Positions 1-64,000 of a stretch of 64,000 nt of DNA are shown here, piece after piece. Position 1 is the stretch's first letter. Each line of letters starts with the position of its first letter. The notes beneath the pieces were generated by a model. It made no database searches and was not told where the DNA came from. It worked only from the letters and a program-made list of their open reading frames with translations. The stretch is from an uncultured Chloroflexia bacterium. GTDB lineage: Bacteria > Chloroflexota > Dehalococcoidia > DSTF01 > WHTK01. The stretch covers positions 30,972-94,971 of the forward strand of contig CAVSWS010000020.1 of assembly GCA_963731765.1 (NCBI GenBank). The letters run 5' to 3'. The translations under genes were made by a program, and so were the position numbers.

Positions 1-62
1 GTAAATTAGATATATCATCAGTATAGTGAAATTGCAACCGCGACTGCTAGAATCCACCTCCA

Positions 63-695
63 ATGAGCCCTCGGTCTTACAACCTCGGTAAACGCAGAGC
101 CACGGCCCTGGAGACGCGCGCCCGCATCATCGAGGCCGCGCGCAGCCTGCTCGAGGACCCGGAAGGCATCGCAGCCTTCACAATCGACTCCGTCGCACGG
201 GAGGCCGGCGTTTCGCGCATGACGCTCTACGCCCAGTTCGGGTCGAAAATTGGTTTGCTCGATGCCCTGTACGACGACCTGGCAGAGAGGGGCCTCGTGC
301 CACACATGGGTGTGGTCATGCGCACAGCCGACCCGGTCGCAGCACTCGATGGGTTGGTGCTTGCCTTCTGTCGCTTCTGGGCCACCGACCGAATCATCAC
401 GCGACGTATCCGGTCTCTCGCCGCCCTCGATCCCGACGTGGACAGGGGGATCCGGGAGCGCGATGGGAGGCGTCGCGGTCTGTTTACCAGGGTTCTGACC
501 CGCCTCGACGCCGCCGGCTGTTTGCCCGGCGAGACGTCGCCGGGCGAGCTGATAGACACCGTGCTGGCACTGGCGAGTTTCAGCTTCTTCGATCAGCTGG
601 CCGAGACGAACAGCCAGGAGGATGCGACGGCCATCGTGCTGGGACTGATGCGTTCCATCTGCCTCGGAGAAGACGGATCTCCGCAGAAGACGTAG
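63..695 (+). CDS. TetR/AcrR family transcriptional regulator
   Basis: N-terminal HTH 'RARIIEAARSLLEDPEGIAAFTIDSVAREAGVSRMTLYAQFGSK' is the classic TetR_N signature. 210 aa. AT-rich upstream region contains the 8-bp palindrome GATATATC. Confidence 0.85.
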   Translation: MSPRSYNLGKRRATALETRARIIEAARSLLEDPEGIAAFTIDSVAREAGVSRMTLYAQFGSKIGLLDALYDDLAERGLVPHMGVVMRTADPVAALDGLVLAFCRFWATDRIITRRIRSLAALDPDVDRGIRERDGRRRGLFTRVLTRLDAAGCLPGETSPGELIDTVLALASFSFFDQLAETNSQEDATAIVLGLMRSICLGEDGSPQKT

Positions 696-740
696 GATGG
701 AGGTCTGGACTAGCAGTATCTACAGACCCGGAGGTTCGGT

Positions 741-1289
741 TTGGCAAACCAGAGCGATAAGCCATTTCTCAGCGACATAGAGGAGCTTCGACGGCGAGCC
801 CGAGAGGATATGAACAAGGGTGCCATCACATCGAGCTATGGCCTCGACCTTGACCAGGCGATCAACATCCTCAACAAGGTGCTCGCGTCCGAAATCGTGT
901 GTGTGCTCCGGTACAAGCGCCACTTCTACATGGCCCAGGGCATCCACGCAGAGCCGGTAGCGCAGGAGTTCCTGCAGCACGCCAACGACGAGCAGCTTCA
1001 TGCCGATCAGGTGGCGCTTCGCATCACCCAGCTCGGCGGTGGGCCTGACTTCAATCCCGAAGGCCTGCTAACACGCGGCGTGGCGGAGTACCAGGAAGGC
1101 GACACACTTGTCGAAATGATCAAGGAGGACCTGGTCGCCGAGCGCGTCGTTGTCCAGTGGTATGCAGAGATCATCCGCTGGTTCGGCGACAAGGACACCA
1201 CCAGCCGCCGCCTCATGGAGGACCTCCTGGCCAAGGAAGAGGAGCACGCGGACGATCTGGCGGACCTTCTCGTGGAGGTCACAAGCTAA
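741..1289 (+). CDS. ferritin-like (bacterioferritin/Dps-like) diiron protein
   Basis: Four-helix-bundle ferritin-like pattern with Glu/His ligands (EIVCVLRYKRHFY...QEFLQHANDEQLHADQ...EEHADDLADLL). TTG start with a GGAGG 7 nt upstream. Confidence 0.6.
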   Translation: MANQSDKPFLSDIEELRRRAREDMNKGAITSSYGLDLDQAINILNKVLASEIVCVLRYKRHFYMAQGIHAEPVAQEFLQHANDEQLHADQVALRITQLGGGPDFNPEGLLTRGVAEYQEGDTLVEMIKEDLVAERVVVQWYAEIIRWFGDKDTTSRRLMEDLLAKEEEHADDLADLLVEVTS

Positions 1290-1317
1290 GCAGCTTTGTC
1301 CGTCCGTAATTCGACGA

Positions 1318-1346
1318 AGAGGCGGCCCATGGGCCGCCTCTTTCGT
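1318..1346 (+). terminator. rho-independent terminator after the ferritin-like gene
   Basis: GC-rich hairpin agaggcggcc-catg-ggccgcctct followed by ttcgtt. Confidence 0.5.
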
Positions 1347-1450
1347 TCCTCCTGCCTTCAACCGGAGCTGATGCGCTAGAATCGCCGACGGTTACTCAAG
1401 ACTTACGCAACTCCCTCTCCATTGCGAGGGGGTAGGAGAGGGGTTTACGC

Positions 1451-2413
1451 ATGAAGGCTGCTCGCCTGGTGGCGCCACATCGGTTCGAGTTCGAGGACAT
1501 GGAGATGCCGTCGTTAAAGGACGGCGAGGCGCTGGTAAAGATGGAGTACTTCTCCGTCTGCGGCAGCGACCTCCGTGCCTACGACCGTACGCTGCCGGAG
1601 GAGCAGTACCCGCTCGCCCCCGGCGCGCCCTGTCACGAGAACGTCGGCATCGTGCAGGAGAGCCGCGACCCCAGTTTGAAGCCGGGCCAGCGCGTGATCG
1701 CCCTGCAGTCGGGCGGCTTGCTGGAGTACGCCGCGGTGCGTGCCCGCAACCTGGTGCCGGTGCCTGACTCGAATATTGATCCCGCGCTGTGGGTGCTCTG
1801 CCAGCCGGTCGGCACGGTGTTGTTCTCCGTGCAGCAGATGGGGTCGATCCTGGGCAAGCGGGTCGTGATCTTCGGGCAGGGGCCCATCGGCCTTTCCTTC
1901 ACGGACCTCGTCTCCCGTGGCGGCGCGCGCCAGGTGATTACCGTCGACCTCCTGGACTACCGCCTCGACATGTCCCGCAAGCTCGGTGCCACCCACACGA
2001 TTAACCCGAATCGCGACAACGTGATCGAGGCGATCAAAGAGATTACGGGCGGGCAGATGGCGGACGTAGCCGTCGAAGCTGTGGGCAGGCCGGAGACGTC
2101 GCACCAGGTGTTCGAGGCGCTCCGCATGCAGGGCACGGCGATCATCTTCGGGCTCGCCCATGACGAGGACGAGTTCGAGTTCAACTGGACTGCGATGACG
2201 AACAAGCTGCCGCGCATCATCGTCACGAATAGCGCCCGATCCGGCGACATGCCCGACACCGTTGGCATCACGGTCGACCTCGTCAGCCAGGGACGCCTTT
2301 CGGTCGACCACCTCCTGACGCACCGCATGGGCTGGGAAGACGTCAATCGCGCCTACGAGACGTACTCCGCGAAGCTGGAGAACTCGCTCAAGGTGGTGAT
2401 GACCGCGCCGTAG
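1451..2413 (+). CDS. Zn-dependent alcohol dehydrogenase (MDR family; threonine/sorbitol dehydrogenase-like)
   Basis: GroES-like N-terminus with the catalytic-Zn motif 'YFSVCGSDLRAY' and a Rossmann motif 'VVIFGQGPIGL'. 320 aa. Good RBS. Confidence 0.8.
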   Translation: MKAARLVAPHRFEFEDMEMPSLKDGEALVKMEYFSVCGSDLRAYDRTLPEEQYPLAPGAPCHENVGIVQESRDPSLKPGQRVIALQSGGLLEYAAVRARNLVPVPDSNIDPALWVLCQPVGTVLFSVQQMGSILGKRVVIFGQGPIGLSFTDLVSRGGARQVITVDLLDYRLDMSRKLGATHTINPNRDNVIEAIKEITGGQMADVAVEAVGRPETSHQVFEALRMQGTAIIFGLAHDEDEFEFNWTAMTNKLPRIIVTNSARSGDMPDTVGITVDLVSQGRLSVDHLLTHRMGWEDVNRAYETYSAKLENSLKVVMTAP

Positions 2414-2641
2414 AGCCCGTGGATCCTGCAATCTCCCTTGCCGAGCTTGGCAAGCATCCTCGGGCGTCGAAGCCGCTAATGCTCCGCTATTCAGCGTGAC
2501 ATAACTAGATCGCGGGCAGCCGCTGTCGACCGGTCCCGGTTACCCGAGCCTATTCGTAACGCCGGCTTTATTCCGCCGCCTGATGGCATGGCGAGTGATT
2601 GATGCCCCCTGCCAAATACTGTCTGCACAGGAGGGAGCGCT

Positions 2642-2911
2642 ATGACGACAGCAAGTGACTTCACCGAACGCGAATCTGCCATCATCGAAATCCTCACACA
2701 ACACTTCGAGGACCATTCGCTGAATGCGGGCCTTGTGACGATCAACACGCTGGAAGGCGGGGAGGAGCCAACGTTGCGCCTCACCCTCGACGACGTCAGC
2801 TCAACCGACTTCTCGCGTAAACGAATCGCGAGCAGGAACGAGGCTGTCGAAGACCTGGCGAGGGAAGCGGCCGAAGAGCTGGAACACCCCGCGGAGCCCA
2901 TAGGACCATGA
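2642..2911 (+). CDS. hypothetical acidic small protein
   Basis: 89-aa ORF with RBS AGGAGGG. Its stop overlaps the next gene's start (ATGA), suggesting translational coupling. Confidence 0.45.
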   Translation: MTTASDFTERESAIIEILTQHFEDHSLNAGLVTINTLEGGEEPTLRLTLDDVSSTDFSRKRIASRNEAVEDLAREAAEELEHPAEPIGP

Positions 2912-3186
2912 CGTCTCAGGACCAGGAGCGACGTCAGGCTATCGCCGAGCGCGCCTACGCCATCTACGAAGCACGCGGTGGACGGGATGGTCTGGCGGAA
3001 GAGGACTGGCATCAGGCCGAGGAAGAGTTGGCTGCGGATGAGAACCCGGCTCCTGCCGATGCGGGGCCGAACGTGCCTGTCGCGTCTCGGGGAGTCGGCA
3101 AGCACTCCGGCGAGGTGATGCCTGACGTCGACGAGCCGGGAGAGGAGTTGCAGCCTCTTCCGCCGGCGGGATCTTCAGCCCAGTAA
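2908..3186 (+). CDS. DUF2934 domain-containing protein
   Basis: Motif 'IAERAYAIYEARGGRDGLAEEDWHQAEEEL' matches the DUF2934 signature. Confidence 0.6.
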   Translation: MTSQDQERRQAIAERAYAIYEARGGRDGLAEEDWHQAEEELAADENPAPADAGPNVPVASRGVGKHSGEVMPDVDEPGEELQPLPPAGSSAQ

Positions 3187-3208
3187 GCGGGCGGAGGAGG
3201 GCGCAAAG

Positions 3209-3352
3209 ATGCCTGCAAAGACTGAGAAGCAACGCAAGTTCATGGCTGCCGAGCTATCGCGCAAGCGTTCCGGCAAGAAGACGAAGACCGACATGAGCGA
3301 GAAGCAGCTGGAAGAGATGGCTTCGAAGAAGGGCAAAAAGACGTCGGACTAA
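3209..3352 (+). CDS. DUF3008 family small basic protein (47 aa)
   Basis: MPAKTEKQRKFMAAELSRKRSGKKTKTDMSEKQLEEMASKKGKKTSD with a strong SD (GGAGGAGG) upstream. Below the 60-aa ORF-track cutoff, so found by manual translation. Confidence 0.55.
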   Translation: MPAKTEKQRKFMAAELSRKRSGKKTKTDMSEKQLEEMASKKGKKTSD

Positions 3353-3942
3353 CCGGCCTTGTCGAGGGCGCTGAAGCCGCAGTTCGGGCACAGCGCCCTC
3401 GGTGGCTGGGGGATGAACAAACCGCCACATTTGCGACAGTGGACCTCAAGTGTCTCTGGTGCTGAGTCTTCGTACTGATTGTCGAAGAGGGTACCGCCGA
3501 GGCCATATCCGTCGTCGTACTGGTCGCCGCCCCAACCGAAGCTGAAGCCACTGCGTCGCCTCCTGCGCGTCGAGCCGAAGAGGAAGAACGACGACCCACC
3601 ACCAACGTTTCTGGCTGATCGTTTGACGGCGAGGGCGCCGAGCACAGCGACGATGATGCCAAGCGCGCCGAGTGTGAGCCACATCGACATGCGCACAGCC
3701 TTCTCGACGTCGCCCCGCTGCCACCCGTAGGCGAAGAGGTAGATACCGGCCACGAGGCCGACGAAGGGCAGGCCGATGCCCCAGTACGCGCGGTCGCGAC
3801 TGATCTCCTCCGCCACGAATCCGTAATAGACGTGGTAGCCGATCGCCGCACCGGCACCACCGGTCAACAGTAACCCCGCCAGCACGTACTCGTAGATCCG
3901 CGGCGCCAGCACGGAGCGCCCCTGCAGTTGTCCTTCGTTCAC
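3349..3942 (-). CDS. membrane protein with C-terminal zinc-ribbon (CxxC...CxxC)
   Basis: Three predicted TM helices, a Gly/Arg-rich linker and 'CRKCGG...CPNCG' at the C-terminus. 197 aa. Confidence 0.5.
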   Translation of the reverse strand: MNEGQLQGRSVLAPRIYEYVLAGLLLTGGAGAAIGYHVYYGFVAEEISRDRAYWGIGLPFVGLVAGIYLFAYGWQRGDVEKAVRMSMWLTLGALGIIVAVLGALAVKRSARNVGGGSSFFLFGSTRRRRRSGFSFGWGGDQYDDGYGLGGTLFDNQYEDSAPETLEVHCRKCGGLFIPQPPRALCPNCGFSALDKAG

Positions 3943-4128
3943 GGATCAGTATCGGCAAACGAGCATCGCATTCTTTGGACTGCGAAGCCCCGCAAGGGAA
4001 CGTGACCCCTGGCACCATCGGTCATCCCTACCTTCGGGGCTTGTGCCCGGGACGTGAATGCCCTTAGCGTGAAGCTCAGCCTGGCGCGAATCCGCCTTGT
4101 ATCATGCCCGGAAGCAAGGAGCGACGAC

Positions 4129-5112
4129 ATGGAGCAGCGGCGACTCGGTACCACCGGTTTGAGTGTCTCGGCCCTGGGGTTTGGCTGCGGCAATGTCGGT
4201 GGATTGATTGTGCGCGGCAGCCCCGAAGAGCAGGTAGCGGCGGTCAAGCACGCTCTGGACGCGGGGATTACCTACTTCGATACGGCGCCGCTCTACGGTA
4301 GTGGGCGGTCTGAAACCCACATCGGCGCCGTGCTCACGAAGCTAGGTGCCTGGGACCAGGTGGCGCTTGGTACGAAGGTGAGACTGCGCATGGAAGACCT
4401 CCATGACCCGCCGGCCTCCATTCGTGCCTCCCTTGTCGCCAGCCTGGAACGCCTGGGCCGCGACTCGGTCGACTTGCTGCAACTGCACAACCAGGTCCAT
4501 GACAGCGTCGATCCCACCGGTGCCGCGGTGGCGACAGAGCAACTCGATGCCATCGCACACGGCATGCAGGCGCTGGTGCGTGAAGGCCTCACGCGCCACA
4601 TCGGCTTCACCGGTGTGGGCGACACGACGGCGCTACTGGAGAACGCTCGTAGCGGCCGCTTCGAGACGATGCAGGCTTACTTCAACGCGATCAACCCCAG
4701 CGCGGGCTTCGCGGGTAAGAACGGTCCCGGCGAGGACATGGGTGGCGTCATCGATGTTGCGGCCGGGGCGCAGATGGGCATCATCGCCATCCGCGTCATG
4801 GCCGGCGGTGCAATGACCGCCTCGGAGAAGCGCTCACCCCTGGCCAGCCCCTCTCTGGGCGCCGCACTCGTCGCCGGCGACACGTTCGAGGCTGACATCG
4901 CCCAGGCGGCGCGGCTCGAAACGCTGGCGCAGGAGCTCGGTCTGGAGTCGGCGCTGGAGCTCAGTCTTCGCTTTGTGATCTCGAAGCCGGACGTGTCGAC
5001 GGCGCTGGTGGGATACTCCGACATGGCGCAGCTCGAGTCCGCGATTCGGTGGACAGAGCGCGGCGCGCTGACGCAGGACCAGATCGCCCGCGTTCTCGAA
5101 GCCGCCGCATGA
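4129..5112 (+). CDS. aldo/keto reductase
   Basis: 'GLSVSALGFGCGNVGG...ITYFDTAPLYGSGRSE' is the AKR signature. Start set at the ATG with an AAGGAG RBS; the ORF-track N-terminal extension is unlikely to be coding. Confidence 0.85.
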   Translation: MEQRRLGTTGLSVSALGFGCGNVGGLIVRGSPEEQVAAVKHALDAGITYFDTAPLYGSGRSETHIGAVLTKLGAWDQVALGTKVRLRMEDLHDPPASIRASLVASLERLGRDSVDLLQLHNQVHDSVDPTGAAVATEQLDAIAHGMQALVREGLTRHIGFTGVGDTTALLENARSGRFETMQAYFNAINPSAGFAGKNGPGEDMGGVIDVAAGAQMGIIAIRVMAGGAMTASEKRSPLASPSLGAALVAGDTFEADIAQAARLETLAQELGLESALELSLRFVISKPDVSTALVGYSDMAQLESAIRWTERGALTQDQIARVLEAAA

Positions 5113-5139
5113 CACTCCCTTAGTCAGGGCACAAAAGAG

Positions 5140-5166
5140 AGGGGCGGCCCCGCCCTGGCCGCCCCT
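5140..5166. terminator. bidirectional GC-rich hairpin between convergent genes
   Basis: aggggcggcc-ccgccct-ggccgcccct followed by a T-rich stretch. It lies between the AKR gene (+) and the Ig-like gene (-). Confidence 0.4.
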
Positions 5167-5197
5167 GCTGAAAAAGAGCTTCTTTTGGGTCGTCGCG

Positions 5198-5710
5198 TCA
5201 GGCGGTGACGGACTTGCGAATCGCCACGGCACCGGCTGCCATGAGCACGAGGCCCAGGCCGAGCCCGACGAAGGTGGCTGCCTCGCTGGAGCGACTGCCA
5301 TCGAGGAGACCGGCGTCACCGGTGGACGGCGGGACGATGCCCAGGACCTGGGTGCTCGCCTGGCATTCGGACGTGTCGCTGGCGGCGTGGACGATCACGG
5401 GGCCCGCATTGGCGCCGAAGGTCACCGTGACCACGGCCGTGCCGGAGCCATCTGTCATGGCACCGGTGGACGACAGGTGGGCGTCGCCGGAAACCACCGA
5501 GAAGCTGACGTTGTAGCCGGACAGGACCGCGCCGGTCGTGTCGTGCAGCGTCGCGGCGACTGCCGTGCTGCTACCAGTCTTGACGTCTATCTGGTTCACA
5601 GCGCAGACCATGGTGGACTTCGGGGGTGGGTACTGAGCCGACGCTACCTGGGCAACCAGGAAGAACGTAACGACCGCCGCGAAAGCGGCTAAGAGGCTTC
5701 CTTTTCTCAT
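5198..5710 (-). CDS. secreted cell-surface protein, Ig-like (Big_1-type) fold, C-terminal membrane anchor
   Basis: N-terminal signal peptide (LLAAFAAVVTFFLVAQVASA), a Ser/Thr/Val-rich beta-domain, and a C-terminal hydrophobic stretch with an RK tail. Confidence 0.45.
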   Translation of the reverse strand: MRKGSLLAAFAAVVTFFLVAQVASAQYPPPKSTMVCAVNQIDVKTGSSTAVAATLHDTTGAVLSGYNVSFSVVSGDAHLSSTGAMTDGSGTAVVTVTFGANAGPVIVHAASDTSECQASTQVLGIVPPSTGDAGLLDGSRSSEAATFVGLGLGLVLMAAGAVAIRKSVTA

Positions 5711-5765
5711 GCAATCTGTCTCCTTACAACGACCAAAACGATCTCGTGCGAGTGGTATTACAGGC

Positions 5766-7214
5766 CTAAGTGTTCGCCGTCGATTTTTCCTGCCGCATCT
5801 CGCGGATCAGGCGCAGCGTCTCCTCCATGTGGGCCAGGACCTCCTCCACAGAGAATTCGTCTGACGATGCTTCAGTTGCCTGTGCGGCGGGCTCCGTGAC
5901 CTGCGATGAAGCGGTAACTGGTGTTGTGACACCTTCGGCGGGTGCGGGTGCCTCAGGCGACTTCACCGCTACCCAGTCGACCGGCAGGGGGACGCGAGGG
6001 CGCTCGTCCGGCTGGACGATTCGCAGGTTCGGTGTCGCCGGAACACGAGGCTGAGGTGTCGGAACATCGAAGGGCTGTGCAGCCGGAGGTGTGGCCGGCG
6101 CCTGGGTCTTCAGGCCCTCCTCCGCCAGCCGCAGGATCGCCGGATCGGGCTCCGATTCGAACTGCCGCTGGATGTTGGGATTGGTGGGCTTCGGCGGCCC
6201 TTTTCGGAAGGCATCGACCGAGAAAGGGTCGAGGGCGGGCGTGGGAGGTTGCGGCGCAGCGTAGACCGGCGTGATCGCGGGACTGGCTGGCGCCGCTTCG
6301 GGCACGGCCTTCGGGGCAGTCCTGGGTGCTGGGGTCTTGATGCTGTTAAGGACGGCGCCAAGTGGCCGTGCATCTACGTTGGTGAGGATCCGAATCGCCT
6401 TGTTCACGTCGCGAGAGCGTGACTTGCCAGCGTGCATGACCAGCAGCGTCGCATCCGCGTTGCAAGCGAGAAGCTTTGCGTCATCCGCCTCCAGCACGGG
6501 CGGCGAATCGATGATCACGTATTCGGCAATGCCGCGCAGGGCCGCGAAGACCTCGCCCAGGCGGGGTAGCGCCAGGAGCTCGTGGGGTTTCGGCGGCAGG
6601 AGGCCCGCCGGCAGCAGATAGAGATTGGGCGCGTTCGTGCGCACCAGGCCCAGCTGCGGCGTGTGCAGGTAGTTCATTAGCAGACCGGATAGCCCGAGCG
6701 ATGCGGCATTGGTGTTCGTGCTGCGCAGCGAGGACCATCGCAGGTCGGCGTCTACAAGCACCACCTTCTCGCCTCGTTCTGCCAGCACCGTCGCCAGGTT
6801 GGCCGCCGTTGTCGACTTGCCTTCCTCCGGCCCGGCGCTGGTCACGAGCACGGTGCGAAGCTCGCGACCACCCTGCGCCCGCAATGAGGACGCCAGCTTC
6901 TGGTAGGCCTGCAGCTGTTCGGGGTAATCCTCGGACGGCATCGCGGAGCCTTCCGCCTGCTTGAAACGGCCGATAGAGCCTAGCGTCTGAAGGTCGAAGC
7001 GCCGTTCGATGTCCTCGGGAGACTTGAGGCGGCTGCCTCGCATTTCGAGAGCGAGTCCAGCGGCGAGCGCGGGTGCCATTCCCAAAGCGGCGCCTCCTGC
7101 CATTACCGGCGAGAAACCGTCCATCGCGTAACCTGCGCCGGCACCGGCTGCTATGGAGGGGAGGAGCAACCAGGAGCGGCTTACCGCGAAATCAATGGTG
7201 GAACGTATAACCAC
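5766..7214 (-). CDS. polysaccharide biosynthesis tyrosine autokinase (BY-kinase, CpsD/CapB-type) with Pro-rich C-terminal extension
   Basis: Walker A 'VTSAGPEEGKSTTAANLA', Walker A' 'VVLVDADLR' and Walker B 'VIIDSPPV'. It has only a short N-terminal TM segment (no Wzz-like periplasmic domain) and a long P/A/T-rich tail. Confidence 0.8.
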   Translation of the reverse strand: MVIRSTIDFAVSRSWLLLPSIAAGAGAGYAMDGFSPVMAGGAALGMAPALAAGLALEMRGSRLKSPEDIERRFDLQTLGSIGRFKQAEGSAMPSEDYPEQLQAYQKLASSLRAQGGRELRTVLVTSAGPEEGKSTTAANLATVLAERGEKVVLVDADLRWSSLRSTNTNAASLGLSGLLMNYLHTPQLGLVRTNAPNLYLLPAGLLPPKPHELLALPRLGEVFAALRGIAEYVIIDSPPVLEADDAKLLACNADATLLVMHAGKSRSRDVNKAIRILTNVDARPLGAVLNSIKTPAPRTAPKAVPEAAPASPAITPVYAAPQPPTPALDPFSVDAFRKGPPKPTNPNIQRQFESEPDPAILRLAEEGLKTQAPATPPAAQPFDVPTPQPRVPATPNLRIVQPDERPRVPLPVDWVAVKSPEAPAPAEGVTTPVTASSQVTEPAAQATEASSDEFSVEEVLAHMEETLRLIREMRQEKSTANT

Positions 7215-7422
7215 GACAATCCCTGCCTTTTAGGGCCGCGCTTCTTGCTCGGCCGGCTTGATTCCATTCACTGCCTACAACGCGCATGCGCCGTATGTGT
7301 TTCTTGTTCCGGGTAATACAGTCCTTCCGCTTTTATCCGAAACAGGCTGGCACGCCTCGCGTTTCAACTAATACGGGGCGATTGCCCGCACGGATGCAAC
7401 TTCGAGACAAAGGACGTCAGCC

Positions 7423-9390
7423 TTGATCAACGTCGCCACCGGACAACGGCACGCTCGCGCGACCAGAAGCGATGGTGCCGTCCGGCTGCGCATCGTGGCG
7501 GCCGTGGTCCTGGCGGGATTCATCGTGCTCGCCGGCTTCGAGACGTATCGCGCGTACGCCTTCTATTCCGATGTTCAGGCCGCGCGTTCGAGCCTGCTCT
7601 CCCTGCGCGATGAGCTCGACCTCGGCAGCCTGCAGGACTCCGAAGCCGACGTACTCTCGACGCAAGCCCAACTACGAGATGCTCAGGTGCGTGCGGCGTC
7701 GGCCCGCAGCTTCGTCGACGGTGACCCCCTCGTGAAGTTGGCGCGTCACCTGCCGGTCCTGGGCAAGCAGGCGGATGGCCTTACCGCGCTCGTACAGGCG
7801 GCAGAGGACTCGACGCGTGCCGGACTGACGGCATCGGACGTGGCGCTGGCGTTCGCACAACAGAAAGACAACCCCGACCTCACTTCGGTGCAGGAAGCCC
7901 TCGTCTTTCTCGATGATCAGCAGCAGCCGATGCAGAACGTGCAGGCAGGCCTCAACACCCTGCGGGCGGACTACGCCGCGCTACCGGGGGGCCTCATCGG
8001 TCCCCTCGGTGCGGCGAAGTTGCAGCTGGGCGATGCGCTGAACAAGCTCGATTCGCTGGTCACCGGCTACGACCGAGCCCAGTCGTTCCTGCCTACTTTG
8101 CTGGGTTACGAGGGCCAGCAGACCTACCTTGTGCTGCCCCAGAACGATACGGAGTTGTTTCCGTCCGGCGGCCTGATCTCAAGCTACGGCATCGCCACCT
8201 TCACGAATGGCGACCTCAACGACATGCACTTCGAGTACTTCCAGGCGCTGTTCGACCGCTGGCAGCAACAGTCCGGCGGCGAGTACGTGGCACCGCCGGC
8301 ACCCCTCGCCAACTACCTCAAGCAGGGCTACTCATGGGGTCTTGGCGAGGCGGGCTGGTACCCGGACTTCCCGACCACCGCCGGGCTGGCGTCGGACTTT
8401 GTGCAGAAGGGCGGCGCTCCCGCCACGGACGGCACGATTGCCATCGACACGTACTTCATTCGTTCGCTGCTCCAGGACATGGGCCCGGTCTACGTCCCCG
8501 GCTACGACGTGACCGTGACCTACGACAACTTCCAGGAACTTACCCTGGAGGAGACACGCGACGAGTGGGACGTGCCGGTGGAGCAGCAAAAGGCCTTCCT
8601 CTCCGACCTCTCCGAAGCGCTGCTGAAGCGCATCTTCGCCACGCCGAAGGAGCAGTGGGTGGACATGCTGGCCGTGCTGCAGCGCATGGCGAAGGAGCGA
8701 CACCTCCAGATCTATCTCAACGACCCGCAGATGCAGGCCCTCGCGGTCGACTACGGTCTAGACGGCTCCATCCAGCAGCCGGAGAACAGCGACTACCTGC
8801 TTGCCGCCGACACCAGCGTCAACAGCACGAAGCTCAACATGATCCTCGACACGTCGCTGAACGTCGACGTTGACCTGACGAATGACGGCACGGCCGCGAA
8901 GACGCTGACCTACGCAATCCACAACCCCTTCCCGGACTGGGCGGAGGGCCGCGACCCGGAGCTGGTTGCCCGCCTGATGTTCGACGGCGTCTACGGCAGC
9001 TACCTGCGTGTCTACGCGCTTGCCGGCTCCATCCTCAAGGACGTTCGCTTCGGCGGCCAGACGGTCGGCGCGGAGGCAATCGAGACCGAGTACGGCTATA
9101 CGACCTTTGGCCGCTACTTCCCAGTGCTGCCGGGCACGTCCGCCAGCCTCGACGTTTCGTACGAGACTTCCGGCGTGGTCGCTGCCGACGGCAACCTGCG
9201 CACCTACCGCCTCTACGTCCAGAAGGAGGCGGGCACAGAAGCAACGCCGCTAACGCTGGACCTGAAGCTGCCCGAAGGCGCCCGGGTGGAGTCGCTGCTC
9301 CTGGACGGGACGCCTTACAAGGGCGGTCTCAAGGTCCAGACCGACCTGCGTACCGACCGCACGATCGAAGTTACCTACCGGTTGCCGTAA
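7423..9390 (+). CDS. DUF4012 domain-containing protein (exopolysaccharide-locus associated)
   Basis: N-terminal TM followed by a ~600-aa domain with 'YLVLPQNDTELFPSGGLISSYGIATFTNGDL', typical of DUF4012. It is divergent from the BY-kinase gene. Confidence 0.65.
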   Translation: MINVATGQRHARATRSDGAVRLRIVAAVVLAGFIVLAGFETYRAYAFYSDVQAARSSLLSLRDELDLGSLQDSEADVLSTQAQLRDAQVRAASARSFVDGDPLVKLARHLPVLGKQADGLTALVQAAEDSTRAGLTASDVALAFAQQKDNPDLTSVQEALVFLDDQQQPMQNVQAGLNTLRADYAALPGGLIGPLGAAKLQLGDALNKLDSLVTGYDRAQSFLPTLLGYEGQQTYLVLPQNDTELFPSGGLISSYGIATFTNGDLNDMHFEYFQALFDRWQQQSGGEYVAPPAPLANYLKQGYSWGLGEAGWYPDFPTTAGLASDFVQKGGAPATDGTIAIDTYFIRSLLQDMGPVYVPGYDVTVTYDNFQELTLEETRDEWDVPVEQQKAFLSDLSEALLKRIFATPKEQWVDMLAVLQRMAKERHLQIYLNDPQMQALAVDYGLDGSIQQPENSDYLLAADTSVNSTKLNMILDTSLNVDVDLTNDGTAAKTLTYAIHNPFPDWAEGRDPELVARLMFDGVYGSYLRVYALAGSILKDVRFGGQTVGAEAIETEYGYTTFGRYFPVLPGTSASLDVSYETSGVVAADGNLRTYRLYVQKEAGTEATPLTLDLKLPEGARVESLLLDGTPYKGGLKVQTDLRTDRTIEVTYRLP

Positions 9391-9478
9391 GCATGAAAAG
9401 TTCGCGGGTACGGCGAACCCCAACACCGTTCGACCTGAGGCTCTGAGGGCGCGAGATGCCCCAGGGCGTTCCGAAGTG

Positions 9479-10096
9479 CTATTCCGTCGCGCCCCGACGC
9501 CGCTTCTCCGTGGCAATGATCCTCGCGACCTCGCTGGCGGCTTCTTCGAGCCTGCCCGTCTCGTTAAGGACGGTGTAGTCGAAGTCTTTGGCGGCTTCGA
9601 GCTCGGAGGAGGCGACTTCTGTGCGGTGCTGCTGCTGTGCCTCCGTGTCGAGGTCACGGTCTCGCATGCGGCGCACCGTCTCTTCGACGCTGCCGGGGGA
9701 GATGAAGATGAGCACGGCGTCCGGGAAGAGGCGCTTCAGCGTGGCAGCACCCTGCACGTCGACGCGGGCGATGACGTCGAGCCCGAAGCCCAGCGGGTCC
9801 TCAATCTCGATGCGAGGGACGCCGTAGCTGTACTCGTAGACGGTGGCGTGCTCAACGAAGCCGCCTGTCGCCAGGATTGTCTCGAACTCCGGCGCGCTGA
9901 TGAAGTGGTAGTCCTGTCCGTCCACCTCGCCGGGTCGCACCGGCCGTGTCGTCACCGTGACCACCTTGTGCATCGTGGGATACCAGGTGCGCAGGATGTC
10001 GCAGATCGAGTCCTTGCCGGCGCCGGAAGGGCCGGAGAGCACGATAAGCAGGGCCGGCTCACGCGGCAGCAGCGGCACTTCGACGTTATTCTGCAA
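9479..10096 (-). CDS. gmk: guanylate kinase
   Basis: P-loop 'LSGPSGAGKDS' and GMP-binding 'YEYSYGVP'. 205 aa. Confidence 0.9.
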   Translation of the reverse strand: MQNNVEVPLLPREPALLIVLSGPSGAGKDSICDILRTWYPTMHKVVTVTTRPVRPGEVDGQDYHFISAPEFETILATGGFVEHATVYEYSYGVPRIEIEDPLGFGLDVIARVDVQGAATLKRLFPDAVLIFISPGSVEETVRRMRDRDLDTEAQQQHRTEVASSELEAAKDFDYTVLNETGRLEEAASEVARIIATEKRRRGATE

Positions 10097-11380
10097 GCAA
10101 TTCGTCTCCCCGTAGCTCGCGACCCGTGGCCGCGTCCAGCACCCTTGCGCCGAGTCCGTTCGGCGGTGTTTCCACCAGCTTAGCGAAGAAGTTCGGGAAG
10201 GTCTTCGCCACGCAGTTGGGCTCCCGGATGCGCATGCCCGGTACTTTCAGTCCGAGGGTCGCAAAGCACATGGCGATGCGGTGGTCGTCGTACGTGTCGA
10301 TGTCGGCGCCATGCAGCGCGGACGGCTCGATCGGTCAGCGTGTCGCCGTCTTCCGTGACCGTTGCGCCGCACTTCGTCAGCTCCGTGCGCAGGGCATAGA
10401 CGCGCTCCGATTCCTGCACGCGCAGCCGGCCGAGGTCGGTGAAGCGCGAGGTCTTCGGGAGCAGGGGTGCGACCGTGATTGCGGTCATGATCGCGTCGCC
10501 GAGGTCGTGAAGACGCGACGTGTCCGTGTACTGGGCCTTCGGGTCTGAGAAGCGTCGCAGGTAGTCGACAAAGCGGGCGTCGATTTGCCAGTCAGACTCC
10601 GGCCAATCGTTCACCTGTAGGTGCGTCCATGGCAAGAGGGCTCCCGCCGCCAGGAAGTAGCTGGCGCTGGAAGCGTCCGGCTCGATGGTGTACTCGCCGC
10701 CGTGCTGCGGGAATGCCTCGATGAGCTTCGTGGTCATCGCGACGTAAGCCGATTCGTCTGCGTCCTCACCGGTGACGGTGACCTGCCAGCCGCCGTGCCT
10801 TGCCGAGAGCAGCAAGCGCAGACGCGAACTGGGAGCTCTCCTCGATGCTCACGCTGCAGGACCGCGACATCGAGCCGGTTTCACCGGAGAGCGTGGCGGG
10901 CAGATGCCCTCCTTCCGCCTCGATCCGGTAGCCGAGCTGTCGCAAGGCGTCGAACAGGGCAGCCTGGGGCCGCTGGTGCATGCGAGCCGTGCCGTGAACG
11001 CGATAGCTGCCGTTGCCTAGGCAAAGCATCGCAGTCAGAAAGCGCGCCGCCGTCCCCGCGTTGCCCACGTAGATCTCGAGCGGTTGGGACGCTGTTCCGG
11101 CGCGTGGTATCTCACCTGCGAGACCGGTGACGGCAATGGTGCAGTTGCCGGCCTCCGCTGCGTCCGGTTCCACGCTGACATCGAAGCCCAGCGTGCGCAG
11201 CGCCTCGACCATGATTTCGGTGTCTTCGCTCCACAGGGCGCCGTGCAGCGTGGTGCGACCGTCCGCCAGGGCAGCGAGGATCAGCGCCCGGTTCGTGATG
11301 CTTTTGGAGCCGGGGATGGTGACGCGCACGGGACCGCTGGGAGCGGGCGGCACGATTTCGATGACGTCAGGAAGCGCCAT
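10086..11380 (-). pseudogene. aroA: 3-phosphoshikimate 1-carboxyvinyltransferase (EPSP synthase) interrupted by two +/-1 frameshifts
   Basis: Three consecutive ORFs in different frames (11380-10766, 10815-10180, 10271-10086) together give a full-length AroA (N-terminal 'KSITNRALILAALA', middle 'DASSASYFLAAGAL', C-terminal 'YDDHRIAMCFATLGL'). Frame changes lie near 10800 and 10330. Confidence 0.8.
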
Positions 11381-11595
11381 GGCGCAAGCTTACCGCACCC
11401 GCCTGCGGGCCGGATGGGACCTCTTGGGCCGGAGCTTGGCCGGGGCGACCGGAGATATTGAAGCCGGTTCAAAGTGCGGAGATGAAATTGCGCTTCTGAA
11501 TACTTGAATCCGTCTTCGGTTGACGGGCGGTTGGACGATCTGTAGCTTCCGCCGATACTTTCCCGCTAATTGTTACCTGAACCAGAGGAGGTCTC

Positions 11596-12324
11596 TTGAA
11601 AAATCGGATTCTGTCCACCGCGAGGATTGCGGGCATCCTGTATCTCATCGTGGCGGTCTGCGGCGGATTTGCGGAGTTAGTCCGCACCAGCGTCCACGAC
11701 AACGGTGACGCGGCGGCGACTGCGCAGAACATACTGGACTCGCAGTTCCTCTTCCGCCTGGGCTTCTCGAGCGACATCGTCGCGTTCTCCGCTGAGGTGG
11801 CGCTGGCGTTCGTGTTCTACGCCTTGCTGAAGCCCGTGAACGATGGTTTGGCGTTGCTGGCGGCATTCTTCCGGCTGGGTCAGGCTGTCGCGCTGGCGAT
11901 CAACCTCCTGAATCAGTTCATCCCGATCATGCTGCTGAGCGCGCCGGAGCACTTTGCTGCCCTGGAGACGGATCAGGTCCACGCGTTGGTACTGATGTTC
12001 ATGGAGGCGCAAAGCTACGGTTACCTGATCGGCCTGGTGTTCTTCGGGCTCAGCACGGCCGTCCTGGGCTACCTCGTGCTCAAATCGGGTTACTTCCCGA
12101 AGGTGCTGGGCCTGCTCCTGATGGTGGTGGTGCCACTCGGCTACCTGCTCGATAGCTTCACGTCGTTCCTCATCGAGGACAAGCCGGAGACGATGACCCT
12201 TGTCCTGGTCACGCCTGCGGCGCTGATCGAGCTCGCTTTCATCGGGTGGTTGCTGGTGAAGGGCGCGGACAATCTGGGGCAGGATTCCATCGCCGGCGCG
12301 GGCGCGAAGGTTGGTGCGTCATGA
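11596..12324 (+). CDS. DUF4386 domain-containing membrane protein
   Basis: Polytopic membrane protein; N-terminus 'ARIAGILYLIVAVCGGFAE' is typical of DUF4386. SD GGAGG before the TTG start. Confidence 0.6.
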   Translation: MKNRILSTARIAGILYLIVAVCGGFAELVRTSVHDNGDAAATAQNILDSQFLFRLGFSSDIVAFSAEVALAFVFYALLKPVNDGLALLAAFFRLGQAVALAINLLNQFIPIMLLSAPEHFAALETDQVHALVLMFMEAQSYGYLIGLVFFGLSTAVLGYLVLKSGYFPKVLGLLLMVVVPLGYLLDSFTSFLIEDKPETMTLVLVTPAALIELAFIGWLLVKGADNLGQDSIAGAGAKVGAS

Positions 12325-13298
12325 AGGCGGTTACCTATGAGCGCTACGGCCCCCTGGACTCTTTGCGCTTGAAGGAAATCGATAAGCCTGCCCCGGGCGA
12401 GAATGAGGTCCTGATCCGCGTGTGTGCGGCGGGTCTGCACGTCGGCGATTGCTTCACGGTGAAGGGCACTCCGTTCCCTGTTCGGATGGAGACCGGCTTC
12501 CTCAAGCCGAAATACGGCGTGCCCGGCTACGACCTTGCAGGTGTGGTCGAGCAGGCTGGCAGCGGTGTAACGCATTTCAAGCCCGGCGATGAGGTGTTCG
12601 GCGCCGCGCATGGTACCTGTGCCGAGTACGCGACGGCAACGGAGTCGCAGCTTGCGCTCCGGCCTGCCTCGCTGTCGTTCGAGGAGGCCGCTGCCATTCC
12701 CACGTCTGGTCTCGCCGCCCTGCACGCGCTGCGCGTCGCCGGCGAACTGAAGTCGGGTCAGAAGCTGCTGATCAACGGGGCAGCAGGCGGTGTCGGGACG
12801 TTCGCCGTGCAAATCGGCAAGGCGATGGGCGCGGAGGTTACGGGCGTGTGCGGACCAGGCAGCGTGGAGCTGGTCCGGTCACTGGGCGCTGACCACGTCA
12901 TCGACTATACGCGGGAGGACTTCACGCAGGGGTCTGTACGGTACGACGTTATCCTCGACAACGTGGAGAATCGGTCGCTGGAAGAGGTGCGACGCGTGCT
13001 GACGGCTGACGGCACACTGATCCTCAACAGCGGCAGTGGCGCGAAAGGCTTCGCCATGGTTGTACGTCTCGTGAAGCCCCTCGTGCTCTCGCCGTTTTCC
13101 AAACAGAACCTGCGCCGGTTCATCTCGAGTCCGAAGCGGGACGAGCTGGTCGCCCTCAAGGAGCTCGCCGAAGCCGGATCGCTGAGGCCGGTGATCGACA
13201 GGACGTTTCCCCTGGAAGAGACTGCAGACGCCCTCAGCTACATCGATTCCGGACACGTCCACGGCAAGGTCGTAGTGGTGGTCTCCGGGACGGCGTAG
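12321..13298 (+). CDS. NAD(P)H-dependent quinone oxidoreductase-like medium-chain dehydrogenase
   Basis: GroES-like plus Rossmann domain ('LINGAAGGVGTFAVQIGKAMGAEV'). ATG at 12321 overlaps the preceding stop (ATGA). Confidence 0.8.
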   Translation: MKAVTYERYGPLDSLRLKEIDKPAPGENEVLIRVCAAGLHVGDCFTVKGTPFPVRMETGFLKPKYGVPGYDLAGVVEQAGSGVTHFKPGDEVFGAAHGTCAEYATATESQLALRPASLSFEEAAAIPTSGLAALHALRVAGELKSGQKLLINGAAGGVGTFAVQIGKAMGAEVTGVCGPGSVELVRSLGADHVIDYTREDFTQGSVRYDVILDNVENRSLEEVRRVLTADGTLILNSGSGAKGFAMVVRLVKPLVLSPFSKQNLRRFISSPKRDELVALKELAEAGSLRPVIDRTFPLEETADALSYIDSGHVHGKVVVVVSGTA

Positions 13299-13301
13299 CG
13301 G

Positions 13302-14366
13302 TTAGTCGAGGTCGTCGAGGTCCTTGCGACGGCGCTTGAGGCGGTCGGCCTCTTCGTCCTTCTGTCGTTCCTCTTCGAGGTAGCCCAGGAGCTCCTTGCC
13401 GCGGTTCTGGATCAGGGTACCGGTCAGCATCGTCATGAACGTCTCGCTGCTGTCCGGGTAGTCGACGTACTGCATGGCGCCAGGGTGGCGCGGCAGCTCC
13501 TCCAGGAACTTGTCGCGGGCAATCTGGGTGTCCGTCAGGTTCTTGAACAGCGTCTCTGTGTCCTCACGGTCGTCGATCTGGTCAGCGATCTTCTGCAGCT
13601 CGCCGATGTAGCGGTTGAGCCAGTGCAGGACGTTCTCGCGATTGGTGAGGAAGATGTCGTGTGACATTTCGGGCTCGCCCGAGGCCAGTCGCGTCAGGTC
13701 GCGGAAGCCCGGCCCCGCCATGCCCGCGAGCTCCGGCCACGCGTTGCTGCCCTTCGCAAGGTTGAACAGGGCGACGGACGTCAGCAGGGGCAGGTGCGAA
13801 ACGGCGGCGGCGTAGGAATCGTGCTCGTCCGCATCCAGGAACCTCGGCTCGGCACCGATGACCTGCGCGAGGGCGACGACCTGGTTCACTGCGCCCGGGG
13901 CTGCATCGGCGGCCGGGACGATGACGTAGGGCTTGCCATCGAAGAGCTCCGCTTCGGCGTTCTCAATGCCCTGTTTCTCTTTGCCGGCCATGGGATGACC
14001 GCCGACGAAGTACACCGTCTTCGGCAGCTCCTCGGCGGCCCAGCGCAGGGGGTCCGATTTCGTGCTGGCGGTGTCGGTAACGACCGTGTTGCGCTGCAAA
14101 TGGGGCGCCATCTCGCGGAATACCCTGCGCATGGTCACGATCGGCGTACAGACGATGACGACGTTGGCCTCGGCGACGGCATGCTGGATGCTCGGCGCAA
14201 TGGTGTCCAGCGCCTTCGCCTTGAGCGCTCGCTGCATGACCTCATAGCTGTTGTCGAAGCCGCAGATCTCGGTGTTCTTGGGCTGGGCGCGCTTCAACGC
14301 CAGCGCCATGGAACCGCCGATCAATCCGAGTCCAATGATTGTTACCTTGCCCATCGTGCCAACCAT
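13302..14366 (-). CDS. tyrA: prephenate dehydrogenase
   Basis: 'VTIIGLGLIGGSMALAL' NAD-binding motif plus the PDH core (HPMAG). 354 aa. Confidence 0.85.
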   Translation of the reverse strand: MVGTMGKVTIIGLGLIGGSMALALKRAQPKNTEICGFDNSYEVMQRALKAKALDTIAPSIQHAVAEANVVIVCTPIVTMRRVFREMAPHLQRNTVVTDTASTKSDPLRWAAEELPKTVYFVGGHPMAGKEKQGIENAEAELFDGKPYVIVPAADAAPGAVNQVVALAQVIGAEPRFLDADEHDSYAAAVSHLPLLTSVALFNLAKGSNAWPELAGMAGPGFRDLTRLASGEPEMSHDIFLTNRENVLHWLNRYIGELQKIADQIDDREDTETLFKNLTDTQIARDKFLEELPRHPGAMQYVDYPDSSETFMTMLTGTLIQNRGKELLGYLEEERQKDEEADRLKRRRKDLDDLD

Positions 14367-14405
14367 CTTAGCGGAACCGTCCAGCGCTTCGCGCGTCTCA
14401 AAGGA

Positions 14406-14897
14406 TCAGCTCGCGTCGTCGGCGGCCCAGAGCAGTCGGGCGAGGTGAGCTTCGTCCTCTGTATGAGTGCCACCGACGAGACGGACTGTGAGGTCACTGC
14501 AGCCGGCCTCCTGTACCAGACGGGCTGAGATCGTGACGTGGTGGTGCAGTCGATAGGCGGCACCTCGCCAGCCGGGCGCGTCTGCCTTGCCGGTCAGCCT
14601 GCCGACGTGTGGCGCTGCGACGTGCAGCACTCGCAGCCAGACTGATACGGAACCTTTGCCGCAGTCGTGCAGGAGGGCGGCAACCAGCACATCGCGATCG
14701 TCTATCTCGGCTCGCAGGCGGCGCATGACTTCGAGGGCGTGTCGCTGGTCACGACGCTCCATCGCCTCGAACAGCGCTCGCTCTTCCGGCGACATGATGC
14801 CGTTGGCGTACACGAGGTCGTCCTCGGGGATACGAGGCCACAGTGCGTGTACCACCTGCCGGGTGCGGTAGAGGGCTCTAGATGATGCTATGGCCAT
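14406..14897 (-). CDS. HD domain phosphohydrolase
   Basis: 'LLHDCGKG' HD motif with upstream histidines. 163 aa. Confidence 0.6.
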   Translation of the reverse strand: MAIASSRALYRTRQVVHALWPRIPEDDLVYANGIMSPEERALFEAMERRDQRHALEVMRRLRAEIDDRDVLVAALLHDCGKGSVSVWLRVLHVAAPHVGRLTGKADAPGWRGAAYRLHHHVTISARLVQEAGCSDLTVRLVGGTHTEDEAHLARLLWAADDAS

Positions 14898-15594
14898 CTA
14901 TGATCTTCGACAGACCGTTGATGATGGGTGAGAGAATTTCGTGCAGGATGCTGATGTTGCCGGATGACACGAGCGGCAGCAGAAGCAGCAGCATGAGGAC
15001 CAACGGGCCGTAACGCTCCAGCCGGGCGACAGAGATCGAGAGATCGCGCGGCAGGATGCCGATGGCTACCGCGAAGCCGTCCAGGGGCGATAGCGGCAGA
15101 AGGTTGAACACGGCCAGTACGAGGTTGAAGAAGATCATCGCGCCGAGGAACAGGGAGATGTACTCGTTGGCTCCCCACTGGTCCAGGCTGAACGGCCGCG
15201 TCAGCGGGTTCCACCAGTTGACGAGGCCGAGCTGAATCGGCAGACCCGCGAGGGCGGCGAGAATGATGTTGGAAATGGGCCCCGCCGCTGCCACCATTGC
15301 CCGACCGGTCTGGGGACCGTTGCGCAATCGCATTGGGTTGACCGGTACCGGCTTGCCCCAGCCGAAGCCGGCCAGGACCATGAACATGCTGCCGGCGGGA
15401 TCGAGGTGTCGCGCCGGGCTCAGGCTGACGCGGCCCATCATGCGCGCGGTGTGGTCGCCGAGACGATCGGCGACGAACGCGTGGCTGAACTCGTGGAAGG
15501 TGACCCCGGCGATGAGCGCTACGACGGCGGAACCGAAGAACAGGATGAACATCGGGATGCTATCGGACAGCAGGCTGGAATAGGTGATGAGCAA
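14878..15594 (-). CDS. site-2 protease family (peptidase M50) membrane metalloprotease
   Basis: 'HEFSHA' zinc-binding motif in a TM helix and 'LLPLSPLDG' (LDG motif). Polytopic. Confidence 0.8.
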   Translation of the reverse strand: MLITYSSLLSDSIPMFILFFGSAVVALIAGVTFHEFSHAFVADRLGDHTARMMGRVSLSPARHLDPAGSMFMVLAGFGWGKPVPVNPMRLRNGPQTGRAMVAAAGPISNIILAALAGLPIQLGLVNWWNPLTRPFSLDQWGANEYISLFLGAMIFFNLVLAVFNLLPLSPLDGFAVAIGILPRDLSISVARLERYGPLVLMLLLLLPLVSSGNISILHEILSPIINGLSKIIDGHSII

Positions 15595-15727
15595 ACGGCG
15601 ACCTCGCTTCGATCTTAGCCTACGAGCATCGAGTCGTTCTAATCGCCCGCGCTGGTGTTAGCTGATACTAATTTACGGCATACATTCTTCGTAGAACGAT
15701 TGACCTAAATAGTGTCGCAATCTAAAC

Positions 15728-15745
15728 TTGTGACTTAATACGCAA
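15728..15745. promoter_or_regulatory. candidate Rex operator upstream of rex
   Basis: TTGTGActtaatacGCAA is an imperfect match to the Rex box TTGTGAA-N4-TTCACAA, located 20-40 bp upstream of the rex start. Confidence 0.25.
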
Positions 15746-15766
15746 TCTAGCAAGCGGGTGTGAATC

Positions 15767-16405
15767 GTGCCGATCGAGATACCGGCAGTCGTCATTGACA
15801 GGCTCCCCGTCTACGCCCGCGCCCTCACTGATCTCGAATCGCGCGGACGAGATGTTGTGAGCTCACAAGAGCTCGGGGAAGTGCTGGGCGTGACGCCGGC
15901 CCAGATACGTAAAGACCTTAGCTACTTCGGCCGATTCGGCAAGCAGGGCCGTGGGTACAACGTCCAGCGTCTCGCTCAGGAGTTGCGCCAGATCCTCGGC
16001 CTGGACCGCCAGTGGTCGATGATCCTCGTCGGCGTTGGTCACCTGGGCCAGGCCATTCTGACTTACGATGGCTTCCATCCCCAGGGATTCATCATCATCG
16101 ACGCCTTCGACAGCGACCCGTCAGTGGTCGGCGAGGAGATCGGCGGCGTACCGATTCACGATACAGCCGAGCTCAAGGAATACCTCAGCGCGCGACAGGT
16201 CGATATTGGCATCGTGGCAGTACCGCCTGAAGCCGCTGCTTCGATTATCGACGTGCTGGTCTCCGGCGGCATTCGCGCCATCCTCAACTACGCGCCCACC
16301 TCCGTCTCGGTGCCCGACACCGTCGAGGTGAAGAACATCGATCCGGTGCTGGCGCTCCAGAGCATGACGTTCTACCTGAAGACGACGGCCTCGCAGGCGC
16401 ACTGA
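15767..16405 (+). CDS. rex: redox-sensing transcriptional repressor Rex
   Basis: N-terminal winged helix 'RLPVYARAL...SSQELGEVLGVTPAQIRKDLSYFGRFGKQGRGY' plus Rossmann 'ILVGVGHLGQA'. Confidence 0.85.
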   Translation: MPIEIPAVVIDRLPVYARALTDLESRGRDVVSSQELGEVLGVTPAQIRKDLSYFGRFGKQGRGYNVQRLAQELRQILGLDRQWSMILVGVGHLGQAILTYDGFHPQGFIIIDAFDSDPSVVGEEIGGVPIHDTAELKEYLSARQVDIGIVAVPPEAAASIIDVLVSGGIRAILNYAPTSVSVPDTVEVKNIDPVLALQSMTFYLKTTASQAH

Positions 16406-16481
16406 GTCGCAACGGCCCATCGTAGGTAGCAGCGTCGCCGGCTCTCACCCGCAATAACGCGTAGTCCAGGAGGAGGCACAC

Positions 16482-16697
16482 ATGGCGCAAGAAGCCGTTG
16501 TCCGCAGCGTGAACCCATACGACTTGCACGGCGTTCGCTACTACCAGATGTTCCTCTCCTACGCCGATACGCCGGAGCTGGTGCATGAGGTGCGTCTGGC
16601 CCACGACATGGTCTACCCGGACCCGGCCGAGGGCGATACGGTCACGGTCGAGAAGCTGCTGAGCATGGTGACCGGCGTGAAGAAGAAGGCTGTCTAG
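16482..16697 (+). CDS. hypothetical small protein (71 aa)
   Basis: Strong SD (AGGAGG) with good spacing to ATG. No recognisable family. Confidence 0.4.
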   Translation: MAQEAVVRSVNPYDLHGVRYYQMFLSYADTPELVHEVRLAHDMVYPDPAEGDTVTVEKLLSMVTGVKKKAV

Positions 16698-16827
16698 GCA
16701 CCTCTGACTGCCGTCAGAAACTTCCGGAAAATTTCGCGCGAAACCTGTCCTTTTGACGTTCCTCGCGTTCGTCTATCATCGAATGCAGGTACGGGCCTGC
16801 ACGTAGACGAAAGGACGCAACCTCCTG

Positions 16828-17175
16828 ATGAAGTACATGCTCATGTTGTTCCACGAAGAGCAGCCCATGGACATGACTCCCGAAGCGATGGCGCCATGGA
16901 TCCAGTTCGGCGAGGACTCTGCCAAGATCGCCACGCAGGTCGAGGGCGAGGCGCTTCACCCCTCCAGCACTGCAACGGTCGTTAGCGTGCGCGACGGCAA
17001 GACGATTACGACCGACGGCCCCTTCTCCGACACGAAGGAGCAGCTCGGCGGCTACTACGTCTTCGACTGCGAGAACCTCGACGCCGCGATCAAGCTGGCT
17101 TCGATGATCCCCTGGGCGCCGACCGGCCACGTCGAAGTGCGTCCTGTCATCGACTTCGGCGACAGCATGGGTTAA
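16828..17175 (+). CDS. YciI-like (YCII-related) protein
   Basis: 'DGPFSDTKEQLGGYYVFDCENLDAAIKLA' is the YCII signature. It sits directly upstream of an ECF sigma gene. Confidence 0.75.
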   Translation: MKYMLMLFHEEQPMDMTPEAMAPWIQFGEDSAKIATQVEGEALHPSSTATVVSVRDGKTITTDGPFSDTKEQLGGYYVFDCENLDAAIKLASMIPWAPTGHVEVRPVIDFGDSMG

Positions 17176-17183
17176 GCGCTACT

Positions 17184-18491
17184 GTGCAGCGAGCGAACTC
17201 CTCACGGAGTACGGGCGCTCCACCGCGCGAAGGCGATTCTACGCCGCGCGCGGTGGAGGCCGTCGCTGCCGAACACGGTACCCGCATCATCGCTACCCTG
17301 ATCGGCGCCTGCGGCGGTGATTTCCAGCTGGCGGAGGACGCCTTCCAGGAGGCGTTGATCGAGGCCCTGGAACATTGGCCCCGAGACGGTGTGCCCCGGC
17401 AACCAGACGCCTGGGTGATCACCACGGCGCGTCGCAAGGCGATCGACCACCTGCGCCGTGGGCAGAACCTGGCACGCAAGCAAGAGCAGCTGCGCTCGTT
17501 GCTGCTGCAGGAGCAGGTGGCGCCGGCGGCCGACTCAGAAACGGCGGAGGAGCATGTGTTGCAAGACGACCGCCTGCGCCTGATATTCACCTGCTGCCAC
17601 CCGGCGCTGGCACTCGAATCGCAGGTCGCCCTCACTCTGCACACCGTCGCCGGCCTCGCGACGCCGGAGATCGCCCGCGGCTTCCTCGTCAGCGCCGATA
17701 CGATGGCGAAGCGCCTGACCCGGGCGCGGGGCAAGATCCGCGACGCCCGAATCCCCTATGAGGTGCCCGAGGAGCACGCTTTGCCCGATCGACTGGCCGG
17801 GGTGCTCTCAGTGGTCTATCTCATTTTCAACGAGGGCTACGTCGGCTCCTCCGGCGACACGCTGATGCGCGTCGAGTTGTGCGACGAGGCGATTCGTCTC
17901 GGCCGGCTGCTGGCGTCCCTGATGCCGGACGAACCGGAGGTGCTGGCGCTGCTGGCGCTCATGCTCCTGATCGACTCCCGGCGCGAGGCGCGAACTGACC
18001 CGGCGGGCGACATGCTAACGCTGGAAGAGCAGGACCGTACAAAGTGGGACCGTCAGCGAATCGATGAGGGGACGGTGCTCGTCCAGCGCGCGATGCGAAT
18101 GCGCCGGCCGGGACCCTATCAATTGCAGGCCGCCATCGCCGCCCTCCACGCCGAACCGCTGAGTCCCGAGGATACCGATTGGGCCCAGATCGCGGCCCTG
18201 TACAACCAGCTGCTTCGTCTCCAGTCGACTCCCGTTGTTGCACTGAACCGCGCTGCCGCCGTCGCCATGGCGTTCGGACCGCGTGCGGGGCTCAGCCTCA
18301 TCGAGGCGGTGGAGAAGGACGGGGCTCTGGACGGCTACTATCTGCTGCATGCGGCCAAGGCTGACCTCCTGCGTCGCGACGGCAGCCGTGCAGATGCGGC
18401 CGATGCCTACCGTCGGGCGCTCAAGCTGTGCACGAATCCGGTTGAGCAGCGCTACTTGCAGCGGCGTCTGGGCGAGGTAACGGTACAGTGA
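17184..18491 (+). CDS. RNA polymerase sigma-70 family ECF sigma factor with long C-terminal (DUF6596-type) extension
   Basis: Sigma-70 region 2 'LAEDAFQEALIEALEHWPRDGVPRQPDAWVITTARRKAIDHLRR' and region 4 'ALTLHTVAGLATPEIARGFLVSADTMAKRLTRARGKI'. The true start is probably the internal GTG near 17262. Confidence 0.8.
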   Translation: MQRANSSRSTGAPPREGDSTPRAVEAVAAEHGTRIIATLIGACGGDFQLAEDAFQEALIEALEHWPRDGVPRQPDAWVITTARRKAIDHLRRGQNLARKQEQLRSLLLQEQVAPAADSETAEEHVLQDDRLRLIFTCCHPALALESQVALTLHTVAGLATPEIARGFLVSADTMAKRLTRARGKIRDARIPYEVPEEHALPDRLAGVLSVVYLIFNEGYVGSSGDTLMRVELCDEAIRLGRLLASLMPDEPEVLALLALMLLIDSRREARTDPAGDMLTLEEQDRTKWDRQRIDEGTVLVQRAMRMRRPGPYQLQAAIAALHAEPLSPEDTDWAQIAALYNQLLRLQSTPVVALNRAAAVAMAFGPRAGLSLIEAVEKDGALDGYYLLHAAKADLLRRDGSRADAADAYRRALKLCTNPVEQRYLQRRLGEVTVQ

Positions 18492-18528
18492 GTCCCTGCG
18501 CGTTCGCCGCTGACAGACGGAGCGAGAC

Positions 18529-19221
18529 ATGACCTTCGAAGGCTTCTCTGAGGAGACGTTTCGTTTCCTTGGCGAACTCATGGCGCACAACGAGAAACCG
18601 TGGTTCGAGGCTAACCGCAGGCGCTACGAAGCTCACTACCTGAAGCCTGCGCTGGCGTTCATCGATGCCCTGGGACCGAGGCTTGAGACACTACCCGGCG
18701 ACGTACATTACGAGTCTCGCGTCAACGGATCGCTCTTCCGAATCAACCGCGACGTACGGTTTTCGAAGGACAAGACCCCGTACAAGCACCACATCGACAT
18801 GTGGTTCTGGCAGGGCGAGCGCAAGGGTTGGGAGTCCCCCGGCTACTTCATACGCCTGCTGCCGGATGAGATGGTCCTTGGCGCAGGCATGCACGGCTTC
18901 AGCAAGCAGGGCCTTGCGATGTTCCGTCAAGCTGTGCTGGACGAGCAGCAGGGCGCGGCACTTGAACGCCTTGTGGCTGACATAACGACTGATGGGCGAT
19001 ATGCCGTCGGTGGTGAGGCGCGGAAAGCCGTACCTCGCGGCTTCGATGCCGCGCACCCGCGGGCCGACTTTCTTCGCTTCGAAGGTCTTACCGCCACTCT
19101 CGAGAGCCCAATTCCCGCCGAGGCCGAGGGTCCTGAGTTCGTCGAATTCTGCTTTGGTCATTTCCTGGCACTGAGCCCGGTCAACCAATGGCTGGCCACC
19201 GTTATCGGCGAAACCGAGTAG
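18529..19221 (+). CDS. DUF2461 (TIGR02453) family protein
   Basis: 'FLGELMAHNEKPWFEANRRRYEAHYLKP...FRINRDVRFSKDKTPYKHHIDMWFW' matches TIGR02453. Confidence 0.7.
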   Translation: MTFEGFSEETFRFLGELMAHNEKPWFEANRRRYEAHYLKPALAFIDALGPRLETLPGDVHYESRVNGSLFRINRDVRFSKDKTPYKHHIDMWFWQGERKGWESPGYFIRLLPDEMVLGAGMHGFSKQGLAMFRQAVLDEQQGAALERLVADITTDGRYAVGGEARKAVPRGFDAAHPRADFLRFEGLTATLESPIPAEAEGPEFVEFCFGHFLALSPVNQWLATVIGETE

Positions 19222-19231
19222 GCGACGACGG

Positions 19232-20626
19232 TCAGGGTGTGGATGTCGCAGGCGTGAAGCCGAACGACCGGTTAATCAGGTCATCGAGCTGTTGGGGGTC
19301 ATCAACCTTGATCTGACGGATGCGGGCAAGCAGGTCGTCGCCGCTCAGGGTCCGGCCGGCAACGTCCTTGATCAAGGATGACATCTGGTCCGCTCCGGCG
19401 AGGTCGTAGAGCGACACGAGGAACCTGGCACCCAGTCCCGCCTGATTGGTGTAGGGGCCACTGAGAACAACGTACCGGCTATTGAGCTCAATTGTCCCTT
19501 CGGCCTCCAGGTAGCCGGCGCGGGCCCCTGTCAGGTGATAGGCGACGAGCTCCGCGACGCCCTCCGTGAACCACGTGGGGTAGTTGCCGCCCACGAAGGC
19601 GTGGGTGAGCTCATGAATGATGACCGGCGCCTGGAAGCAGAATGGGGCGGGCAGGGAGATGCGTCCAGGGCGATTTCCGCCGCCGCTGCCGGTGTGGCAG
19701 GCGTCCGCGCCGGATATTGGCGTAGTGTCGATAACGAGGCCGATGGGGCGGAACTCCCCGACGAAGGCCTCGATCTTGTCCATCCAGGCCGAGGCGACCT
19801 CCTGGGCCCTGGCGTCAAGCTTGGGATCGCCGAAGTAGACGACGGCGATGTCACCCGTGCTCAGGGGCAATCGCTGGTAGTCGTCGCTCTCGATCACGTT
19901 GATCTGCTCGGTCACGCTCAGGAGGGTGTTGATCACACCAAGCAGGCTTGCCTCGTAAGAATCGATGCCGTCGTTGAACCAGTCCTTGGTCTTCAGCAGT
20001 TCGAGGACGTGAGGCGATAGCGAGCCCATGGCATCGATGCGTACGGCCGTGAGCAGGCTCGGGTCTTCCTCGTAGGTCTGCCGGAAAAGGCCGTCCTCCA
20101 TTGCCTGGCGCAACGCAGAAACCGAGACAGTGCGGTCCGAAACCGTGGCCATGATCGCCCGTTCGTAGTCGTCGATACCGTCGGCCAGCCATGGATCGAG
20201 GATAACCTCGTGAACGTCGCGCAGGGTCATGCGCGCGTAGTTCTTCGCCACGGAGAGCGTCTCGTCGGGGATGCCGTCAGGGTAGGCGTCCAGCAGCGCC
20301 AGACTGTCGCTGTCGCGCCACAGCGGACCGTGGTCGGTGAGGAGCGACATCAGGTTGGTGCCGGCGCTGTCGAAGCTGCCGTCGTCGTACCAGGGCGACG
20401 CCTGGACGCGCTGCCAGACCGTGTCGCCCAGCTGCGACGCGTAGTCAATGGGTAAGGCCGCAGGTGTGCCGTCTGCGCTACTTGCCGTTGCGGTTGACGT
20501 GGCTGTCGCGGCAGGTGATGCGTTGGAGGCAGCGTCGTTCCCACCGCTGCAGGCCGAGAGCAGCACGACGAGAATCGCGACGGGCAGGATGAGTTGGGGC
20601 TTCAAAGGCGCTCGCTTTCGATCCAT
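19232..20626 (-). CDS. lipoprotein with HExxH zincin-like motif
   Basis: Lipobox 'LLSACSGG' after the signal peptide, and 'HELTHAFVGG...TEGVAE' (HExxH+E). 464 aa. Confidence 0.5.
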   Translation of the reverse strand: MDRKRAPLKPQLILPVAILVVLLSACSGGNDAASNASPAATATSTATASSADGTPAALPIDYASQLGDTVWQRVQASPWYDDGSFDSAGTNLMSLLTDHGPLWRDSDSLALLDAYPDGIPDETLSVAKNYARMTLRDVHEVILDPWLADGIDDYERAIMATVSDRTVSVSALRQAMEDGLFRQTYEEDPSLLTAVRIDAMGSLSPHVLELLKTKDWFNDGIDSYEASLLGVINTLLSVTEQINVIESDDYQRLPLSTGDIAVVYFGDPKLDARAQEVASAWMDKIEAFVGEFRPIGLVIDTTPISGADACHTGSGGGNRPGRISLPAPFCFQAPVIIHELTHAFVGGNYPTWFTEGVAELVAYHLTGARAGYLEAEGTIELNSRYVVLSGPYTNQAGLGARFLVSLYDLAGADQMSSLIKDVAGRTLSGDDLLARIRQIKVDDPQQLDDLINRSFGFTPATSTP

Positions 20627-20708
20627 GGTACCGGGCGAGCGCCCACGGGCAAGCGAGCATGCCCCCGCATGCCGCCGGTGTCACCTCAAGCAGCGACGGG
20701 GCCGGGAC

Positions 20709-22853
<2,145 letters not shown>

Positions 22854-22863
22854 GTGTTGGCCT

Positions 22864-24634
22864 TCAAGCTCCAGAACGTACTATCGCTACGGCATCGGAT
22901 GGCAGGCGCAGGGTCGCGCCCTCAAGGGTCGTGGTGTCATCGCTGGTCAGCACGAGCGACGGCGTATCGCTGAGTTCGACTTGCAGCGTATTCGGTGAGA
23001 GATTCAGTGCCAGGGTCAGGGCGCCTCGGGTCATCTTGAGCCAGCCGGCGCTCTCGTCGAACGCGACGCTCACGTTATTCAGGTCGCCGTCTCGTAGCTC
23101 CGAGGAGGCGCGTCGCAGGGCGATGAGGTCGCGATACCAGGCCAGCATATCGGCGTGAGGCGACTGCGTCACCTCGTCCCAATCGAGGCGGGAGCGCTCG
23201 AACGTGGCGATGTCCTGGGGGTCCGGCACCTGCGAGGGCTCCCACCCGAAGGCGGCGAACTCGCGACGGCGCCCTTCGCTCACGGCTCGGCCCAGGGCGG
23301 GGTCTTCGTGCGCCGTGAAGTACTGGAACGGCGATGAAGCGGCCCACTCCTCGCCCTGGAACAGCAGAGGTACGCCCGGCGCCATCAGCAGCACCGCCGC
23401 GGCGATTTTGGCGCGTTGCAGTCCCACCAGGTGCACGAGGCGCTCTCCGACGGCCCGATTGCCCACCTGGTCATGGTTCTGGGCGGCGATGACGAATCGG
23501 CCGGCGGGCACCTCACCGACCGGCCGGCCGTGCGTGCGATGGCGATGCGGCGAGTAGCGGCCGTCGTAGACGTAGATGTGCTGCAGCGCCTCGGCGAGAT
23601 GCCAGATGTCGCCGAAGTCGGCGTAGTAACCGGCGGTTTCGCCCGTAAGCAGGGCGTGGAGGGCATGGTGGAAGTCGTCGCTCCAGACGCCGCCGAGGCC
23701 GTAGCCGCCGCGCTCCCAGCCTTTGACCAGCTTCGGATCGTTGAGGTCGCTCTCGGCGATCAGGTCATATCGGCGTCCGGTCTGATACTCCAACGCTCGC
23801 TTCTGAATTTCGAGGTTTTCGAGAATATGCCACGCCGACTGATCGAGGATGGCGTGCACCGCGTCGAGACGCAGGCCGTCGAAGCGATAGTCCCGTAGCC
23901 ACATGAGGGCGTTTTCGATGACCCAGCGCCGCACTTCATCTGCGTAGTCCTGGTCGTAGTTCAGTGCTTTGCCCCATGGCGTGTGGTAGCGCTCCGTGAA
24001 GTACGGCCCAAAGCGCTCCGTGTAGTTCCCCGCCGGACCGAGGTGGTTGTAGACGACATCGAGCAGCACGCGCAGGCCGCGGCCGTGGCAGGCGTCCACG
24101 AAGCGCTTGAGGGCGTCCGGGCCGCCGTAGGCCGTATGCGGCGCATACAGGTCTACGCCGTCGTAGCCCCAGCCGCGGTTGCCGGAGAACTGGGCCACCG
24201 GCATGACTTCGACGTGCGTGACTCCGAGCTCGACGAGGTGGTCGAGCCTTTCGATGGCGCTGTCGAGTGTGCCGCCGGGGGTGAAGGTGCCGGGGTGCAT
24301 CTCGTAGATCACGGCGTCTGCCAGCGCAACGTTCGGCCAGCTGTCGTGCTGCCACCGGAACGCCGCATGGTCAACGGTGCGTGAGGGGCCATCGACGCCC
24401 TGGGGCTGCATCGGCGAGCGCGGGTCCGGGAACGGCCCCTCGCCATCGACGTAGAAGGCGTAATCTGCGCCATCAGCAGTTCGAGGCCCCGCGGTTCGCC
24501 CCGGGGTGCAACTCAACCTCCGGGACCTCCGTGCTCCACCAACCGTCATCGTTGCGCGTCATCGGTCGTCGTCGGCCGGCGACGAGGACTTCGACCTTTT
24601 CGACCAGGGGTGCCCAGACTCGGAACTCGCTCAT
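22864..24634 (-). CDS. treZ: malto-oligosyltrehalose trehalohydrolase, with an apparent single-base frameshift near the 5' end
   Basis: The N-terminal E-set segment 'MSEFRVWAPLVEKVEVLVAGRRRPMTRNDDGWWSTEV' (ORF 24739-24473) is out of frame with the 561-aa GH13 body ('GADYAFYVDG...DVVYNHLGP'). The frame change lies around 24476-24559 (cccc/gggg runs). The ATG overlaps the treY stop (ATGA). Confidence 0.8.
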
Positions 24635-27090
24635 GATGCCGCCTCCTTGATCAAAAAGGCGACGGGAAACTGGGAAAGCAGCGTCCTGATCGATACGTCG
24701 CCGCCTCGGACGGTCGCGTTGGTGAGAGCGTTGCGCCACTTGCCACCCGGTATCGCGACGGTCGTCTCGTCGCTGTCTGTGAAGCGCTGGGTCAGGCGGG
24801 GCACGATGGTCATCGACTTGCCGGCGCGTGTGAAGGCAATGATGCAGTCGGCGTTGGGGCCGGAGGCAACGGCCGGGGCGTAACCGCCGCGGAATAACTC
24901 CGGGCTCTCGTCGCGCAGTACCAGCATTTGCCAGATCAGCCAGAGCTTCGTTGCGCCATCGTCCATGCGGGCCAGTGCTTCCTGCGGCGTGAGCTTTTGC
25001 ACCTCGCGCAGCATGTCGACGCGCTGCTCATAGTCCACGGGACGCCGGTTGTCCGGGTCGACGAGGCTCCAGTCCCACAGCTCCGTGCCCTGGTAGAAGT
25101 CCGGGATGCCCGGCGCCGTCAGCTTGAGCAGCGTCTGGGACAGCGACGAGAGGTGCGCGATGCCATCGAGGCGGGTCGCAAGGGCGCCGCACTGCTGCAC
25201 GAACGACTCGTTTTCCAGTACGGCGGCGATGTAGCTCTGCAGGGCGTTCTCATACGCCTCGTTGGAGTCGACCCAGGAGGTGTAGGTCTTGGCCTCTCGC
25301 ACCGCTTTGAGCATGTAGGCCCGGATGCGTTCCTCGCTCACCGGCCAGGCGCCGACCAGCGACTGATACAGGAGGTAGCGGGTGTTGTCGTCAGGAGCGC
25401 CCTGGGTCTTGTACGCCTCGTGGCCCTGCATCCAGCCGCGCACCAGGATGGACCACTCGTGCGGCACCTCTGAGAGCGCATCGATGCGCAGGCGAGTGTC
25501 CTCGCCCCGCTTGGTGTCATGCGTGGCGCTCGCGAGCATGGTGCCGGGCCAGCGGTCGGCGTAGGTGGACACGAGGCGGTGGAAGCTGGACACATTGGCG
25601 CCGAAGCGGCCCGGATTGCCGCCGACCTCGTTCAGGCTGACGAGACGGTTGAAGTTGTAGAAGGCGGTGTCTTCGGCGCCCTTGGCCATGGCGGGTCCGG
25701 AGACTTGCTGGAAAGCGAGCACGAATTCAGATGCCTCGTGGTCGCGACGTTCCATCAGCAGCAAGGAACGCAAGGCGCGGAACAGGGCGGGCGCGACGCT
25801 CGGCAGACGCTCCATCGATGCGTTGAGCGCCGAGGTGAGGATGGCGCGGTCGGTGTCCTCCATCTCGCCCCGCTCCGGCTGCAGGTAGGTGCGGTACACC
25901 GGCATCGAGACGATGACCTCTCGCAGAGCAGCTTCGACGTGCCCTCGTTCGACTCCGACATCGGGGCAGGCGTAATCGAATAGCGTGGCCAGCCAGGCGA
26001 TGTCGGCATGAAGGATCGTGTCCAGGGCCCGGCGCTTCTTCTCCTCCAGCAGCGCGGCGTAGTCGTTGCTCTCGCCGGTGAGCTCCGTGTACAGGGCGCT
26101 GAACTGCGGCTCCGACTTCGGGTCCACGAACAGGCTGTTGACGGTCGAAAGGTAGTCGTAGCCGGTCGTGCCGTCGATGGGCCAGCGCTGGGGCAGCTCC
26201 TCATCGCCATCGAGGATCTTCTCGACCAGGATGCGCGATTCGGGAGCGGCGTTGCGCAGGCGGAACAGGTACTCCAGTGGATCGCGCAGGCCATCGATGT
26301 GGTCGACGCGCAGGCCCTGCACCCGGCGCTGCCCCACCTGCGCGAGGATAACCCCGTGTGCCGCGGCGAACTCGGCCGGCTCCTCAACCCGGGCGCCGAC
26401 GAGGCCGTTGATGTCGAAAAAGCGCCGGTAGTCGATGTACTCCGAAGCGTGGCGCCAGTAGACAAGCCGGTAGTGCTGGCGCTCCAGCAGGTCCAGCAGG
26501 AGGCCGGTGTTCAGGCTGTAGGCCTCGATTCCCTGCGCCGGCTCCGTCTCAGGCGAGAGAGGAAATCGCGCGGCGTAGTAGCGCAGCACGACCTGTCCGT
26601 CCTCCACGGAGAGCCGCAGCTCCCCGTTCGCAAGCACAGTTTCAAGGTCGGCGCCGAGCACGGGGAGCCGGATGTACTCCGGGTTGCCTTTGCCGCCGGG
26701 CTGCCATCGCAGGTCGAAGTAGGCCGCGTATTCGCTGCCCCGGCCGTTGCGCAGGACGTCCCACCACCAGGGATTCGCCTCGCTCGCCGCCATGTGGTTG
26801 GGCACGATGTCCCACAACTGCCCGATACCGTACTCGGCAAGGGCGTTGCAGGCGCGCTCGTAGGCTTCGGCACCACCGAGGTCGTCACTGAGGCGTGTGG
26901 GGTCGGCGACGTCGTAGCCGTGGGTGCTACCGGACGTCGCCTGCAGCACGGGCGACAGGTAGACGTGCGAAATCCCAAGCTCCGACAGGTAAGGCGCTAT
27001 CGCCGCCACGTCGTCGAACGTGAATTCCGCGTTGAGCTGAAGTCGATATGTTGCTGCCCAGGGTCGTTCTGCCGGCTCCAAGGCCCCCAT
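24631..27090 (-). CDS. treY: malto-oligosyltrehalose synthase
   Basis: 819-aa GH13 protein ('YRLQLNAEFTFDD...GISHVYLSPVLQATSGSTHGYDVAD'). Forms an operon with treZ and glgX. Confidence 0.9.
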   Translation of the reverse strand: MGALEPAERPWAATYRLQLNAEFTFDDVAAIAPYLSELGISHVYLSPVLQATSGSTHGYDVADPTRLSDDLGGAEAYERACNALAEYGIGQLWDIVPNHMAASEANPWWWDVLRNGRGSEYAAYFDLRWQPGGKGNPEYIRLPVLGADLETVLANGELRLSVEDGQVVLRYYAARFPLSPETEPAQGIEAYSLNTGLLLDLLERQHYRLVYWRHASEYIDYRRFFDINGLVGARVEEPAEFAAAHGVILAQVGQRRVQGLRVDHIDGLRDPLEYLFRLRNAAPESRILVEKILDGDEELPQRWPIDGTTGYDYLSTVNSLFVDPKSEPQFSALYTELTGESNDYAALLEEKKRRALDTILHADIAWLATLFDYACPDVGVERGHVEAALREVIVSMPVYRTYLQPERGEMEDTDRAILTSALNASMERLPSVAPALFRALRSLLLMERRDHEASEFVLAFQQVSGPAMAKGAEDTAFYNFNRLVSLNEVGGNPGRFGANVSSFHRLVSTYADRWPGTMLASATHDTKRGEDTRLRIDALSEVPHEWSILVRGWMQGHEAYKTQGAPDDNTRYLLYQSLVGAWPVSEERIRAYMLKAVREAKTYTSWVDSNEAYENALQSYIAAVLENESFVQQCGALATRLDGIAHLSSLSQTLLKLTAPGIPDFYQGTELWDWSLVDPDNRRPVDYEQRVDMLREVQKLTPQEALARMDDGATKLWLIWQMLVLRDESPELFRGGYAPAVASGPNADCIIAFTRAGKSMTIVPRLTQRFTDSDETTVAIPGGKWRNALTNATVRGGDVSIRTLLSQFPVAFLIKEAAS

Positions 27091-27256
27091 TCTATCGCGT
27101 CAATTGCCGTACGCCCGACGGCACGACATGGGTCCAGCCATCTCGAAATCATTCAGGAATGCCGTCGAGCTTCCGCGACAGGGGCCTGAAGCTTACGATC
27201 TCGGCGTTCTCCCCCGTCCGACACATCCAGCACTGAATCACAACGGAGGTACTTCG

Positions 27257-27568
27257 ATGACACAGCAGGTCAACTGGCGCGAGACGTTCCCCAAGCTCAA
27301 CGAGGCCACGCAGCAGTGGCTTTTCGGCGACATCTGGGAGCGCCCCGGCCTTTCCAAGCGCGACCGCAGCCTGATCACGATCTCGGTCAACGCGGCGCTC
27401 TACCGCACCGAGCAGCTGCGCGGCCACGTCGCCCGCGGGCTGGACAACGGCCTGACCAAGGACGAGATCGTCGAAGCGATCACGCACGTCATGTTCTACG
27501 GCGGCTGGCCCACGGGCGTGAACGGCGCTCAGGTCGCGGCAGAGGTCTTCGCCGAGCGCGGCATTTAG
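27257..27568 (+). CDS. carboxymuconolactone decarboxylase (CMD/AhpD-like) family protein
   Basis: 'LSKRDRSLITISVNAAL...HVARGLDNGLTKDEIVEAITHVMFYGGWP' is the CMD signature. ATG at 27257 with a GGAGGT RBS. Confidence 0.75.
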   Translation: MTQQVNWRETFPKLNEATQQWLFGDIWERPGLSKRDRSLITISVNAALYRTEQLRGHVARGLDNGLTKDEIVEAITHVMFYGGWPTGVNGAQVAAEVFAERGI

Positions 27569-27665
27569 TTTCTTCGTACGGGCTTAGCTGTTCGTAGGGC
27601 GACGCATGCGTCGCCCTACCAACGGCCATGGCGGCATCCAAGAACTGCTCGATTTAGAATTCGCG

Positions 27666-28391
27666 CTACTGAGTTCCTGCCCCGGGCACCTCGATAGCCA
27701 CATTCGGGTTGTCCAGATCGCCGATCCGGATGTTGAAGTCCAATGCGATTTCAGGCAGTAGCTCGGCCGGCGGATAGAGACTGATTCGCAACGGCTTGTG
27801 GTCCTCGGCTCGTAGCCAGTAATCCACGGGCGCGTCGGCCAGGTCTGCCTCGGACGTCCCCGGCACAGAGTCCTGCAACACGGCTGCCAGATAGTCGCGT
27901 AGAGCCGGGAGGTCCGAGAGGCTCAGGTGATATAGAAGGGCCGGGGTCTGATCGAAGTCATCTTCGACCTGCTCCGGCTCGTCATCTGCCAGGACGCCCG
28001 CATCGGCGGTGAAGAGCTTCCAGTACGGCGGCGCCCCGGCGTGTTCGAGCGCGGGAGCGGTGTCCTCGACGGGAGTCCAGGTGGGATTCGGGCCACCGGC
28101 TCGTTCCCAGACCTGACTTCCAAGCACGGCGACGGACCGATTCCAGGCTTCGCCATTCGCGGCGCCACCCGCATTCTCTCTCATGCGATCGGGACCGATG
28201 TATGCGCCCTCTCGCTTCTGGACGATCGGTTGCCCGCCGGGTGGTGTCACCTCGAGCAGAATCACCCAGGTGTAACTGGTGGGCTGATCGGTCCCGCCTC
28301 CGTTCTCGTCGGCCTTCGTCAGCAGAATCGCGGCGCCGGTAAGGCCGCCGAAGAGGCCGAATAGGATTACGAATGCCAGGACTTTGCTCAT
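27666..28391 (-). CDS. hypothetical membrane-anchored protein
   Basis: N-terminal TM helix followed by an acidic soluble domain. 241 aa. No recognisable family. Confidence 0.4.
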   Translation of the reverse strand: MSKVLAFVILFGLFGGLTGAAILLTKADENGGGTDQPTSYTWVILLEVTPPGGQPIVQKREGAYIGPDRMRENAGGAANGEAWNRSVAVLGSQVWERAGGPNPTWTPVEDTAPALEHAGAPPYWKLFTADAGVLADDEPEQVEDDFDQTPALLYHLSLSDLPALRDYLAAVLQDSVPGTSEADLADAPVDYWLRAEDHKPLRISLYPPAELLPEIALDFNIRIGDLDNPNVAIEVPGAGTQ

Positions 28392-28442
28392 CGTAGAAAG
28401 TACGCGAGAGAGGCCCCGATGGTTCCCTGGGCTCCCGGTGGC

Positions 28443-30074
28443 TCAGTACCCTACGGCGGCGCCGTCCGAGCGGGGCTCGCTGCCGGCGATGTAGCCGCCC
28501 TGGGGCAGGCGCCGGATAATCTGGCCCCGGCCGCCGTTGCCGTTGAACTGCGATTCCGTATCTGCGACTACGACGTTGTGGCCGCGCGCCCGCAGGCCTT
28601 CGATGACCTCCTGGCCGGCCGAGGGCTCGATCAGCACGTCGCGGCCGCCCGTCCAGCGCCATCGAGGGGCATCGAGGCTGGTCTGAGGGTTCATGCCGTA
28701 ATCGACCTGGTTGACGACCATCTGTACGTGGCCCTGCGGCTGCATGTCGGCGCCCATGACGCCGAAGGGGCCAACCGGCTCGCCGTTGTGGGTGAGGAAG
28801 GCCGGGATGATCGTGTGGAAGGGGCGCTTGCCGGGTGCGATGAGATTCGGGTGGCCGGGCTCCAGCGTGAAGCCGTAGCCCCGGTTCTGCAGCGAGATGC
28901 CGGTGCCCGGTATGACGATGCCGCTGCCGAAGCCCTGGTAGTTGGACTGGATATAGGACACCATCATGCCGTCGCTGTCGGCAGCGCAGAGGTAGACCGT
29001 GCCGCCGCGGGGCGGATCGCCGGCGGCCGGCTCCAGGGCCTGCTCGCCGATGAGGGCGCGCCGCTGCGAGACGTAATCGCTGCTCAGCAGGCCTTCCACC
29101 GGGACGGCCGCATGGTCCGGGTCGGCGACGTAGCGACGCGTGTCGGTGAAGGCCAGCTTCATCGCCTCGATCTGCCGGTGCCAGCTCTCGACCGAATCGC
29201 GGGGCGTCGAAGCCATGTCGAAACCATCGAGGATACTCAGCGCTTCGAGTGCCGCGATGCCCTGGCCGTTCGGCGGGATCTCCCACACCTCGTAGTCACG
29301 GTACCGCGCCGAAATTGGTTCGACCCAGTGCGCCTTGTGTGCCGTCATGTCATCGAGGGTGAAGTAGCCGCCGGTCTCGGCCGCGAAGGACTCGATGGCG
29401 CGCGCGGAGAAGCCACGGTAGAAGTCCATGCCCCGCGTTCGCACGATGCGCTCCAGGGTTTCGGCGTGGTCCGGCAGGGTCCACCAGTCGCCGGGCTTCG
29501 CGACGCGGCCCTCGGGCATGAATGTTTCGAACCAGCCCCTGTATTCCGGCCCCTTCATGTTCTCCACGTAGTTGCGCTGCGCCTGGGCCCAGACGAACGC
29601 CGTCTCCGGCGCCAGCGGGAAGCCGTCGCGTCCGTACTCGATCGCCGGCGTGACGACCGTTTCGAGGTTGAGCCGGCCAAAGCGGGTATGCAGATCGATC
29701 CACGCACTGGGCGCTCCGGGGACGGTGACGGAGAGCCAGCCGCGATTCGGCATGCGCTGGTGACCGAGCTCGGCAAAGAGCTCCGGCGTGTGAGCCGCGG
29801 GCGCGCGACCGGAAGCGTTGAGACCGTGCAGCTTCTCGCCGTCCCAGACCAGGGCAAAGGCGTCCGACCCGATTCCGTTGACCCACGGCTCCACGATCGT
29901 CAGCGTCGTCGCGGCGGCGATGGCGGCGTCGACAGCGTTGCCGCCGGCCAGGAGCATGCGCAGGCCGGCCTGGGCCGCCAGAGGGTTGCTCGTGGCCACA
30001 ACGCCGTTCGGCGCCAGTACAGGCATTCTTCGCGTCGGGTATGGGAAGTCGCGGGGTGTGAGGTTCAGGTCCAA
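28443..30074 (-). CDS. ggt: gamma-glutamyltransferase
   Basis: 'TTLTIVEPWVNGIGSDAFALV' and the autoprocessing/nucleophile region 'GGTVYLCAADSDGMMVSYIQSNYQGFGSGIVIPGTG' ending in the conserved GTG. 543 aa. Confidence 0.85.
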   Translation of the reverse strand: MDLNLTPRDFPYPTRRMPVLAPNGVVATSNPLAAQAGLRMLLAGGNAVDAAIAAATTLTIVEPWVNGIGSDAFALVWDGEKLHGLNASGRAPAAHTPELFAELGHQRMPNRGWLSVTVPGAPSAWIDLHTRFGRLNLETVVTPAIEYGRDGFPLAPETAFVWAQAQRNYVENMKGPEYRGWFETFMPEGRVAKPGDWWTLPDHAETLERIVRTRGMDFYRGFSARAIESFAAETGGYFTLDDMTAHKAHWVEPISARYRDYEVWEIPPNGQGIAALEALSILDGFDMASTPRDSVESWHRQIEAMKLAFTDTRRYVADPDHAAVPVEGLLSSDYVSQRRALIGEQALEPAAGDPPRGGTVYLCAADSDGMMVSYIQSNYQGFGSGIVIPGTGISLQNRGYGFTLEPGHPNLIAPGKRPFHTIIPAFLTHNGEPVGPFGVMGADMQPQGHVQMVVNQVDYGMNPQTSLDAPRWRWTGGRDVLIEPSAGQEVIEGLRARGHNVVVADTESQFNGNGGRGQIIRRLPQGGYIAGSEPRSDGAAVGY

Positions 30075-30179
30075 GTCGGGTGCTCCTTACAGGCTAGAGG
30101 CGAGGCGTTGGCCCGGCAGGCATAGTGAAGCCCGCAGCCGCATTGAGCAACCGCGGGCTTCAGTGGTTCGAATTGCGTC

Positions 30180-31061
30180 CTAGCTTACGGAGCCAAGGAC
30201 CGTCACGCCGTTCATACGTCGTGGCTCCAGGAACTGGCCCACGGTGCGGTTTACCAGGTCGCGGCGGAACATGGCGTGCTTCATGCCACGCACCTCGTGC
30301 TCGATCTCGAACAGCTTCTCGCCCGTGTCCGGGTCGACGATGTCGACGAAGCGGTACTGGTGGTTGCGCGGCTCCTCTGTAACCAACCCGCGCTCCGATA
30401 GCCACTGGTACGGCTTCGAGAAGTTCGCCACGTACACGGCGATGTGGTGGCCGTCGTACGCGGGCACGTTCTCCGTCTCGCGGAAGATCAGGTGCTGGTA
30501 CTGGCCGATGGAGATCACGGCTGCTTTGCCCTCGGGGCTCTCGTCGATAGTGCCGTTGCAGCCGATCGCCTGCTCGTAAAACCGGCGAATGCCCTCAGCA
30601 GTGCCGACCGGGACCGTGAACTCGACATAAGCCAGGCCGCTGGTGGTGTTGCCGAACTTCTCAGAGGGCTCGTAGATGCGGAACTGGTTGCCCCAGGGGC
30701 AGGTCGCCTCGATGTGGTCGTCCTTGCGAGACCAGGAGAACTTCGTCCCGGCGAGTCGCGACGCCACCGACTCGAGGCGGCTCGCGAGGGAGTCGAGGTT
30801 CGGGGTGATCAGGCCCATGTGGCCGCGCAGCACGTTCACCTTCTCGTTAGTCGGGAGGTGGAACTGCGTCTCGTCGCTGAGGTTCACCCACATGTTCTCG
30901 AGGCCCACCATCATGTGCGGGTCGCGTGTGTAGCCAAGGCCCACGAGGTAAAAGAGCGTCGCGATGCTCTGATCGTCGATCTGCACGTTGACGTGCTCCA
31001 TAAGGACAATATTGCCGACGTCCTCCTGAAGGAGTTCGTCTGATTGTGTCTGAGTGGCCAT
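30180..31061 (-). CDS. hypothetical protein, probable VOC (glyoxalase/dioxygenase-like) fold
   Basis: Repeated beta-alpha-beta-beta-beta-like modules with conserved His/Glu. ATG at 31061 has a GGAGG 8 nt upstream; the ORF-track N-terminal extension is discounted. Confidence 0.4.
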   Translation of the reverse strand: MATQTQSDELLQEDVGNIVLMEHVNVQIDDQSIATLFYLVGLGYTRDPHMMVGLENMWVNLSDETQFHLPTNEKVNVLRGHMGLITPNLDSLASRLESVASRLAGTKFSWSRKDDHIEATCPWGNQFRIYEPSEKFGNTTSGLAYVEFTVPVGTAEGIRRFYEQAIGCNGTIDESPEGKAAVISIGQYQHLIFRETENVPAYDGHHIAVYVANFSKPYQWLSERGLVTEEPRNHQYRFVDIVDPDTGEKLFEIEHEVRGMKHAMFRRDLVNRTVGQFLEPRRMNGVTVLGSVS

Positions 31062-31342
31062 TTGGTCTGCCTCCGTCTTGCTGCGTGTGGCTGGATTGTG
31101 CCCCCGCGCAGTAGGGCCGTCAACCGTATTCACTGATTCGATAGACTCATGCGCTCATGGGAGGAACGCCGGCGTCTCAACGGCGCGGCGAGTGGAATCC
31201 TCGCAAAAATTGGCGTGACAGGGTGGCTGACAACCAAGAACGCATGTGCTATAACCGTTGTGGAGGACGCGGCGGTCGTAATCCAGGCGGGGCTCGACCG
31301 CGGCCTCCTCCGCCAAATACCACAACTGCACGAGGCGATCGT

Positions 31343-32125
31343 TTGAGCACGGAACTGGAGTCCGTCGCGGAGTTTCTCACCGGTAACCGCATGGCAGCGC
31401 TTTCGCTGCCGTGGCAGTTGTTACGCAGCGAGGACGTGCGCGTGCTGCGAGACTGGGCAGGTGAGACGCTGCCTTTTCCCCAGCAACGCCGGCTCATGCG
31501 CGACCTGCGTCAGATGCTGCGCCAGCCCGGGGAAGCAGAGGACGAGCAGCTCCTGCGCAGCGATGTGACGCCGGCGCTGTTGCGAGCGCTCCGGCGCAGC
31601 GGCGGCGCCTCAAGGCTGGCGTCTCGGCAGGCCAGGCTGCTGTTGGATGCTTGCGAGACAGACGAATCGATAGAAGGATGCCGAGACGCTGCCGTCATCG
31701 GCCTCATGCTCAGCGCGGGCCTGCGACGCCAGGAGGTCGTTGGTCTGCAACGGGGCGATTATGAGGACGAGGACGGACGCATCAAGGTTGCATCGCGACG
31801 GGGGCTAGCCCGCAGCGTCATTCTGGAGGGCCGGACGCGCGCGACAGTCGCAGGGTGGCTGAGACTGCGCGGCGCCTGGTCCGGCCCCCTCATCGCGGCG
31901 CTAAGCACGCACGGCGAGGTGCAGATGCGCGGCCTCACGCCTTCGGCGATCAACCGTTTGCTGGCCAAGCGCTCCGACCAGGCCGGATGCGCAGGCATTA
32001 CGCCTCGCGATCTGCGAGGTCGCTTCCTGCGCGAACTGCAGTCGGCGTCGAGGGAGCGTCCCCGCGGCCGCTACTATCAGGACGAGAACGGCCAGCCTGC
32101 CTGGGTCTTGGCCCCGGCGGGCTGA
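31343..32125 (+). CDS. tyrosine recombinase (phage integrase)-like protein, degenerate catalytic motifs
   Basis: C-terminal integrase catalytic-domain pattern 'RDAAVIGLMLSAGLRRQEVVGLQRGDY...ITPRDLRGRF...RGRYY', but the box II histidines are replaced (HDLRHT becomes RDLRGR). Start uncertain: TTG 31343 or ATG 31391. The Gly/Arg-rich ORF-track N-terminus is unlikely to be coding. Confidence 0.5.
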   Translation: MSTELESVAEFLTGNRMAALSLPWQLLRSEDVRVLRDWAGETLPFPQQRRLMRDLRQMLRQPGEAEDEQLLRSDVTPALLRALRRSGGASRLASRQARLLLDACETDESIEGCRDAAVIGLMLSAGLRRQEVVGLQRGDYEDEDGRIKVASRRGLARSVILEGRTRATVAGWLRLRGAWSGPLIAALSTHGEVQMRGLTPSAINRLLAKRSDQAGCAGITPRDLRGRFLRELQSASRERPRGRYYQDENGQPAWVLAPAG

Positions 32126-32184
32126 AGCCGCTATCGTTAGGGCACTACCCCGTACAGGATCAGCGCCACTTGGCGGCACCAGAC

Positions 32185-32427
32185 ATGGCAAAGCGAAACG
32201 GACAGCAGCTAGAGCGCAGCGGCTTCGACCTCACGGCGTCCAGCCGTGTTTGCGACCGGTGCGAAATGACCTTCGCCGAGGGCTACACATGGCCGGCGCT
32301 CGGCATCCCGCTCGTGCTGTGTAAGGACTGCACGGAGGACCTCGAAGCCTCGGTCGAGAGCTACGGCGAGAGCCCGGAACGCAGCAAGATGCGTCTGATG
32401 GACCGCCTGCGCAGCATCGGCGTCTGA
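32185..32427 (+). CDS. small zinc-ribbon protein (80 aa)
   Basis: 'CDRCE...CKDC' four-Cys zinc-ribbon pattern, immediately downstream of the integrase-like gene. Confidence 0.3.
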   Translation: MAKRNGQQLERSGFDLTASSRVCDRCEMTFAEGYTWPALGIPLVLCKDCTEDLEASVESYGESPERSKMRLMDRLRSIGV

Positions 32428-32440
32428 GCCACCCGAACCC

Positions 32441-32941
32441 CTACTTCGACAACGGGAACCAACCGGTGTCCTCGACCTGCACGAGGCCATCTTCGCCGAC
32501 GCGTTGCAGCAGCACGTCCAGGCGTTCGCCCGTTGCCGGGTGCGTCATCTCCGGGTCGAGGTCCAGCAGAGGACGCAGGACGAAGGCGCGCTCCGGTAGC
32601 CGGGCGTGCGGGATCTGCAGCGCCGGCGTCTCGAATACGCGGTCGTCGTACAGGACGATGTCGAGGTCGATGAGACGGGGCGCCCAGCGTTCTGACGGGC
32701 GCCGGCCGAGGTCGTGTTCGATCTGCTTGAGGTAGGTCAGCAGTGCTTCCGGCTCAAGCTCCGTCGAGACGCGCGCGGCGGCGTTGAGGTACGCCGGTGG
32801 CGGTGCGGGCGGCTGTGGCGGCGACTCGTACAGCGCGGACACGGCCTCGACCTGCACGTCGGGCGGCATCGCCTGCAGCGCAGCGCCGAGGTTGGCGCGC
32901 CGGTCGCCCAGGTTGGCGCCAAGAGCGATGTAGATGGGCAT
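32441..32941 (-). CDS. folK: 2-amino-4-hydroxy-6-hydroxymethyldihydropteridine diphosphokinase (HPPK)
   Basis: 'IYIALGANLGDR' and 'RWAPRLIDLDIVLYDD' are the HPPK signatures. Confidence 0.85.
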   Translation of the reverse strand: MPIYIALGANLGDRRANLGAALQAMPPDVQVEAVSALYESPPQPPAPPPAYLNAAARVSTELEPEALLTYLKQIEHDLGRRPSERWAPRLIDLDIVLYDDRVFETPALQIPHARLPERAFVLRPLLDLDPEMTHPATGERLDVLLQRVGEDGLVQVEDTGWFPLSK

Positions 32942-33148
32942 CAGGGGATGCCGCCTTGCTGGTACTCACACGGTGTCGCTACGCATCGCTCTCGCGCTGC
33001 TCCGCTTCTCTTGTGAAGAACCTCGGGGGACACGCCCCAGACCCGCCGCGCATGGGCTTTGCCCCCGCTACCCTCATATATCGGGAGCCATATAGGCCGA
33101 GAGGAAGTTGATTTAGCCGTGGAGCCGGCCGAAGCGGCGCTAATGGTG

Positions 33149-33976
33149 TTAGCCCCGGACGACGGCGTCGGCGACCTTGCGCACCTGGACCATCTCGGCG
33201 ACGTCGTGGACGCGGACGATGTCGGCGCCGTTGGCGATCGAGAGGGCGACCGTCGCGGCGGTGCCCCAGGCGCGCTGGTCCTCCGGAAGGTCGAGCACGG
33301 CACCGATGGAAGACTTGCGGGACGTGCCAATGAGCAACGGCAGGCCGAAGTCCCGTAGCTCGGACAGGCGCCGGATGATTTCGAGGCTCTGCGGGTGGGT
33401 CCAACCGAAGCCGTAGCCGGGGTCCAGGATGATCTGCTCTCGCGCGACCTCCGCATCGTGCGCCAGGGCGAGGCTCTCTTCGAAGCCGGCCCGGATGTCG
33501 CCGATGACGTCGTGAAACGGGCGGCCGCGCTGGTTGTGCATGACAACGGCCGGCACGCGCCATCCGCCCACCACGCGGGCCATCGGCGGGTCGTGGCGGA
33601 AGCCTGTCACGTCGTTCACCATGTGGGCGCCGGCCTGCAGCGCCGCCATCGCCACGCTGGAGCGATAAGTGTCGATGCTCACGGGCAGGCTGACGGCGTC
33701 GGAGATGGCGCGTACGGATGGGACCACGCGGTCTTGCTCTTGCTTCTCGGTCAGCTCCTGGAAGTTCGGCCGTGTCGACATGCCGCCTACGTCGATGATG
33801 TCGGCGCCCTCGGCCTCGAACCGCTTCGCCTGCTCTACGGCCGCCTCGATGTTATCGATGCCGTCGCCGGAGAACGACTCGGGGGACACGTTGACGATGC
33901 CCATTACGTAGGTGCGCGTGCCCCATTCGAACACATGGTCCCGGATCGTCATCGAGGGCGCGACGTAGCTGGTCAC
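33149..33976 (-). CDS. folP: dihydropteroate synthase
   Basis: 'IVNVSPESFSGDG' plus pterin-binding motifs. 275 aa. Confidence 0.9.
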   Translation of the reverse strand: MTSYVAPSMTIRDHVFEWGTRTYVMGIVNVSPESFSGDGIDNIEAAVEQAKRFEAEGADIIDVGGMSTRPNFQELTEKQEQDRVVPSVRAISDAVSLPVSIDTYRSSVAMAALQAGAHMVNDVTGFRHDPPMARVVGGWRVPAVVMHNQRGRPFHDVIGDIRAGFEESLALAHDAEVAREQIILDPGYGFGWTHPQSLEIIRRLSELRDFGLPLLIGTSRKSSIGAVLDLPEDQRAWGTAATVALSIANGADIVRVHDVAEMVQVRKVADAVVRG

Positions 33977-33985
33977 CCGGTCATG

Positions 33986-35428
33986 TTAGGCGGGGCTCAA
34001 GGGTGGGGCAACGCCGACGTGGCTCGATGCCGTGGCGAGTAGCAGCTCCTGAGTTACGGCGCTGCTTTCCGGCTTCTGGTTTACGTCCGGCGCTTGCGGT
34101 GCGGGCGCCCGGCGCCGGCTCGGGGCAGCAGCCACCTTCTCGCGCGCCGGTACCTTGACGCCGAGCTCAGCCAGCAGGGGCAGCAGCGCCCGGTCAAGCA
34201 CGGACGACCACGTGAAGTGGCCAGCAGCCGCGCGGGCGGCCTTGCGCATGTGTGTGGCGAGAGCGCGGTTAGACTTGAGCACCTCCATGTGGTGCACGAT
34301 CTCGCCGGGACTCGCGGTCTGGAGGGAGATGGAGTCGTGGCCGCTCAGCGAGTAGTCCTCGCCTGTGCAGCCGACAAGCACGAGCCCACCCGAGGCCATC
34401 GCTTCCAGGCCGACGAGGCCGAAGGGCTCGATGGCGCTGTTTGCCAGCACGGCGCTGGTGGCGTGGTAGAGCGCCTTGCGGTCGTCGAAGTCGAGGTGAC
34501 CGTCCAGGAACACGATGTCGGTGTCGAGATGGCGGGCCAGGCCCGCAGTAAGCCCTTCCTCGGCGGACCAGGTGCAGTGTGCCATGCTCAAGCCCAGCTC
34601 CTCGGCCCGGCCGTAGACGTCCCAACCGTGTGCCTCGTTGCCGCCGCGAGCGATTAGCAGTGGCCGTTCGCCGGCCTGCTTGAGGAGCGCGACCGCCTCG
34701 ATGGCGGCGATCCAGCGCTTGTTGGGGTCAAAGCGTCCGACTTTGAGCATGCTGGTGCGGCCGGTGAGCAGACGCCGGATGACCGAAACCTCGGAAACCG
34801 GTGGCGGTGTGAGCCACGCGTCCTCGATGCCGTTAGGGATCACACGCGGGTCGACGCCTCGCTCCCACATCTCGCGTTTCATGTAGCGGCTCACCGTCGT
34901 GACAGTCGCGGCCTTGTCGAGCGCGGCCCAGTCGATGCGGTCGAAGGAAAATGTGTTGTTCGCGTTCCAGAGGAGATGGACGCGGTCCTTCCAACCGTTG
35001 CGCTCGGCGATCTGATGGAGCCGCACCACGGTTTCGGCCGTCTGCCACTCCTCGGCCAGCACAACGACAGATTCGCCGTTGGCAATGCGAGGCGCGAGCA
35101 GCTCCGTTTCGAGCCAGGCTGGTAGGGAGTCTTGCCAGTCGCGCAGCTTGCCTTCTTCGCCCTCGTAGACGCCACCGCGATGGTAGGCGCTGATCCACTG
35201 GCACCAGCGATGCAGGTGGAGCTTGCCGCCCTGCGTAACTTCGTATGAGGGAAGGTCGGGATCGCCGATGAAGATGAGATGGGTATCGAAACCGCGACTG
35301 GCGAGTGTGCGCGATAACTCGTCTACTCGTGAACCGATACCGCCGGCATGGGCATAGAGATCCGGCCCTTCGAAGCTCAGAAGGATGAATGTGATCTGCG
35401 CCAACTTGCTACGACTCCCCGCCCGCAA
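33986..35428 (-). CDS. glycosyltransferase family 4 (GT-B, retaining)
   Basis: N-terminal 'FEGPDLYAHAGGIGSRVDEL' glycine-rich motif and C-terminal 'EPFGLVGLEAMASGGLVLV' (E-x7-E). 480 aa with a low-complexity tail. Confidence 0.75.
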   Translation of the reverse strand: MRAGSRSKLAQITFILLSFEGPDLYAHAGGIGSRVDELSRTLASRGFDTHLIFIGDPDLPSYEVTQGGKLHLHRWCQWISAYHRGGVYEGEEGKLRDWQDSLPAWLETELLAPRIANGESVVVLAEEWQTAETVVRLHQIAERNGWKDRVHLLWNANNTFSFDRIDWAALDKAATVTTVSRYMKREMWERGVDPRVIPNGIEDAWLTPPPVSEVSVIRRLLTGRTSMLKVGRFDPNKRWIAAIEAVALLKQAGERPLLIARGGNEAHGWDVYGRAEELGLSMAHCTWSAEEGLTAGLARHLDTDIVFLDGHLDFDDRKALYHATSAVLANSAIEPFGLVGLEAMASGGLVLVGCTGEDYSLSGHDSISLQTASPGEIVHHMEVLKSNRALATHMRKAARAAAGHFTWSSVLDRALLPLLAELGVKVPAREKVAAAPSRRRAPAPQAPDVNQKPESSAVTQELLLATASSHVGVAPPLSPA

Positions 35429-35600
35429 CTGTGCGAATTGCTAATAAAAACATTACGGCCTGATCACTCGGCAGGGGGGCTCCAAACGTTACCGTTTCCT
35501 TAAAACTGGGCTGCTAACCGCTAACGCCGCGCGAACACCTCGGCAAACTCACGATGGCCGCCCAGCCCAGGTCCGACGGGGTAGGGCGCCCCATTCGTCA

Positions 35601-35771
35601 TCAGCGCGAAATCGCTCGATGCGCCCGCTGCCGGTGCGGTTGTTCGATGCGTGCCGGCTCCAGGGTCTCTATGCGCTGCTGTTCGCGGTGCTGGATGTAC
35701 GCCTCGAAGACGTTGCGCGCGATCACGACGAAGGTGGTGAATGCAAGCAGCGGGATCATGTCGGTGATCAT
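35601..35771 (-). CDS. candidate small hydrophobic protein (56 aa) downstream of hsp20
   Basis: Manual translation gives MITDMIPLLAFTTFVVIARNVFEAYIQHREQQRIETLEPARIEQPHRQRAHRAISR. It has one TM helix, the same orientation as hsp20 and lies 42 nt after it. Confidence 0.3.
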   Translation of the reverse strand: MITDMIPLLAFTTFVVIARNVFEAYIQHREQQRIETLEPARIEQPHRQRAHRAISR

Positions 35772-35813
35772 GATGTGTACCTTCCCAGACCCTGAATTGG
35801 TCCCGACGGGTTA

Positions 35814-36305
35814 CTAGTCCTTGACCTCGATGGTTCGTCCGGTAGGCGTCTCCTTGACCGGAATCCGGACACGCAGAACGCCGTCTTCGAACTTGGCCTC
35901 CGCGCTGTCGGCGTCTGTGCCACCGGGAAGGGCGACGCGGCGTACAAAGCGGCCGAAGCTGCGCTCTGAGCGGTAGTAGTTGTCTTCCTTCGTCTCGCTC
36001 TTCTGGCGCTTCTCACCGCTTATAACGAGGCCGTCGTTTGTGACCTCGATCTTCACGTCGTCCTTGGTCATGCCCGGCAACTCGACCTCTACGACGATGT
36101 CGCTGTTCTCACGCCTCACGTCGAGACGCGGGACCAATTCGCCGCGCGCGACGCCGAGCGGGCGGTTGAAGAAGTCGTTGTCGAAGCGGTCGAAGAACTG
36201 CTGGAAGTTCCAGAGATCGCGGAAGGGGTGGCGCCTCTGAACGGCCTGCTGCTCCGCCTCTGTTTGCTCCGCCGGTACGGTGGGTTCTTGTCCTTCGGTT
36301 GTCAT
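35814..36305 (-). CDS. Hsp20/alpha-crystallin family small heat-shock protein
   Basis: Alpha-crystallin domain 'VEVELPGMTKDDVKIEVTNDGLVISGEK...RSFGRFVRRVALP'. Start taken at ATG 36305 (MTTEGQ). Confidence 0.85.
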   Translation of the reverse strand: MTTEGQEPTVPAEQTEAEQQAVQRRHPFRDLWNFQQFFDRFDNDFFNRPLGVARGELVPRLDVRRENSDIVVEVELPGMTKDDVKIEVTNDGLVISGEKRQKSETKEDNYYRSERSFGRFVRRVALPGGTDADSAEAKFEDGVLRVRIPVKETPTGRTIEVKD

Positions 36306-36615
36306 TTCACTACCCCGTCTTTCTGACAACCAAAGACTATTCGCGGCTGGCCGGCCTGCCATCGTCCAAACGTCCCATGTCGGAAGGGCCATTAGGCACA
36401 TCTATGGGGCTATGGAGAGAAGGGCAGCTTGGAGGAACGACATTCGAGCGAATGTGTGAAGAGGCGAAGCTGCAGCTATCCGGCTGGGGCTTCCTTCAGT
36501 CGCCAGATTTCTCCTCTATCGGACGTCAGCTCTCCGAGCGGCAAGCGCTCGTTATGCTCGCCGTGGCGGCGCGTGCCGGTATCAGGACTCGCGTTGGCCC
36601 TGTAGTGCGAGGGTG

Positions 36616-38853
36616 TTACGCCTGAGCTTGAAGCGCCCGGTACACCTTCTCCGACGTGACAGGCAGGTCCCGGATGCGGGCGCCGACGGCATCCGCGACG
36701 GCGTTGGCGATCGCCGCGGCCGTCGGGGTGTTCGGCGTCTCGCCGATGCCCTTGATGTGGTACGGCCCGACGCCTTCGCCCGGGGGCAGGATGACGGTCT
36801 TGAGGGGCGGGATGTCGGCCGTAGTTGGGATCTTGTAGTCGCCGAACGACAGGTTGGTGACGCGGCCGTCTTCGACCAGCAGCTCTTCCATCATCGCGTA
36901 ACCGAGGCCCTGGACGAGGCCGCCGTTGATCTGCCCCTGGTGGCCGATGGGGTTCATGATCTGGCCCGTGTCGTGTGCCGTCGTGAAGTTGAGCAGCTTC
37001 ACCTCGCCCGTCTCCGGATCGACCGACACCTCGGCAACCTGGACGGCGAAGCAGGTGACCTCCGCCCGTCCCTTCTCGTCCGCGTGGCCGACACCGGTGA
37101 CGCTCTTGCCGGCCTGCGTCAGCAGCTCCGGCCAGGCGATGGCCTCTTCCTGGTCGGTGCGGCGGATCTCCTCGCCACGGATCACCAACTTGTCGAGGGG
37201 CCACTGCAGGTGCTCGGCCGCCAGGGTCAGCAGCGCGCCTCTCGTCGACTCGACGGCGTCGTAGGCGACGGCGGTGTTGACGCGGGTGCCCCGCATACCG
37301 CCGATGCCGGAGTCGTGTTCAAGCACGCCCGTCTTCCAGTACTCGAACTGGACCCGGCTCGGTGGCACCGAGAACTCCTCGCAGATCACCTGGAGGTGCG
37401 TGGCGTAGGTGCCGGTGCCCTGGTCGAACACGGGCGTGCCGAGCATGATCTGGCCGTCCGGCTGCAGCGTCACCTGCAGCGTGCCGACGCCTCCGCCGGG
37501 CGCCCTGTCTGCCAGGGCGAGGCCACGACCGACGTACGGGGCTTTGGGTGCTCGATAGTTCGAAGCCTCCTCGGCCAGCTTCAAGGTCTCGTATCCTCGC
37601 AGGTCCTCGTGCCTGGCGCCCATCGGCGTCTCGTCGCCATCTCGGATGACGTTCTTGAGCCGGAAATCCAGCGGGTCCATGCCGATCGCCCGGGCGACCT
37701 CGTCCATGTGCGACTCACAGGCGAACACGCCTTGCGGCTCACCGGGCGAGCGCATGTGGCCGCATGGCACCGTGTTCGTGTACACCTCGGCGGACTCGAG
37801 GCGGACGTTGCTGATTTTGTAAGGGCCCGCCGTCGCCGATCGCAACGAGCCGCCGATGATGCCGGCGGGCTTGTAAGCGGCGTAGGCGCCCGAGTTCACG
37901 TAGGACTGGGTGTGATGCGCCGTAATCGTGCCGTCGCGCTTCACGCCGGTCTTCAGCTTGATCAGGCAGGAGTGTCGCGGGTTGGCCGACATGAACTCTT
38001 CGATGTACTCGTTGACCATGCGCACCGGCTTACCGGCAGCCTTCGAGAGGAAGAAGCACACCGGCAGGATGGCGGGCGATGCCTTGCCGCCGAAGTCGCC
38101 GCCGATGTAGCTGTGGTTGAAGACCACCTGCTCCGGCGGCAGCTCCAGCGCCACGGCCAGCGCCTTGACTGCGTCGTACGGCGCCTTGGAGCACGTCCAG
38201 ACCTGCACGGTCTCGCCGGACGCATCGATCATCACGCTGTGCGGCTCGAGGTAGGCCTGGTGCTGCCGTTGCACCGTGTAGGTGTTCTCGATGATCAGGT
38301 CCGCCTCCGCAAAGCCGGCATCGATGTCGCCGCGGTCATTGACGGCGACGGAGTAAGCGTTGGTCGGGAGGCCCTCGAACGGCTTGCCGCCGGGATACGT
38401 GCCGAAATCGGGATGCAGCACGGGTGCCGACTCGCTCATCGCCTCGATGACATCGAACACGGCCGGAAGCTCTTCGTACTCCACCCTGATCAGGTCGAGG
38501 GCGCGCTGGGCGATGTCCTCGTCGTCCGCCGCGACGGCTGCGACGCGCTCACCGAAGAAGCGCACGCGGCCTTCCGCCAGCACGGGCGAGTCCTTGATCG
38601 CGCGTCCCCATGGGCCGTGCTGGAAGTCAGCGCTCGTGAGCACAGCGTGCACACCGGGCAGGGCTCGGGCCTCCGACGTGTCGATGCTGACGATGCGGGC
38701 GTGGGCATACGGGCTGTGCAGCGTCTTGCCCCAGATCGTGCCGGGCAGCGGGTGATCGGCGGCGTACTTGCCGCGGCCCGTCACCTTGTCGATGCCGTCC
38801 GGACGAGCGATGGGCCGGCCGATGACTGAATAAGTCGCCACGAAGTCCTCCAC
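36616..38853 (-). CDS. xanthine dehydrogenase/aldehyde oxidase family molybdopterin-binding subunit (CoxL-type)
   Basis: 745 aa with Ald_Xan_dh_C/C2 pattern ('GRPIARPDGIDKVTGRGKYAAD', 'GGDFGGK', 'VPCGHMRSPGEPQG'). No adjacent FAD or FeS subunit genes. Confidence 0.85.
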   Translation of the reverse strand: MEDFVATYSVIGRPIARPDGIDKVTGRGKYAADHPLPGTIWGKTLHSPYAHARIVSIDTSEARALPGVHAVLTSADFQHGPWGRAIKDSPVLAEGRVRFFGERVAAVAADDEDIAQRALDLIRVEYEELPAVFDVIEAMSESAPVLHPDFGTYPGGKPFEGLPTNAYSVAVNDRGDIDAGFAEADLIIENTYTVQRQHQAYLEPHSVMIDASGETVQVWTCSKAPYDAVKALAVALELPPEQVVFNHSYIGGDFGGKASPAILPVCFFLSKAAGKPVRMVNEYIEEFMSANPRHSCLIKLKTGVKRDGTITAHHTQSYVNSGAYAAYKPAGIIGGSLRSATAGPYKISNVRLESAEVYTNTVPCGHMRSPGEPQGVFACESHMDEVARAIGMDPLDFRLKNVIRDGDETPMGARHEDLRGYETLKLAEEASNYRAPKAPYVGRGLALADRAPGGGVGTLQVTLQPDGQIMLGTPVFDQGTGTYATHLQVICEEFSVPPSRVQFEYWKTGVLEHDSGIGGMRGTRVNTAVAYDAVESTRGALLTLAAEHLQWPLDKLVIRGEEIRRTDQEEAIAWPELLTQAGKSVTGVGHADEKGRAEVTCFAVQVAEVSVDPETGEVKLLNFTTAHDTGQIMNPIGHQGQINGGLVQGLGYAMMEELLVEDGRVTNLSFGDYKIPTTADIPPLKTVILPPGEGVGPYHIKGIGETPNTPTAAAIANAVADAVGARIRDLPVTSEKVYRALQAQA

Positions 38854-39010
38854 AACAGCGCCCCAGCGAGCGCAACAGGTTCAAGTTGAGCTTGTCGCGA
38901 TGTTAGCACTGAGGTGGTGTCGGCAGTGTTACGTACGTGCTCGCGACACCACCTCAAGCTGGCCAGGCGTGACCTCGAGGAGCCGGTTCATACGCGGCGA
39001 CCGCGGGCTT

Positions 39011-39538
39011 TCAGGCGAACGTCCATTTCGCTGCGCCGTTCAACGACGGGATGGTTCCAACCCCGACGGCCTGCTCGCAGACAATCCGGTGGACGTACCA
39101 GGGCGGCGGCCCGCCACTCGGCGCGAAGAACGGCGCCGTGAACGCGTCGCCGTCCACCTCCGCAGGCCAGCCGGATCGCCGGTAGACCTCTGCTATGCGT
39201 TCGAGCTCGTCCGCTCCGGTGACCCGTTCCACACGCCCCGTGAAAACGACGTCGATGCCTTCGAGTCGCGCGGTCAGCGTGCATGCGGGGTTGTCAGCGA
39301 GGTTGCGTGCTTTACGGCTGGCCGGACCGAGAACAACGTACCAGGCGCCGTCTATCCACACCGCGCCGACGGGCGCCGCGTGTGGGCGGCCATCGGGCAG
39401 AACTGTGCCGAGGACCGTAAAGAGGTCTTTGCCGGCGGGGATCTCGGCCTCCAGCCGCTCCACCACAGCGCTCCAGGGCAGCGCTTCGTTGCCATACTGA
39501 TCGAGATTGACCGTGCTAACGGGTTCAGGATTGGTCAT
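39011..39538 (-). CDS. pyridoxamine 5'-phosphate oxidase-like (split-barrel, possibly F420/FMN-binding) family protein
   Basis: 'PHAAPVGAVWIDGAWYVVLGPASRKARNLADNPACTL' is the PNPOx-like split barrel. ATG at 39538 with an AAGGAG RBS. Confidence 0.65.
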   Translation of the reverse strand: MTNPEPVSTVNLDQYGNEALPWSAVVERLEAEIPAGKDLFTVLGTVLPDGRPHAAPVGAVWIDGAWYVVLGPASRKARNLADNPACTLTARLEGIDVVFTGRVERVTGADELERIAEVYRRSGWPAEVDGDAFTAPFFAPSGGPPPWYVHRIVCEQAVGVGTIPSLNGAAKWTFA

Positions 39539-39740
39539 TGTCTTACTCCTTCTGCTGAGACCCTTCGACTGGTGAATGGTCTCTACAAGCACGTCGAATG
39601 AACGAAGGCAGGAATCGACAAGGGTGGCAGAGTTTAACGGGAGCCTCGGGATTCTTTAGCGAATCCGCCGAATCTGGCGACGCTCGCGCTTATAATCGCG
39701 ACCGGAGCAATCGAAGCACGTTCGGATTAGAGGAGACCCC

Positions 39741-40364
39741 ATGCTGTACGAAATGCGTACCTACACCGTGAAACCTGGGATGGTCGGTGAGTACGAGAAG
39801 CGATTCGCCGAGGCCTACGAGGTGCGGCAGAACTACTCGAAGCTCGGCGCCATGTTCCGCACCGAGATCGGCAACATCAACAACATTCGCCACTTCTGGC
39901 AGTACAACGACCTGCAGGAGCGCGCCGACATTCGTGCCAAGTCCTCGCAGGACGCATCCGGCAAGTGGCCGCCGAACACGTCGGAGCTGCTGCTGAACCA
40001 GGAAGTCACCATCCTGGACCCGGTGAAGGGCATGCCGGACTGGGACGGCCCGAAGGACTGGGGCACTGTGTACGAGCTGCGCATCTACAGCTACACCGGT
40101 GCCGACATCGGCAAAGCGGCCGAAGCGTTCGGCGAGGCCCTGGCCGGTCGCAGCGGCGTCTATCCCGTCGCCGGCATGTTCACGACGCAGCAGGGCGACC
40201 TTGGCACGCTGTGGCAGCTCTTCCCCTACAAGAACTGGGCCCACCGCGAAGAGGTGCGCGTCGAGTTCCGCAAGCAGGGCGTGTGGCCGCCGCGCGCTGA
40301 GGTGCGACCGATCCACCAGAAGGTCGAGTTCCTCATTCCGAGCTCGTTCTCGCCCATCAAGTAG
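39741..40364 (+). CDS. NIPSNAP family protein (two NIPSNAP domains)
   Basis: 'MLYEMRTYTVKPGMVGEYEKRF' and a second repeat 'VYELRIYSYTGADIGKAAEAF'. Confidence 0.7.
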   Translation: MLYEMRTYTVKPGMVGEYEKRFAEAYEVRQNYSKLGAMFRTEIGNINNIRHFWQYNDLQERADIRAKSSQDASGKWPPNTSELLLNQEVTILDPVKGMPDWDGPKDWGTVYELRIYSYTGADIGKAAEAFGEALAGRSGVYPVAGMFTTQQGDLGTLWQLFPYKNWAHREEVRVEFRKQGVWPPRAEVRPIHQKVEFLIPSSFSPIK

Positions 40365-40493
40365 GCATTGCGTGCCTGCGCCGGGCTGCCGGTGAGTGCG
40401 GCACGGCGCAGGCTGCCACTGGTGCTCTCACGAGGACGAGTGGCAGCCCTTGCGCGGAGCACCGACGAGTCGATTAGTCCTGGAGGTAGTTCG

Positions 40494-40952
40494 ATGACGG
40501 CAGAAACGACGAAGCCTTCCATCCCGATCTGGGGCGTCCGTCACATCGCCTTCCGCGTGCGCGACATCGAAGCGGCGCGGCAGTGGTACACGGACGTCAT
40601 GGGCATGGAGGTTGAGGACGAGTTCCCCGGCCAGGCCCTGTTCGTGCGCTTTGGCCCCTACTACCACCACGACCTGGCGATCTTCCAGGCAGACAGGGAA
40701 GCAGACCTGCCGGCAAACAACGCCGTCGGCCTGGCGCACATCGCCCTGCTGGTCGATTCGCTGGAGGGAGTGCGGCAGTGGTATCACTACCTGCGCGACC
40801 GGGGCGTCGAAGTGCGTGCTTCGGACCACGGCGTGACTCGCAGCATCTACTTCACAGACCCTGACGGTAATCCGTTCGAGATCTACTGCGACAATCCGGA
40901 CTTCGACTGGCGTAAGGACGGTCTGCAGAAGCGAGACCCGCTGGACCTGTAA
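40494..40952 (+). CDS. VOC family protein (glyoxalase/bleomycin resistance/extradiol dioxygenase fold)
   Basis: 'RHIAFRVRDIEAARQWYTDVMGMEV...HHDLAIF...GLAHIALLV...DPDGNPFEIY'. ATG at 40494 with GGAGGT. Confidence 0.75.
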   Translation: MTAETTKPSIPIWGVRHIAFRVRDIEAARQWYTDVMGMEVEDEFPGQALFVRFGPYYHHDLAIFQADREADLPANNAVGLAHIALLVDSLEGVRQWYHYLRDRGVEVRASDHGVTRSIYFTDPDGNPFEIYCDNPDFDWRKDGLQKRDPLDL

Positions 40953-40966
40953 GCGAGGGTCCAGGC

Positions 40967-41014
40967 CAAACGCAAAGAAGCCCTCGGATCACTCCGAGGG
41001 CTTCTTTGCGTTTG
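40967..41014. terminator. long perfect hairpin (22-bp stem, 4-nt loop) between convergent genes
   Basis: caaacgcaaagaagccctcgga-tcac-tccgagggcttctttgcgtttg. It lies 15 nt after the VOC stop and 13 nt after the minus-strand small ORF stop. Confidence 0.5.
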
Positions 41015-41026
41015 AGAGATACCTGG

Positions 41027-41209
41027 TCAGGCGGCGTCTTGGCCGGGAGGATTCTCGTCGACAACGATAGTGAGGCGGCCGGCTTCGAGGCGTTGATGGA
41101 CGGGGCGGCTTACGTATGCCCTGCGGCGAATGTCCGCGACGTTCTCCAGCCTGCGAGCCAGCGAGGCATGCCGGCTCTCCCCGTCGAAGCTGTCCTTGCG
41201 TACGATCAT
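41027..41209 (-). CDS. hypothetical small protein (60 aa)
   Basis: AAGGAG SD 6 nt before the ATG. Sequence MIVRKDSFDGESRHASLARRLENVADIRRRAYVSRPVHQRLEAGRLTIVVDENPPGQDAA. No family recognised. Confidence 0.3.
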   Translation of the reverse strand: MIVRKDSFDGESRHASLARRLENVADIRRRAYVSRPVHQRLEAGRLTIVVDENPPGQDAA

Positions 41210-41396
41210 GTGCATCTCCTTCGCTAAACGGTTCCCTCGCAGAATGTTCGTCAGCGTTGGAGTGGCGGCTTATTGGGGCCAACCCTACTGTGCAGCCGTG
41301 CGAGCCGGCGAAGCGGCGCTGCCTGCACCGAGGGATTGGGATTTCGGATCAATCTACGTGACCCCAAGGAAGCCACGTGGTACTCTGTGAATCCGC

Positions 41397-41482
<86 letters not shown>

Positions 41483-41489
41483 TTTGATT

Positions 41490-41565
41490 GCGCTGGTAGC
41501 TCAGTGGATAGAGCGCAGCCCTGCGGAGGCTGAGGCCGCGAGTTCGAGTCTCGCCCAGCGCACCA
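41490..41565 (+). tRNA. tRNA-Arg (anticodon GCG)
   Basis: Acceptor GCGCTGG/CCAGCGC, D-arm GCTCAGTGGATAGAGC, anticodon stem CAGCC/GGCTG with loop CTGCGGA (positions 34-36 = GCG), T-arm GCGAGTTCGAGTCTCGC, encoded CCA. Confidence 0.75.
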
Positions 41566-41643
41566 TTAAACTGAACGTGAGGCCGCCCCAACTCGGGGCG
41601 GCCTCCGTCTTGCAGGCCGGACCAACTCTGGCGGAGTTTCTTC

Positions 41644-42978
41644 CTAAGCGACTTCGAGGCGCCTGGCCTTGCCTCTAACGCCTTTGAGCCACGCCAACAA
41701 GGCCAGCGTCACCAACACTACCGCTACGGTCTCAAGCACCACGGTTACCGGCAGAGCGTCCAGCATCAGGCCAACGAGGAACGTCGGCACGAGGGCCGCG
41801 ATGCTGGCGATCGCCGACTGGGTCGAGAACACCTGGGCAATCACGTTCGCCGGAGAGCGCCGGTAAACCTCCGTGCGTGATGCGACCTGCACGAAGCTGA
41901 CGCCGAGTCCCGCAGGCGGCAGCAAGAACATCGTCGCCGTGATTGAGTCGGAGACGCCGACCCAGCGCTGGAAGTCTCGGAACGGGCCCAGGTACTTCGT
42001 CATCTCCGGTGCGATCGTGTCGATGAACGGCAACGTGACGAGCGCGGTCGTGAACAGTACGAAGCCTACGATCGCCAGCCAGCGCGCCGGCACTATCGTC
42101 AGCAGCAGCGGCGCGAACAGCAGCCCCAGGGCAATGCCGATGGCGCCCGGCAGGGCGATGTAGATGGCGTAGGTGGCATCCGCGTTCAGGGTCTTTTCGA
42201 TGAACACGGGGGCGATGACGATGAAAGAGAGCATGCCCGTGTCGAGCAGGATCCGCAGCAGGGTGATGCTTGCGAGATCGGGATCGTCTCGGATCGTACG
42301 GTAGCCGGTGGGCATCGCGCGCCAGGGGGAGAGTCGCTTTGCAGCCTGCTCCTGCTGGGCGCTGAGATCCGGGATCATCGCAAACAGTACGAAGCTGGCG
42401 GCGAACATGAGAAAGACGATGACGTAGAGGCCGTCCTCGGACAGCAGTCGTATGGCAATTGGTGCGACGACCCCCGCGCCCACCAGTTGCCCCGCCAGCG
42501 CCAGGGCCTGCACAAGGGATGACGCCTGAGGCATGTGCTCCTGGGGTACGAGCGCCAGGACGGCGGCGCTCTCCGAGGGCGCGAAGAACTGGTACACGCT
42601 CCAGACCAGGAAGGTCAGGCCAATAACGCCTCCGATCCCGGGCCCGAGGTCGAAGAAGAGGAACACCAGCAGCAACCGGATCAGCATCGTGCCCAGGAGC
42701 GAAGCTTTGTTCGGCGTCAGGTCCGCCAGTAGGCCGCCGGGCACGCTCAGCACGATCGACGGGACGACCGAAGCCAGCACGAAGGCGCTCGTGGCGAGCG
42801 AGGAATCCTCGCGCGTAATCACGGCGATGAACAGGCCGTAGATCAGTGCGTTCTGCCCGGCCAGCGACAGGAACTTCGCCCACAGGTAGCGCACGAAGCG
42901 CTGGTCGCCCAGGAGGCGAAACGTCTCCGCCGCAAGCTCGGGTGGTCCGTGGGGATGCGATTCAGGTTCGACGGTCAC
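41644..42978 (-). CDS. MFS transporter
   Basis: 12-TM profile with the MFS motif 'GGLLADLTPNK'. 444 aa. Confidence 0.8.
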   Translation of the reverse strand: MTVEPESHPHGPPELAAETFRLLGDQRFVRYLWAKFLSLAGQNALIYGLFIAVITREDSSLATSAFVLASVVPSIVLSVPGGLLADLTPNKASLLGTMLIRLLLVFLFFDLGPGIGGVIGLTFLVWSVYQFFAPSESAAVLALVPQEHMPQASSLVQALALAGQLVGAGVVAPIAIRLLSEDGLYVIVFLMFAASFVLFAMIPDLSAQQEQAAKRLSPWRAMPTGYRTIRDDPDLASITLLRILLDTGMLSFIVIAPVFIEKTLNADATYAIYIALPGAIGIALGLLFAPLLLTIVPARWLAIVGFVLFTTALVTLPFIDTIAPEMTKYLGPFRDFQRWVGVSDSITATMFLLPPAGLGVSFVQVASRTEVYRRSPANVIAQVFSTQSAIASIAALVPTFLVGLMLDALPVTVVLETVAVVLVTLALLAWLKGVRGKARRLEVA

Positions 42979-43065
42979 AGAGGGAGAATAGCAATCGAGG
43001 TCGAATGAAGGGGCAGGGACGCCTCGCGGTTTCGCGCTTAATTGTCACTTCGGCATTTCATACGT

Positions 43066-43695
43066 CTACTTCAGCGTGTCGAGCAGCCTTATCAGGTCGT
43101 CCAACGTCAGATTGGCGTCGAGCTCCACGGTGGCGCGATGCTCCAGTGTCTTGTCCTGCCACAGCACGTCGACCTGGTTCGGGTTGATGCCGTATCGGTA
43201 GACCGTTGCCGGCAGGCCGTTCACCTTCACCGGCTCCTCTGTGTGGTCTGGGGGGATCTGGGCCTCGAAGTAAGACGGCCCGAAGTAGGGCGCGGCCTGG
43301 ATCGTCAGGGGCGTACCAGAGGAGTCCTGCAGGTAGCCGAGTGTCACGAAGCCCACGGCCTCACCCTCGACGAGGAATTCGATGGGCCTCGAGCGGTAGG
43401 CTTCGATACGTTCAAGGGCCCAGCCATCGGCGTGGAGCTGCGGGACGTCGTGGCAGATAAACGCCTCGGCGTCCTGCACGTTGTTGAAGATTTCAGTACG
43501 GGGCACATACTCGTCATTGGCGAGCTCATTTGTCGCCATGGCACCCGATGCGCAGGGTGAAGCCTCCGGATTGAACACGGTGTAACCGATGAGCACGACG
43601 ACGATGACAGCGGCAAGGCTGCCGAGGATGAGGGTCACCAATCTGGCGCCGCTCATCCCCCCGGCAGCTTTGTCTCCCGGACCCGGCGTTTGCAC
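43066..43695 (-). CDS. hypothetical membrane-anchored protein (DUF4367-like C-terminal domain)
   Basis: N-terminal TM followed by a beta-rich domain. Start possibly at the internal M14 (MSGARLV...). Confidence 0.4.
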   Translation of the reverse strand: MQTPGPGDKAAGGMSGARLVTLILGSLAAVIVVVLIGYTVFNPEASPCASGAMATNELANDEYVPRTEIFNNVQDAEAFICHDVPQLHADGWALERIEAYRSRPIEFLVEGEAVGFVTLGYLQDSSGTPLTIQAAPYFGPSYFEAQIPPDHTEEPVKVNGLPATVYRYGINPNQVDVLWQDKTLEHRATVELDANLTLDDLIRLLDTLK

Positions 43696-43701
43696 CCGGC
43701 C

Positions 43702-45093
<1,392 letters not shown>

Positions 45094-45213
45094 GAAATCA
45101 GTTTAAGCCTTTGTTGCTTATGCGCAGCCCCGGCTAACCGGATTCGCGGTGGCGCCGGCGTGGCGTAGAATCGGCGCTACTCAGAGCAACCTAACCGAGT
45201 GCGGAGGATGGCA

Positions 45214-45579
45214 ATGGCCTACGACGAGCAGGTGGCAGACCGAGTGCGACAGGCTATCTCCAATCACGGCGGTCTCAGCGAGCGCCGGATGTTTGGCGGC
45301 CTCTGCCTCATGGTCAACGGCAACATGTTCGCGGGCATCCGTGACGACGAGCTCATGCTGCGGGTTGGGCCGGAGCGCTTCGAAGCATTGCTCGCAAAGC
45401 CCGGTGCACGGCCGATGGACTTTACGGGCCGTCCCATGCACGGCTACCTCTACGTTGCGGCCACGGCCTTCGAGCGTGACAAAGACCTCTCGACCTGGCT
45501 CGAGGCCGCGTTGGGCTTCGTCGAGTCGCTGCCGCCGAAGCAGCCCGGCGCGAAGACGTCGAAGCGCAAGAAGGCCTAG
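45214..45579 (+). CDS. TfoX/Sxy N-terminal domain family protein
   Basis: 'RMFGGLCLMVNGNMFAGIRDDELMLRV' matches the TfoX_N pattern. ATG at 45214 with GGAGG 6 nt upstream. Confidence 0.65.
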   Translation: MAYDEQVADRVRQAISNHGGLSERRMFGGLCLMVNGNMFAGIRDDELMLRVGPERFEALLAKPGARPMDFTGRPMHGYLYVAATAFERDKDLSTWLEAALGFVESLPPKQPGAKTSKRKKA

Positions 45580-46416
45580 CGCTCAGGCGTCAGCGCGATG
45601 TCGAAGACGGCCTCCAGGCTCCCGTCGTCCCGCTTCTGGAACTCAAGAATCAAGGAGTCACGCACGCCAAACACCGCGTCCGACTTCAGGTACTGCGACT
45701 CGCTGTCGAAAAAGTGCGTCGTCACGGGGTAGAAGCCGGGAGCGCTGACAATGAAGTGGGTGTGCGCCGGTCGCATCGAGGTACGCCCCGTCGCTTCGAG
45801 CAGGCTGCCGACCGGGCCGTCGGTTGGCACAGAGTAGTCGAGGGGGCGCGTGGTAATGAAGCTGTAGCGGCCGTCGGCGTCCGTGGTAAAGATGCCCCGC
45901 ATGTTCATCGGGTCCTGCGCGGGATCCTGCATGGGGTAGAAGCCGTTGGCGGCGTTCTGCCAGATATCGACCTGCGCACCGGCGACAGGCTTGCCAGCCT
46001 CGTCAGTTACCCGGCCGCTGAACGTGCAGGATGGGCGCATCTCCCGTCTCGGTGATAACGATGGAGTCGCCGTTTTCGCGGTGCGCCGAGCCGTCGACGT
46101 GGAAGGGGCCGAGCACGGTCTGCTCCGTCGCCGCCGCCGTGCCGTTGTAGTCGAGCATCTCGACCAGGCTCGAGAGTCCGAGCACGTCCGATAGCAGGAT
46201 CACCTCCTGCCGCGAGTCGTCCGACATCTGGCCGCACGCGGTGAGGAACTGGACGCCCGCTTCCCACTCCTGGTGCGTCAGGTTCACCTCGGACGCGAAG
46301 GCGTGCAGATGCCGCACCAGCGCCCCGACAATCTCCTTCAGTCGTGGATTTTCGATGTTTGCGAAGGTCGCCAGGACGTTGTCGAGCAGGGCCTGCTCGG
46401 AGGTAGTGGTAGACAT
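45576..46416 (-). pseudogene. intradiol ring-cleavage dioxygenase (catechol/hydroxyquinol 1,2-dioxygenase-like) split by a frameshift
   Basis: N-terminal domain ORF 46416-46003 (Dioxygenase_N-like 'RLKEIVGALVRHLHAFASEVNLTHQEWEAGVQFL') and catalytic-domain ORF 46040-45576 ('SGRVTDEAGKPVAGAQVDIWQ...RPAHTHF') are in different frames. They join near 46020-46040. Confidence 0.7.
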
Positions 46417-46545
46417 CGGTTGTGCCTCCTCGGTAGGGCAATTTGTGCGCCTAAGCTAGCACAAGCGAGTGTTGGTTCGCCCGCATCGTGCGATACCCAA
46501 CGTAACTGAGGTGTCCTCACGCCGACTACGACTGTGGAGAACCGA

Positions 46546-47658
46546 TCACGCCTGCGCTGCGTCCACCACCACCATGGCGCGACCCGTGATCTCGCCCCTG
46601 GCGAGGGCGTCGTAGGCCGCCGCGGCGGTGTCGAGGGTGAAGTGCTGCGTGATGAGCTGCTCCGTTGACACCTCCCCGCGTGCCACGAGGTCGATAAGCG
46701 GCGGCAGGTCGGAGCGCATGCGGGCGCCGAAGGAGCCGAGCAGGCTGACGCTGCGCCGCACGAGGCGGGTGATCTCGATCGAGACCGCGACGGACGTGGG
46801 CGCCAGTCCGACGACCACCGCTTTGCCGCCCTCCTTTACGCTGTCGAACGCCGTTAGCACGGTCTCGGGCCGGCCGAGCGCCTCGAAAGCGACGTCGACA
46901 CCCTTGCCGCCCGTGAGCTCACGGATCTGCGCAGCGGGGTCTCCTTCGGCACCGTTCACGCCCTGGGTAGCGCCGAGACGCCGGGCTGCAGCCAGTTTGT
47001 CCTCCCGGATGTCGACTGCGATCACCTCCGCGGCGCCGAACGCCCTTGCGACCTGGATGATGTTCGAGCCCACACCACCGACGCCGACGACCGCTACAGT
47101 CTGGCCCGGCCGCACGTCGCCCTGATGGCGCACCGCGCTGTATGCCGTTGGCACCGCGCAGCCCAGGATGCAGGCCTCGTGTAGTTTCACCTCGGGAGGG
47201 ATGGGAAACACCGCCGTGGCCGGCGCGACGCTGTACTCGGCCAGGCCTGACATGCTGTACATCGCCAGTGGCGTGCCGTCGCTGCGATGCAGGCGGGTTT
47301 CGCCGTCGTAGAGCACGCCCTTCGCGCGGTGGACGCTGAAGAACGTCTCGCACAGGTCGTCGCGGCCTCGGACGCACGCCGGGCACTTACCGCAGGGCAG
47401 GATGAAGGTCGAAACGACACGGTCGCCGGGCCTCACGTTCGTCACGTCCGGCGCCACTTCGACGACGGTGCCGGACATCTCATGGCCCAGCACGGTCGGC
47501 GTCGGGTACGGCAGCTCGCCCTTGATCACGTGCAGGTCGGAGTGGCAGACACCGCAGGCCGCGACCTTGATCAGCACCTCGCCCTGTCGTGGCCTGGGTT
47601 GCGGGATGTCCTCTACGAAAAGAGGTTTGCCGACGCCTTCGAAGATCGCTGCTCGCAT
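46546..47658 (-). CDS. Zn-dependent alcohol dehydrogenase (MDR family)
   Basis: 'CGVCHSDLHV' catalytic zinc and 'GVGGVGSNIIQVA' Rossmann. Start at ATG 47658 with a GGGAGG RBS. Confidence 0.8.
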   Translation of the reverse strand: MRAAIFEGVGKPLFVEDIPQPRPRQGEVLIKVAACGVCHSDLHVIKGELPYPTPTVLGHEMSGTVVEVAPDVTNVRPGDRVVSTFILPCGKCPACVRGRDDLCETFFSVHRAKGVLYDGETRLHRSDGTPLAMYSMSGLAEYSVAPATAVFPIPPEVKLHEACILGCAVPTAYSAVRHQGDVRPGQTVAVVGVGGVGSNIIQVARAFGAAEVIAVDIREDKLAAARRLGATQGVNGAEGDPAAQIRELTGGKGVDVAFEALGRPETVLTAFDSVKEGGKAVVVGLAPTSVAVSIEITRLVRRSVSLLGSFGARMRSDLPPLIDLVARGEVSTEQLITQHFTLDTAAAAYDALARGEITGRAMVVVDAAQA

Positions 47659-48155
47659 GATTGCCTCCCGGTTGACGTGTGTTCTGATTCGAAGCCGGAT
47701 GCAATCTAGCACCTGAACCGGGAGGGTCGCTATGAGGGCGGTTCTAGCGCAGTACGACAAAGACGAGGAGGAGCGCGAAGACGACGAGGGCCGCCGTCAG
47801 GACGGGCAGAATGACTCGTCCGTAAGCCGCCCAGTCCTGCATGGCTACGTTCGATTCCTCCTGCGCTTGCCGGCCGAACCGCCCTGTTCGCGCCAGGAGG
47901 AGGAACGGCGCGCTGAGCATCGAAAGCAGGTACCAGACGCCTCGATTGTTGTTCATCGCCTCGATCTTACGCCCTCTACGCCTGCTGCCAGCATCGAACC
48001 CGCCGGCGGTCCTCTCGCGCTCCCGGGCGAAAGATCAGCTATGGAACCTCCGTTATCCTGTAGATGCTGAGAAGACGCCTCAAAGCCATCGTGCCATACG
48101 CAACCCCCTCGACCGGCCTTGCAGCATTCGAGGAGGCCCCGGAGCCCGCGAGGAT

Positions 48156-49106
48156 ATGCAGCCAGCTATTACGCCCGAAAGCCTGATCGAAGCCCGCGGC
48201 CTGACGAAGCGCTACGGCGACTTCACCGCGGTCGACGCCATCGACTTCGAGGTTGTGCGCGGCGAGTGCTTCGGCTTCCTCGGCCCCAATGGTGCCGGCA
48301 AGACAACGACGATCCGCATGATCTGCTGCGTATCGCCGGTCACGAGCGGTTCGTTGCGGGTGCTGGGCATGGACCCGGGCGAGGCGCCTCGACTGATCAA
48401 GGCGCGCCTCGGTGTCGTTCCCCAGGACGACAACCTCGATCCCGATCTCACCGTGATCGAGAACCTGCTGGCCTACGCGCGCTACTTCGACATTCCCAAG
48501 GCGGAAGCTCGCGACCGCGCCCGCGATGCGCTGGAGGTCATGGCGCTCACCGACAAGTCGGCTGCCAAGATCGAGGCGCTCTCCGGCGGCATGAAACGCC
48601 GGCTCACTGTGGCACGTGCCCTCGTTAGCCGGCCTGAGCTGCTGATCCTGGATGAGCCCACGACGGGCCTCGACCCGCAGGCGCGGCAGCTGTTCTGGCA
48701 GAAGCTGCGCGCGCTCAAACGCCAGGGCATCACGATGCTCTTGACGACGCACTACATGGAGGAAGCCGCCCAGCTGTGCGATCGCGTCCTGATCATCGAC
48801 GGCTCACACATCATCGAGCGGGGGACGCCCGCGGAGCTCATCGAGCGCATCATCGGCGAGCAGGTGATCGAGCTGCGCTTCGATGGCACGCCCTCACCGG
48901 CGGCCGTAGCTGAGATCCGTAGCCTCTCCAACGGCTTCAGCGTCGAAGAGACGGAGGACACGGTGTTCCTCTACGAAGCGCACGGCAGGCGCCTGACATC
49001 GCTGGACCTCGATGGCTTTGAGGGCGTGGCGCGCGAGGTGATCCAACGTCGCGCCTCGCTGGAGGATGTCTTCCTGCGCCTGACCGGGAGGGCTTTGATC
49101 GAATGA
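48156..49106 (+). CDS. ABC transporter ATP-binding protein (ABC-2/DrrA-like)
   Basis: Walker A 'GPNGAGKTTT', signature 'LSGGMKRRL' and Walker B 'LLILDEPT'. Confidence 0.85.
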   Translation: MQPAITPESLIEARGLTKRYGDFTAVDAIDFEVVRGECFGFLGPNGAGKTTTIRMICCVSPVTSGSLRVLGMDPGEAPRLIKARLGVVPQDDNLDPDLTVIENLLAYARYFDIPKAEARDRARDALEVMALTDKSAAKIEALSGGMKRRLTVARALVSRPELLILDEPTTGLDPQARQLFWQKLRALKRQGITMLLTTHYMEEAAQLCDRVLIIDGSHIIERGTPAELIERIIGEQVIELRFDGTPSPAAVAEIRSLSNGFSVEETEDTVFLYEAHGRRLTSLDLDGFEGVAREVIQRRASLEDVFLRLTGRALIE

Positions 49107-49921
49107 ACCTGACCCTGCCGCGGGGTTCAGCCCGCGGTGCATTCGATATCGATGTCTCCTACCGCGCCTTCAAGGTATGGCAGCGCAACCGCGATGTGTT
49201 CATGCACATCTGGCGGGCCGAGATGATCTGGCCCATCTTCGAGCCGCTGATCGTCATGCTCGGCCTCGGGCTGGGCCTGGGCAAGTTCGTGGAGCTGGAG
49301 TCCGGTCAGAACTACATCCAGTTCATCACACCGGGCGTCATGGCGGCGTTCCCGATGTGGGGCACCATCGCTGAGGGTGGGTGGGCGTCTTACAACCGCA
49401 TGGAGAACCAGAAGACCTTCGCGGCGATGATCGCGACGCCGGTGAGCATCGACGACGTGATCACGGGCGAGGTGATCTGGGCCGCGACAAAGGGGGCGAT
49501 CAGCGCCGTCTACATCGTCATCGTGGCGGCGTGCCTGACACCGTTCTGGGACCTGATCCAGTCGCCGCTGGTGATCTTCGTGCTGCCCACGGCGTTCCTC
49601 GCGGGTCTCATGTTCGGGGCGATGGCCCTGCTGGCGACCTCATACGTGAGCAGCGTCAGCCAGCTCGCCTACTTCGTCAGCATCGTGATCATGCCGATGT
49701 TCTGGATCGGCGGCGTCTTCTTCCCGCTCTCCGAGATGCCCGAAGGCGTCCGCTTCGTTAGCTGGTTCATGCCCCTGCGCCACGTCGTCGACGTTCAGCG
49801 GGGCCTGGTCACCGGCAACCTCGACTGGGCGATGCTGCTCGATATGGCCTGGATCCTCGTCGTGACGGCCGTGCTCTACCGCGCTGTGCTCTGGTCCATG
49901 CGCAGAAGGCTGATCAAATAG
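49103..49921 (+). CDS. ABC-2 type transporter permease
   Basis: Six-TM ABC-2 permease overlapping the ATPase stop (ATGA). 272 aa. Confidence 0.8.
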   Translation: MNLTLPRGSARGAFDIDVSYRAFKVWQRNRDVFMHIWRAEMIWPIFEPLIVMLGLGLGLGKFVELESGQNYIQFITPGVMAAFPMWGTIAEGGWASYNRMENQKTFAAMIATPVSIDDVITGEVIWAATKGAISAVYIVIVAACLTPFWDLIQSPLVIFVLPTAFLAGLMFGAMALLATSYVSSVSQLAYFVSIVIMPMFWIGGVFFPLSEMPEGVRFVSWFMPLRHVVDVQRGLVTGNLDWAMLLDMAWILVVTAVLYRAVLWSMRRRLIK

Positions 49922-49948
49922 ACCCGGTCGCATGGACGCGACCGGGTC
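49921..49948 (+). terminator. hairpin after the ABC permease gene
   Basis: gacccggtcgc-atggac-gcgaccgggtc immediately after the stop. Confidence 0.4.
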
Positions 49949-50020
49949 TTGGAGGCGGGCTGAGGAGATGGTTGCCGGGCAGGGCGTCCTTTTCAATCTC
50001 ACTGCTTCGCTGCGACGAGC

Positions 50021-51058
50021 CTAACCCAGGATGCTGGCCATGGCGGCGTAGCGGATGGGGTCGATCTGCTGGAGCTGCTGCGGGTTGCTTTCGTAGAGGC
50101 CACAGCTGATGCCGAAGTCCTCGATGGCGTTGTGGGCGCCGGGCTCGATGGCCCACTGGCCGGTGGCGGGCCAGGCGGTCGTGACCTGCGCGGTCCACGC
50201 CTGGCCTTCACTGGTTGCCAGCCATTCGTGCAGGTCGTAAGGCATCGCAGGCGCCACGCCCAGCTCGCTCTCGATCATGAGGTGCTGATGCGCGTGGCAG
50301 GCTTCGTGCTGCAGCGTCCATGCCGACTGGTTGGGATAGACAACGGCGGTGCTGGTTGGCGCCCAGTAGAAGTTCGCGGGCGTCGCACCAAACGGGCAGA
50401 TGCCGTTAGCCAAACAGCCAACCAACGAGACCTGTACAGAGTAGCCGGCGGGAAGGGACATCCCTGTCGCCTGCGCGACTTCGATTTGCTCCTGCGCGGG
50501 CGTGGCGGCCAGGGCTGCGGCGGGTGCCTGCTGTACCGGCGGAGCAGCCGCCTCTGCAGCTTCCTGTACTGGCGTGGCAACCGCAGCAGTCGCCTCGACG
50601 TCCTGCTGGATGGGCGTCGCGGTTGGCGCGGGCGTCGCCGCTTCCTCTTGAGCTGGAGTGGCTACCGCGGCGGACACTTCAGCCACCTGAGTGGCGGTTG
50701 CCGTCGGCTGGACTGCGGAGGCCCCATTGTCCATCTCCGGACTGGATGCGCCGAAGTCCGGCACGAACGCGACGACGGCCACCGGTGTCGCCAAGTGGGC
50801 TTCACGACTGGGTACGGCGTCTGTCGACACTGCGATAACGCCAATTGCCAGGGCGCTGACTGCAAGCCCGGAGACAATCGCCGCGAGAAGCCGCCGGTCT
50901 GCAAGCCGGGAGCGGCGCCCAGAGGAGGGCGAAGTTGGCAGGGAAGAATTGGCTGCAGGGGTCTGTCGGGTGCGCGCAGATGTGCGGAAAAGGGAGATCA
51001 TCGAAGAAACCGCCTTTTGTGTCGGCGGTTTCACCTCTGGCCGTCCCGGTTGGAACAC
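50021..51058 (-). CDS. hypothetical membrane-anchored protein with Ala/Thr/Pro/Gln-rich tandem-repeat linker and C-terminal HExxH-like domain
   Basis: TM segment, imperfect repeats (VATPAQEEAATPAPTATPIQQD...), and C-terminal 'LQHEACHAHQH'. The real start is perhaps the internal M (MISLF...). Confidence 0.5.
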   Translation of the reverse strand: MFQPGRPEVKPPTQKAVSSMISLFRTSARTRQTPAANSSLPTSPSSGRRSRLADRRLLAAIVSGLAVSALAIGVIAVSTDAVPSREAHLATPVAVVAFVPDFGASSPEMDNGASAVQPTATATQVAEVSAAVATPAQEEAATPAPTATPIQQDVEATAAVATPVQEAAEAAAPPVQQAPAAALAATPAQEQIEVAQATGMSLPAGYSVQVSLVGCLANGICPFGATPANFYWAPTSTAVVYPNQSAWTLQHEACHAHQHLMIESELGVAPAMPYDLHEWLATSEGQAWTAQVTTAWPATGQWAIEPGAHNAIEDFGISCGLYESNPQQLQQIDPIRYAAMASILG

Positions 51059-51370
51059 TTCGAGGCATTGGTGACCACATCGGGCGCCAGTTTCCTGGTG
51101 AGCCCAGCCTCGAAGTACAGCCCGACTATTTAGTTATCTACACATAAGAACGCAGGCTCTGCCCCGGCGTTGCACGATGCCGGGCATGCGCGGTGATTGG
51201 GCGAAGCGAGAGTCTTGCGATGTCGCCGTGAGCCGCATGCAATCCCGGAGCGTCGTGGGCGGGCTCCAGATTTTCGGGCTGGAGCCGATTTCGTAGCACT
51301 GGAGTGTCGGTGCGTTTGACACGGGCGTTCGTGGACGATACGTTTAAGCCCCCGCCACTGGAGAAGTGGC

Positions 51371-51619
51371 ATGGCCTTCGAGCCCAACCCCTCTTATCTC
51401 ACCGTCGAGCAGGCTGCTGCTTACATGGGTGTCACGACCGGCGCGATTCGACGCCTTCTGCGTCAGTACGGCATGGGCGAATTCCTGCGAGCCTCCATCA
51501 GCAAGCAGGTCCTGATCCGGCGCGAAGATCTCGATGCTATCGACCTCAGTAGAGGCGGTTTGCGTCCCGTCGGAGGTAAGGCTGCTTCGGACGGTGCCCG
51601 CCGCGTAGGTGTCGCCTGA
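51371..51619 (+). CDS. helix-turn-helix DNA-binding protein (excisionase/MerR-like HTH_17 type)
   Basis: 'LTVEQAAAYMGVTTGAIRRLLRQYGM' is the HTH motif. 82 aa, upstream of a Rieske oxygenase. Confidence 0.55.
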   Translation: MAFEPNPSYLTVEQAAAYMGVTTGAIRRLLRQYGMGEFLRASISKQVLIRREDLDAIDLSRGGLRPVGGKAASDGARRVGVA

Positions 51620-51772
51620 CTCCAACCGGCTCACTTGGTAACCCATGAATAGCTACGGGATTCATCCCGTGGTTTCGTCCACGCGTCGAACGCGCCTCGC
51701 GAAAGATGCATCTTCACGCTGGATGGTTCAGAATGAGCGCCAATTCGAACACGCCTGAACGAGGGACAAGAG

Positions 51773-53089
51773 ATGCTCACACCTGACGACAACCAGATCC
51801 TTACGCGCGTAGGCCCAGGGACGCTCATGGGCAACCTGCTGCGCCGCTACTGGCAGCCGGCATTGCTCTCCAGCGAGGTGGCCGAGCCGGACAGCCCGCC
51901 CCTGCGCGTGCGTCTGCTTGGTGAGGACCTCATCGCCTTCCGCGACAGCACCGGCGCCGTCGGTCTCGTCGCCAACGCCTGTCCACACCGGGGCGCTTCG
52001 ATGTTCTTCGGGCGCAACGAGGAGGCCGGGCTGCGCTGCGTGTACCACGGCTGGAAGTTCGACGTGAACGGCACGTGTGTCGACATGCCGTCTGAGCCTG
52101 CCGAGAGCAACTTCAAGACCAAGGTGCGCATAAAGGCTTACCCGACACACGAGTCCGGCGGCGTGGTCTGGACCTACATGGGTCCGGCGGAGTCTCGCCC
52201 AGAGTGGCGTCCGATCGTGTCGGACGCCCTGCCGCAGGAGAACTGGAAGGCGTTGAAGGTCGAGGGCCTGTGCAACTGGGTGCAGAGCCTCGAAGGCAAC
52301 ATCGACGCCACCCACACGTCGTGGCTGCACCGACGACTCGAGTTCGAGACCTTCCAGCCGGACGAATCGGACAGGCCGGGCTACCCGACACTGAACATGA
52401 CGTTCTTGATCTGGGCCCACGACGGCGCGCCGGTGCTGGAGACGCATGACACGTGGTACGGCTTCCGATACGCCGGCCTGCGCAAGACCCCGGGCGGCTA
52501 CACCCACGCGCGGGTGACCGACTTCATCATGCCGTCCCTGAGCTACATCCCGGTCGCACCCGTGGGCGCGAACGACTGCATCATCGTGGTGCCGATGGAC
52601 GACGAGCGGCACTGGCGCTACCACATCTCGACCAAGCCGGCGGTGCGCATGACCGACGGTACGCTGCAGGTGATACCGGGCAACCGCCCCGGCGGGATCA
52701 TGGAGCGCACGTGGCTGCCGGAGAACGACTACAACATCGATCGGGCGGACCAGAAGGTGAACAACTACACGGGCATCTCCGGCGGCGCCATCCCGCAGGA
52801 CCAGGCCGTCACCGAGAGCATGGGCACGATTTACGACCGCACCGCCGAGCATCTCGGCACATCCGACAAGGCGATTATCCGAATGCGGCGCATGCTCATC
52901 GATGCGGCGAAGAACCTCGCCGAAGGCATCGAGCCGCCCGCCGTCGACCCGGCGCTGGATTACAACGACTTCCGCAGCGCCGAAAAGATCCTCGAGCCTG
53001 AAGAGGACTGGCGACGCCTCGGCACGCAGGCTGACCCGGTCATGGCCCAACTTCAGCCTCTGATGGCCGCCCAGCGAGGCGGAACGTAA
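51773..53089 (+). CDS. Rieske [2Fe-2S] non-heme iron oxygenase, alpha-subunit type
   Basis: Rieske motif 'CPHRGASMFFGR...CVYHGWKF' and catalytic His/Asp region ('NWVQSLEGNIDATHTSWLHRR'). Confidence 0.85.
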   Translation: MLTPDDNQILTRVGPGTLMGNLLRRYWQPALLSSEVAEPDSPPLRVRLLGEDLIAFRDSTGAVGLVANACPHRGASMFFGRNEEAGLRCVYHGWKFDVNGTCVDMPSEPAESNFKTKVRIKAYPTHESGGVVWTYMGPAESRPEWRPIVSDALPQENWKALKVEGLCNWVQSLEGNIDATHTSWLHRRLEFETFQPDESDRPGYPTLNMTFLIWAHDGAPVLETHDTWYGFRYAGLRKTPGGYTHARVTDFIMPSLSYIPVAPVGANDCIIVVPMDDERHWRYHISTKPAVRMTDGTLQVIPGNRPGGIMERTWLPENDYNIDRADQKVNNYTGISGGAIPQDQAVTESMGTIYDRTAEHLGTSDKAIIRMRRMLIDAAKNLAEGIEPPAVDPALDYNDFRSAEKILEPEEDWRRLGTQADPVMAQLQPLMAAQRGGT

Positions 53090-53182
53090 TAGCCGAGGAC
53101 GCCTTTCGTCCCAACTAGTCGCTCTTCAACTCGCTTGTCGCTCCGGTCGCAGTGACCGGGACGACAGGCCAGGGGCTAACGT

Positions 53183-54688
53183 TTATCCGGCCGACTGCCC
53201 CAGAACCAGCTCTATCGCGTCGCGAAGCGGGCCGATCTTGAACGGCTTCGAGAGGATCGGGTTGCTGACGCCCTGCAGGAAGCCGCGCGTCTCCGGGCTC
53301 ACCGTATCGCCCGTGATGAAGATGATCCGTCGTGCCTGGTCGAGGTCGTGTTCTTGCACGTGACGGAAGAACGCAGCGCCGTCCATGCCCGGCATCTTCA
53401 TGTCCGTCAGGATGATGTCGAAGCGCTCCCGGTCGATGAGGTCGGCCGCTTCGATGCCGGAGCTGGCGAGCGCGACCTCGTGCTGGTCAAGTCGCAGGAT
53501 GTCGTGCAGCAGGGCGCGGATGCTCCACTCGTCGTCGACCACGAGGATGCGCCGCCCGGTCACCGCCGCGGTTTGCGCACCGGACGAGGGGGCAGCGCCG
53601 GCGGTGGCCTTTGAGCCTTCGGTGCCCAGGGGCAGGTCGATGTGAAACACGGTGCCGGAGGCGTCGGGCCGGTCGAACGTCGGCAGTACGTTCTCGGTCC
53701 AGATGCGGCCGCCGTGCTCGTCGATGATGCTGTAGCAGATCGTCAGGCCCAGGCCGGTGCCTTCGCCCGCCTCCTTGGTTGTGAAGAAGGGGTCGAAGAT
53801 GCGACGGGCAATCTCGGCCGGGATGCCGGGGCCGTCGTCCGATATCGAGACGCGCACGCCGGTCTCGGTGCCACGCGTGACGACCGTGAGCTTGCCGCTG
53901 CCGTGAGCGTCCAGCATCGCCTGCTCGGCGTTCTTGATCACGTTGAACAGTACCTGCTGGATCTGGTCGGGGTCGGCCCAGACCGGTGACATGCGCGTGT
54001 CCAGTGTCATATCGAGGGAGATGCCGCGCGCCGTGAAGTCGTAGCTGCGCAACTCGAGCACCCGCTGCAGCAGGCCGTTGATGTCGGCCATCTCCTTGGA
54101 GGGCTTGCGGCGGCGTGCGAAGGAGAGGAGGTTTTGCACGATCTTCGCCGCGCGCTCTGCTTCGCCGTAAATCGTCTGGATGGGGCCGCGCACCGAGTCG
54201 TCCAGGTCTCGTGCCAGGAGGAGCTGCGAGAAGCCCATGACGCCCGTGAGGGGATTGTTGAGCTCGTGCGCGACGCCGGAGACGAGCTGGCCGACGCTCG
54301 CCATCTTCTCGGATTGCAGCAGGCGCTCCTGCAGCAGGCGCTCGTCCGTCTGGTCGCGGAGCAGGATCAGGCCGCCGTGCCCGTTGTTGCCGGCGACGAT
54401 GCCGATGTGCCGCGACTCCGGTACCTGCGTGATCACCTCGTCCTGCTGTGGTCCCGCCATGCCTGCCGCCTGCACGAGATCGCGTAGCACGTCCGGCAGG
54501 GGAGCGCCCGTCGCGCCGCCCAGGGTTTCGAGCAGCGACGCGCCGTGGTTGTTCTGGGGCCAGGCGATGCCGAGTGCATCGACGCGTACGACGCCGGAGC
54601 CGAGCAGACCGCTCAGGCGCAACAGCTCCGATTCAGGGACAGGGCTCTGGGGTGGAGACGTGAGAATCGGATCGGGGGACAGCGTCAT
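53183..54688 (-). CDS. hybrid sensor histidine kinase/response regulator
   Basis: HisKA 'VSGVAHELNNPLTGV', HATPase 'ISDDGPGIP...GTGLGLTICYSII' and C-terminal REC 'ILVVDDEWSIRALL...DIILTDMKMPGMDG'. Confidence 0.85.
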   Translation of the reverse strand: MTLSPDPILTSPPQSPVPESELLRLSGLLGSGVVRVDALGIAWPQNNHGASLLETLGGATGAPLPDVLRDLVQAAGMAGPQQDEVITQVPESRHIGIVAGNNGHGGLILLRDQTDERLLQERLLQSEKMASVGQLVSGVAHELNNPLTGVMGFSQLLLARDLDDSVRGPIQTIYGEAERAAKIVQNLLSFARRRKPSKEMADINGLLQRVLELRSYDFTARGISLDMTLDTRMSPVWADPDQIQQVLFNVIKNAEQAMLDAHGSGKLTVVTRGTETGVRVSISDDGPGIPAEIARRIFDPFFTTKEAGEGTGLGLTICYSIIDEHGGRIWTENVLPTFDRPDASGTVFHIDLPLGTEGSKATAGAAPSSGAQTAAVTGRRILVVDDEWSIRALLHDILRLDQHEVALASSGIEAADLIDRERFDIILTDMKMPGMDGAAFFRHVQEHDLDQARRIIFITGDTVSPETRGFLQGVSNPILSKPFKIGPLRDAIELVLGQSAG

Positions 54689-54847
54689 AGGACACTCCAG
54701 GCTCGAGTTTCGGTTCGCGCCCCCGCCGACGCTTGCCTCAATCTAGCACAGACGAGCGTCTGCACTCGACAAGATAGGGAAGCTCAAGCGCATGACGGGG
54801 CACATAGCGATCTGTATCATGATCCAATCTCACCGTAATTGCGGCTG

Positions 54848-56461
54848 ATGACAGCCCAATCGAATTCGAGGGCCTCTTTGGCAGTAGACGCCGGCCGTCA
54901 GGCGCCACCACCGACGTTCGACCAACCCCAGCTCACGCATCGGGAGATCATGGTCGTGTTCGCGGCCCTCATGCTCTGCATGCTCCTGGCAGCGCTCGAC
55001 CAGACCGTGCTCGCCACCGCAATGCCGACCATCGTGGGAGAGCTCGGCGGGCTCGACAAGCTCTCCTGGATCATCACGGCCTACCTGCTCGCCTCGACGG
55101 CCTCGATCCCGATCTACGGCAAGCTCGGTGATATGTACGGGCGCAAGATCCTCCTGCAGGTGGCGATTGGCGCTTTCGTGCTCGGTTCGATCACTGCCGG
55201 TATCTCGCAGGACATCAACCAGATCATCGGTGCGCGCGTGCTCCAGGGCCTGGGTGCCGGCGGACTGATGTCGACCTCGCAGGCCGTGATCGGCGATATT
55301 CTGTCGCCCCGCGAGCGTGGTCGCTACATCGGCTACATGGCGAGCGTGTTCGCATTCTCCAGCGTCGCCGGTCCGCTGATCGGTGGCTTCTTCACGGACG
55401 GCCCCGGCTGGCGATGGGTGTTCTACATCAACCTGCCGCTGGGCTTCCTGGCCTTCGCAGTGACGACGCGCTTCCTGAAGCTGGCAATCCGACGCACGAA
55501 GCACCGCATCGATTTCGTAGGCGCTGCGATGATGATCGTCGGCGTCAGCGCCATCCTGCTCGGCACGTCGTGGGGCGGCAGCGAGTACGCATGGGACTCG
55601 CCGGAGATCATCGGTCTGTTCGCGGGGGGCGGCGTGTTGCTCGTCGTCTTCGTGATGTGGGAGTCGCGCGCGGCGGAGCCGATACTGCCCCTGACATTGT
55701 TCAAGGACCCGACGTTCCGGGTGTGCGCCGTACTGGGCATGCTGGTGGCCATGGGCCTGTTCGGCGTTGTCGCCTTCATTCCGGTGTTCCTGCAGGTGGC
55801 GGAGGGCGTGAGCGCGACGGAGTCCGGCCTGCGTACGACGCCCATGATGGTCGGCATCGTGACCATGTCGATCATCTCCGGTCAGCTGATCGCGCGCACC
55901 GGTCGCTACCGGCTGTATCCCGTCTTCGGCACCATCGCAGTCGCGGTCGGCCTGTTCCTCCTATCGCGGCTCACCGATGAGGCGAACCTGACGTTGCTCT
56001 CGATTTGCCTGTTCGTTCTCGGCGCCGGTGTGGGGCTCGTTATGCAGGTGTCACTGCTGGCAGTGCAGAACGCCGTCGACTTCCAGCATATGGGCACTGC
56101 GACCGGCGGCGTCACGTTCTTCCGTACCATGGGCGGCGCGTTCGGCGTGGCGATCTTCGGCTCCATCCTCAACAACCGCCTGAATTACCATCTGCCGCGC
56201 CTTGTGCCCGAGGCCGACCTCAACGGCATCGATAGCCGGACGCTGGTCTCGAGTCCGGAGCAGCTCCTGGCGCTACCGCCTGAGGTGCTGGAGGGCGTGC
56301 GAGAAGCGTTCGGCAACTCACTGGGCACGGTGTTCCTGCTGGCAGTCCCGCTGGCCCTGCTGGCGTTCGCCATCTCCTGGTTCCTGCCCCACGTGGCGCT
56401 GCGGGAGCGACCGATGACGGGAGCGGCTGCTGAGGAAGCAGTCGTCGTCGTGGAGATCTAG
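54848..56461 (+). CDS. MFS transporter, DHA2 (EmrB/QacA) drug-efflux family
   Basis: 14-TM profile with 'LDQTVLATAMPTIVGELGG' and 'GARVLQGLGAGGLM' motifs. Confidence 0.85.
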   Translation: MTAQSNSRASLAVDAGRQAPPPTFDQPQLTHREIMVVFAALMLCMLLAALDQTVLATAMPTIVGELGGLDKLSWIITAYLLASTASIPIYGKLGDMYGRKILLQVAIGAFVLGSITAGISQDINQIIGARVLQGLGAGGLMSTSQAVIGDILSPRERGRYIGYMASVFAFSSVAGPLIGGFFTDGPGWRWVFYINLPLGFLAFAVTTRFLKLAIRRTKHRIDFVGAAMMIVGVSAILLGTSWGGSEYAWDSPEIIGLFAGGGVLLVVFVMWESRAAEPILPLTLFKDPTFRVCAVLGMLVAMGLFGVVAFIPVFLQVAEGVSATESGLRTTPMMVGIVTMSIISGQLIARTGRYRLYPVFGTIAVAVGLFLLSRLTDEANLTLLSICLFVLGAGVGLVMQVSLLAVQNAVDFQHMGTATGGVTFFRTMGGAFGVAIFGSILNNRLNYHLPRLVPEADLNGIDSRTLVSSPEQLLALPPEVLEGVREAFGNSLGTVFLLAVPLALLAFAISWFLPHVALRERPMTGAAAEEAVVVVEI

Positions 56462-56585
56462 GCCGGACCAAGTTCTAATCAGCCCGAGTTTCCGTCGAGT
56501 CTCGCTGCAAGCCTGAGCATTGAAAAATGCCCGACAAGGGAATACTCTCTGCCGCAAATAGATCAAGGTTGAGAGGCTACACAGA

Positions 56586-57974
56586 ATGCTGTCACCAGAA
56601 GACAACGAACTCGTAACGAACACGAACCGCGGCTCGCCGATGGGCGAGGTATTCCGCCGCTACTGGCTGCCGGTCGCGCTCGCGGAGGAGCTGCCGGGGC
56701 CGGATTGCGAGCCTCTGCGCGTGAGGATCCTTGGCGAGAACCTGATCGCCTTCCGTGACAGCGCCGGCAAGGTGGGCGTCGTCGATGCGTTTTGTCCCCA
56801 CCGCGGCGCGCCGATGTTCTTCGGCCGCAACGAGGAGCAGGGCCTGCGCTGCATCTACCACGGTTGGAAGTTCGACGTCACCGGCAAGTGCGTCGACCTG
56901 CCGAACACGCCCGAGGGCGACACGTACAAGGACAAGGTGCGCATCAAGGCGTATCCGGCGGTCGATGCGGGCGATCTGATCTGGGCCTACATGGGCCCGG
57001 CGGACAAGCAGCCTCCGTTCCCGGAGTTCGAATGGACGAAGCTGCCCAAGAGCCACCGCTACGTCACGAAGTTCGTGGAGCAGTGCAACTACCTGCAGGC
57101 CATGGAGGGTGACTACGACCCGAGCCACGCCCGATTCCTGCACAGCACGCTGCACCCGGCCGAGGTAGACGCGATCCGCGCCGCCGGCTCTCAGCAGCAC
57201 ATCTTCAACGCCCCGGTGCCGGAGAACGAGCCCTACCCGCTCGCCGTCGGTAACCGCCGCATCCGCGACAAGTCCGGCTACCTGCCGGGGCAGCGTGGTG
57301 GTGGCCTCGACGCCAAGCTGGAGGACTACGAGCACGCCATGCTCTCGGTCCAGACCACCGAGATGAGCGACGGCAAGGTGGCTGCGAGCGTGGGTGCGAC
57401 GTGGTGGATGCCGATCTTCTGCACCGCCGGCATCGCCTTCGATGGCCACTTCTCCAGCAACATGCGCATCCCGATCGACAACGAGAGCCTGATGTTCTAC
57501 CGCCTGCGCTGGAGCTGGGAGCCGATCACGGACGAGCAGCTGCACGAGTACAAGTTCGGCGGCTTCAGCCACCCGGAGGTGATCCCCGGTACCTGGATGC
57601 CCAAGGCGAACCTGCAGAACGACTACCTGGTCGACCGCGTGGCGCAGAAGACGTTCTCGTACTCCGGCATCAAGACGTTCCCGTTGCAGGACATCGCCCT
57701 CATCGAGGCGCAGTGGGGCCCGATCGCTGAACGCGAGAACGAGCACCTGGTGGCGGCCGACTACATGATCATCCACGTGCGTAACCGGCTGCTGAAGGCG
57801 GCGAAGGATATGCAGCGTGGCGTCGAGCCGGAAGGGCCGTTCCATCCGGAGGTATTCCGTATCCACCGCGAGGGCGCCATCGCCGAATCGGCTGAAGAAG
57901 CCGTGGCGCAGGCAAAAGCCAAGGCTTTGGCGGCGCAGATCCCGCAGCGCATGCCCGCGATAGCTACCGGGTAA
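56586..57974 (+). CDS. Rieske [2Fe-2S] non-heme iron oxygenase, alpha-subunit type (paralog of 51773-53089)
   Basis: 'CPHRGAPMFFGR...CIYHGWKF'. High identity to the upstream paralog across the first 150 aa. Confidence 0.85.
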   Translation: MLSPEDNELVTNTNRGSPMGEVFRRYWLPVALAEELPGPDCEPLRVRILGENLIAFRDSAGKVGVVDAFCPHRGAPMFFGRNEEQGLRCIYHGWKFDVTGKCVDLPNTPEGDTYKDKVRIKAYPAVDAGDLIWAYMGPADKQPPFPEFEWTKLPKSHRYVTKFVEQCNYLQAMEGDYDPSHARFLHSTLHPAEVDAIRAAGSQQHIFNAPVPENEPYPLAVGNRRIRDKSGYLPGQRGGGLDAKLEDYEHAMLSVQTTEMSDGKVAASVGATWWMPIFCTAGIAFDGHFSSNMRIPIDNESLMFYRLRWSWEPITDEQLHEYKFGGFSHPEVIPGTWMPKANLQNDYLVDRVAQKTFSYSGIKTFPLQDIALIEAQWGPIAERENEHLVAADYMIIHVRNRLLKAAKDMQRGVEPEGPFHPEVFRIHREGAIAESAEEAVAQAKAKALAAQIPQRMPAIATG

Positions 57975-57996
57975 GGTTCACCGCACGTAGACCCAA

Positions 57997-58036
57997 GCGA
58001 ACGGCCCTCCAAGCTGGAGGGCCGTTTCGCTTTGGG
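57997..58036 (+). terminator. rho-independent terminator after the second Rieske gene
   Basis: gcgaacggccctcc-aagc-tggagggccgtttcgc followed by tttggg. Confidence 0.5.
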
Positions 58037-58190
58037 ATGCTCAGCAGAAGACTGTCGTTGCGAGGCCCGACCTCAGGAGGGCCGTGGCAATCCTTCAGCG
58101 CTCCTTGCCTCTCAATGCTCCGGGTAAACGCAGTGATGGCGCCTTTCAAACCCTTGCTCCATACCTACTACAAATTGGACTATCTGGAGC

Positions 58191-58439
58191 GTGCCTTACT
58201 ACGTCTACATCCTTACCAACTTCACGAACAACGTGCTCTACACAGGTGTCACGAGCGATCTATGCCGCCGAACCTGGGAGCATCGCGAGAAGCTGGTCGA
58301 GGGCTTTACGAAGCGATACAACGTCTGGAAGCTGGTGTACTTCGAGGACACTGAGGATGCTTTGTCGGCGATAGCTCGAGAGAAGCAGATAAAGGCGGGG
58401 CCGAGGACGGACGGAGAGCGTGCGATCTCGCGATTGTAG
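58191..58439 (+). CDS. GIY-YIG nuclease family protein (COG2827-like)
   Basis: 'YYVYILTNFTNNVLYTGVTSDLCRRTWEHR' is the canonical GIY-YIG core. Confidence 0.8.
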   Translation: MPYYVYILTNFTNNVLYTGVTSDLCRRTWEHREKLVEGFTKRYNVWKLVYFEDTEDALSAIAREKQIKAGPRTDGERAISRL

Positions 58440-58633
58440 AGCTCGCGAGACTCCACTGATGGTCGAGATCCTACTTGGACCCGCATCCTGTGGAGGCTCG
58501 GAGGGCTGACAGGTTGCTACGGCCGCTCCTGGGCGGACCTGTTTCTGGCAAGCGTCATAGGACTCGAAAGTGCCACGCCTCGGAGTCGCTGCAACGATAC
58601 CAAGGAACTCAACACCAATCACTCACACACACA

Positions 58634-58670
58634 GAGAGGGCGCTCCGATTACGGAGCGCCCTCTCGTTTT
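58634..58670. terminator. hairpin terminator between the GIY-YIG gene and the tRNA pair
   Basis: gagagggcgctccg-atta-cggagcgccctctc with a T-run (gtttt) on the plus strand and a UG-rich tail on the minus strand. Confidence 0.5.
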
Positions 58671-58675
58671 GCGCT

Positions 58676-58749
<74 letters not shown>

Positions 58750-58756
58750 GGATATT

Positions 58757-58840
58757 GGTGCCGAGGAGGGGATTTGAACCCCTACGCCCGAAGGCACGGC
58801 CCCCTCAAGACCGCGTGTCTACCGATTCCACCACCTCGGC
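58757..58840 (-). tRNA. tRNA-Leu (anticodon GAG)
   Basis: Reverse complement GCCGAGGTGGTGGAATCGGTAGACACGCGGTCTTGAGGGGGCCG...GGGTTCAAATCCCCTCCTCGGCACCA. Long variable arm; anticodon loop TTGAGGG. Confidence 0.85.
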
Positions 58841-58933
58841 TGGATGGTGCGCTTTCGAAGCGGGCTTCAGACCCTCTGCCGTCTCGAAAAGGCTTTGCCA
58901 GACTACCAAATGAGGTATGTCTGCGCAATTTGA

Positions 58934-59584
58934 TCACCTGGGCGGCAGTATCGGCCGGTCCGCCGGGTGGAATAGCTGTGCCGGTCCGACACCGTCGCAG
59001 GGCAGGCCGAGGTGCGTGATGCCCGTGTCGTCCAGGAGCAGCGAGTAGCCGCCCGAGAGGATGATCAGGTATCGCAACGGCAGGGGCGACGCGAGACGGC
59101 CCTGCTGCACTTCGACGACGGCGTAGATGCCCTGCGACGCGACGTCCTGCTCGAACTGCGTCACCTGCGTCACGAGGCTGGCGCGGTCGCGGGCGAGGAA
59201 GGAGACGTCGCAGCCGCCCGCCGCGATGACGTCGACGGCAGAGCCCTCGGGGACGCCGGGCGGGCACGGGTTCGTGCCCTGGGTGCCCGACGGCGCGTTA
59301 TCGCATCGATAAGGGTGGAAGCTGAGCTGCGCGATCACCGCCTGCGGGTCGCCGCTCAGGACCGCCTCAATGGCCTTGTCGATGACGTCGATGCCGGTGC
59401 GGGTGTCGGGCGGGTAGGTGTTGACCGGCGTCGCGCTGGGCTGGGGCGCCCGGGTGGGGAACGGCGGCAGGGTCGGCGCCGCCGGTGCGGTGGCGGTCGG
59501 CGTCGATGACTCCCCGTTGCCTCCGCTGCACGCTGCCAGGAGCAGCGCGGGCAGGAGTAGCACGAGGAGCCATCGCTGCTTCAC
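58934..59584 (-). CDS. hypothetical lipoprotein
   Basis: Signal peptide plus lipobox 'LLAACSGG' and a Pro/Thr-rich linker. 216 aa. Confidence 0.5.
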   Translation of the reverse strand: MKQRWLLVLLLPALLLAACSGGNGESSTPTATAPAAPTLPPFPTRAPQPSATPVNTYPPDTRTGIDVIDKAIEAVLSGDPQAVIAQLSFHPYRCDNAPSGTQGTNPCPPGVPEGSAVDVIAAGGCDVSFLARDRASLVTQVTQFEQDVASQGIYAVVEVQQGRLASPLPLRYLIILSGGYSLLLDDTGITHLGLPCDGVGPAQLFHPADRPILPPR

Positions 59585-59604
59585 CGCGACATAATAGCGG
59601 CCGG

Positions 59605-60435
59605 CTAGCCTATGGGCGAGTCGGGGAAGTAGGCGTTGCAGGCCGCGATGCCGTTGTCGTAGCTCGAGTTGAACGCTTCGACGCGCTCGGCCGTGGTGCC
59701 GTGGTCGCGGGTGCGGCTCTCGCGCGAACCGATGAACTCCATCAGCGTCTCGATGTCGCCCAGGTCGTCATCGGTCTCGAGCCAGCCCTGGCCGTTGGCG
59801 TACTGGGCCCAGGCGCCGGAGACGCAGTCGGCCTGGTTCTCGAAGGCGATCTCGCTGGCCTGCGATCGGCCGTACTGCACGCCGAGGTTCGCCTGCAGGT
59901 GGTGGCCCCATTCGTGCGCCAGCGCGACGGCGGGCGCGGCGTCACCGGCCTGGTGGTAGAAGGCCCAGATCAGGTCCTGGCCGATGTAGATCGTCTGGTC
60001 GCCGGTGCAGTACTCGTAGGCCTCGCTGTCGGAGACGCCGCAGTAGGTGCGGGCGGCGCGACCGTCCGGGATGTAGACCACGTGCGGGTCGGCGAGGTCC
60101 GGGTAGGCCGTCTCGAAGTACTGCTGCACCATCGGGATGATGTCGGAGAGGTACTGGTCCATCTCGTTGAAGGTGAAGCAGCCCTCCAGGGAGCCGCCGC
60201 ACTTGTCGTTCGACACGGTCTGGGCCGGCACCGAGGTCGCGGTCGGCTCCGGCGTGGCCGTCGCGGTCGCCACGGCCGTGTTCGATGCCGTCGAAGGCGC
60301 GCCGGTCTCAGACGCCGGCACCGTCTCAGCGGCGCTCTGGGCATCGCCGGCATCGTCGCCGCCACCGAGCACCGCGCTGCCGCACGCCGCGGTCAGGCCG
60401 ACCGTCGTCAGGAGCGCCAGGGCAAACAGCTTCAT
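59605..60435 (-). CDS. lipoprotein, putative neutral zinc metallopeptidase (YpfJ/Zn_peptidase_2-like)
   Basis: Lipobox 'LTAACGS' and 'ALAHEWGHHLQ' (HExxH) motif. Start taken at the internal M (MKLFALALL). Confidence 0.7.
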   Translation of the reverse strand: MKLFALALLTTVGLTAACGSAVLGGGDDAGDAQSAAETVPASETGAPSTASNTAVATATATPEPTATSVPAQTVSNDKCGGSLEGCFTFNEMDQYLSDIIPMVQQYFETAYPDLADPHVVYIPDGRAARTYCGVSDSEAYEYCTGDQTIYIGQDLIWAFYHQAGDAAPAVALAHEWGHHLQANLGVQYGRSQASEIAFENQADCVSGAWAQYANGQGWLETDDDLGDIETLMEFIGSRESRTRDHGTTAERVEAFNSSYDNGIAACNAYFPDSPIG

Positions 60436-60479
60436 GTGTCCCACCTTCCTCATCTTCATCCCACCGATAGATCGAGGGT

Positions 60480-61990
60480 CTCATGCGGGGACGAGGGAGG
60501 TGCTAGGCAGGGCCTAAGCAAGTGTTATTTAGCTGTGAACGTTGGTTGGTGAGCTCTAGCATATGTGACAGGCTTGGGCTCGCCCACAACTCACCTCGGC
60601 ATCAGGCAGCGACTCAAATCAACGGTGGCCGGTGGCCAGGCTCTATCACCTGCACGTCTTTCCTTTGTTTTGGCAGGCCCCCAGCCAATGTTGGTCCTCC
60701 CATTAGGGTCAGTGCTTTATCCGGCTCAGGCGGCCTGTATTGGCTACAGCTGTCGCCAAGCATCGGTGAAATGCGCAGCTTCAAGAATCGCATTCGGCGA
60801 GGCATCATCAAAACGGGAGCAACCGCAGCACGGATTCGATGACGTGATTTTGATTCTATTGAATCAGTATTGAACGCAAGTGGCGCCGAAAATCTGTCTC
60901 TACTCTCCCTTTTCCATAAATGGAATCGTCGTAGAAGATAACGCGCATTCCTGCCACATCGAAGGGCAGATGCTGACTTCGTCTGGCAAGAAGAATAATC
61001 GGCTTGCCCATAGCGAATGCATAGCCGAGTTCGAAGTACACATTGGGATTGGGAGGAGTGATTTCTGCAACAATAACGCTGGCATCGTGAAGGTTCCGAA
61101 CAATGTCTTGGATAATAAATCCCGGTCCGGGAATTTCGTCTGCCCTAAGGAGTGAAAGGCCTTCGCTGGCCGCTATGGGTTGGAGTACGTCGCGGTATAA
61201 GGCTGTGAATGTTTCGTCAAAGCCATCGCGACGAACCCCGTTGGATTTACCGACTCAACTCTAAAGTCCTCGAACGTTACTGAACCGTGGCCTTGTGCCA
61301 TAACTCCAACTTGGGCGCCTGAAAATGATACCGCGGTCTGATATTCAAGCAGCTCTACGCCATCAACATATAGCCTGATTCGTTGCCCTCTGGTGATAAC
61401 CTTCAATTCGTATCGATGATCAAATCAAGATTCATTGCTGCACCTTCGGCCCGAAGATTAAGCCACCCCCTGATGCAGACCAAGATGAAACGCTGGCTAA
61501 ACTGGCCGAACCTCCGAGGCCGACTGATAAGAACCAGCGAAGAGCCAGATTCCAAGAGACCACGATGTGGGCCATCGCTTCCATCGCTGTGGGACAGTAG
61601 ATTGACCCTCCTCGGCGGAAGTCTCAATGAACTGAGAAGTCTGTCCCAATTGAGGCAAGGCTCCGGATGGTGACAGGGTCACAGCATGGTAATCTCGCCG
61701 TCTTTAAGAACAGCGTTAGTAAGAGCTAGAGCAAAGTTTGAGAGATCACCTGGAAAGACAAGCTTGTCGTCTCCTGGCTCCCAGGGGCCATAGATGCGCG
61801 TCCAGTTCGCAGGAACAGTCTACAGCCTACGCCTGCCCTAGTCAGCGTCCAGCTCGCGCGCCTACCCTTTGACCACTGCTCACGGTTCTGACGAGTCACG
61901 TAACGTCCATTCCCAATGCGACCATGAAAGCGACTCGGCCTTGTGCTTAGTTAGGGTATTGACAAGGTGCTGCCGAGCCTAGTAGCTACT
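60480..61990. other. low-GC (~42-50%) island with decayed gene fragments
   Basis: Base composition falls sharply relative to the ~68% GC flanks. The minus strand carries several protein-like fragments in different frames separated by stops. Confidence 0.6.
60856..61254 (-). pseudogene. remnant of a nucleoside 2-deoxyribosyltransferase-like / TIR-like domain protein (no start codon, N-terminus lost)
   Basis: The frame open between stops translates to '...ALYRDVLQPIAASEGLSLLRADEIPGPGFIIQDIVRNLHDASVIVAEITPPNPNVYFELGYAFAMGKPIILLARRSQHLPFDVAGMRVIFYDD...'. This carries the [FY]-E-[LI]-G-Y-A-x-A-x-GKP-[IV] NDT-like/TIR-like motif. An upstream ConA/LamG-like fragment ('RIRLYVDGVELLEYQ...GHGSVTFEDFRVE') lies in another frame. 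Confidence 0.5.
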
Positions 61991-62007
61991 GGCTAATGCA
62001 ATCAATG

Positions 62008-62039
62008 AAGAGGGGCGGTTCAACGAACCGCCCCTTCTT
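62008..62039 (-). terminator. rho-independent terminator of the ffh-rpsP-KH operon
   Basis: aagaggggcggttc-aacg-aaccgccccttctt followed on the minus strand by a U-rich tract (uucauugauug), 40 nt after the KH gene stop. Confidence 0.55.
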
Positions 62040-62077
62040 GGTGCTTACTGACTTGTGGCTTGAGCTTCGAGGCGCGC

Positions 62078-62308
62078 TCAGTCGCCGATGTCGAGGACGG
62101 CGCGGGTGTCTTCGCGGGCGGAGGCGACCTTCAGGAGGGCGCGGGTGGCCTCGGCGACGCGTCCGCCGCGGCCGATGACCTTGCCCATGTCGCCGTCAGC
62201 CACGTCCAGGTGCAGGACGTGACGGTGGCCGTCCCAGTCGTCCGTAACGACGACCTCGTCCGGGTTCTCCACCAGGGCGCGAGCTATGTACTCGACTAGC
62301 TCTTTCAT
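62078..62308 (-). CDS. KH domain RNA-binding protein (YlqC/UPF0109 family)
   Basis: 'LVEYIARALVENPDEVVVTDD...VADGDMGKVIGRGGRVAEATRALL' has the KH GxxG motif. It lies downstream of rpsP, as in the conserved operon. Confidence 0.8.
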   Translation of the reverse strand: MKELVEYIARALVENPDEVVVTDDWDGHRHVLHLDVADGDMGKVIGRGGRVAEATRALLKVASAREDTRAVLDIGD

Positions 62309-62734
62309 GCCTCTTCGGTGGTCTCTTCTGTCGGAGCTTCGGCCGCGGGCTCTTCAGCCGCAGCCGGTTCTTCCGCAGCCGGGGCTTCAGCGGCCGGTGC
62401 CTCTGCGACGGCGGTCGCGTGCGGGAGCAGCTGCAGCAGCCGGGCGGGCAGCCTGGGGCTCTTCCTTCGCCTTCGGGGGCGGGAAGACCAGCGGCTCCAT
62501 GATGCCGACGGTCGCGAACAGCTTGTGCATGCGCTCGGTCGGCTGGGCGCCCTTGGACAGCCAGGCGCGTGCCTTCTCCTCGTCGATGACGAAGGTGTTG
62601 GGCTCCGTGCGCGGGTTGTACTGGCCGATGATCTCGACGTACTTGCCGTCGCGCGGTGCGCGGGCGTCCGCGACAACTACTCGGTAGGTCGGCTGCTTCT
62701 TCTTGCCGACTCGTGCGAGCCTGATTTTTAGCAA
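62305..62734 (-). CDS. rpsP: 30S ribosomal protein S16 with Ala/Glu/Pro-rich C-terminal tail (one apparent frameshift inside the tail region)
   Basis: 'MLKIRLARVGKKKQPTYRVVVADARAPRDGKYVEIIGQYNP' is S16. The ORF-track frame stops at 62387, but a second frame continues as 'AEAPAAEAPAAEEPAAAEEPAAEAPTEETTEEA' to a stop at 62305 that overlaps the KH gene start (ATGA), so the true gene most likely ends at 62305. Confidence 0.8.
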
Positions 62735-62753
62735 TTCTTACTCCTCGTCTGGC

Positions 62754-64000
62754 CTAGCGAATGCCAAGCAGCTTGGCGGTTCGGCCGGAAGCCATGGCCT
62801 GCATCATCTTCTTGGCTTCCTTCCACTGCTTGAGCAGCTGATTTACATCTGCCGGCGTCGTGCCGCTGCCTTCCGCAATCCGACGGCGGCGGCTCCCGTT
62901 GATAATGTCGGGATTACGACGCTCTACCGGGGTCATCGAAAACACGATCGCCTCGGCGCGCTTGAAGAAGGTATCGTCAATTTCGGTTGCCTGCAACTGG
63001 CGCTTCATGCCGCCCATGCCCGGGATCATGCCCAGGAGGTCGGAGATCGGCCCCATGCTGCGTACTTTCTGCATCTGCTGCACGAAGTCGTTGAGGTCCA
63101 GCTGGTTCGCCTTCATGCGCTTGCCGAGCTTTTCGATGTCCTCGTCGCCGATGTTGGCCTGGGCCTTCTCGATCAGGGTGAGGACGTCGCCCATGCCGAG
63201 GATGCGCTGGGCAAACCGGTCCGGGTAGAAGGGCTCCAGGGCGTCGGCGCGCTCACCGGTGCCGACGAACTTGATCGGCAGCCCCGTCATGGCGCGGATC
63301 GAAAGCGCGGCGCCACCACGGGCGTCGCCGTCGAGCTTGGTGAGGACGAAGCCGGAGACGGGTGTCGCTTCGCCGAACTCCTGGGCCACGTGCACGGCTT
63401 CCTGGCCGGTCATGGCGTCGACGACGAGCAGCGTCTCGTGCGGCTGGAAGCACGAGACCAGCGCCTGCACCTCTTCGACGACGTCCTCGTCCAGCTGTAC
63501 GTAGCCGGGGGAGTCGACGATGAGGGTCGTGGCGCCGACGCGTCGCGCTTCGGCGAGGGCGTCCTTCGCGAGCGTCTTGATGTCTTTGGGGTCGCCGGGG
63601 AAGACGGCGACGTCGTACTGCTTGCCGAGGCTGATCAGCTGCTGCGTACCGGCGACACGGTAGGGGTCGGCCGAGACGAGCAGGGGCTTGCCGCCGGACT
63701 TGCGCAGGTGCAGGGCCAGCTTCGCCGTCATCGTCGTCTTGCCGGCGCCCTTGAGGCCGACGAGCAGGAGGACAGTCGGGGGCTGCGGCGCCGTCGTGAG
63801 GGTCGACTGGCTGCCGCCGAGCATGCTGGTCAGCTCTTCATTGACGATCGAGATGACCTGCTGCGGGCCGGAGAGCGACTGCAGCACTTCGATGCCGGAC
63901 GCGCGCTCCCGCACGGCGCTGATGAAATCGCGCACGACGCGGAAGTTGACGTCCGCCTCCAGCAGAGCGACTCGTACTTCACGCAGGGCCTCATCGAGGT
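62754..64000 (-). CDS. ffh: signal recognition particle protein Ffh (5' end beyond the window)
   Basis: SRP54 G-domain 'LLVGLKGAGKTTMTAKLA' and M-domain 'GMIPGMGG'. The reading frame stays open to the window edge (...VRDFISAVRERAS). Confidence 0.9.
   Translation of the reverse strand, partial: LDEALREVRVALLEADVNFRVVRDFISAVRERASGIEVLQSLSGPQQVISIVNEELTSMLGGSQSTLTTAPQPPTVLLLVGLKGAGKTTMTAKLALHLRKSGGKPLLVSADPYRVAGTQQLISLGKQYDVAVFPGDPKDIKTLAKDALAEARRVGATTLIVDSPGYVQLDEDVVEEVQALVSCFQPHETLLVVDAMTGQEAVHVAQEFGEATPVSGFVLTKLDGDARGGAALSIRAMTGLPIKFVGTGERADALEPFYPDRFAQRILGMGDVLTLIEKAQANIGDEDIEKLGKRMKANQLDLNDFVQQMQKVRSMGPISDLLGMIPGMGGMKRQLQATEIDDTFFKRAEAIVFSMTPVERRNPDIINGSRRRRIAEGSGTTPADVNQLLKQWKEAKKMMQAMASGRTAKLLGIR

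Follow-up and report, generated by a model that had tools for sequence, protein, structure and literature searches.

Frame breaks in conserved genes of a Dehalococcoidia-like metagenome contig are probably for the most part small assembly errors, with one aroA insertion found in two strains

Our question was whether a cluster of small frame changes in conserved genes of a metagenome contig reflects errors in the assembly or genes that are broken in the organism. The window, by which we mean the whole stretch of 64,000 nucleotides that was analyzed, is best explained as part of a Dehalococcoidia-like metagenome-assembled contig. The original prediction had listed five breaks in it, two in aroA and one each in treZ, an intradiol dioxygenase gene and rpsP. 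Family profiles, tblastn and alignment to sister assemblies found all five, each where it had been placed or a few bases from there. The profile and tblastn coordinates are contiguous across every break, and the gene halves match contiguous parts of the profile or homologue in adjacent frames, with other disabling changes absent. The lesions are 1- or 2-base indels, and they lie in 1-to-2-base runs or in non-repetitive sequence. Four of them (the second in aroA and those in treZ, the dioxygenase gene and rpsP) are private to the window and occur in none of the other assemblies examined, and for these the proposed origin as indel errors is supported. It is not supported for the first aroA site, which is also present in a second assembly. 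We put the probability that most of the breaks are small consensus indel errors in the assembly, with this aroA site set apart, at roughly 0.7. The description of the affected genes as normally essential does not apply to treZ and the dioxygenase, both of which are non-essential.

The comparison set consisted of two other assemblies of the same species, contig_8899 (ERZ25039495) and contig_21378, which cover nearly the full window at 98.8-99.4% nucleotide identity. Breaks were mapped with family profiles and with tblastn using intact relatives, and alignment to these two contigs was used to pin them at the level of single bases. Substitutions between the window and its sisters are synonymous by about 5:1, and the sisters can thus be taken as real strains under purifying selection. 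The divergence between contig_8899 and the window is 0.6%, and the two represent different strains from separate assemblies. In a three-way comparison over 20.6 kb there are 55 private substitutions in the window, 61 in contig_8899 (L090) and 191 in L001; the branches leading to the window and to contig_8899 are equal in length in two compared stretches (55 vs 61 and 56 vs 59). The public record of the window's contig, 185,611 bp long, carries truncated products identical to those of the window (P0241, P0363, P0365, P0367 and P0368). An exact-protein look-up of the window's TreY, its N-terminal aroA fragment and P0241 gave no match in the indexed contigs, an index that does not include the window's own contig. 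Additionally, a scan of GTDB genomes with TreZ returned relatives of 59% identity or less only, with no representative genome of the species among them.

The aroA gene, encoding EPSP synthase, occupies 10086-11380 on the minus strand and is spread over three frames (11380-10816, 10815-10332 and 10330-10086). The NCBIfam model TIGR01356 is matched at positions 2-164, 216-354 and 377-409 in three different minus-strand frames, and tblastn with the intact 430-aa protein P0001 aligns residues 1-189 (11380-10814), 189-348 (10815-10336) and 350-430 (10331-10089) in frames -1, -2 and -3. Taking out two bases gives a 430-aa protein that is 99% identical to P0001. An intact 430-aa aroA is found in contig_21378, and all the other relatives, at 69-90% identity, have a full-length gene of about 430 aa. 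The second site is an extra A at 10331 on the minus strand (ACCG[A]TCGAG), and no other indel in the 20.6 kb compared is private to the window.

The first site is an extra T at 10814-10815 on the minus strand (coding strand GCGC[T]TGCTGCTC). It is common to the window and contig_8899, and is missing from contig_21378 and from every relative of 85-90% identity. A TTG arises at the junction and serves as the gene caller's start for a 242-aa second ORF in contig_8899, whose aroA call is split into 204 + 242 aa. The context of 90 nt on either side is identical in the window and contig_8899, and contig_21378 has the same context without the insertion; this distribution fits the tree of the three strains. 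Because the T recurs in a separate assembly, and a third strain has the same context without it, both a random and a purely context-driven error are argued against. Rather than a random assembly error, the site would be a true mutation that was inherited or an error that the platform makes systematically. An exact-pattern scan of JGI metagenome contigs with both alleles of the site gave no match, and the collections contain no short-read evidence for the lineage.

In treZ, encoding malto-oligosyltrehalose trehalohydrolase (22864-24634, minus strand), the reading frame changes after the first ~50 codons. The model TIGR02402 is matched at positions 2-40 and 38-544 in the two frames, and tblastn with P0242 aligns residues 1-50 in frame -1 and 42-588 in frame -2, with an overlap at 24504-24479. 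The lesion (24478-24483, minus strand) is a 2-bp deletion between 24478 and 24479 together with adjacent substitutions. Read on the plus strand it is AGCA--GTTCGAGG in the window vs AGCAGCGTCTGAGG in both relatives, and it is private to the window. Only the 515-aa truncated TreZ is called in the public record (P0241, 100% identical), and contig_8899 has an intact treZ of 590 aa. In contig_21378 the gene has 6-7 private breaks, at other positions than that of the window. The adjoining treY is intact, with 0-1 nonsynonymous differences.

The intradiol (catechol/hydroxyquinol-type) dioxygenase gene, at 45576-46416 on the minus strand, is in two frames. When the intact 279-aa protein of contig_8899 (P0121) is used in tblastn, residues 1-132 align in frame -2 and residues 128-279 in frame -3, which places the junction at 46034-46021. 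The lesion is an extra T at 46021-46022 on the minus strand (CACGT[T]CAGCGG) and is private to the window; at this site both contig_8899 and contig_21378 read HVSGRV in frame. The dioxygenase of contig_21378 is broken elsewhere.

For rpsP, encoding S16, the frame-corrected gene extends over 62305-62734 on the minus strand, and as written it ends at 62387 and gives 115 aa. The tail is shifted by an extra A at 62420 on the minus strand (CCCGC[A]CGCGACC), private to the window, and with this A taken out the tail agrees with that of contig_8899 at nearly every residue. The stop then becomes TGA at 62307-62305 and restores an ATGA overlap with the start of the KH-domain (KhpA-like) gene at 62078-62308 on the minus strand, just as had been proposed. 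S16 of contig_8899 has 142 aa and the ATGA overlap, the relatives' S16 proteins are 142-153 aa long with stop and KH start overlapping as ATGA in four of five, and the KH protein is identical in six public contigs. However, the argument that a broken rpsP would not be viable was overstated. The S16 model is whole (1-78 of 78), and the shift is confined to a length-variable, low-complexity tail rich in Ala, Pro and Glu.

One more frame change is possible near the 5' end of a tyrosine-recombinase (integrase) gene on the plus strand (31149/31157-32125), where at 31220-31223 the window has GGG and both relatives have GGGG. This G-run is within the annotated first ~24 codons, and the change from G4 to G3 could be a sixth window-private frame change if that stretch is coding, which is uncertain. 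Overlapping pairs of high-GC3 ORFs at 4837-7229, 16807-18488, 31145-32732, 49964-51133 and 58937-60480 were also considered as extra frameshifts and rejected, as Pfam and the relatives' gene calls make them separate genes or non-coding. The tRNAs and neighbouring genes are intact in the window. At 60.5-62.0 kb there is a low-GC island with fragmentary genes.

The sister assemblies have private breaks of their own where the window is intact, which is what assembly noise predicts. The gene for a GlgX-like debranching enzyme (20709-22853, minus strand) was used as a control. Both the window and contig_8899 have it intact; in contig_21378 a C is added opposite window position 21022, and the C-terminus is Arg-rich nonsense. 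A second control, the PNPOx-family gene at 39011-39539 on the minus strand, is unbroken in the window; in contig_8899 a C is added opposite position 39207, and the C-terminus is again nonsense. Frameshifts at 21022 and 39207 in the window were rejected, since these lesions belong to the sister assemblies. In total contig_21378 has >20 private breaks where the window reads as a sensible protein, affecting the GlgX-like gene, the tyrA N-terminus, treZ, GGT, folK (9 in ~350 bp), folP (3) and the dioxygenase. Another contig, contig_54558, is broken in the S16 tail and has a split permease gene and a split acyl-CoA dehydrogenase gene.

Differences between the strains at codon positions 1:2:3 are 30:24:161 and 11:5:110 in two comparisons, and codon differences summed over 57 genes amount to 364 synonymous and 72 nonsynonymous. 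Genome decay, which would have favored real pseudogenes, was looked for in the broken genes, and the count of 57 synonymous to 15 nonsynonymous differences, with the regions past the breaks included, gives no sign of it; selection is no weaker there. Indels between strains are mostly intergenic (9 of 11 and 7 of 10 in two comparisons), and this enrichment indicates that most of them are natural and not noise. The indels are not spread uniformly over coding and non-coding sequence, and only the coding excess of the window fits a uniform component. When private indels are polarized, those of contig_8899 divide into 1 coding and 6 intergenic, against 4-5 coding and 4 intergenic in the window, a contrast (5:4 vs 1:6) that is not statistically significant alone. 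The sequence is ~85% coding, so the excess in the window is located as expected from a uniform error process. The counts of breaks per lineage are 2, 6 and >20 at divergences that are comparable or known, which variable assembly quality fits and biology does not.

If most of the breaks are assembly errors, the contig consensus would have a low density of small indel errors. One private 1-2 bp indel each would account for the breaks at the second aroA site and in treZ, the dioxygenase and the rpsP tail, perhaps also for that at the integrase 5' end, and the underlying genes would be intact and functional in the organism. The likely cause would be noisy long reads whose consensus or polishing was imperfect, at a coverage that may have been modest or strain-mixed. 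Such errors would add indels uniformly along the contig, over the natural indels that selection would confine to intergenic DNA. The contig names (contig_NNNNN) are Flye-style, and a similar series of MAGs in ENA was built from Nanopore reads only, with Flye and one round of Medaka, and with residual indel errors acknowledged (PMC12313526). That the present assemblies are linked to the Nanopore MFD-LR project we infer solely from this naming; the ERZ accessions are not mentioned in the papers and supplements searched. The window resembles long-read-only assemblies of this kind in the 1-2 bp size of its indels, in gene halves that keep homology in neighbouring frames, in lesions that are mostly private while the sister assemblies have different ones, and in a density of ~1 per 10 kb. 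However, its indels are outside long homopolymers, and the first aroA site recurs in a second assembly.

Homopolymer runs are the classic error signature of Nanopore and 454 sequencing. A homopolymer-type error was rejected because the sites have no long homopolymer, with only the change at 31220 falling within a G4 run, and this counts against assembly error. A common sequence motif at the lesions was considered and dropped. The description of all lesions as +1 insertions with scrambled flanks was also abandoned, as the nearer relative shows a simple added A at the second aroA site and a 2-bp deletion in treZ. Two hits in one gene, as in aroA, are what a real pseudogene would show, and a genuine null or truncating allele could be tolerated in each of treZ, the dioxygenase and the S16 tail; these points also weigh against assembly error.

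The most serious alternative, which we regard as plausible but somewhat short of an even chance, is that aroA is truly frameshifted in the lineage of the window and contig_8899. The first site would be inherited and the second a natural second hit in a disused gene, and the other breaks may be assembly errors. The lineage would then be an aromatic amino-acid auxotroph or have a second EPSP synthase elsewhere. In favor of this are the same inserted T in two assemblies of 0.6% divergence, in agreement with the tree, the uninterrupted but otherwise same flanks of contig_21378, by which context alone is insufficient, and a second lesion in the same 1.3-kb gene. The private aroA changes of contig_8899 (3 synonymous, 4 nonsynonymous) also point this way. 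However, since the split of the two strains aroA has gained 7 synonymous and about 6 nonsynonymous changes (3 events if the clustered codons 354-360 are counted as one), against the ~16 nonsynonymous predicted under neutral decay at the synonymous rate observed; this result is intermediate and underpowered. The gene aroA is without substitution-derived premature stops and without larger deletions, and the gene is full-length in all other relatives. Additionally, the adjoining tyrA is intact and strictly constrained, with 0 nonsynonymous differences, so the aromatic pathway looks maintained.

It is improbable that all the frameshifts are real, in a strain that is gaining null alleles in aroA, treZ, the dioxygenase and the S16 tail through early decay or relaxed selection. 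The public record does have truncated products exactly like those of the window, treZ and the dioxygenase are broken in contig_21378 too, the low-GC island would suit such a history, and some of the affected genes are dispensable. Against this, purifying selection is efficient in these genomes, each break other than the first aroA site counts as a singleton, and the equally diverged contig_8899 has just one private coding break. The apparent lesions of contig_21378 include those in folK and folP, which are essential genes, and this is a pattern of noise; the intact tRNAs and neighbouring genes of the window also speak against decay. Genuine frameshift pseudogenes in decaying or host-restricted genomes are similar in that conserved genes are interrupted, and here aroA has two lesions with one common to two strains. 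They differ in that the genes of the window are without relaxed selection, substitution stops or deletions, their pathway neighbours are intact and the lesions are mostly singletons.

Less likely again, and in our view very doubtful, is an EPSP synthase that would work as two separately translated pieces, one of residues 1-188 with a 16-residue tail and the other a TTG-initiated 189-430, with the first site real and inherited and the second an assembly error. This would account for the constraint on both halves and on tyrA in two strains. According to the account given in PMC3097199, engineered AroA fragments complement experimentally (Sun et al. 2006, FEBS Lett 580:1521), and the two ORFs of contig_8899, with a TTG at their junction, span the whole enzyme. 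However, aroA is split inside the conserved SSQFASALLL motif and not at a chosen loop, translation of the second ORF is only predicted, no ribosome-binding site is present 5' of the TTG and the window has a further break. Programmed recoding, by which +1/-1 ribosomal frameshifting or transcriptional slippage would bypass the breaks, can be dismissed as extremely improbable: the first aroA site would need a +1 shift at a P-site CUU with a G after it, a Leu codon that is also the slipping codon of prfB, but it has no in-frame stop and no Shine-Dalgarno-like stimulator at the 3-nt spacing, the sites together have no common slippery motif, A-site stop, rare codon, correctly spaced stimulator or homopolymer run, and homologues are single-frame at every distance, so the shifts are not conserved.

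Gene calls in the window's contig and in its sister assemblies are not safe at face value, and it would be unsafe to read this MAG as aroA-negative and auxotrophic or as S16-truncated. The three assemblies can be used for mutual correction. Only the aroA T common to two strains may be of biological interest. If it is false, it documents a reproducible, non-homopolymer consensus error, which long-read-only comparisons would take for shared ancestry. If it is true, the strains would belong to a soil lineage of Dehalococcoidia whose EPSP synthase is broken or split.

All five frame breaks of the original prediction, and their coordinates, were borne out by profile searches, tblastn and alignment to relatives. 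NCBIfam profiles divide cleanly between frames for aroA (TIGR01356 positions 2-164, 216-354 and 377-409 in three frames), treZ (TIGR02402 positions 2-40 and 38-544 in two) and the dioxygenase (catechol-dioxygenase models, positions 6-112 and 128-280 in two), and when full-length homologues are searched against the window by tblastn the query coordinates are contiguous across the frame changes. Removing two bases from aroA, the EPSP synthase gene on the minus strand, gives a 430-aa protein identical at 424 of 430 residues to an intact public protein. The lesions are an extra T at 10814/15 (aroA site 1), an extra A at 10331 (aroA site 2), a 2-bp deletion with adjacent substitutions at 24478/79 (treZ), an extra T at 46021/22 (dioxygenase) and an extra A at 62420 (rpsP tail). 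Site 1 is common to the window and contig_8899, a sister-strain assembly; the others are found in the window only, and no long homopolymer lies at any coding lesion of the window. Coding indels at 21022 (GlgX-like) and 39207 (PNPOx) were rejected as window lesions, since there the window encodes sensible protein and the sister Arg-rich nonsense. The window has a GC content of 64%, a strong GC3 signal and most of its genes on the minus strand, and the best-named relatives of its proteins come from Dehalococcoidia MAGs. Its truncated products occur in identical form in the public protein collection (TreZ, 515 aa; S16, 115 aa; AroA N-fragment, 204 aa; dioxygenase fragments, 137 and 154 aa), each on one 185,611-bp NCBI/ENA contig, thus the deposited record includes the frameshifts.

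The view that the broken rpsP would not be viable was overstated. The S16 model is complete in the window (1-78 of 78), and the shift is confined to a low-complexity tail. In this clade S16 has an Ala/Pro/Glu-rich C-terminal tail of about 65 residues (window 62305-62480; L002-L006, homologous public segments), whose length and repeat content vary between relatives; their proteins have 142-153 aa, with the stop overlapping the KH start as ATGA in 4 of 5. In contig_54558, from another sample of the species, the tail differs by insertions of 9, 11 and 14 nt that together alter the frame. The usual ffh-rpsP-KH cluster (62078-62734 and downstream) is not followed by rimM and trmD; in the window and in its relatives a variable island and a Zn-peptidase gene lie 3' of KH instead. 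This 1.5-kb island (60500-62010; GC 56% versus 64%) has a different content in each of the three strains. In contig_54558 it has a Ser/Thr kinase gene, in contig_8899 an ORF of 169 aa and in the window minus-strand fragments only; the 87%-identical L002 has next to nothing there. At 60859-61254 a nucleoside 2-deoxyribosyltransferase/TIR-like fragment matches Pfam at E 3.5e-7 (profile 45-103 of 117), and at 61176-61424 lies a weak DUF1080-like C-terminus. The two appear mutually frame-disrupted, and the island is either an insertion that has decayed or a strain-specific segment of low coverage and many errors.

Exact-protein look-ups found two other assemblies of the species, ERZ25039495 (contig_8899; loci L090, L089, L007 and L003), spanning window 766-64000 at 99.2-99.4% identity, and ERZ25039483 (contig_21378 and contig_54558; L001, L088 and L004), with contig_21378 97.3-98.8% identical. 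Most coding mismatches in the pairwise comparisons are at third codon positions (161 of 215 and 110 of 126), and codon differences over 57 genes number 364 synonymous to 72 nonsynonymous. The assemblies represent genuine strains on which purifying selection acts, and not noisy versions of a single sequence. By their private substitutions the strains group as ((window, contig_8899), contig_21378). Genes differ widely in synonymous divergence from contig_21378 (24 per 239 codons in the M50 peptidase-like gene at 14878-15594 versus 0-2 per 300 in several neighbours), a pattern suggestive of inter-strain recombination tracts. Patches of moderately high divergence (3.6-5.6% versus 2.1% of codons) contain the frameshifted genes. 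Against contig_21378 the DUF4012 gene has a compensating pair of 1-bp indels 3 nt apart (9360-9364), jointly equivalent to a small replacement of several bases that keeps the frame. The alignments to the two sister strains are interrupted at 58084-58600, a strain-variable slot adjoining tRNA-Cys and tRNA-Leu(GAG) (58676-58840), where the DinB-family gene differs between the relatives (179 aa versus 210 aa). A tyrosine-recombinase (phage-integrase family) gene at 31149-32125, between a GGT-containing block and folK/folP, is kept in all three strains. The N-terminus as annotated is rich in Arg, Gly and Pro and is perhaps not truly coding; at the integrase 5' end a window-only change of GGGG to GGG (31220) falls in a stretch of doubtful coding status.

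Indels between the strains are mostly intergenic (7 of 10 and 9 of 11 in the pairwise comparisons). Most are thus natural, and the presence of an indel alone is not evidence of error. On equal branch lengths the private indels of contig_8899 are 1 coding and 6 intergenic, and those of the window 4-5 coding and 4 intergenic. This contrast is explained by natural indels biased to intergenic DNA together with errors spread uniformly at about 4-5 per 64 kb. Four of the five breaks are absent from the other assemblies, and for these window-private breaks the predicted assembly error is the best explanation; we put the probability of consensus errors at about 0.7. Site 1, which recurs in contig_8899, does not fit this claim. 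The broken genes, downstream of the breaks included, have 57 synonymous to 15 nonsynonymous changes, the same signature as intact genes, and tyrA, adjoining aroA, and treY, adjoining treZ, are intact. Wholesale genome decay is unlikely, as selection is efficient and the breaks are mostly singletons (4 of 5). Programmed frameshifting is excluded in practice, given that homologues at all distances are single-frame and that no slippery or stimulatory elements were found at the sites.

Every assembly of the species carries its own set of breaks: PNPOx in contig_8899; a shifted S16 tail, a split permease and a split acyl-CoA dehydrogenase in contig_54558; and in contig_21378 GlgX-like, the tyrA N-terminus, treZ (6-7), GGT, folK (9 in ~350 bp), folP (3) and, at another residue than in the window, the dioxygenase. 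Nine indels in folK, an essential and otherwise recognisable folate gene, are noise, and show that patchy consensus errors occur in this assembly series. The patches of dense single-base indels and high divergence in contig_21378 (L088 5599-7378 and 14900-16100; window 23400-23850 and 32590-33740) are in treZ, folK and folP. With 519 private substitutions of weak codon bias (269:99:90), this assembly resembles a mosaic or a noisy consensus, and its gene calls in those patches cannot be relied on. By coordinate extrapolation, both window-matching contigs of ERZ25039483 stop at the dioxygenase locus (window ~45800-46500), so that this assembly breaks at a gene that has one frameshift in the window and a different one in contig_21378. 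A comparable ENA series was Nanopore-only with one Medaka polish, and its authors inspected it for Nanopore-associated errors (PMC12313526); the contigs here have Flye-style names and may belong to a project of this kind.

With the site 1 insertion, aroA in contig_8899 is called as ORFs of 204 and 242 aa; the second ORF starts at a TTG that the extra T creates and reaches the normal C-terminus. The sharing is consistent with the strain tree, and contig_21378 lacks the T despite identical sequence for ~90 nt on each side, thus a purely context-driven artefact is not the obvious answer. The site is about equally likely to be a true inherited mutation or a systematic error of the platform. A gene long dead in this lineage would be expected to show roughly 16 nonsynonymous changes under neutral decay. 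In aroA, however, the nucleotide changes since the window/contig_8899 split number 7 synonymous and about 6 nonsynonymous (3 events if the cluster at codons 354-360 is counted once), and there are no substitution-derived stops. There is a small possibility of a functional two-piece enzyme, as AroA fragment complementation has been shown in engineering work, as cited in PMC3097199. In contrast, the split here falls inside the conserved SSQFASALLL motif, with no ribosome-binding site before the TTG. As biology, the frame breaks are most likely not a real feature.

Follow-up and report, generated by a model that had tools for sequence, protein, structure and literature searches.

Cargo hotspots between conserved core genes have been described for the defense islands of enterobacteria and pseudomonads. 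The slot described here is of this kind: in closely related strains, identical core flanks enclose unrelated, lower-GC, single-gene cargo, some of it broken. Several described proteins resemble the cargo discussed here. DNPH1/Rcl and MilB/BcmB have the fold of its C-terminal domain, whose (F/Y)E(L/V)G motif aligns with the Rcl GYELG motif; the glutamate of the latter is the catalytic nucleophile in Rcl and NDT. CBM66 and DUF1080 (3-keto-disaccharide hydrolase, PF06439) are alike in fold to its N-terminal domain, and DUF1080-type structures were among the matches. With retron Ec86/Eco1, the CBASS/Pycsar Cap12-PycTIR effectors and the PADLOC model PDLC00733 it has in common a catalytic NDT-superfamily domain in which a Glu is conserved. 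In retron Ec86, the effector's NDT-like domain serves in defense (bioRxiv 10.1101/2023.08.16.553469).

The locus examined here lies in a 64-kb window, the whole stretch of DNA that was analyzed, from an uncultured soil Chloroflexota lineage. Compared with the enterobacterial and pseudomonad hotspots, its slot is tiny (0.5-1.5 kb, one gene) and arose within a ribosomal-protein operon, at the point from which an rRNA-maturation gene and two tRNA genes had disappeared. The cargo family adds an N-terminal ConA-like beta-sandwich to what is found in DNPH1/Rcl and MilB/BcmB, with an identity of about 25-30%, while its sequence scores far under the cut-offs of CBM66 and DUF1080. Unlike the retron and CBASS/Pycsar effectors, it is not adjoined, in the neighborhoods inspected, by a reverse transcriptase, ncRNA, CD-NTase, cyclase or SAVED/STING/CNB sensor. 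In habitat the family is like anti-phage effectors, its gene being solitary, mobile and found in prophages, but its putative sensor would be a lectin-like beta-sandwich, which sets it apart from the NDT/TIR effectors.

A hypervariable slot behind the ffh-rpsP-KH operon

The following features define the slot and its edges:

59605..60459, minus strand: putative neutral zinc metallopeptidase, the first conserved gene past the slot (PF04228, 5.4e-12)
60470..60534, minus strand: conserved Zn-peptidase upstream region, right slot edge; AACTGTTAACAC in sister strains, diverged to AGCTAAATAACAC in the window
60528..62008, no strand: strain-specific low-GC insert, 1481 nt, GC 0.52; flank alignments break off and restart at its edges
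62011..62035, minus strand: terminator-like hairpin GGGGCGGTTCGTTGAACCGCCCC, with perfect 11-nt arms and a 3-nt loop
62078..62308, minus strand: KhpA-like KH-domain gene, end of the ffh-rpsP-KH operon and left slot edge (PF13083, 7.8e-20)

The composition of the segment was assessed by sliding GC. In 200-nt windows the GC content at 60400-62000 was 0.46-0.57, against 0.65-0.75 in both flanks. The 1473 nt from 60528 to 62000 had a GC of 0.523 compared to the 64-kb mean of 0.643 (sd 0.022, z = -5.45) and were the lowest-GC stretch of that length in the window, and at 800 nt a GC below 0.56 was encountered nowhere else in it. The initial annotation had proposed this check and had described a fall from about 68% to 42-50%; the dip is real and is the minimum of the 64-kb window, but the quoted range was slightly low, with a mean of 52% and a minimum of 46%. 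The GC3 of the insert gene was 0.48, and that of the adjoining genes was 0.83-0.94.

Alignments of the flanks to four related loci, L073 and L074 (98-99% identity), L072 and L075, stopped at 62009 or 62001 and resumed at 60527. An island had been proposed at 60480-61990, directly after the operon terminator; comparison with the relatives places the foreign segment at 60528-62008, in near-exact agreement, and the insert begins right after the hairpin at 62011-62035, with sister-strain homology ending at 62009, just past it. This hairpin is kept in L072-L075 and is missing from L003, L004 and L065, where rimM follows KH. It was not returned by a simple terminator scan because its T-tail is weak. 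L001 and L072-L076 encode a KH protein with 100% identity to that of the window, and the Zn-peptidase gene is syntenic in L001, L003, L073 and L074. L001 and L072-L075 all have the AACTGTTAACAC motif at the junction, and in L003 a related sequence precedes the Zn-peptidase gene. The nearby tRNA-Cys and tRNA-Leu genes (58676-58840) and the GIY-YIG ORF (58191-58439) were located as first annotated. Within the insert, no Rfam match (60300-62200, E <= 1), no DNA match in a plasmid sequence search and no sigma-70-like promoter in a signal scan were found, and terminator-like matches fell solely inside the gene. The ORFs in the remainder of the insert (60522-60873 and 61726-61899) had no Pfam match.

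The slot was found to differ between strains. With flanks that are 98-99% identical to the window, L074 carries an intact gene for a 338-aa Pkinase (Ser/Thr kinase) and L073 carries a frameshifted DUF2971 gene, while the slot of L072 holds only 464 nt of REP-like repeats. The slots of three same-species assemblies each have a GC of 0.521 with unrelated contents, and the orientation of the cargo varies between strains. The related assemblies are long-read assemblies. The insert itself is absent from a relative with 92% Ffh identity and from the two assemblies with 98-99% identical flanks, and homologues of the cargo family were found in none of 68 related loci. The low-GC sequence is therefore foreign and strain-variable, as a synteny comparison had been expected to decide: it is not conserved among relatives, and near-identical assemblies hold other cargo at the same junctions. 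We consider it probable that the segment 60528-62008 is strain-specific cargo gained by horizontal transfer, that it lies in a hypervariable slot, which extends from the KH terminator to the Zn-peptidase upstream region, and that it carries one two-domain gene. With at least three different cargos among near-identical strains, the locus illustrates cleanly what a one-gene cargo hotspot looks like in nature.

We also assessed what occupied the slot in other Chloroflexota. In about 40 loci, about 30 of them from Chloroflexota, rimM follows KH, and in L003, L004 and L065 it is followed by tRNA-Ala(CGC) and tRNA-Trp(CCA). Relatives at 76-80% Ffh identity have rimM-tRNA-Ala(CGC)-tRNA-Trp(CCA) in the slot, and no rimM was found within the 64-kb window. 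Judged from gene order, the ancestral occupant is rimM-tRNA-Ala-tRNA-Trp; in the genus-level clade of the window this module is gone from the slot, and each strain has different low-GC DNA. The initial annotation had named rimM-trmD-rplS as the genes normally found after KH. The first of these holds for the phylum, but in tblastn searches with E. coli trmD and rplS queries, the loci with trmD-rplS downstream of ffh were all from Firmicutes, spirochaetes or Nitrospirota, neither gene was found in the 64-kb window, and no Chloroflexota locus had them linked. The sole exception was one Chloroflexota locus in which rplS lay on the opposite strand, at a distance of about 10 kb. From this distribution, the displaced set was narrowed to rimM and the two tRNAs. 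The two samples that yielded L072 and L073 also contain a RimM protein (P0262), with the gene order carA-carB-rimM-tRNA-Ala-tRNA-Trp; this may plausibly be a relocated module, if it comes from the same organism.

We also considered whether a dedicated recombinase fills the slot, which would then be an integron-like or tRNA-att-like site for site-specific integration or for cassettes. Five genomes have junctions that are equal within a few bases, after the hairpin and at AACTGTTAACAC, the former tRNA-Ala and tRNA-Trp genes of the slot are of a class that integrating elements classically target, and the rimM-tRNA-Ala-tRNA-Trp module from the L072/L073 samples has an integrase island about 25 nt past tRNA-Trp. 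However, no integrase was found near the insert, attC-like inverted repeats were lacking, and a repeat search for direct or inverted repeats flanking the insert returned only short chance matches. The right-hand motif is already upstream of the L003 Zn-peptidase gene, in the ancestral arrangement, which makes a promoter region likelier than an att site, and the cargo orientation is not constant among strains. Dedicated integration of this kind is, in our estimate, very improbable. A tRNA-targeted integrative island was likewise rejected, with no integrase ORF, no flanking repeats and the former slot tRNAs absent from the window. The shared junctions may only mark where selection preserves sequence, because they coincide with the terminator and the conserved upstream region.

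One gene of a two-domain family

The cargo is made up of the following features:

60862..61819, minus strand: cargo gene of a ConA-like + NDT-like family, full-length (~319 codons), frame-broken, stop codon 60864-60862 (homologue, HMM and frameshift-aware alignments)
61222..61819, minus strand: ConA/CBM66-like beta-sandwich domain in three frames, pieces 61819-61682, 61584-61468, 61471-61421 and 61424-61222 (HMM, tblastn, family model)
60865..61221, minus strand: NDT/DNPH1-like predicted nucleotide N-glycosidase domain, motif NPNVYFELGYAFAMGKP, catalytic Glu kept (PF05014, family HMM, Rcl profile match, model)

The minus-strand protein-like fragments of the initial annotation are present, in three frames and with the start codon missing, but what had been read as separate NDT-like and ConA-like gene remnants belongs to one gene, from a family with two domains. 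Joined across one single-base frameshift, the two remnants were shown by alignment to form a single predicted minus-strand gene: the 184-aa joined query matched intact proteins of 300-320 aa at 59% identity and 98-99% coverage. The pieces of the family HMM on the window are collinear (51-89, 89-105, 104-185 and 173-291), and a frameshift-aware alignment to the intact relative P0002 spans 61807 to 60865 with zero in-frame stops. The cargo gene is thereby shown to be a member of an unnamed, uncharacterized family of about 310 aa. No NCBIfam model names this family, and nothing was found in the literature on a ConA-like + NDT/TIR-like architecture. The gene is on the same strand as the ffh-rpsP-KH operon.

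The C-terminal domain, with the motif YFELGYAFAMGKPI at about 61038-60997 of the minus strand, was compared to profiles and structures. An NDT-like homology had been claimed from the letters, with a PF05014 profile search as its check. The fragment 61221-60865 scored 30.9 bits, above the cut-off of 28.8, and the homology is borne out by this profile, by the sequence match to solved structures and by the fold. The cargo family appears to be a marginal or divergent member of PF05014, because its intact relatives score just under the same cut-off (23.8-27.7 bits). The family HMM gave 199.5 bits on the C-domain fragment. The family profile found Rcl/DNPH1 with a value of 1e-7, and in that alignment fyElG of the profile falls on GYELG of Rcl; the catalytic Glu is invariant across the family, and the window copy has YFELG. 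When modeled, the 126-aa fragment of the window copy itself (pLDDT 86.8) adopts a flavodoxin-like alpha/beta fold that can be superposed on NDT/DNPH1/MilB: its best 50 PDB matches were all MilB, DNPH1/Rcl or BcmB, with TM mostly 0.5-0.66, E = 3.8e-5 for MilB and TM about 0.45-0.66 for the DNPH1/Rcl chains.

The TIR-like part of the initial reading was found to be weak. The TIR-type profile PF10137 matched the window fragment at 1.2e-3 (19.3 bits against a cut-off of 24.7) and the relatives at 12-18 bits, the family profile matched the Cap12 structure 7un8 at E = 0.44, and no TIR structure was among the best 50 fold matches of the fragment model. Membership of TIR / Cap12-PycTIR (PF10137) was rejected on both score and fold. 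The domain is related to TIR at the superfamily level only, because a PADLOC "TIR" effector model matches it while the PF10137 and fold tests fail.

For the N-terminal domain, a ConA/LamG-like C-terminal strand had been described in a different frame from the NDT-like fragment; these strands were found at 61424-61167 in another frame, and the fold is upheld by the family model. That test was made on the intact relative P0002, the N-terminal domain of the window copy being alignable but frame-broken. The P0002 model (pLDDT 87.5) matched the CBM66 structure 4azz at E = 1.2e-9 with a target TM of 0.82, which shows at the level of predicted structure that a beta-sandwich jelly-roll fold (ConA-like superfamily) holds for the family. 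The outermost piece, 61819-61682, is a weak match (E about 0.1) yet in the correct order. Membership of PF06439 was rejected at the sequence-profile level (E = 0.15-0.19, 12 bits against a cut-off of 26.8), with the matches at collinear profile positions. No signal peptide was obvious by eye in the aligned family N-termini.

Frameshifts: consensus errors or decay

The frame of the cargo gene is broken at the following sites:

61222, minus strand: single-base deletion, GGCTTTGAC; T3, where T4 would restore ...FVAMAFDETF...
61419..61425, minus strand: single-base deletion, GATTTGATC; T3, where T4 gives NLDFDHRYELKV, compare P0002 NIEFGRRYKLHV; one-base deletion with 5/5 homologues
61466..61475, minus strand: single-base deletion in or beside a G5 run, CAGGGGGTGG; one-base deletion with 4/4 homologues reaching the site, and an HMM frame switch
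61590..61690, minus strand: further frame changes in a poorly conserved N-terminal loop, one at about 61686, then one deletion or two insertions at about 61646-61560

At the 61222 junction the deletion is supported by all five homologues, four placing it at 61222 and P0011 placing it 12 nt downstream, at 61210. In the N-terminal loop, the P0002 alignment path takes a one-base deletion at 61686 and one-base insertions at 61646 and 61561, a placement that is not robust; from the order of the frames, one extra deletion could replace both insertions (about 61646 and 61561). Between 61690 and 61560 the family aligns poorly, which leaves the number and type of the frame changes approximate. In total there are four or five one-base frameshifts and a missing start, the three firmly placed lesions being deletions. 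The N-terminal frame has no start codon and a stop directly upstream, and one more shift would be needed to reach a start.

The initial annotation had called the gene decayed and inactivated. The frame is disrupted and the start is missing, but both decay and inactivation are doubtful, as no stop remains once the frame is corrected and the invariant residues are kept. Of the usual marks of a pseudogene, frame disruption was found, and a substitution load of stops or lost invariant residues was not. We weighed a true, recently disabled pseudogene, in which slippage deletions and loss of the start occurred in vivo and the gene is now neutral DNA in a slot without selection on its cargo. The three robust deletions, the extra N-terminal frame changes and the lack of a usable start fit this account, and each robust deletion falls within or next to a short homopolymer (T3, T3, G5), as expected of replication slippage. 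The contig is accurate elsewhere: the window flanks are clean, with long intact ORFs and a single indel relative to L073 over 6.5 kb. The cargo of one sister strain has a broken frame too, and the slot of a further relative holds repeats only, as in a "graveyard" hotspot.

Several observations argue in the other direction. After frame correction there are zero nonsense codons, the window residue is kept at 13/13 invariant columns of the C-domain alignment and, by manual reading of the frame-corrected sequence, at 32/32 family-invariant positions, and the gene retains a GC1/GC2/GC3 periodicity of coding type. In bacteria, roughly ten substitutions accumulate per indel; by this estimate five or six indels should have been accompanied by substitutions in the tens, of which several would have made stops or altered invariant sites. 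Related assemblies also carry frameshift errors in essential genes: ffh in L077, an assembly of the same accession series and contig naming as a sister assembly, has four +1 shifts. Two L074 genes have one shift each, and in the DUF2971 cargo of L073 there are five +/-1 shifts but zero stops. Similar frameshifts in these related long-read assemblies, even in ffh, make consensus error no less likely than real decay.

On balance we give a disabled pseudogene somewhat below even chances, and we lean slightly towards the frameshifts being consensus errors of a long-read metagenome assembly, made over a strain-specific segment that would have had low coverage, with the gene intact in the organism. 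Otherwise the inactivation would be very recent. For genome scans, this is a caution that single-base indels alone can make strain-specific segments of long-read metagenomes look "decayed".

Distribution and possible function of the family

The family comprises 901 clusters at E <= 1e-30 (clusters at 50% identity) and at least 581 metagenome loci. Full-length copies were found on IMG/VR contigs, adjoining P2-like tail genes. In one case the adjacent genes encode an NmeDI-like endonuclease and a methyltransferase, and another copy is flanked by IS elements. In L069 and L070 the GC of the family gene is about 10 points under that of the host flanks. No recurrent neighbor gene was noted among 51 family loci, and three of the five sampled contexts were plain housekeeping or metabolic neighborhoods. 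Six related proteins were matched in their C-domain by the PADLOC model PDLC00733 ("Effector, TIR"), five with values of 1e-13 to 4e-18. The cargo family itself is not named in any PADLOC system.

An accessory or defense role is plausible, the context fitting it but not proving it. The protein would act alone, its beta-sandwich binding a ligand or trigger and its NDT-like domain cleaving a nucleotide at the N-glycosidic bond. If NDT-like and TIR-like defense effectors are a guide, the outcome in a phage-infected cell would be depletion of its pool of a nucleotide or cofactor. A CBASS/Pycsar effector was rejected: no CD-NTase or pyrimidine cyclase was found in the inspected neighborhoods, and the N-terminal domain is ConA-like, not SAVED/STING/CNB.

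The same domains could belong to a metabolic or salvage enzyme, such as a nucleotide N-glycosidase with a carbohydrate-binding module, encoded by a mobile accessory gene outside defense. Its closest solved relatives are metabolic (DNPH1/Rcl, MilB, BcmB), the N-terminal domain resembles CBM66 and DUF1080-type sugar-acting proteins, and a number of family members have metabolic or housekeeping genes on either side. We nonetheless consider this unlikely, given the sporadic spread, the GC below the host, the lack of an operon partner, the prophage, IS-rich and restriction-modification settings, and a best PADLOC match to a defense-effector model.

A more specific proposal, which is speculative and to which we assign a low probability, is that the family is an undescribed single-protein anti-phage system of prophages and small chromosomal hotspots. 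Its lectin-like domain would sense a phage ligand and activate a DNPH1/MilB-type N-glycosidase that destroys the nucleotide pool, with the window copy intact in vivo and its frameshifts assembly errors. The target could be modified phage nucleotides, because the nearest solved relatives hydrolyze hydroxymethyl-dUMP and hydroxymethyl-CMP. This unnamed but widespread two-domain family may thus be regarded as a reasonable candidate for a stand-alone, nucleotide-targeting defense protein.

The slot between the KH and Zn-peptidase genes

The GC content in 200-nt windows was 0.46-0.57 over approximately 60400-62000, compared with 0.65-0.75 on either side. The stretch 60528-62000 (1473 nt) had a GC of 0.523 against a window mean of 0.643 (sd 0.022 for stretches of equal size; z = -5.45), and it was both the lowest-GC 1473-nt stretch of the window and the sole place where 800-nt GC fell below 0.56. 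This bears out the dip described in the initial annotation, and the neighbours (ffh-rpsP-KH with its hairpin, tRNA-Leu/Cys and the GIY-YIG ORF) were found as placed there.

Features around the low-GC stretch
62754-63935, minus strand: ffh
62387-62734, minus strand: rpsP
62078-62308, minus strand: KhpA-type KH gene (PF13083, 7.8e-20)
62011-62035, minus strand: perfect hairpin GGGGCGGTTCGTTGAACCGCCCC, directly after the KH gene
59605-60459, minus strand: Zn-peptidase gene (PF04228)
58676-58840: tRNA-Leu and tRNA-Cys
58191-58439: GIY-YIG ORF, 82 aa, GC ~0.54-0.58

An Ffh scan of species-representative genomes placed the lineage in Chloroflexota, among MAGs labelled Dehalococcoidia or Chloroflexia. 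The closest representative, L001 (Ffh 92%), was collinear with the window save at the slot: window 64000-62001 aligned with L001 9936-11966 and window 60527-58675 with L001 12431-14283, leaving 465 nt of REP-like repeats in L001 versus 1.47 kb in the window. It was noted that the L001 slot (11966-12431, corresponding to 10308-10771 of the related locus L072) was entirely non-coding and included the palindromic REP-like element CCTCGTAGGGGCGCACGGCCGTGCGCCCCTAC twice.

Two sister assemblies, L073 and L074, were found by exact look-up of the KH protein. Their flanks were 98-99% identical to those of the window and their slot contents differed, which supports the earlier view of a foreign, acquired segment. 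The L074 slot (10310-11326) carried an intact 338-aa Ser/Thr kinase gene and the L073 slot (10299-11222) a DUF2971 gene, each on the opposite strand; the closest intact relative of the latter was P0284, at 37% identity. Slot GC was 0.521 in the window, L073 and L074 alike. The kinase possessed a Cys-rich C-terminal tail; the NCBIfam model it most resembled, at a score far under the cut-off, was that for the kinase domain of MAD6, a MADS defence kinase.

The junctions coincided in the window, L001 and the sister assemblies, lying just past the hairpin and at AACTGTTAACAC upstream of the Zn-peptidase gene. Because a related motif is already present upstream of that gene in L003, a more distant relative with the ancestral arrangement, we read the junctions as edges of selectively maintained elements and not as att sites. 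Neither flanking repeats nor a recombinase were present at the slot. Such a locus, a short slot whose cargo varies between strains, is nothing unusual.

Other variation was observed nearby. A second strain-variable slot (58085-58594, ~80-160 nt downstream of the tRNA-Cys 3' end) held the GIY-YIG ORF in the window and an unrelated sequence of similar length in L073 and L074, with both flanks 98-99% identical. The rpsP 3' end (62310-62430) encoded an Ala/Pro/Glu-rich, low-complexity C-terminal extension of S16 whose length differed among these three through several indels of 1-11 nt. Two Rieske/LigXa-type oxygenase genes (56586-57974 and ~51773-52191), both kept in L073 and L074, are paralogues, as shown by their ~72% nucleotide identity over ~420 nt.

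Former occupants of the slot

The initial annotation expected rimM-trmD-rplS after the KH gene. Its synteny argument was right for rimM, which directly followed the KH gene in ~40 retrieved loci (~30 of them Chloroflexota, including the relatives L003, L004 and L065, with Ffh 76-80% identical to that of the window), and wrong for trmD and rplS, because these followed rimM only in non-Chloroflexota loci. In L003, L004 and L065, rimM was followed by tRNA-Ala(CGC) and tRNA-Trp(CCA), and in L003 the Zn-peptidase gene came next. This module was absent from the slot in the window, L001 and L072-L075, and no rimM was found anywhere in the window. The hairpin at 62011-62035 was encountered only in the clade without rimM at the slot; it was absent from L003, L004 and L065, and therefore arose or arrived together with the rearrangement.

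A RimM protein (P0262) was present in the two samples that also gave L072 and L073, encoded within a carA-carB-rimM-tRNA-Ala-tRNA-Trp cluster. If it belongs to the same organism, this cluster is a candidate for the relocated module that the window's slot lacks. The two contigs bearing it, L078 (6812-12498) and L079, were 98.9% identical until ~25 nt beyond tRNA-Trp, past which L078 carried a phage-integrase and HTH_17 island that L079 did not; the tRNA-Trp there is a classic integration site.

A frame-broken two-domain cargo gene

The fragment 61221-60865 matched PF05014 at 30.9 bits (Pfam cut-off 28.8) and PF10137 weakly. Bridging a one-base frameshift near 61222 linked it with the ConA-like fragment upstream, and the resulting 184-aa query matched intact proteins 300-320 aa long, with identity reaching 59% and coverage of 98-99%. 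Tblastn, a family HMM and frameshift-aware alignment all placed the family positions collinearly along 61819-60862. The cargo gene is thus a complete, frame-broken copy of a single two-domain gene, because the family positions run in order over ~319 codons, the full length of the family. The two separate remnants (NDT/TIR-like and ConA/LamG-like) originally described are one gene; two truncated remnants were ruled out by the joined-query matches and the ordered full-length alignment.

Frameshift-aware alignments to homologues placed three robust lesions; for each of them, all homologues that extend that far agree on the loss of one base.

Robust lesions in the cargo gene
~61469, minus strand: one-base deletion in or beside a G5 run
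~61422, minus strand: one-base deletion in a T3 run
~61222, minus strand: one-base deletion in a T3 run (one homologue gives 61210)

Further frame changes fell within the poorly conserved 61690-61560. Five successive one-base deletions would produce the observed succession of frames, and a sixth would link GTG at 61899 as the start codon.

The broken frame of the initial annotation therefore stands, while the decay it proposed is doubtful. A real, very recent inactivation is quite possible, and the window flanks are clean, with one indel versus L073 in 6.5 kb. Against it, no in-frame stop remained in the cargo gene after frame correction, GC1/GC2/GC3 periodicity of the coding type persisted, and the C-domain alignment retained 13/13 invariant columns; manual reading of the corrected sequence found 32/32 family-invariant positions. 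In bacteria, ~10 substitutions accumulate per indel, so by our estimate 5-6 indels from decay should bring tens of substitutions, some of them visible, and none were seen at constrained sites of the cargo gene. The same frameshift-only pattern occurred in related assemblies: the L073 DUF2971 cargo had five +/-1 shifts, kept every conserved motif and showed no in-frame stop. Such assemblies (same ERZ accession series, Flye-style contig names) contain indel errors, because the essential gene ffh of L077 (4000-5500) was interrupted by four +1 shifts and by no stop codon, and two L074 genes (a permease and an acyl-CoA dehydrogenase fusion, with shifts at ~2318 and ~5965) had one frameshift each relative to L073. 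Errors could cluster in a strain-specific segment through lower read coverage than in flanks common to co-occurring strains. We lean slightly towards consensus error as the source of the cargo-gene frameshifts.

Fold, distribution and predicted activity of the family

The AlphaFold model of the intact relative P0002 (pLDDT 87.5, pTM 0.84) contained a beta-sandwich at residues ~8-197, whose top PDB match was CBM66 4azz (E = 1.2e-9, target TM 0.82), with DUF1080-type, galectin and GH16 jelly-rolls ranking next. For the C-terminal domain, the family profile matched Rcl/DNPH1 at 1e-7, with the invariant (F/Y)E(L/V)G motif aligned with GYELG. For the model of the window's own C-domain fragment (pLDDT 86.8), every one of the top 50 PDB matches was MilB, DNPH1/Rcl or BcmB, and none was a TIR domain. 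The PADLOC effector model PDLC00733, labelled TIR, hit related proteins over their C-domain, at 1e-13 to 4e-18. Of the homologies first proposed, the NDT-like one held by profile and fold and the ConA-like one by the family model; the TIR label is weak, given the weak PF10137 match and the lack of a TIR fold among those 50 matches.

No NCBIfam model covers the family. A set of 1.84 billion representatives contained 901 clusters of it at E <= 1e-30, and nearly all of the top 150 had both domains and matched across most of the profile. At least 581 metagenome loci carried it. On IMG/VR contigs, P2-like tape-measure and tail genes immediately preceded full-length copies, and shorter related copies stood between lysis and baseplate genes. 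Temperate phages of streptococci and staphylococci, as well as plasmids, commonly carried the NDT-like domain by itself, in every case with a hypothetical annotation. Beyond lineage duplicates, no neighbour family recurred among 51 loci with flanks; among single contexts, one copy lay beside a methyltransferase and an NmeDI-like endonuclease, one was split and flanked by IS elements, and others had ordinary housekeeping or metabolic genes around them. The gene was ~10 GC points below its flanks in two host genomes. The family gene is a solitary, mobile accessory gene. The split member (L083 1554-2532, from another sample), flanked by ISL3 and IS4-type transposases, consisted of 191-aa and 124-aa ORFs with the break exactly at the domain boundary, and may be another frameshift, real or artefactual.

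The family has the fold and catalytic residue of the NDT superfamily, with a PF05014 score at the cut-off margin, and lies outside the TIR/Cap12 domain proper. It is not part of CBASS or Pycsar, because it has no cyclase in the neighbourhoods inspected and no cyclic-nucleotide sensor. Although it belongs to no named defence system, its putative mode of working resembles that of NDT/TIR-type effectors: the protein would act alone, the ConA-like domain would bind a ligand or trigger, and the NDT-like domain would hydrolyse a nucleotide N-glycosidic bond with the conserved Glu as predicted nucleophile. A defence role is plausible by analogy, the retron Ec86 effector offering a precedent for an NDT-like domain serving defence (bioRxiv 10.1101/2023.08.16.553469); a metabolic role is also conceivable. 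The slot carries a member of an uncharacterised, widespread gene family worth testing.
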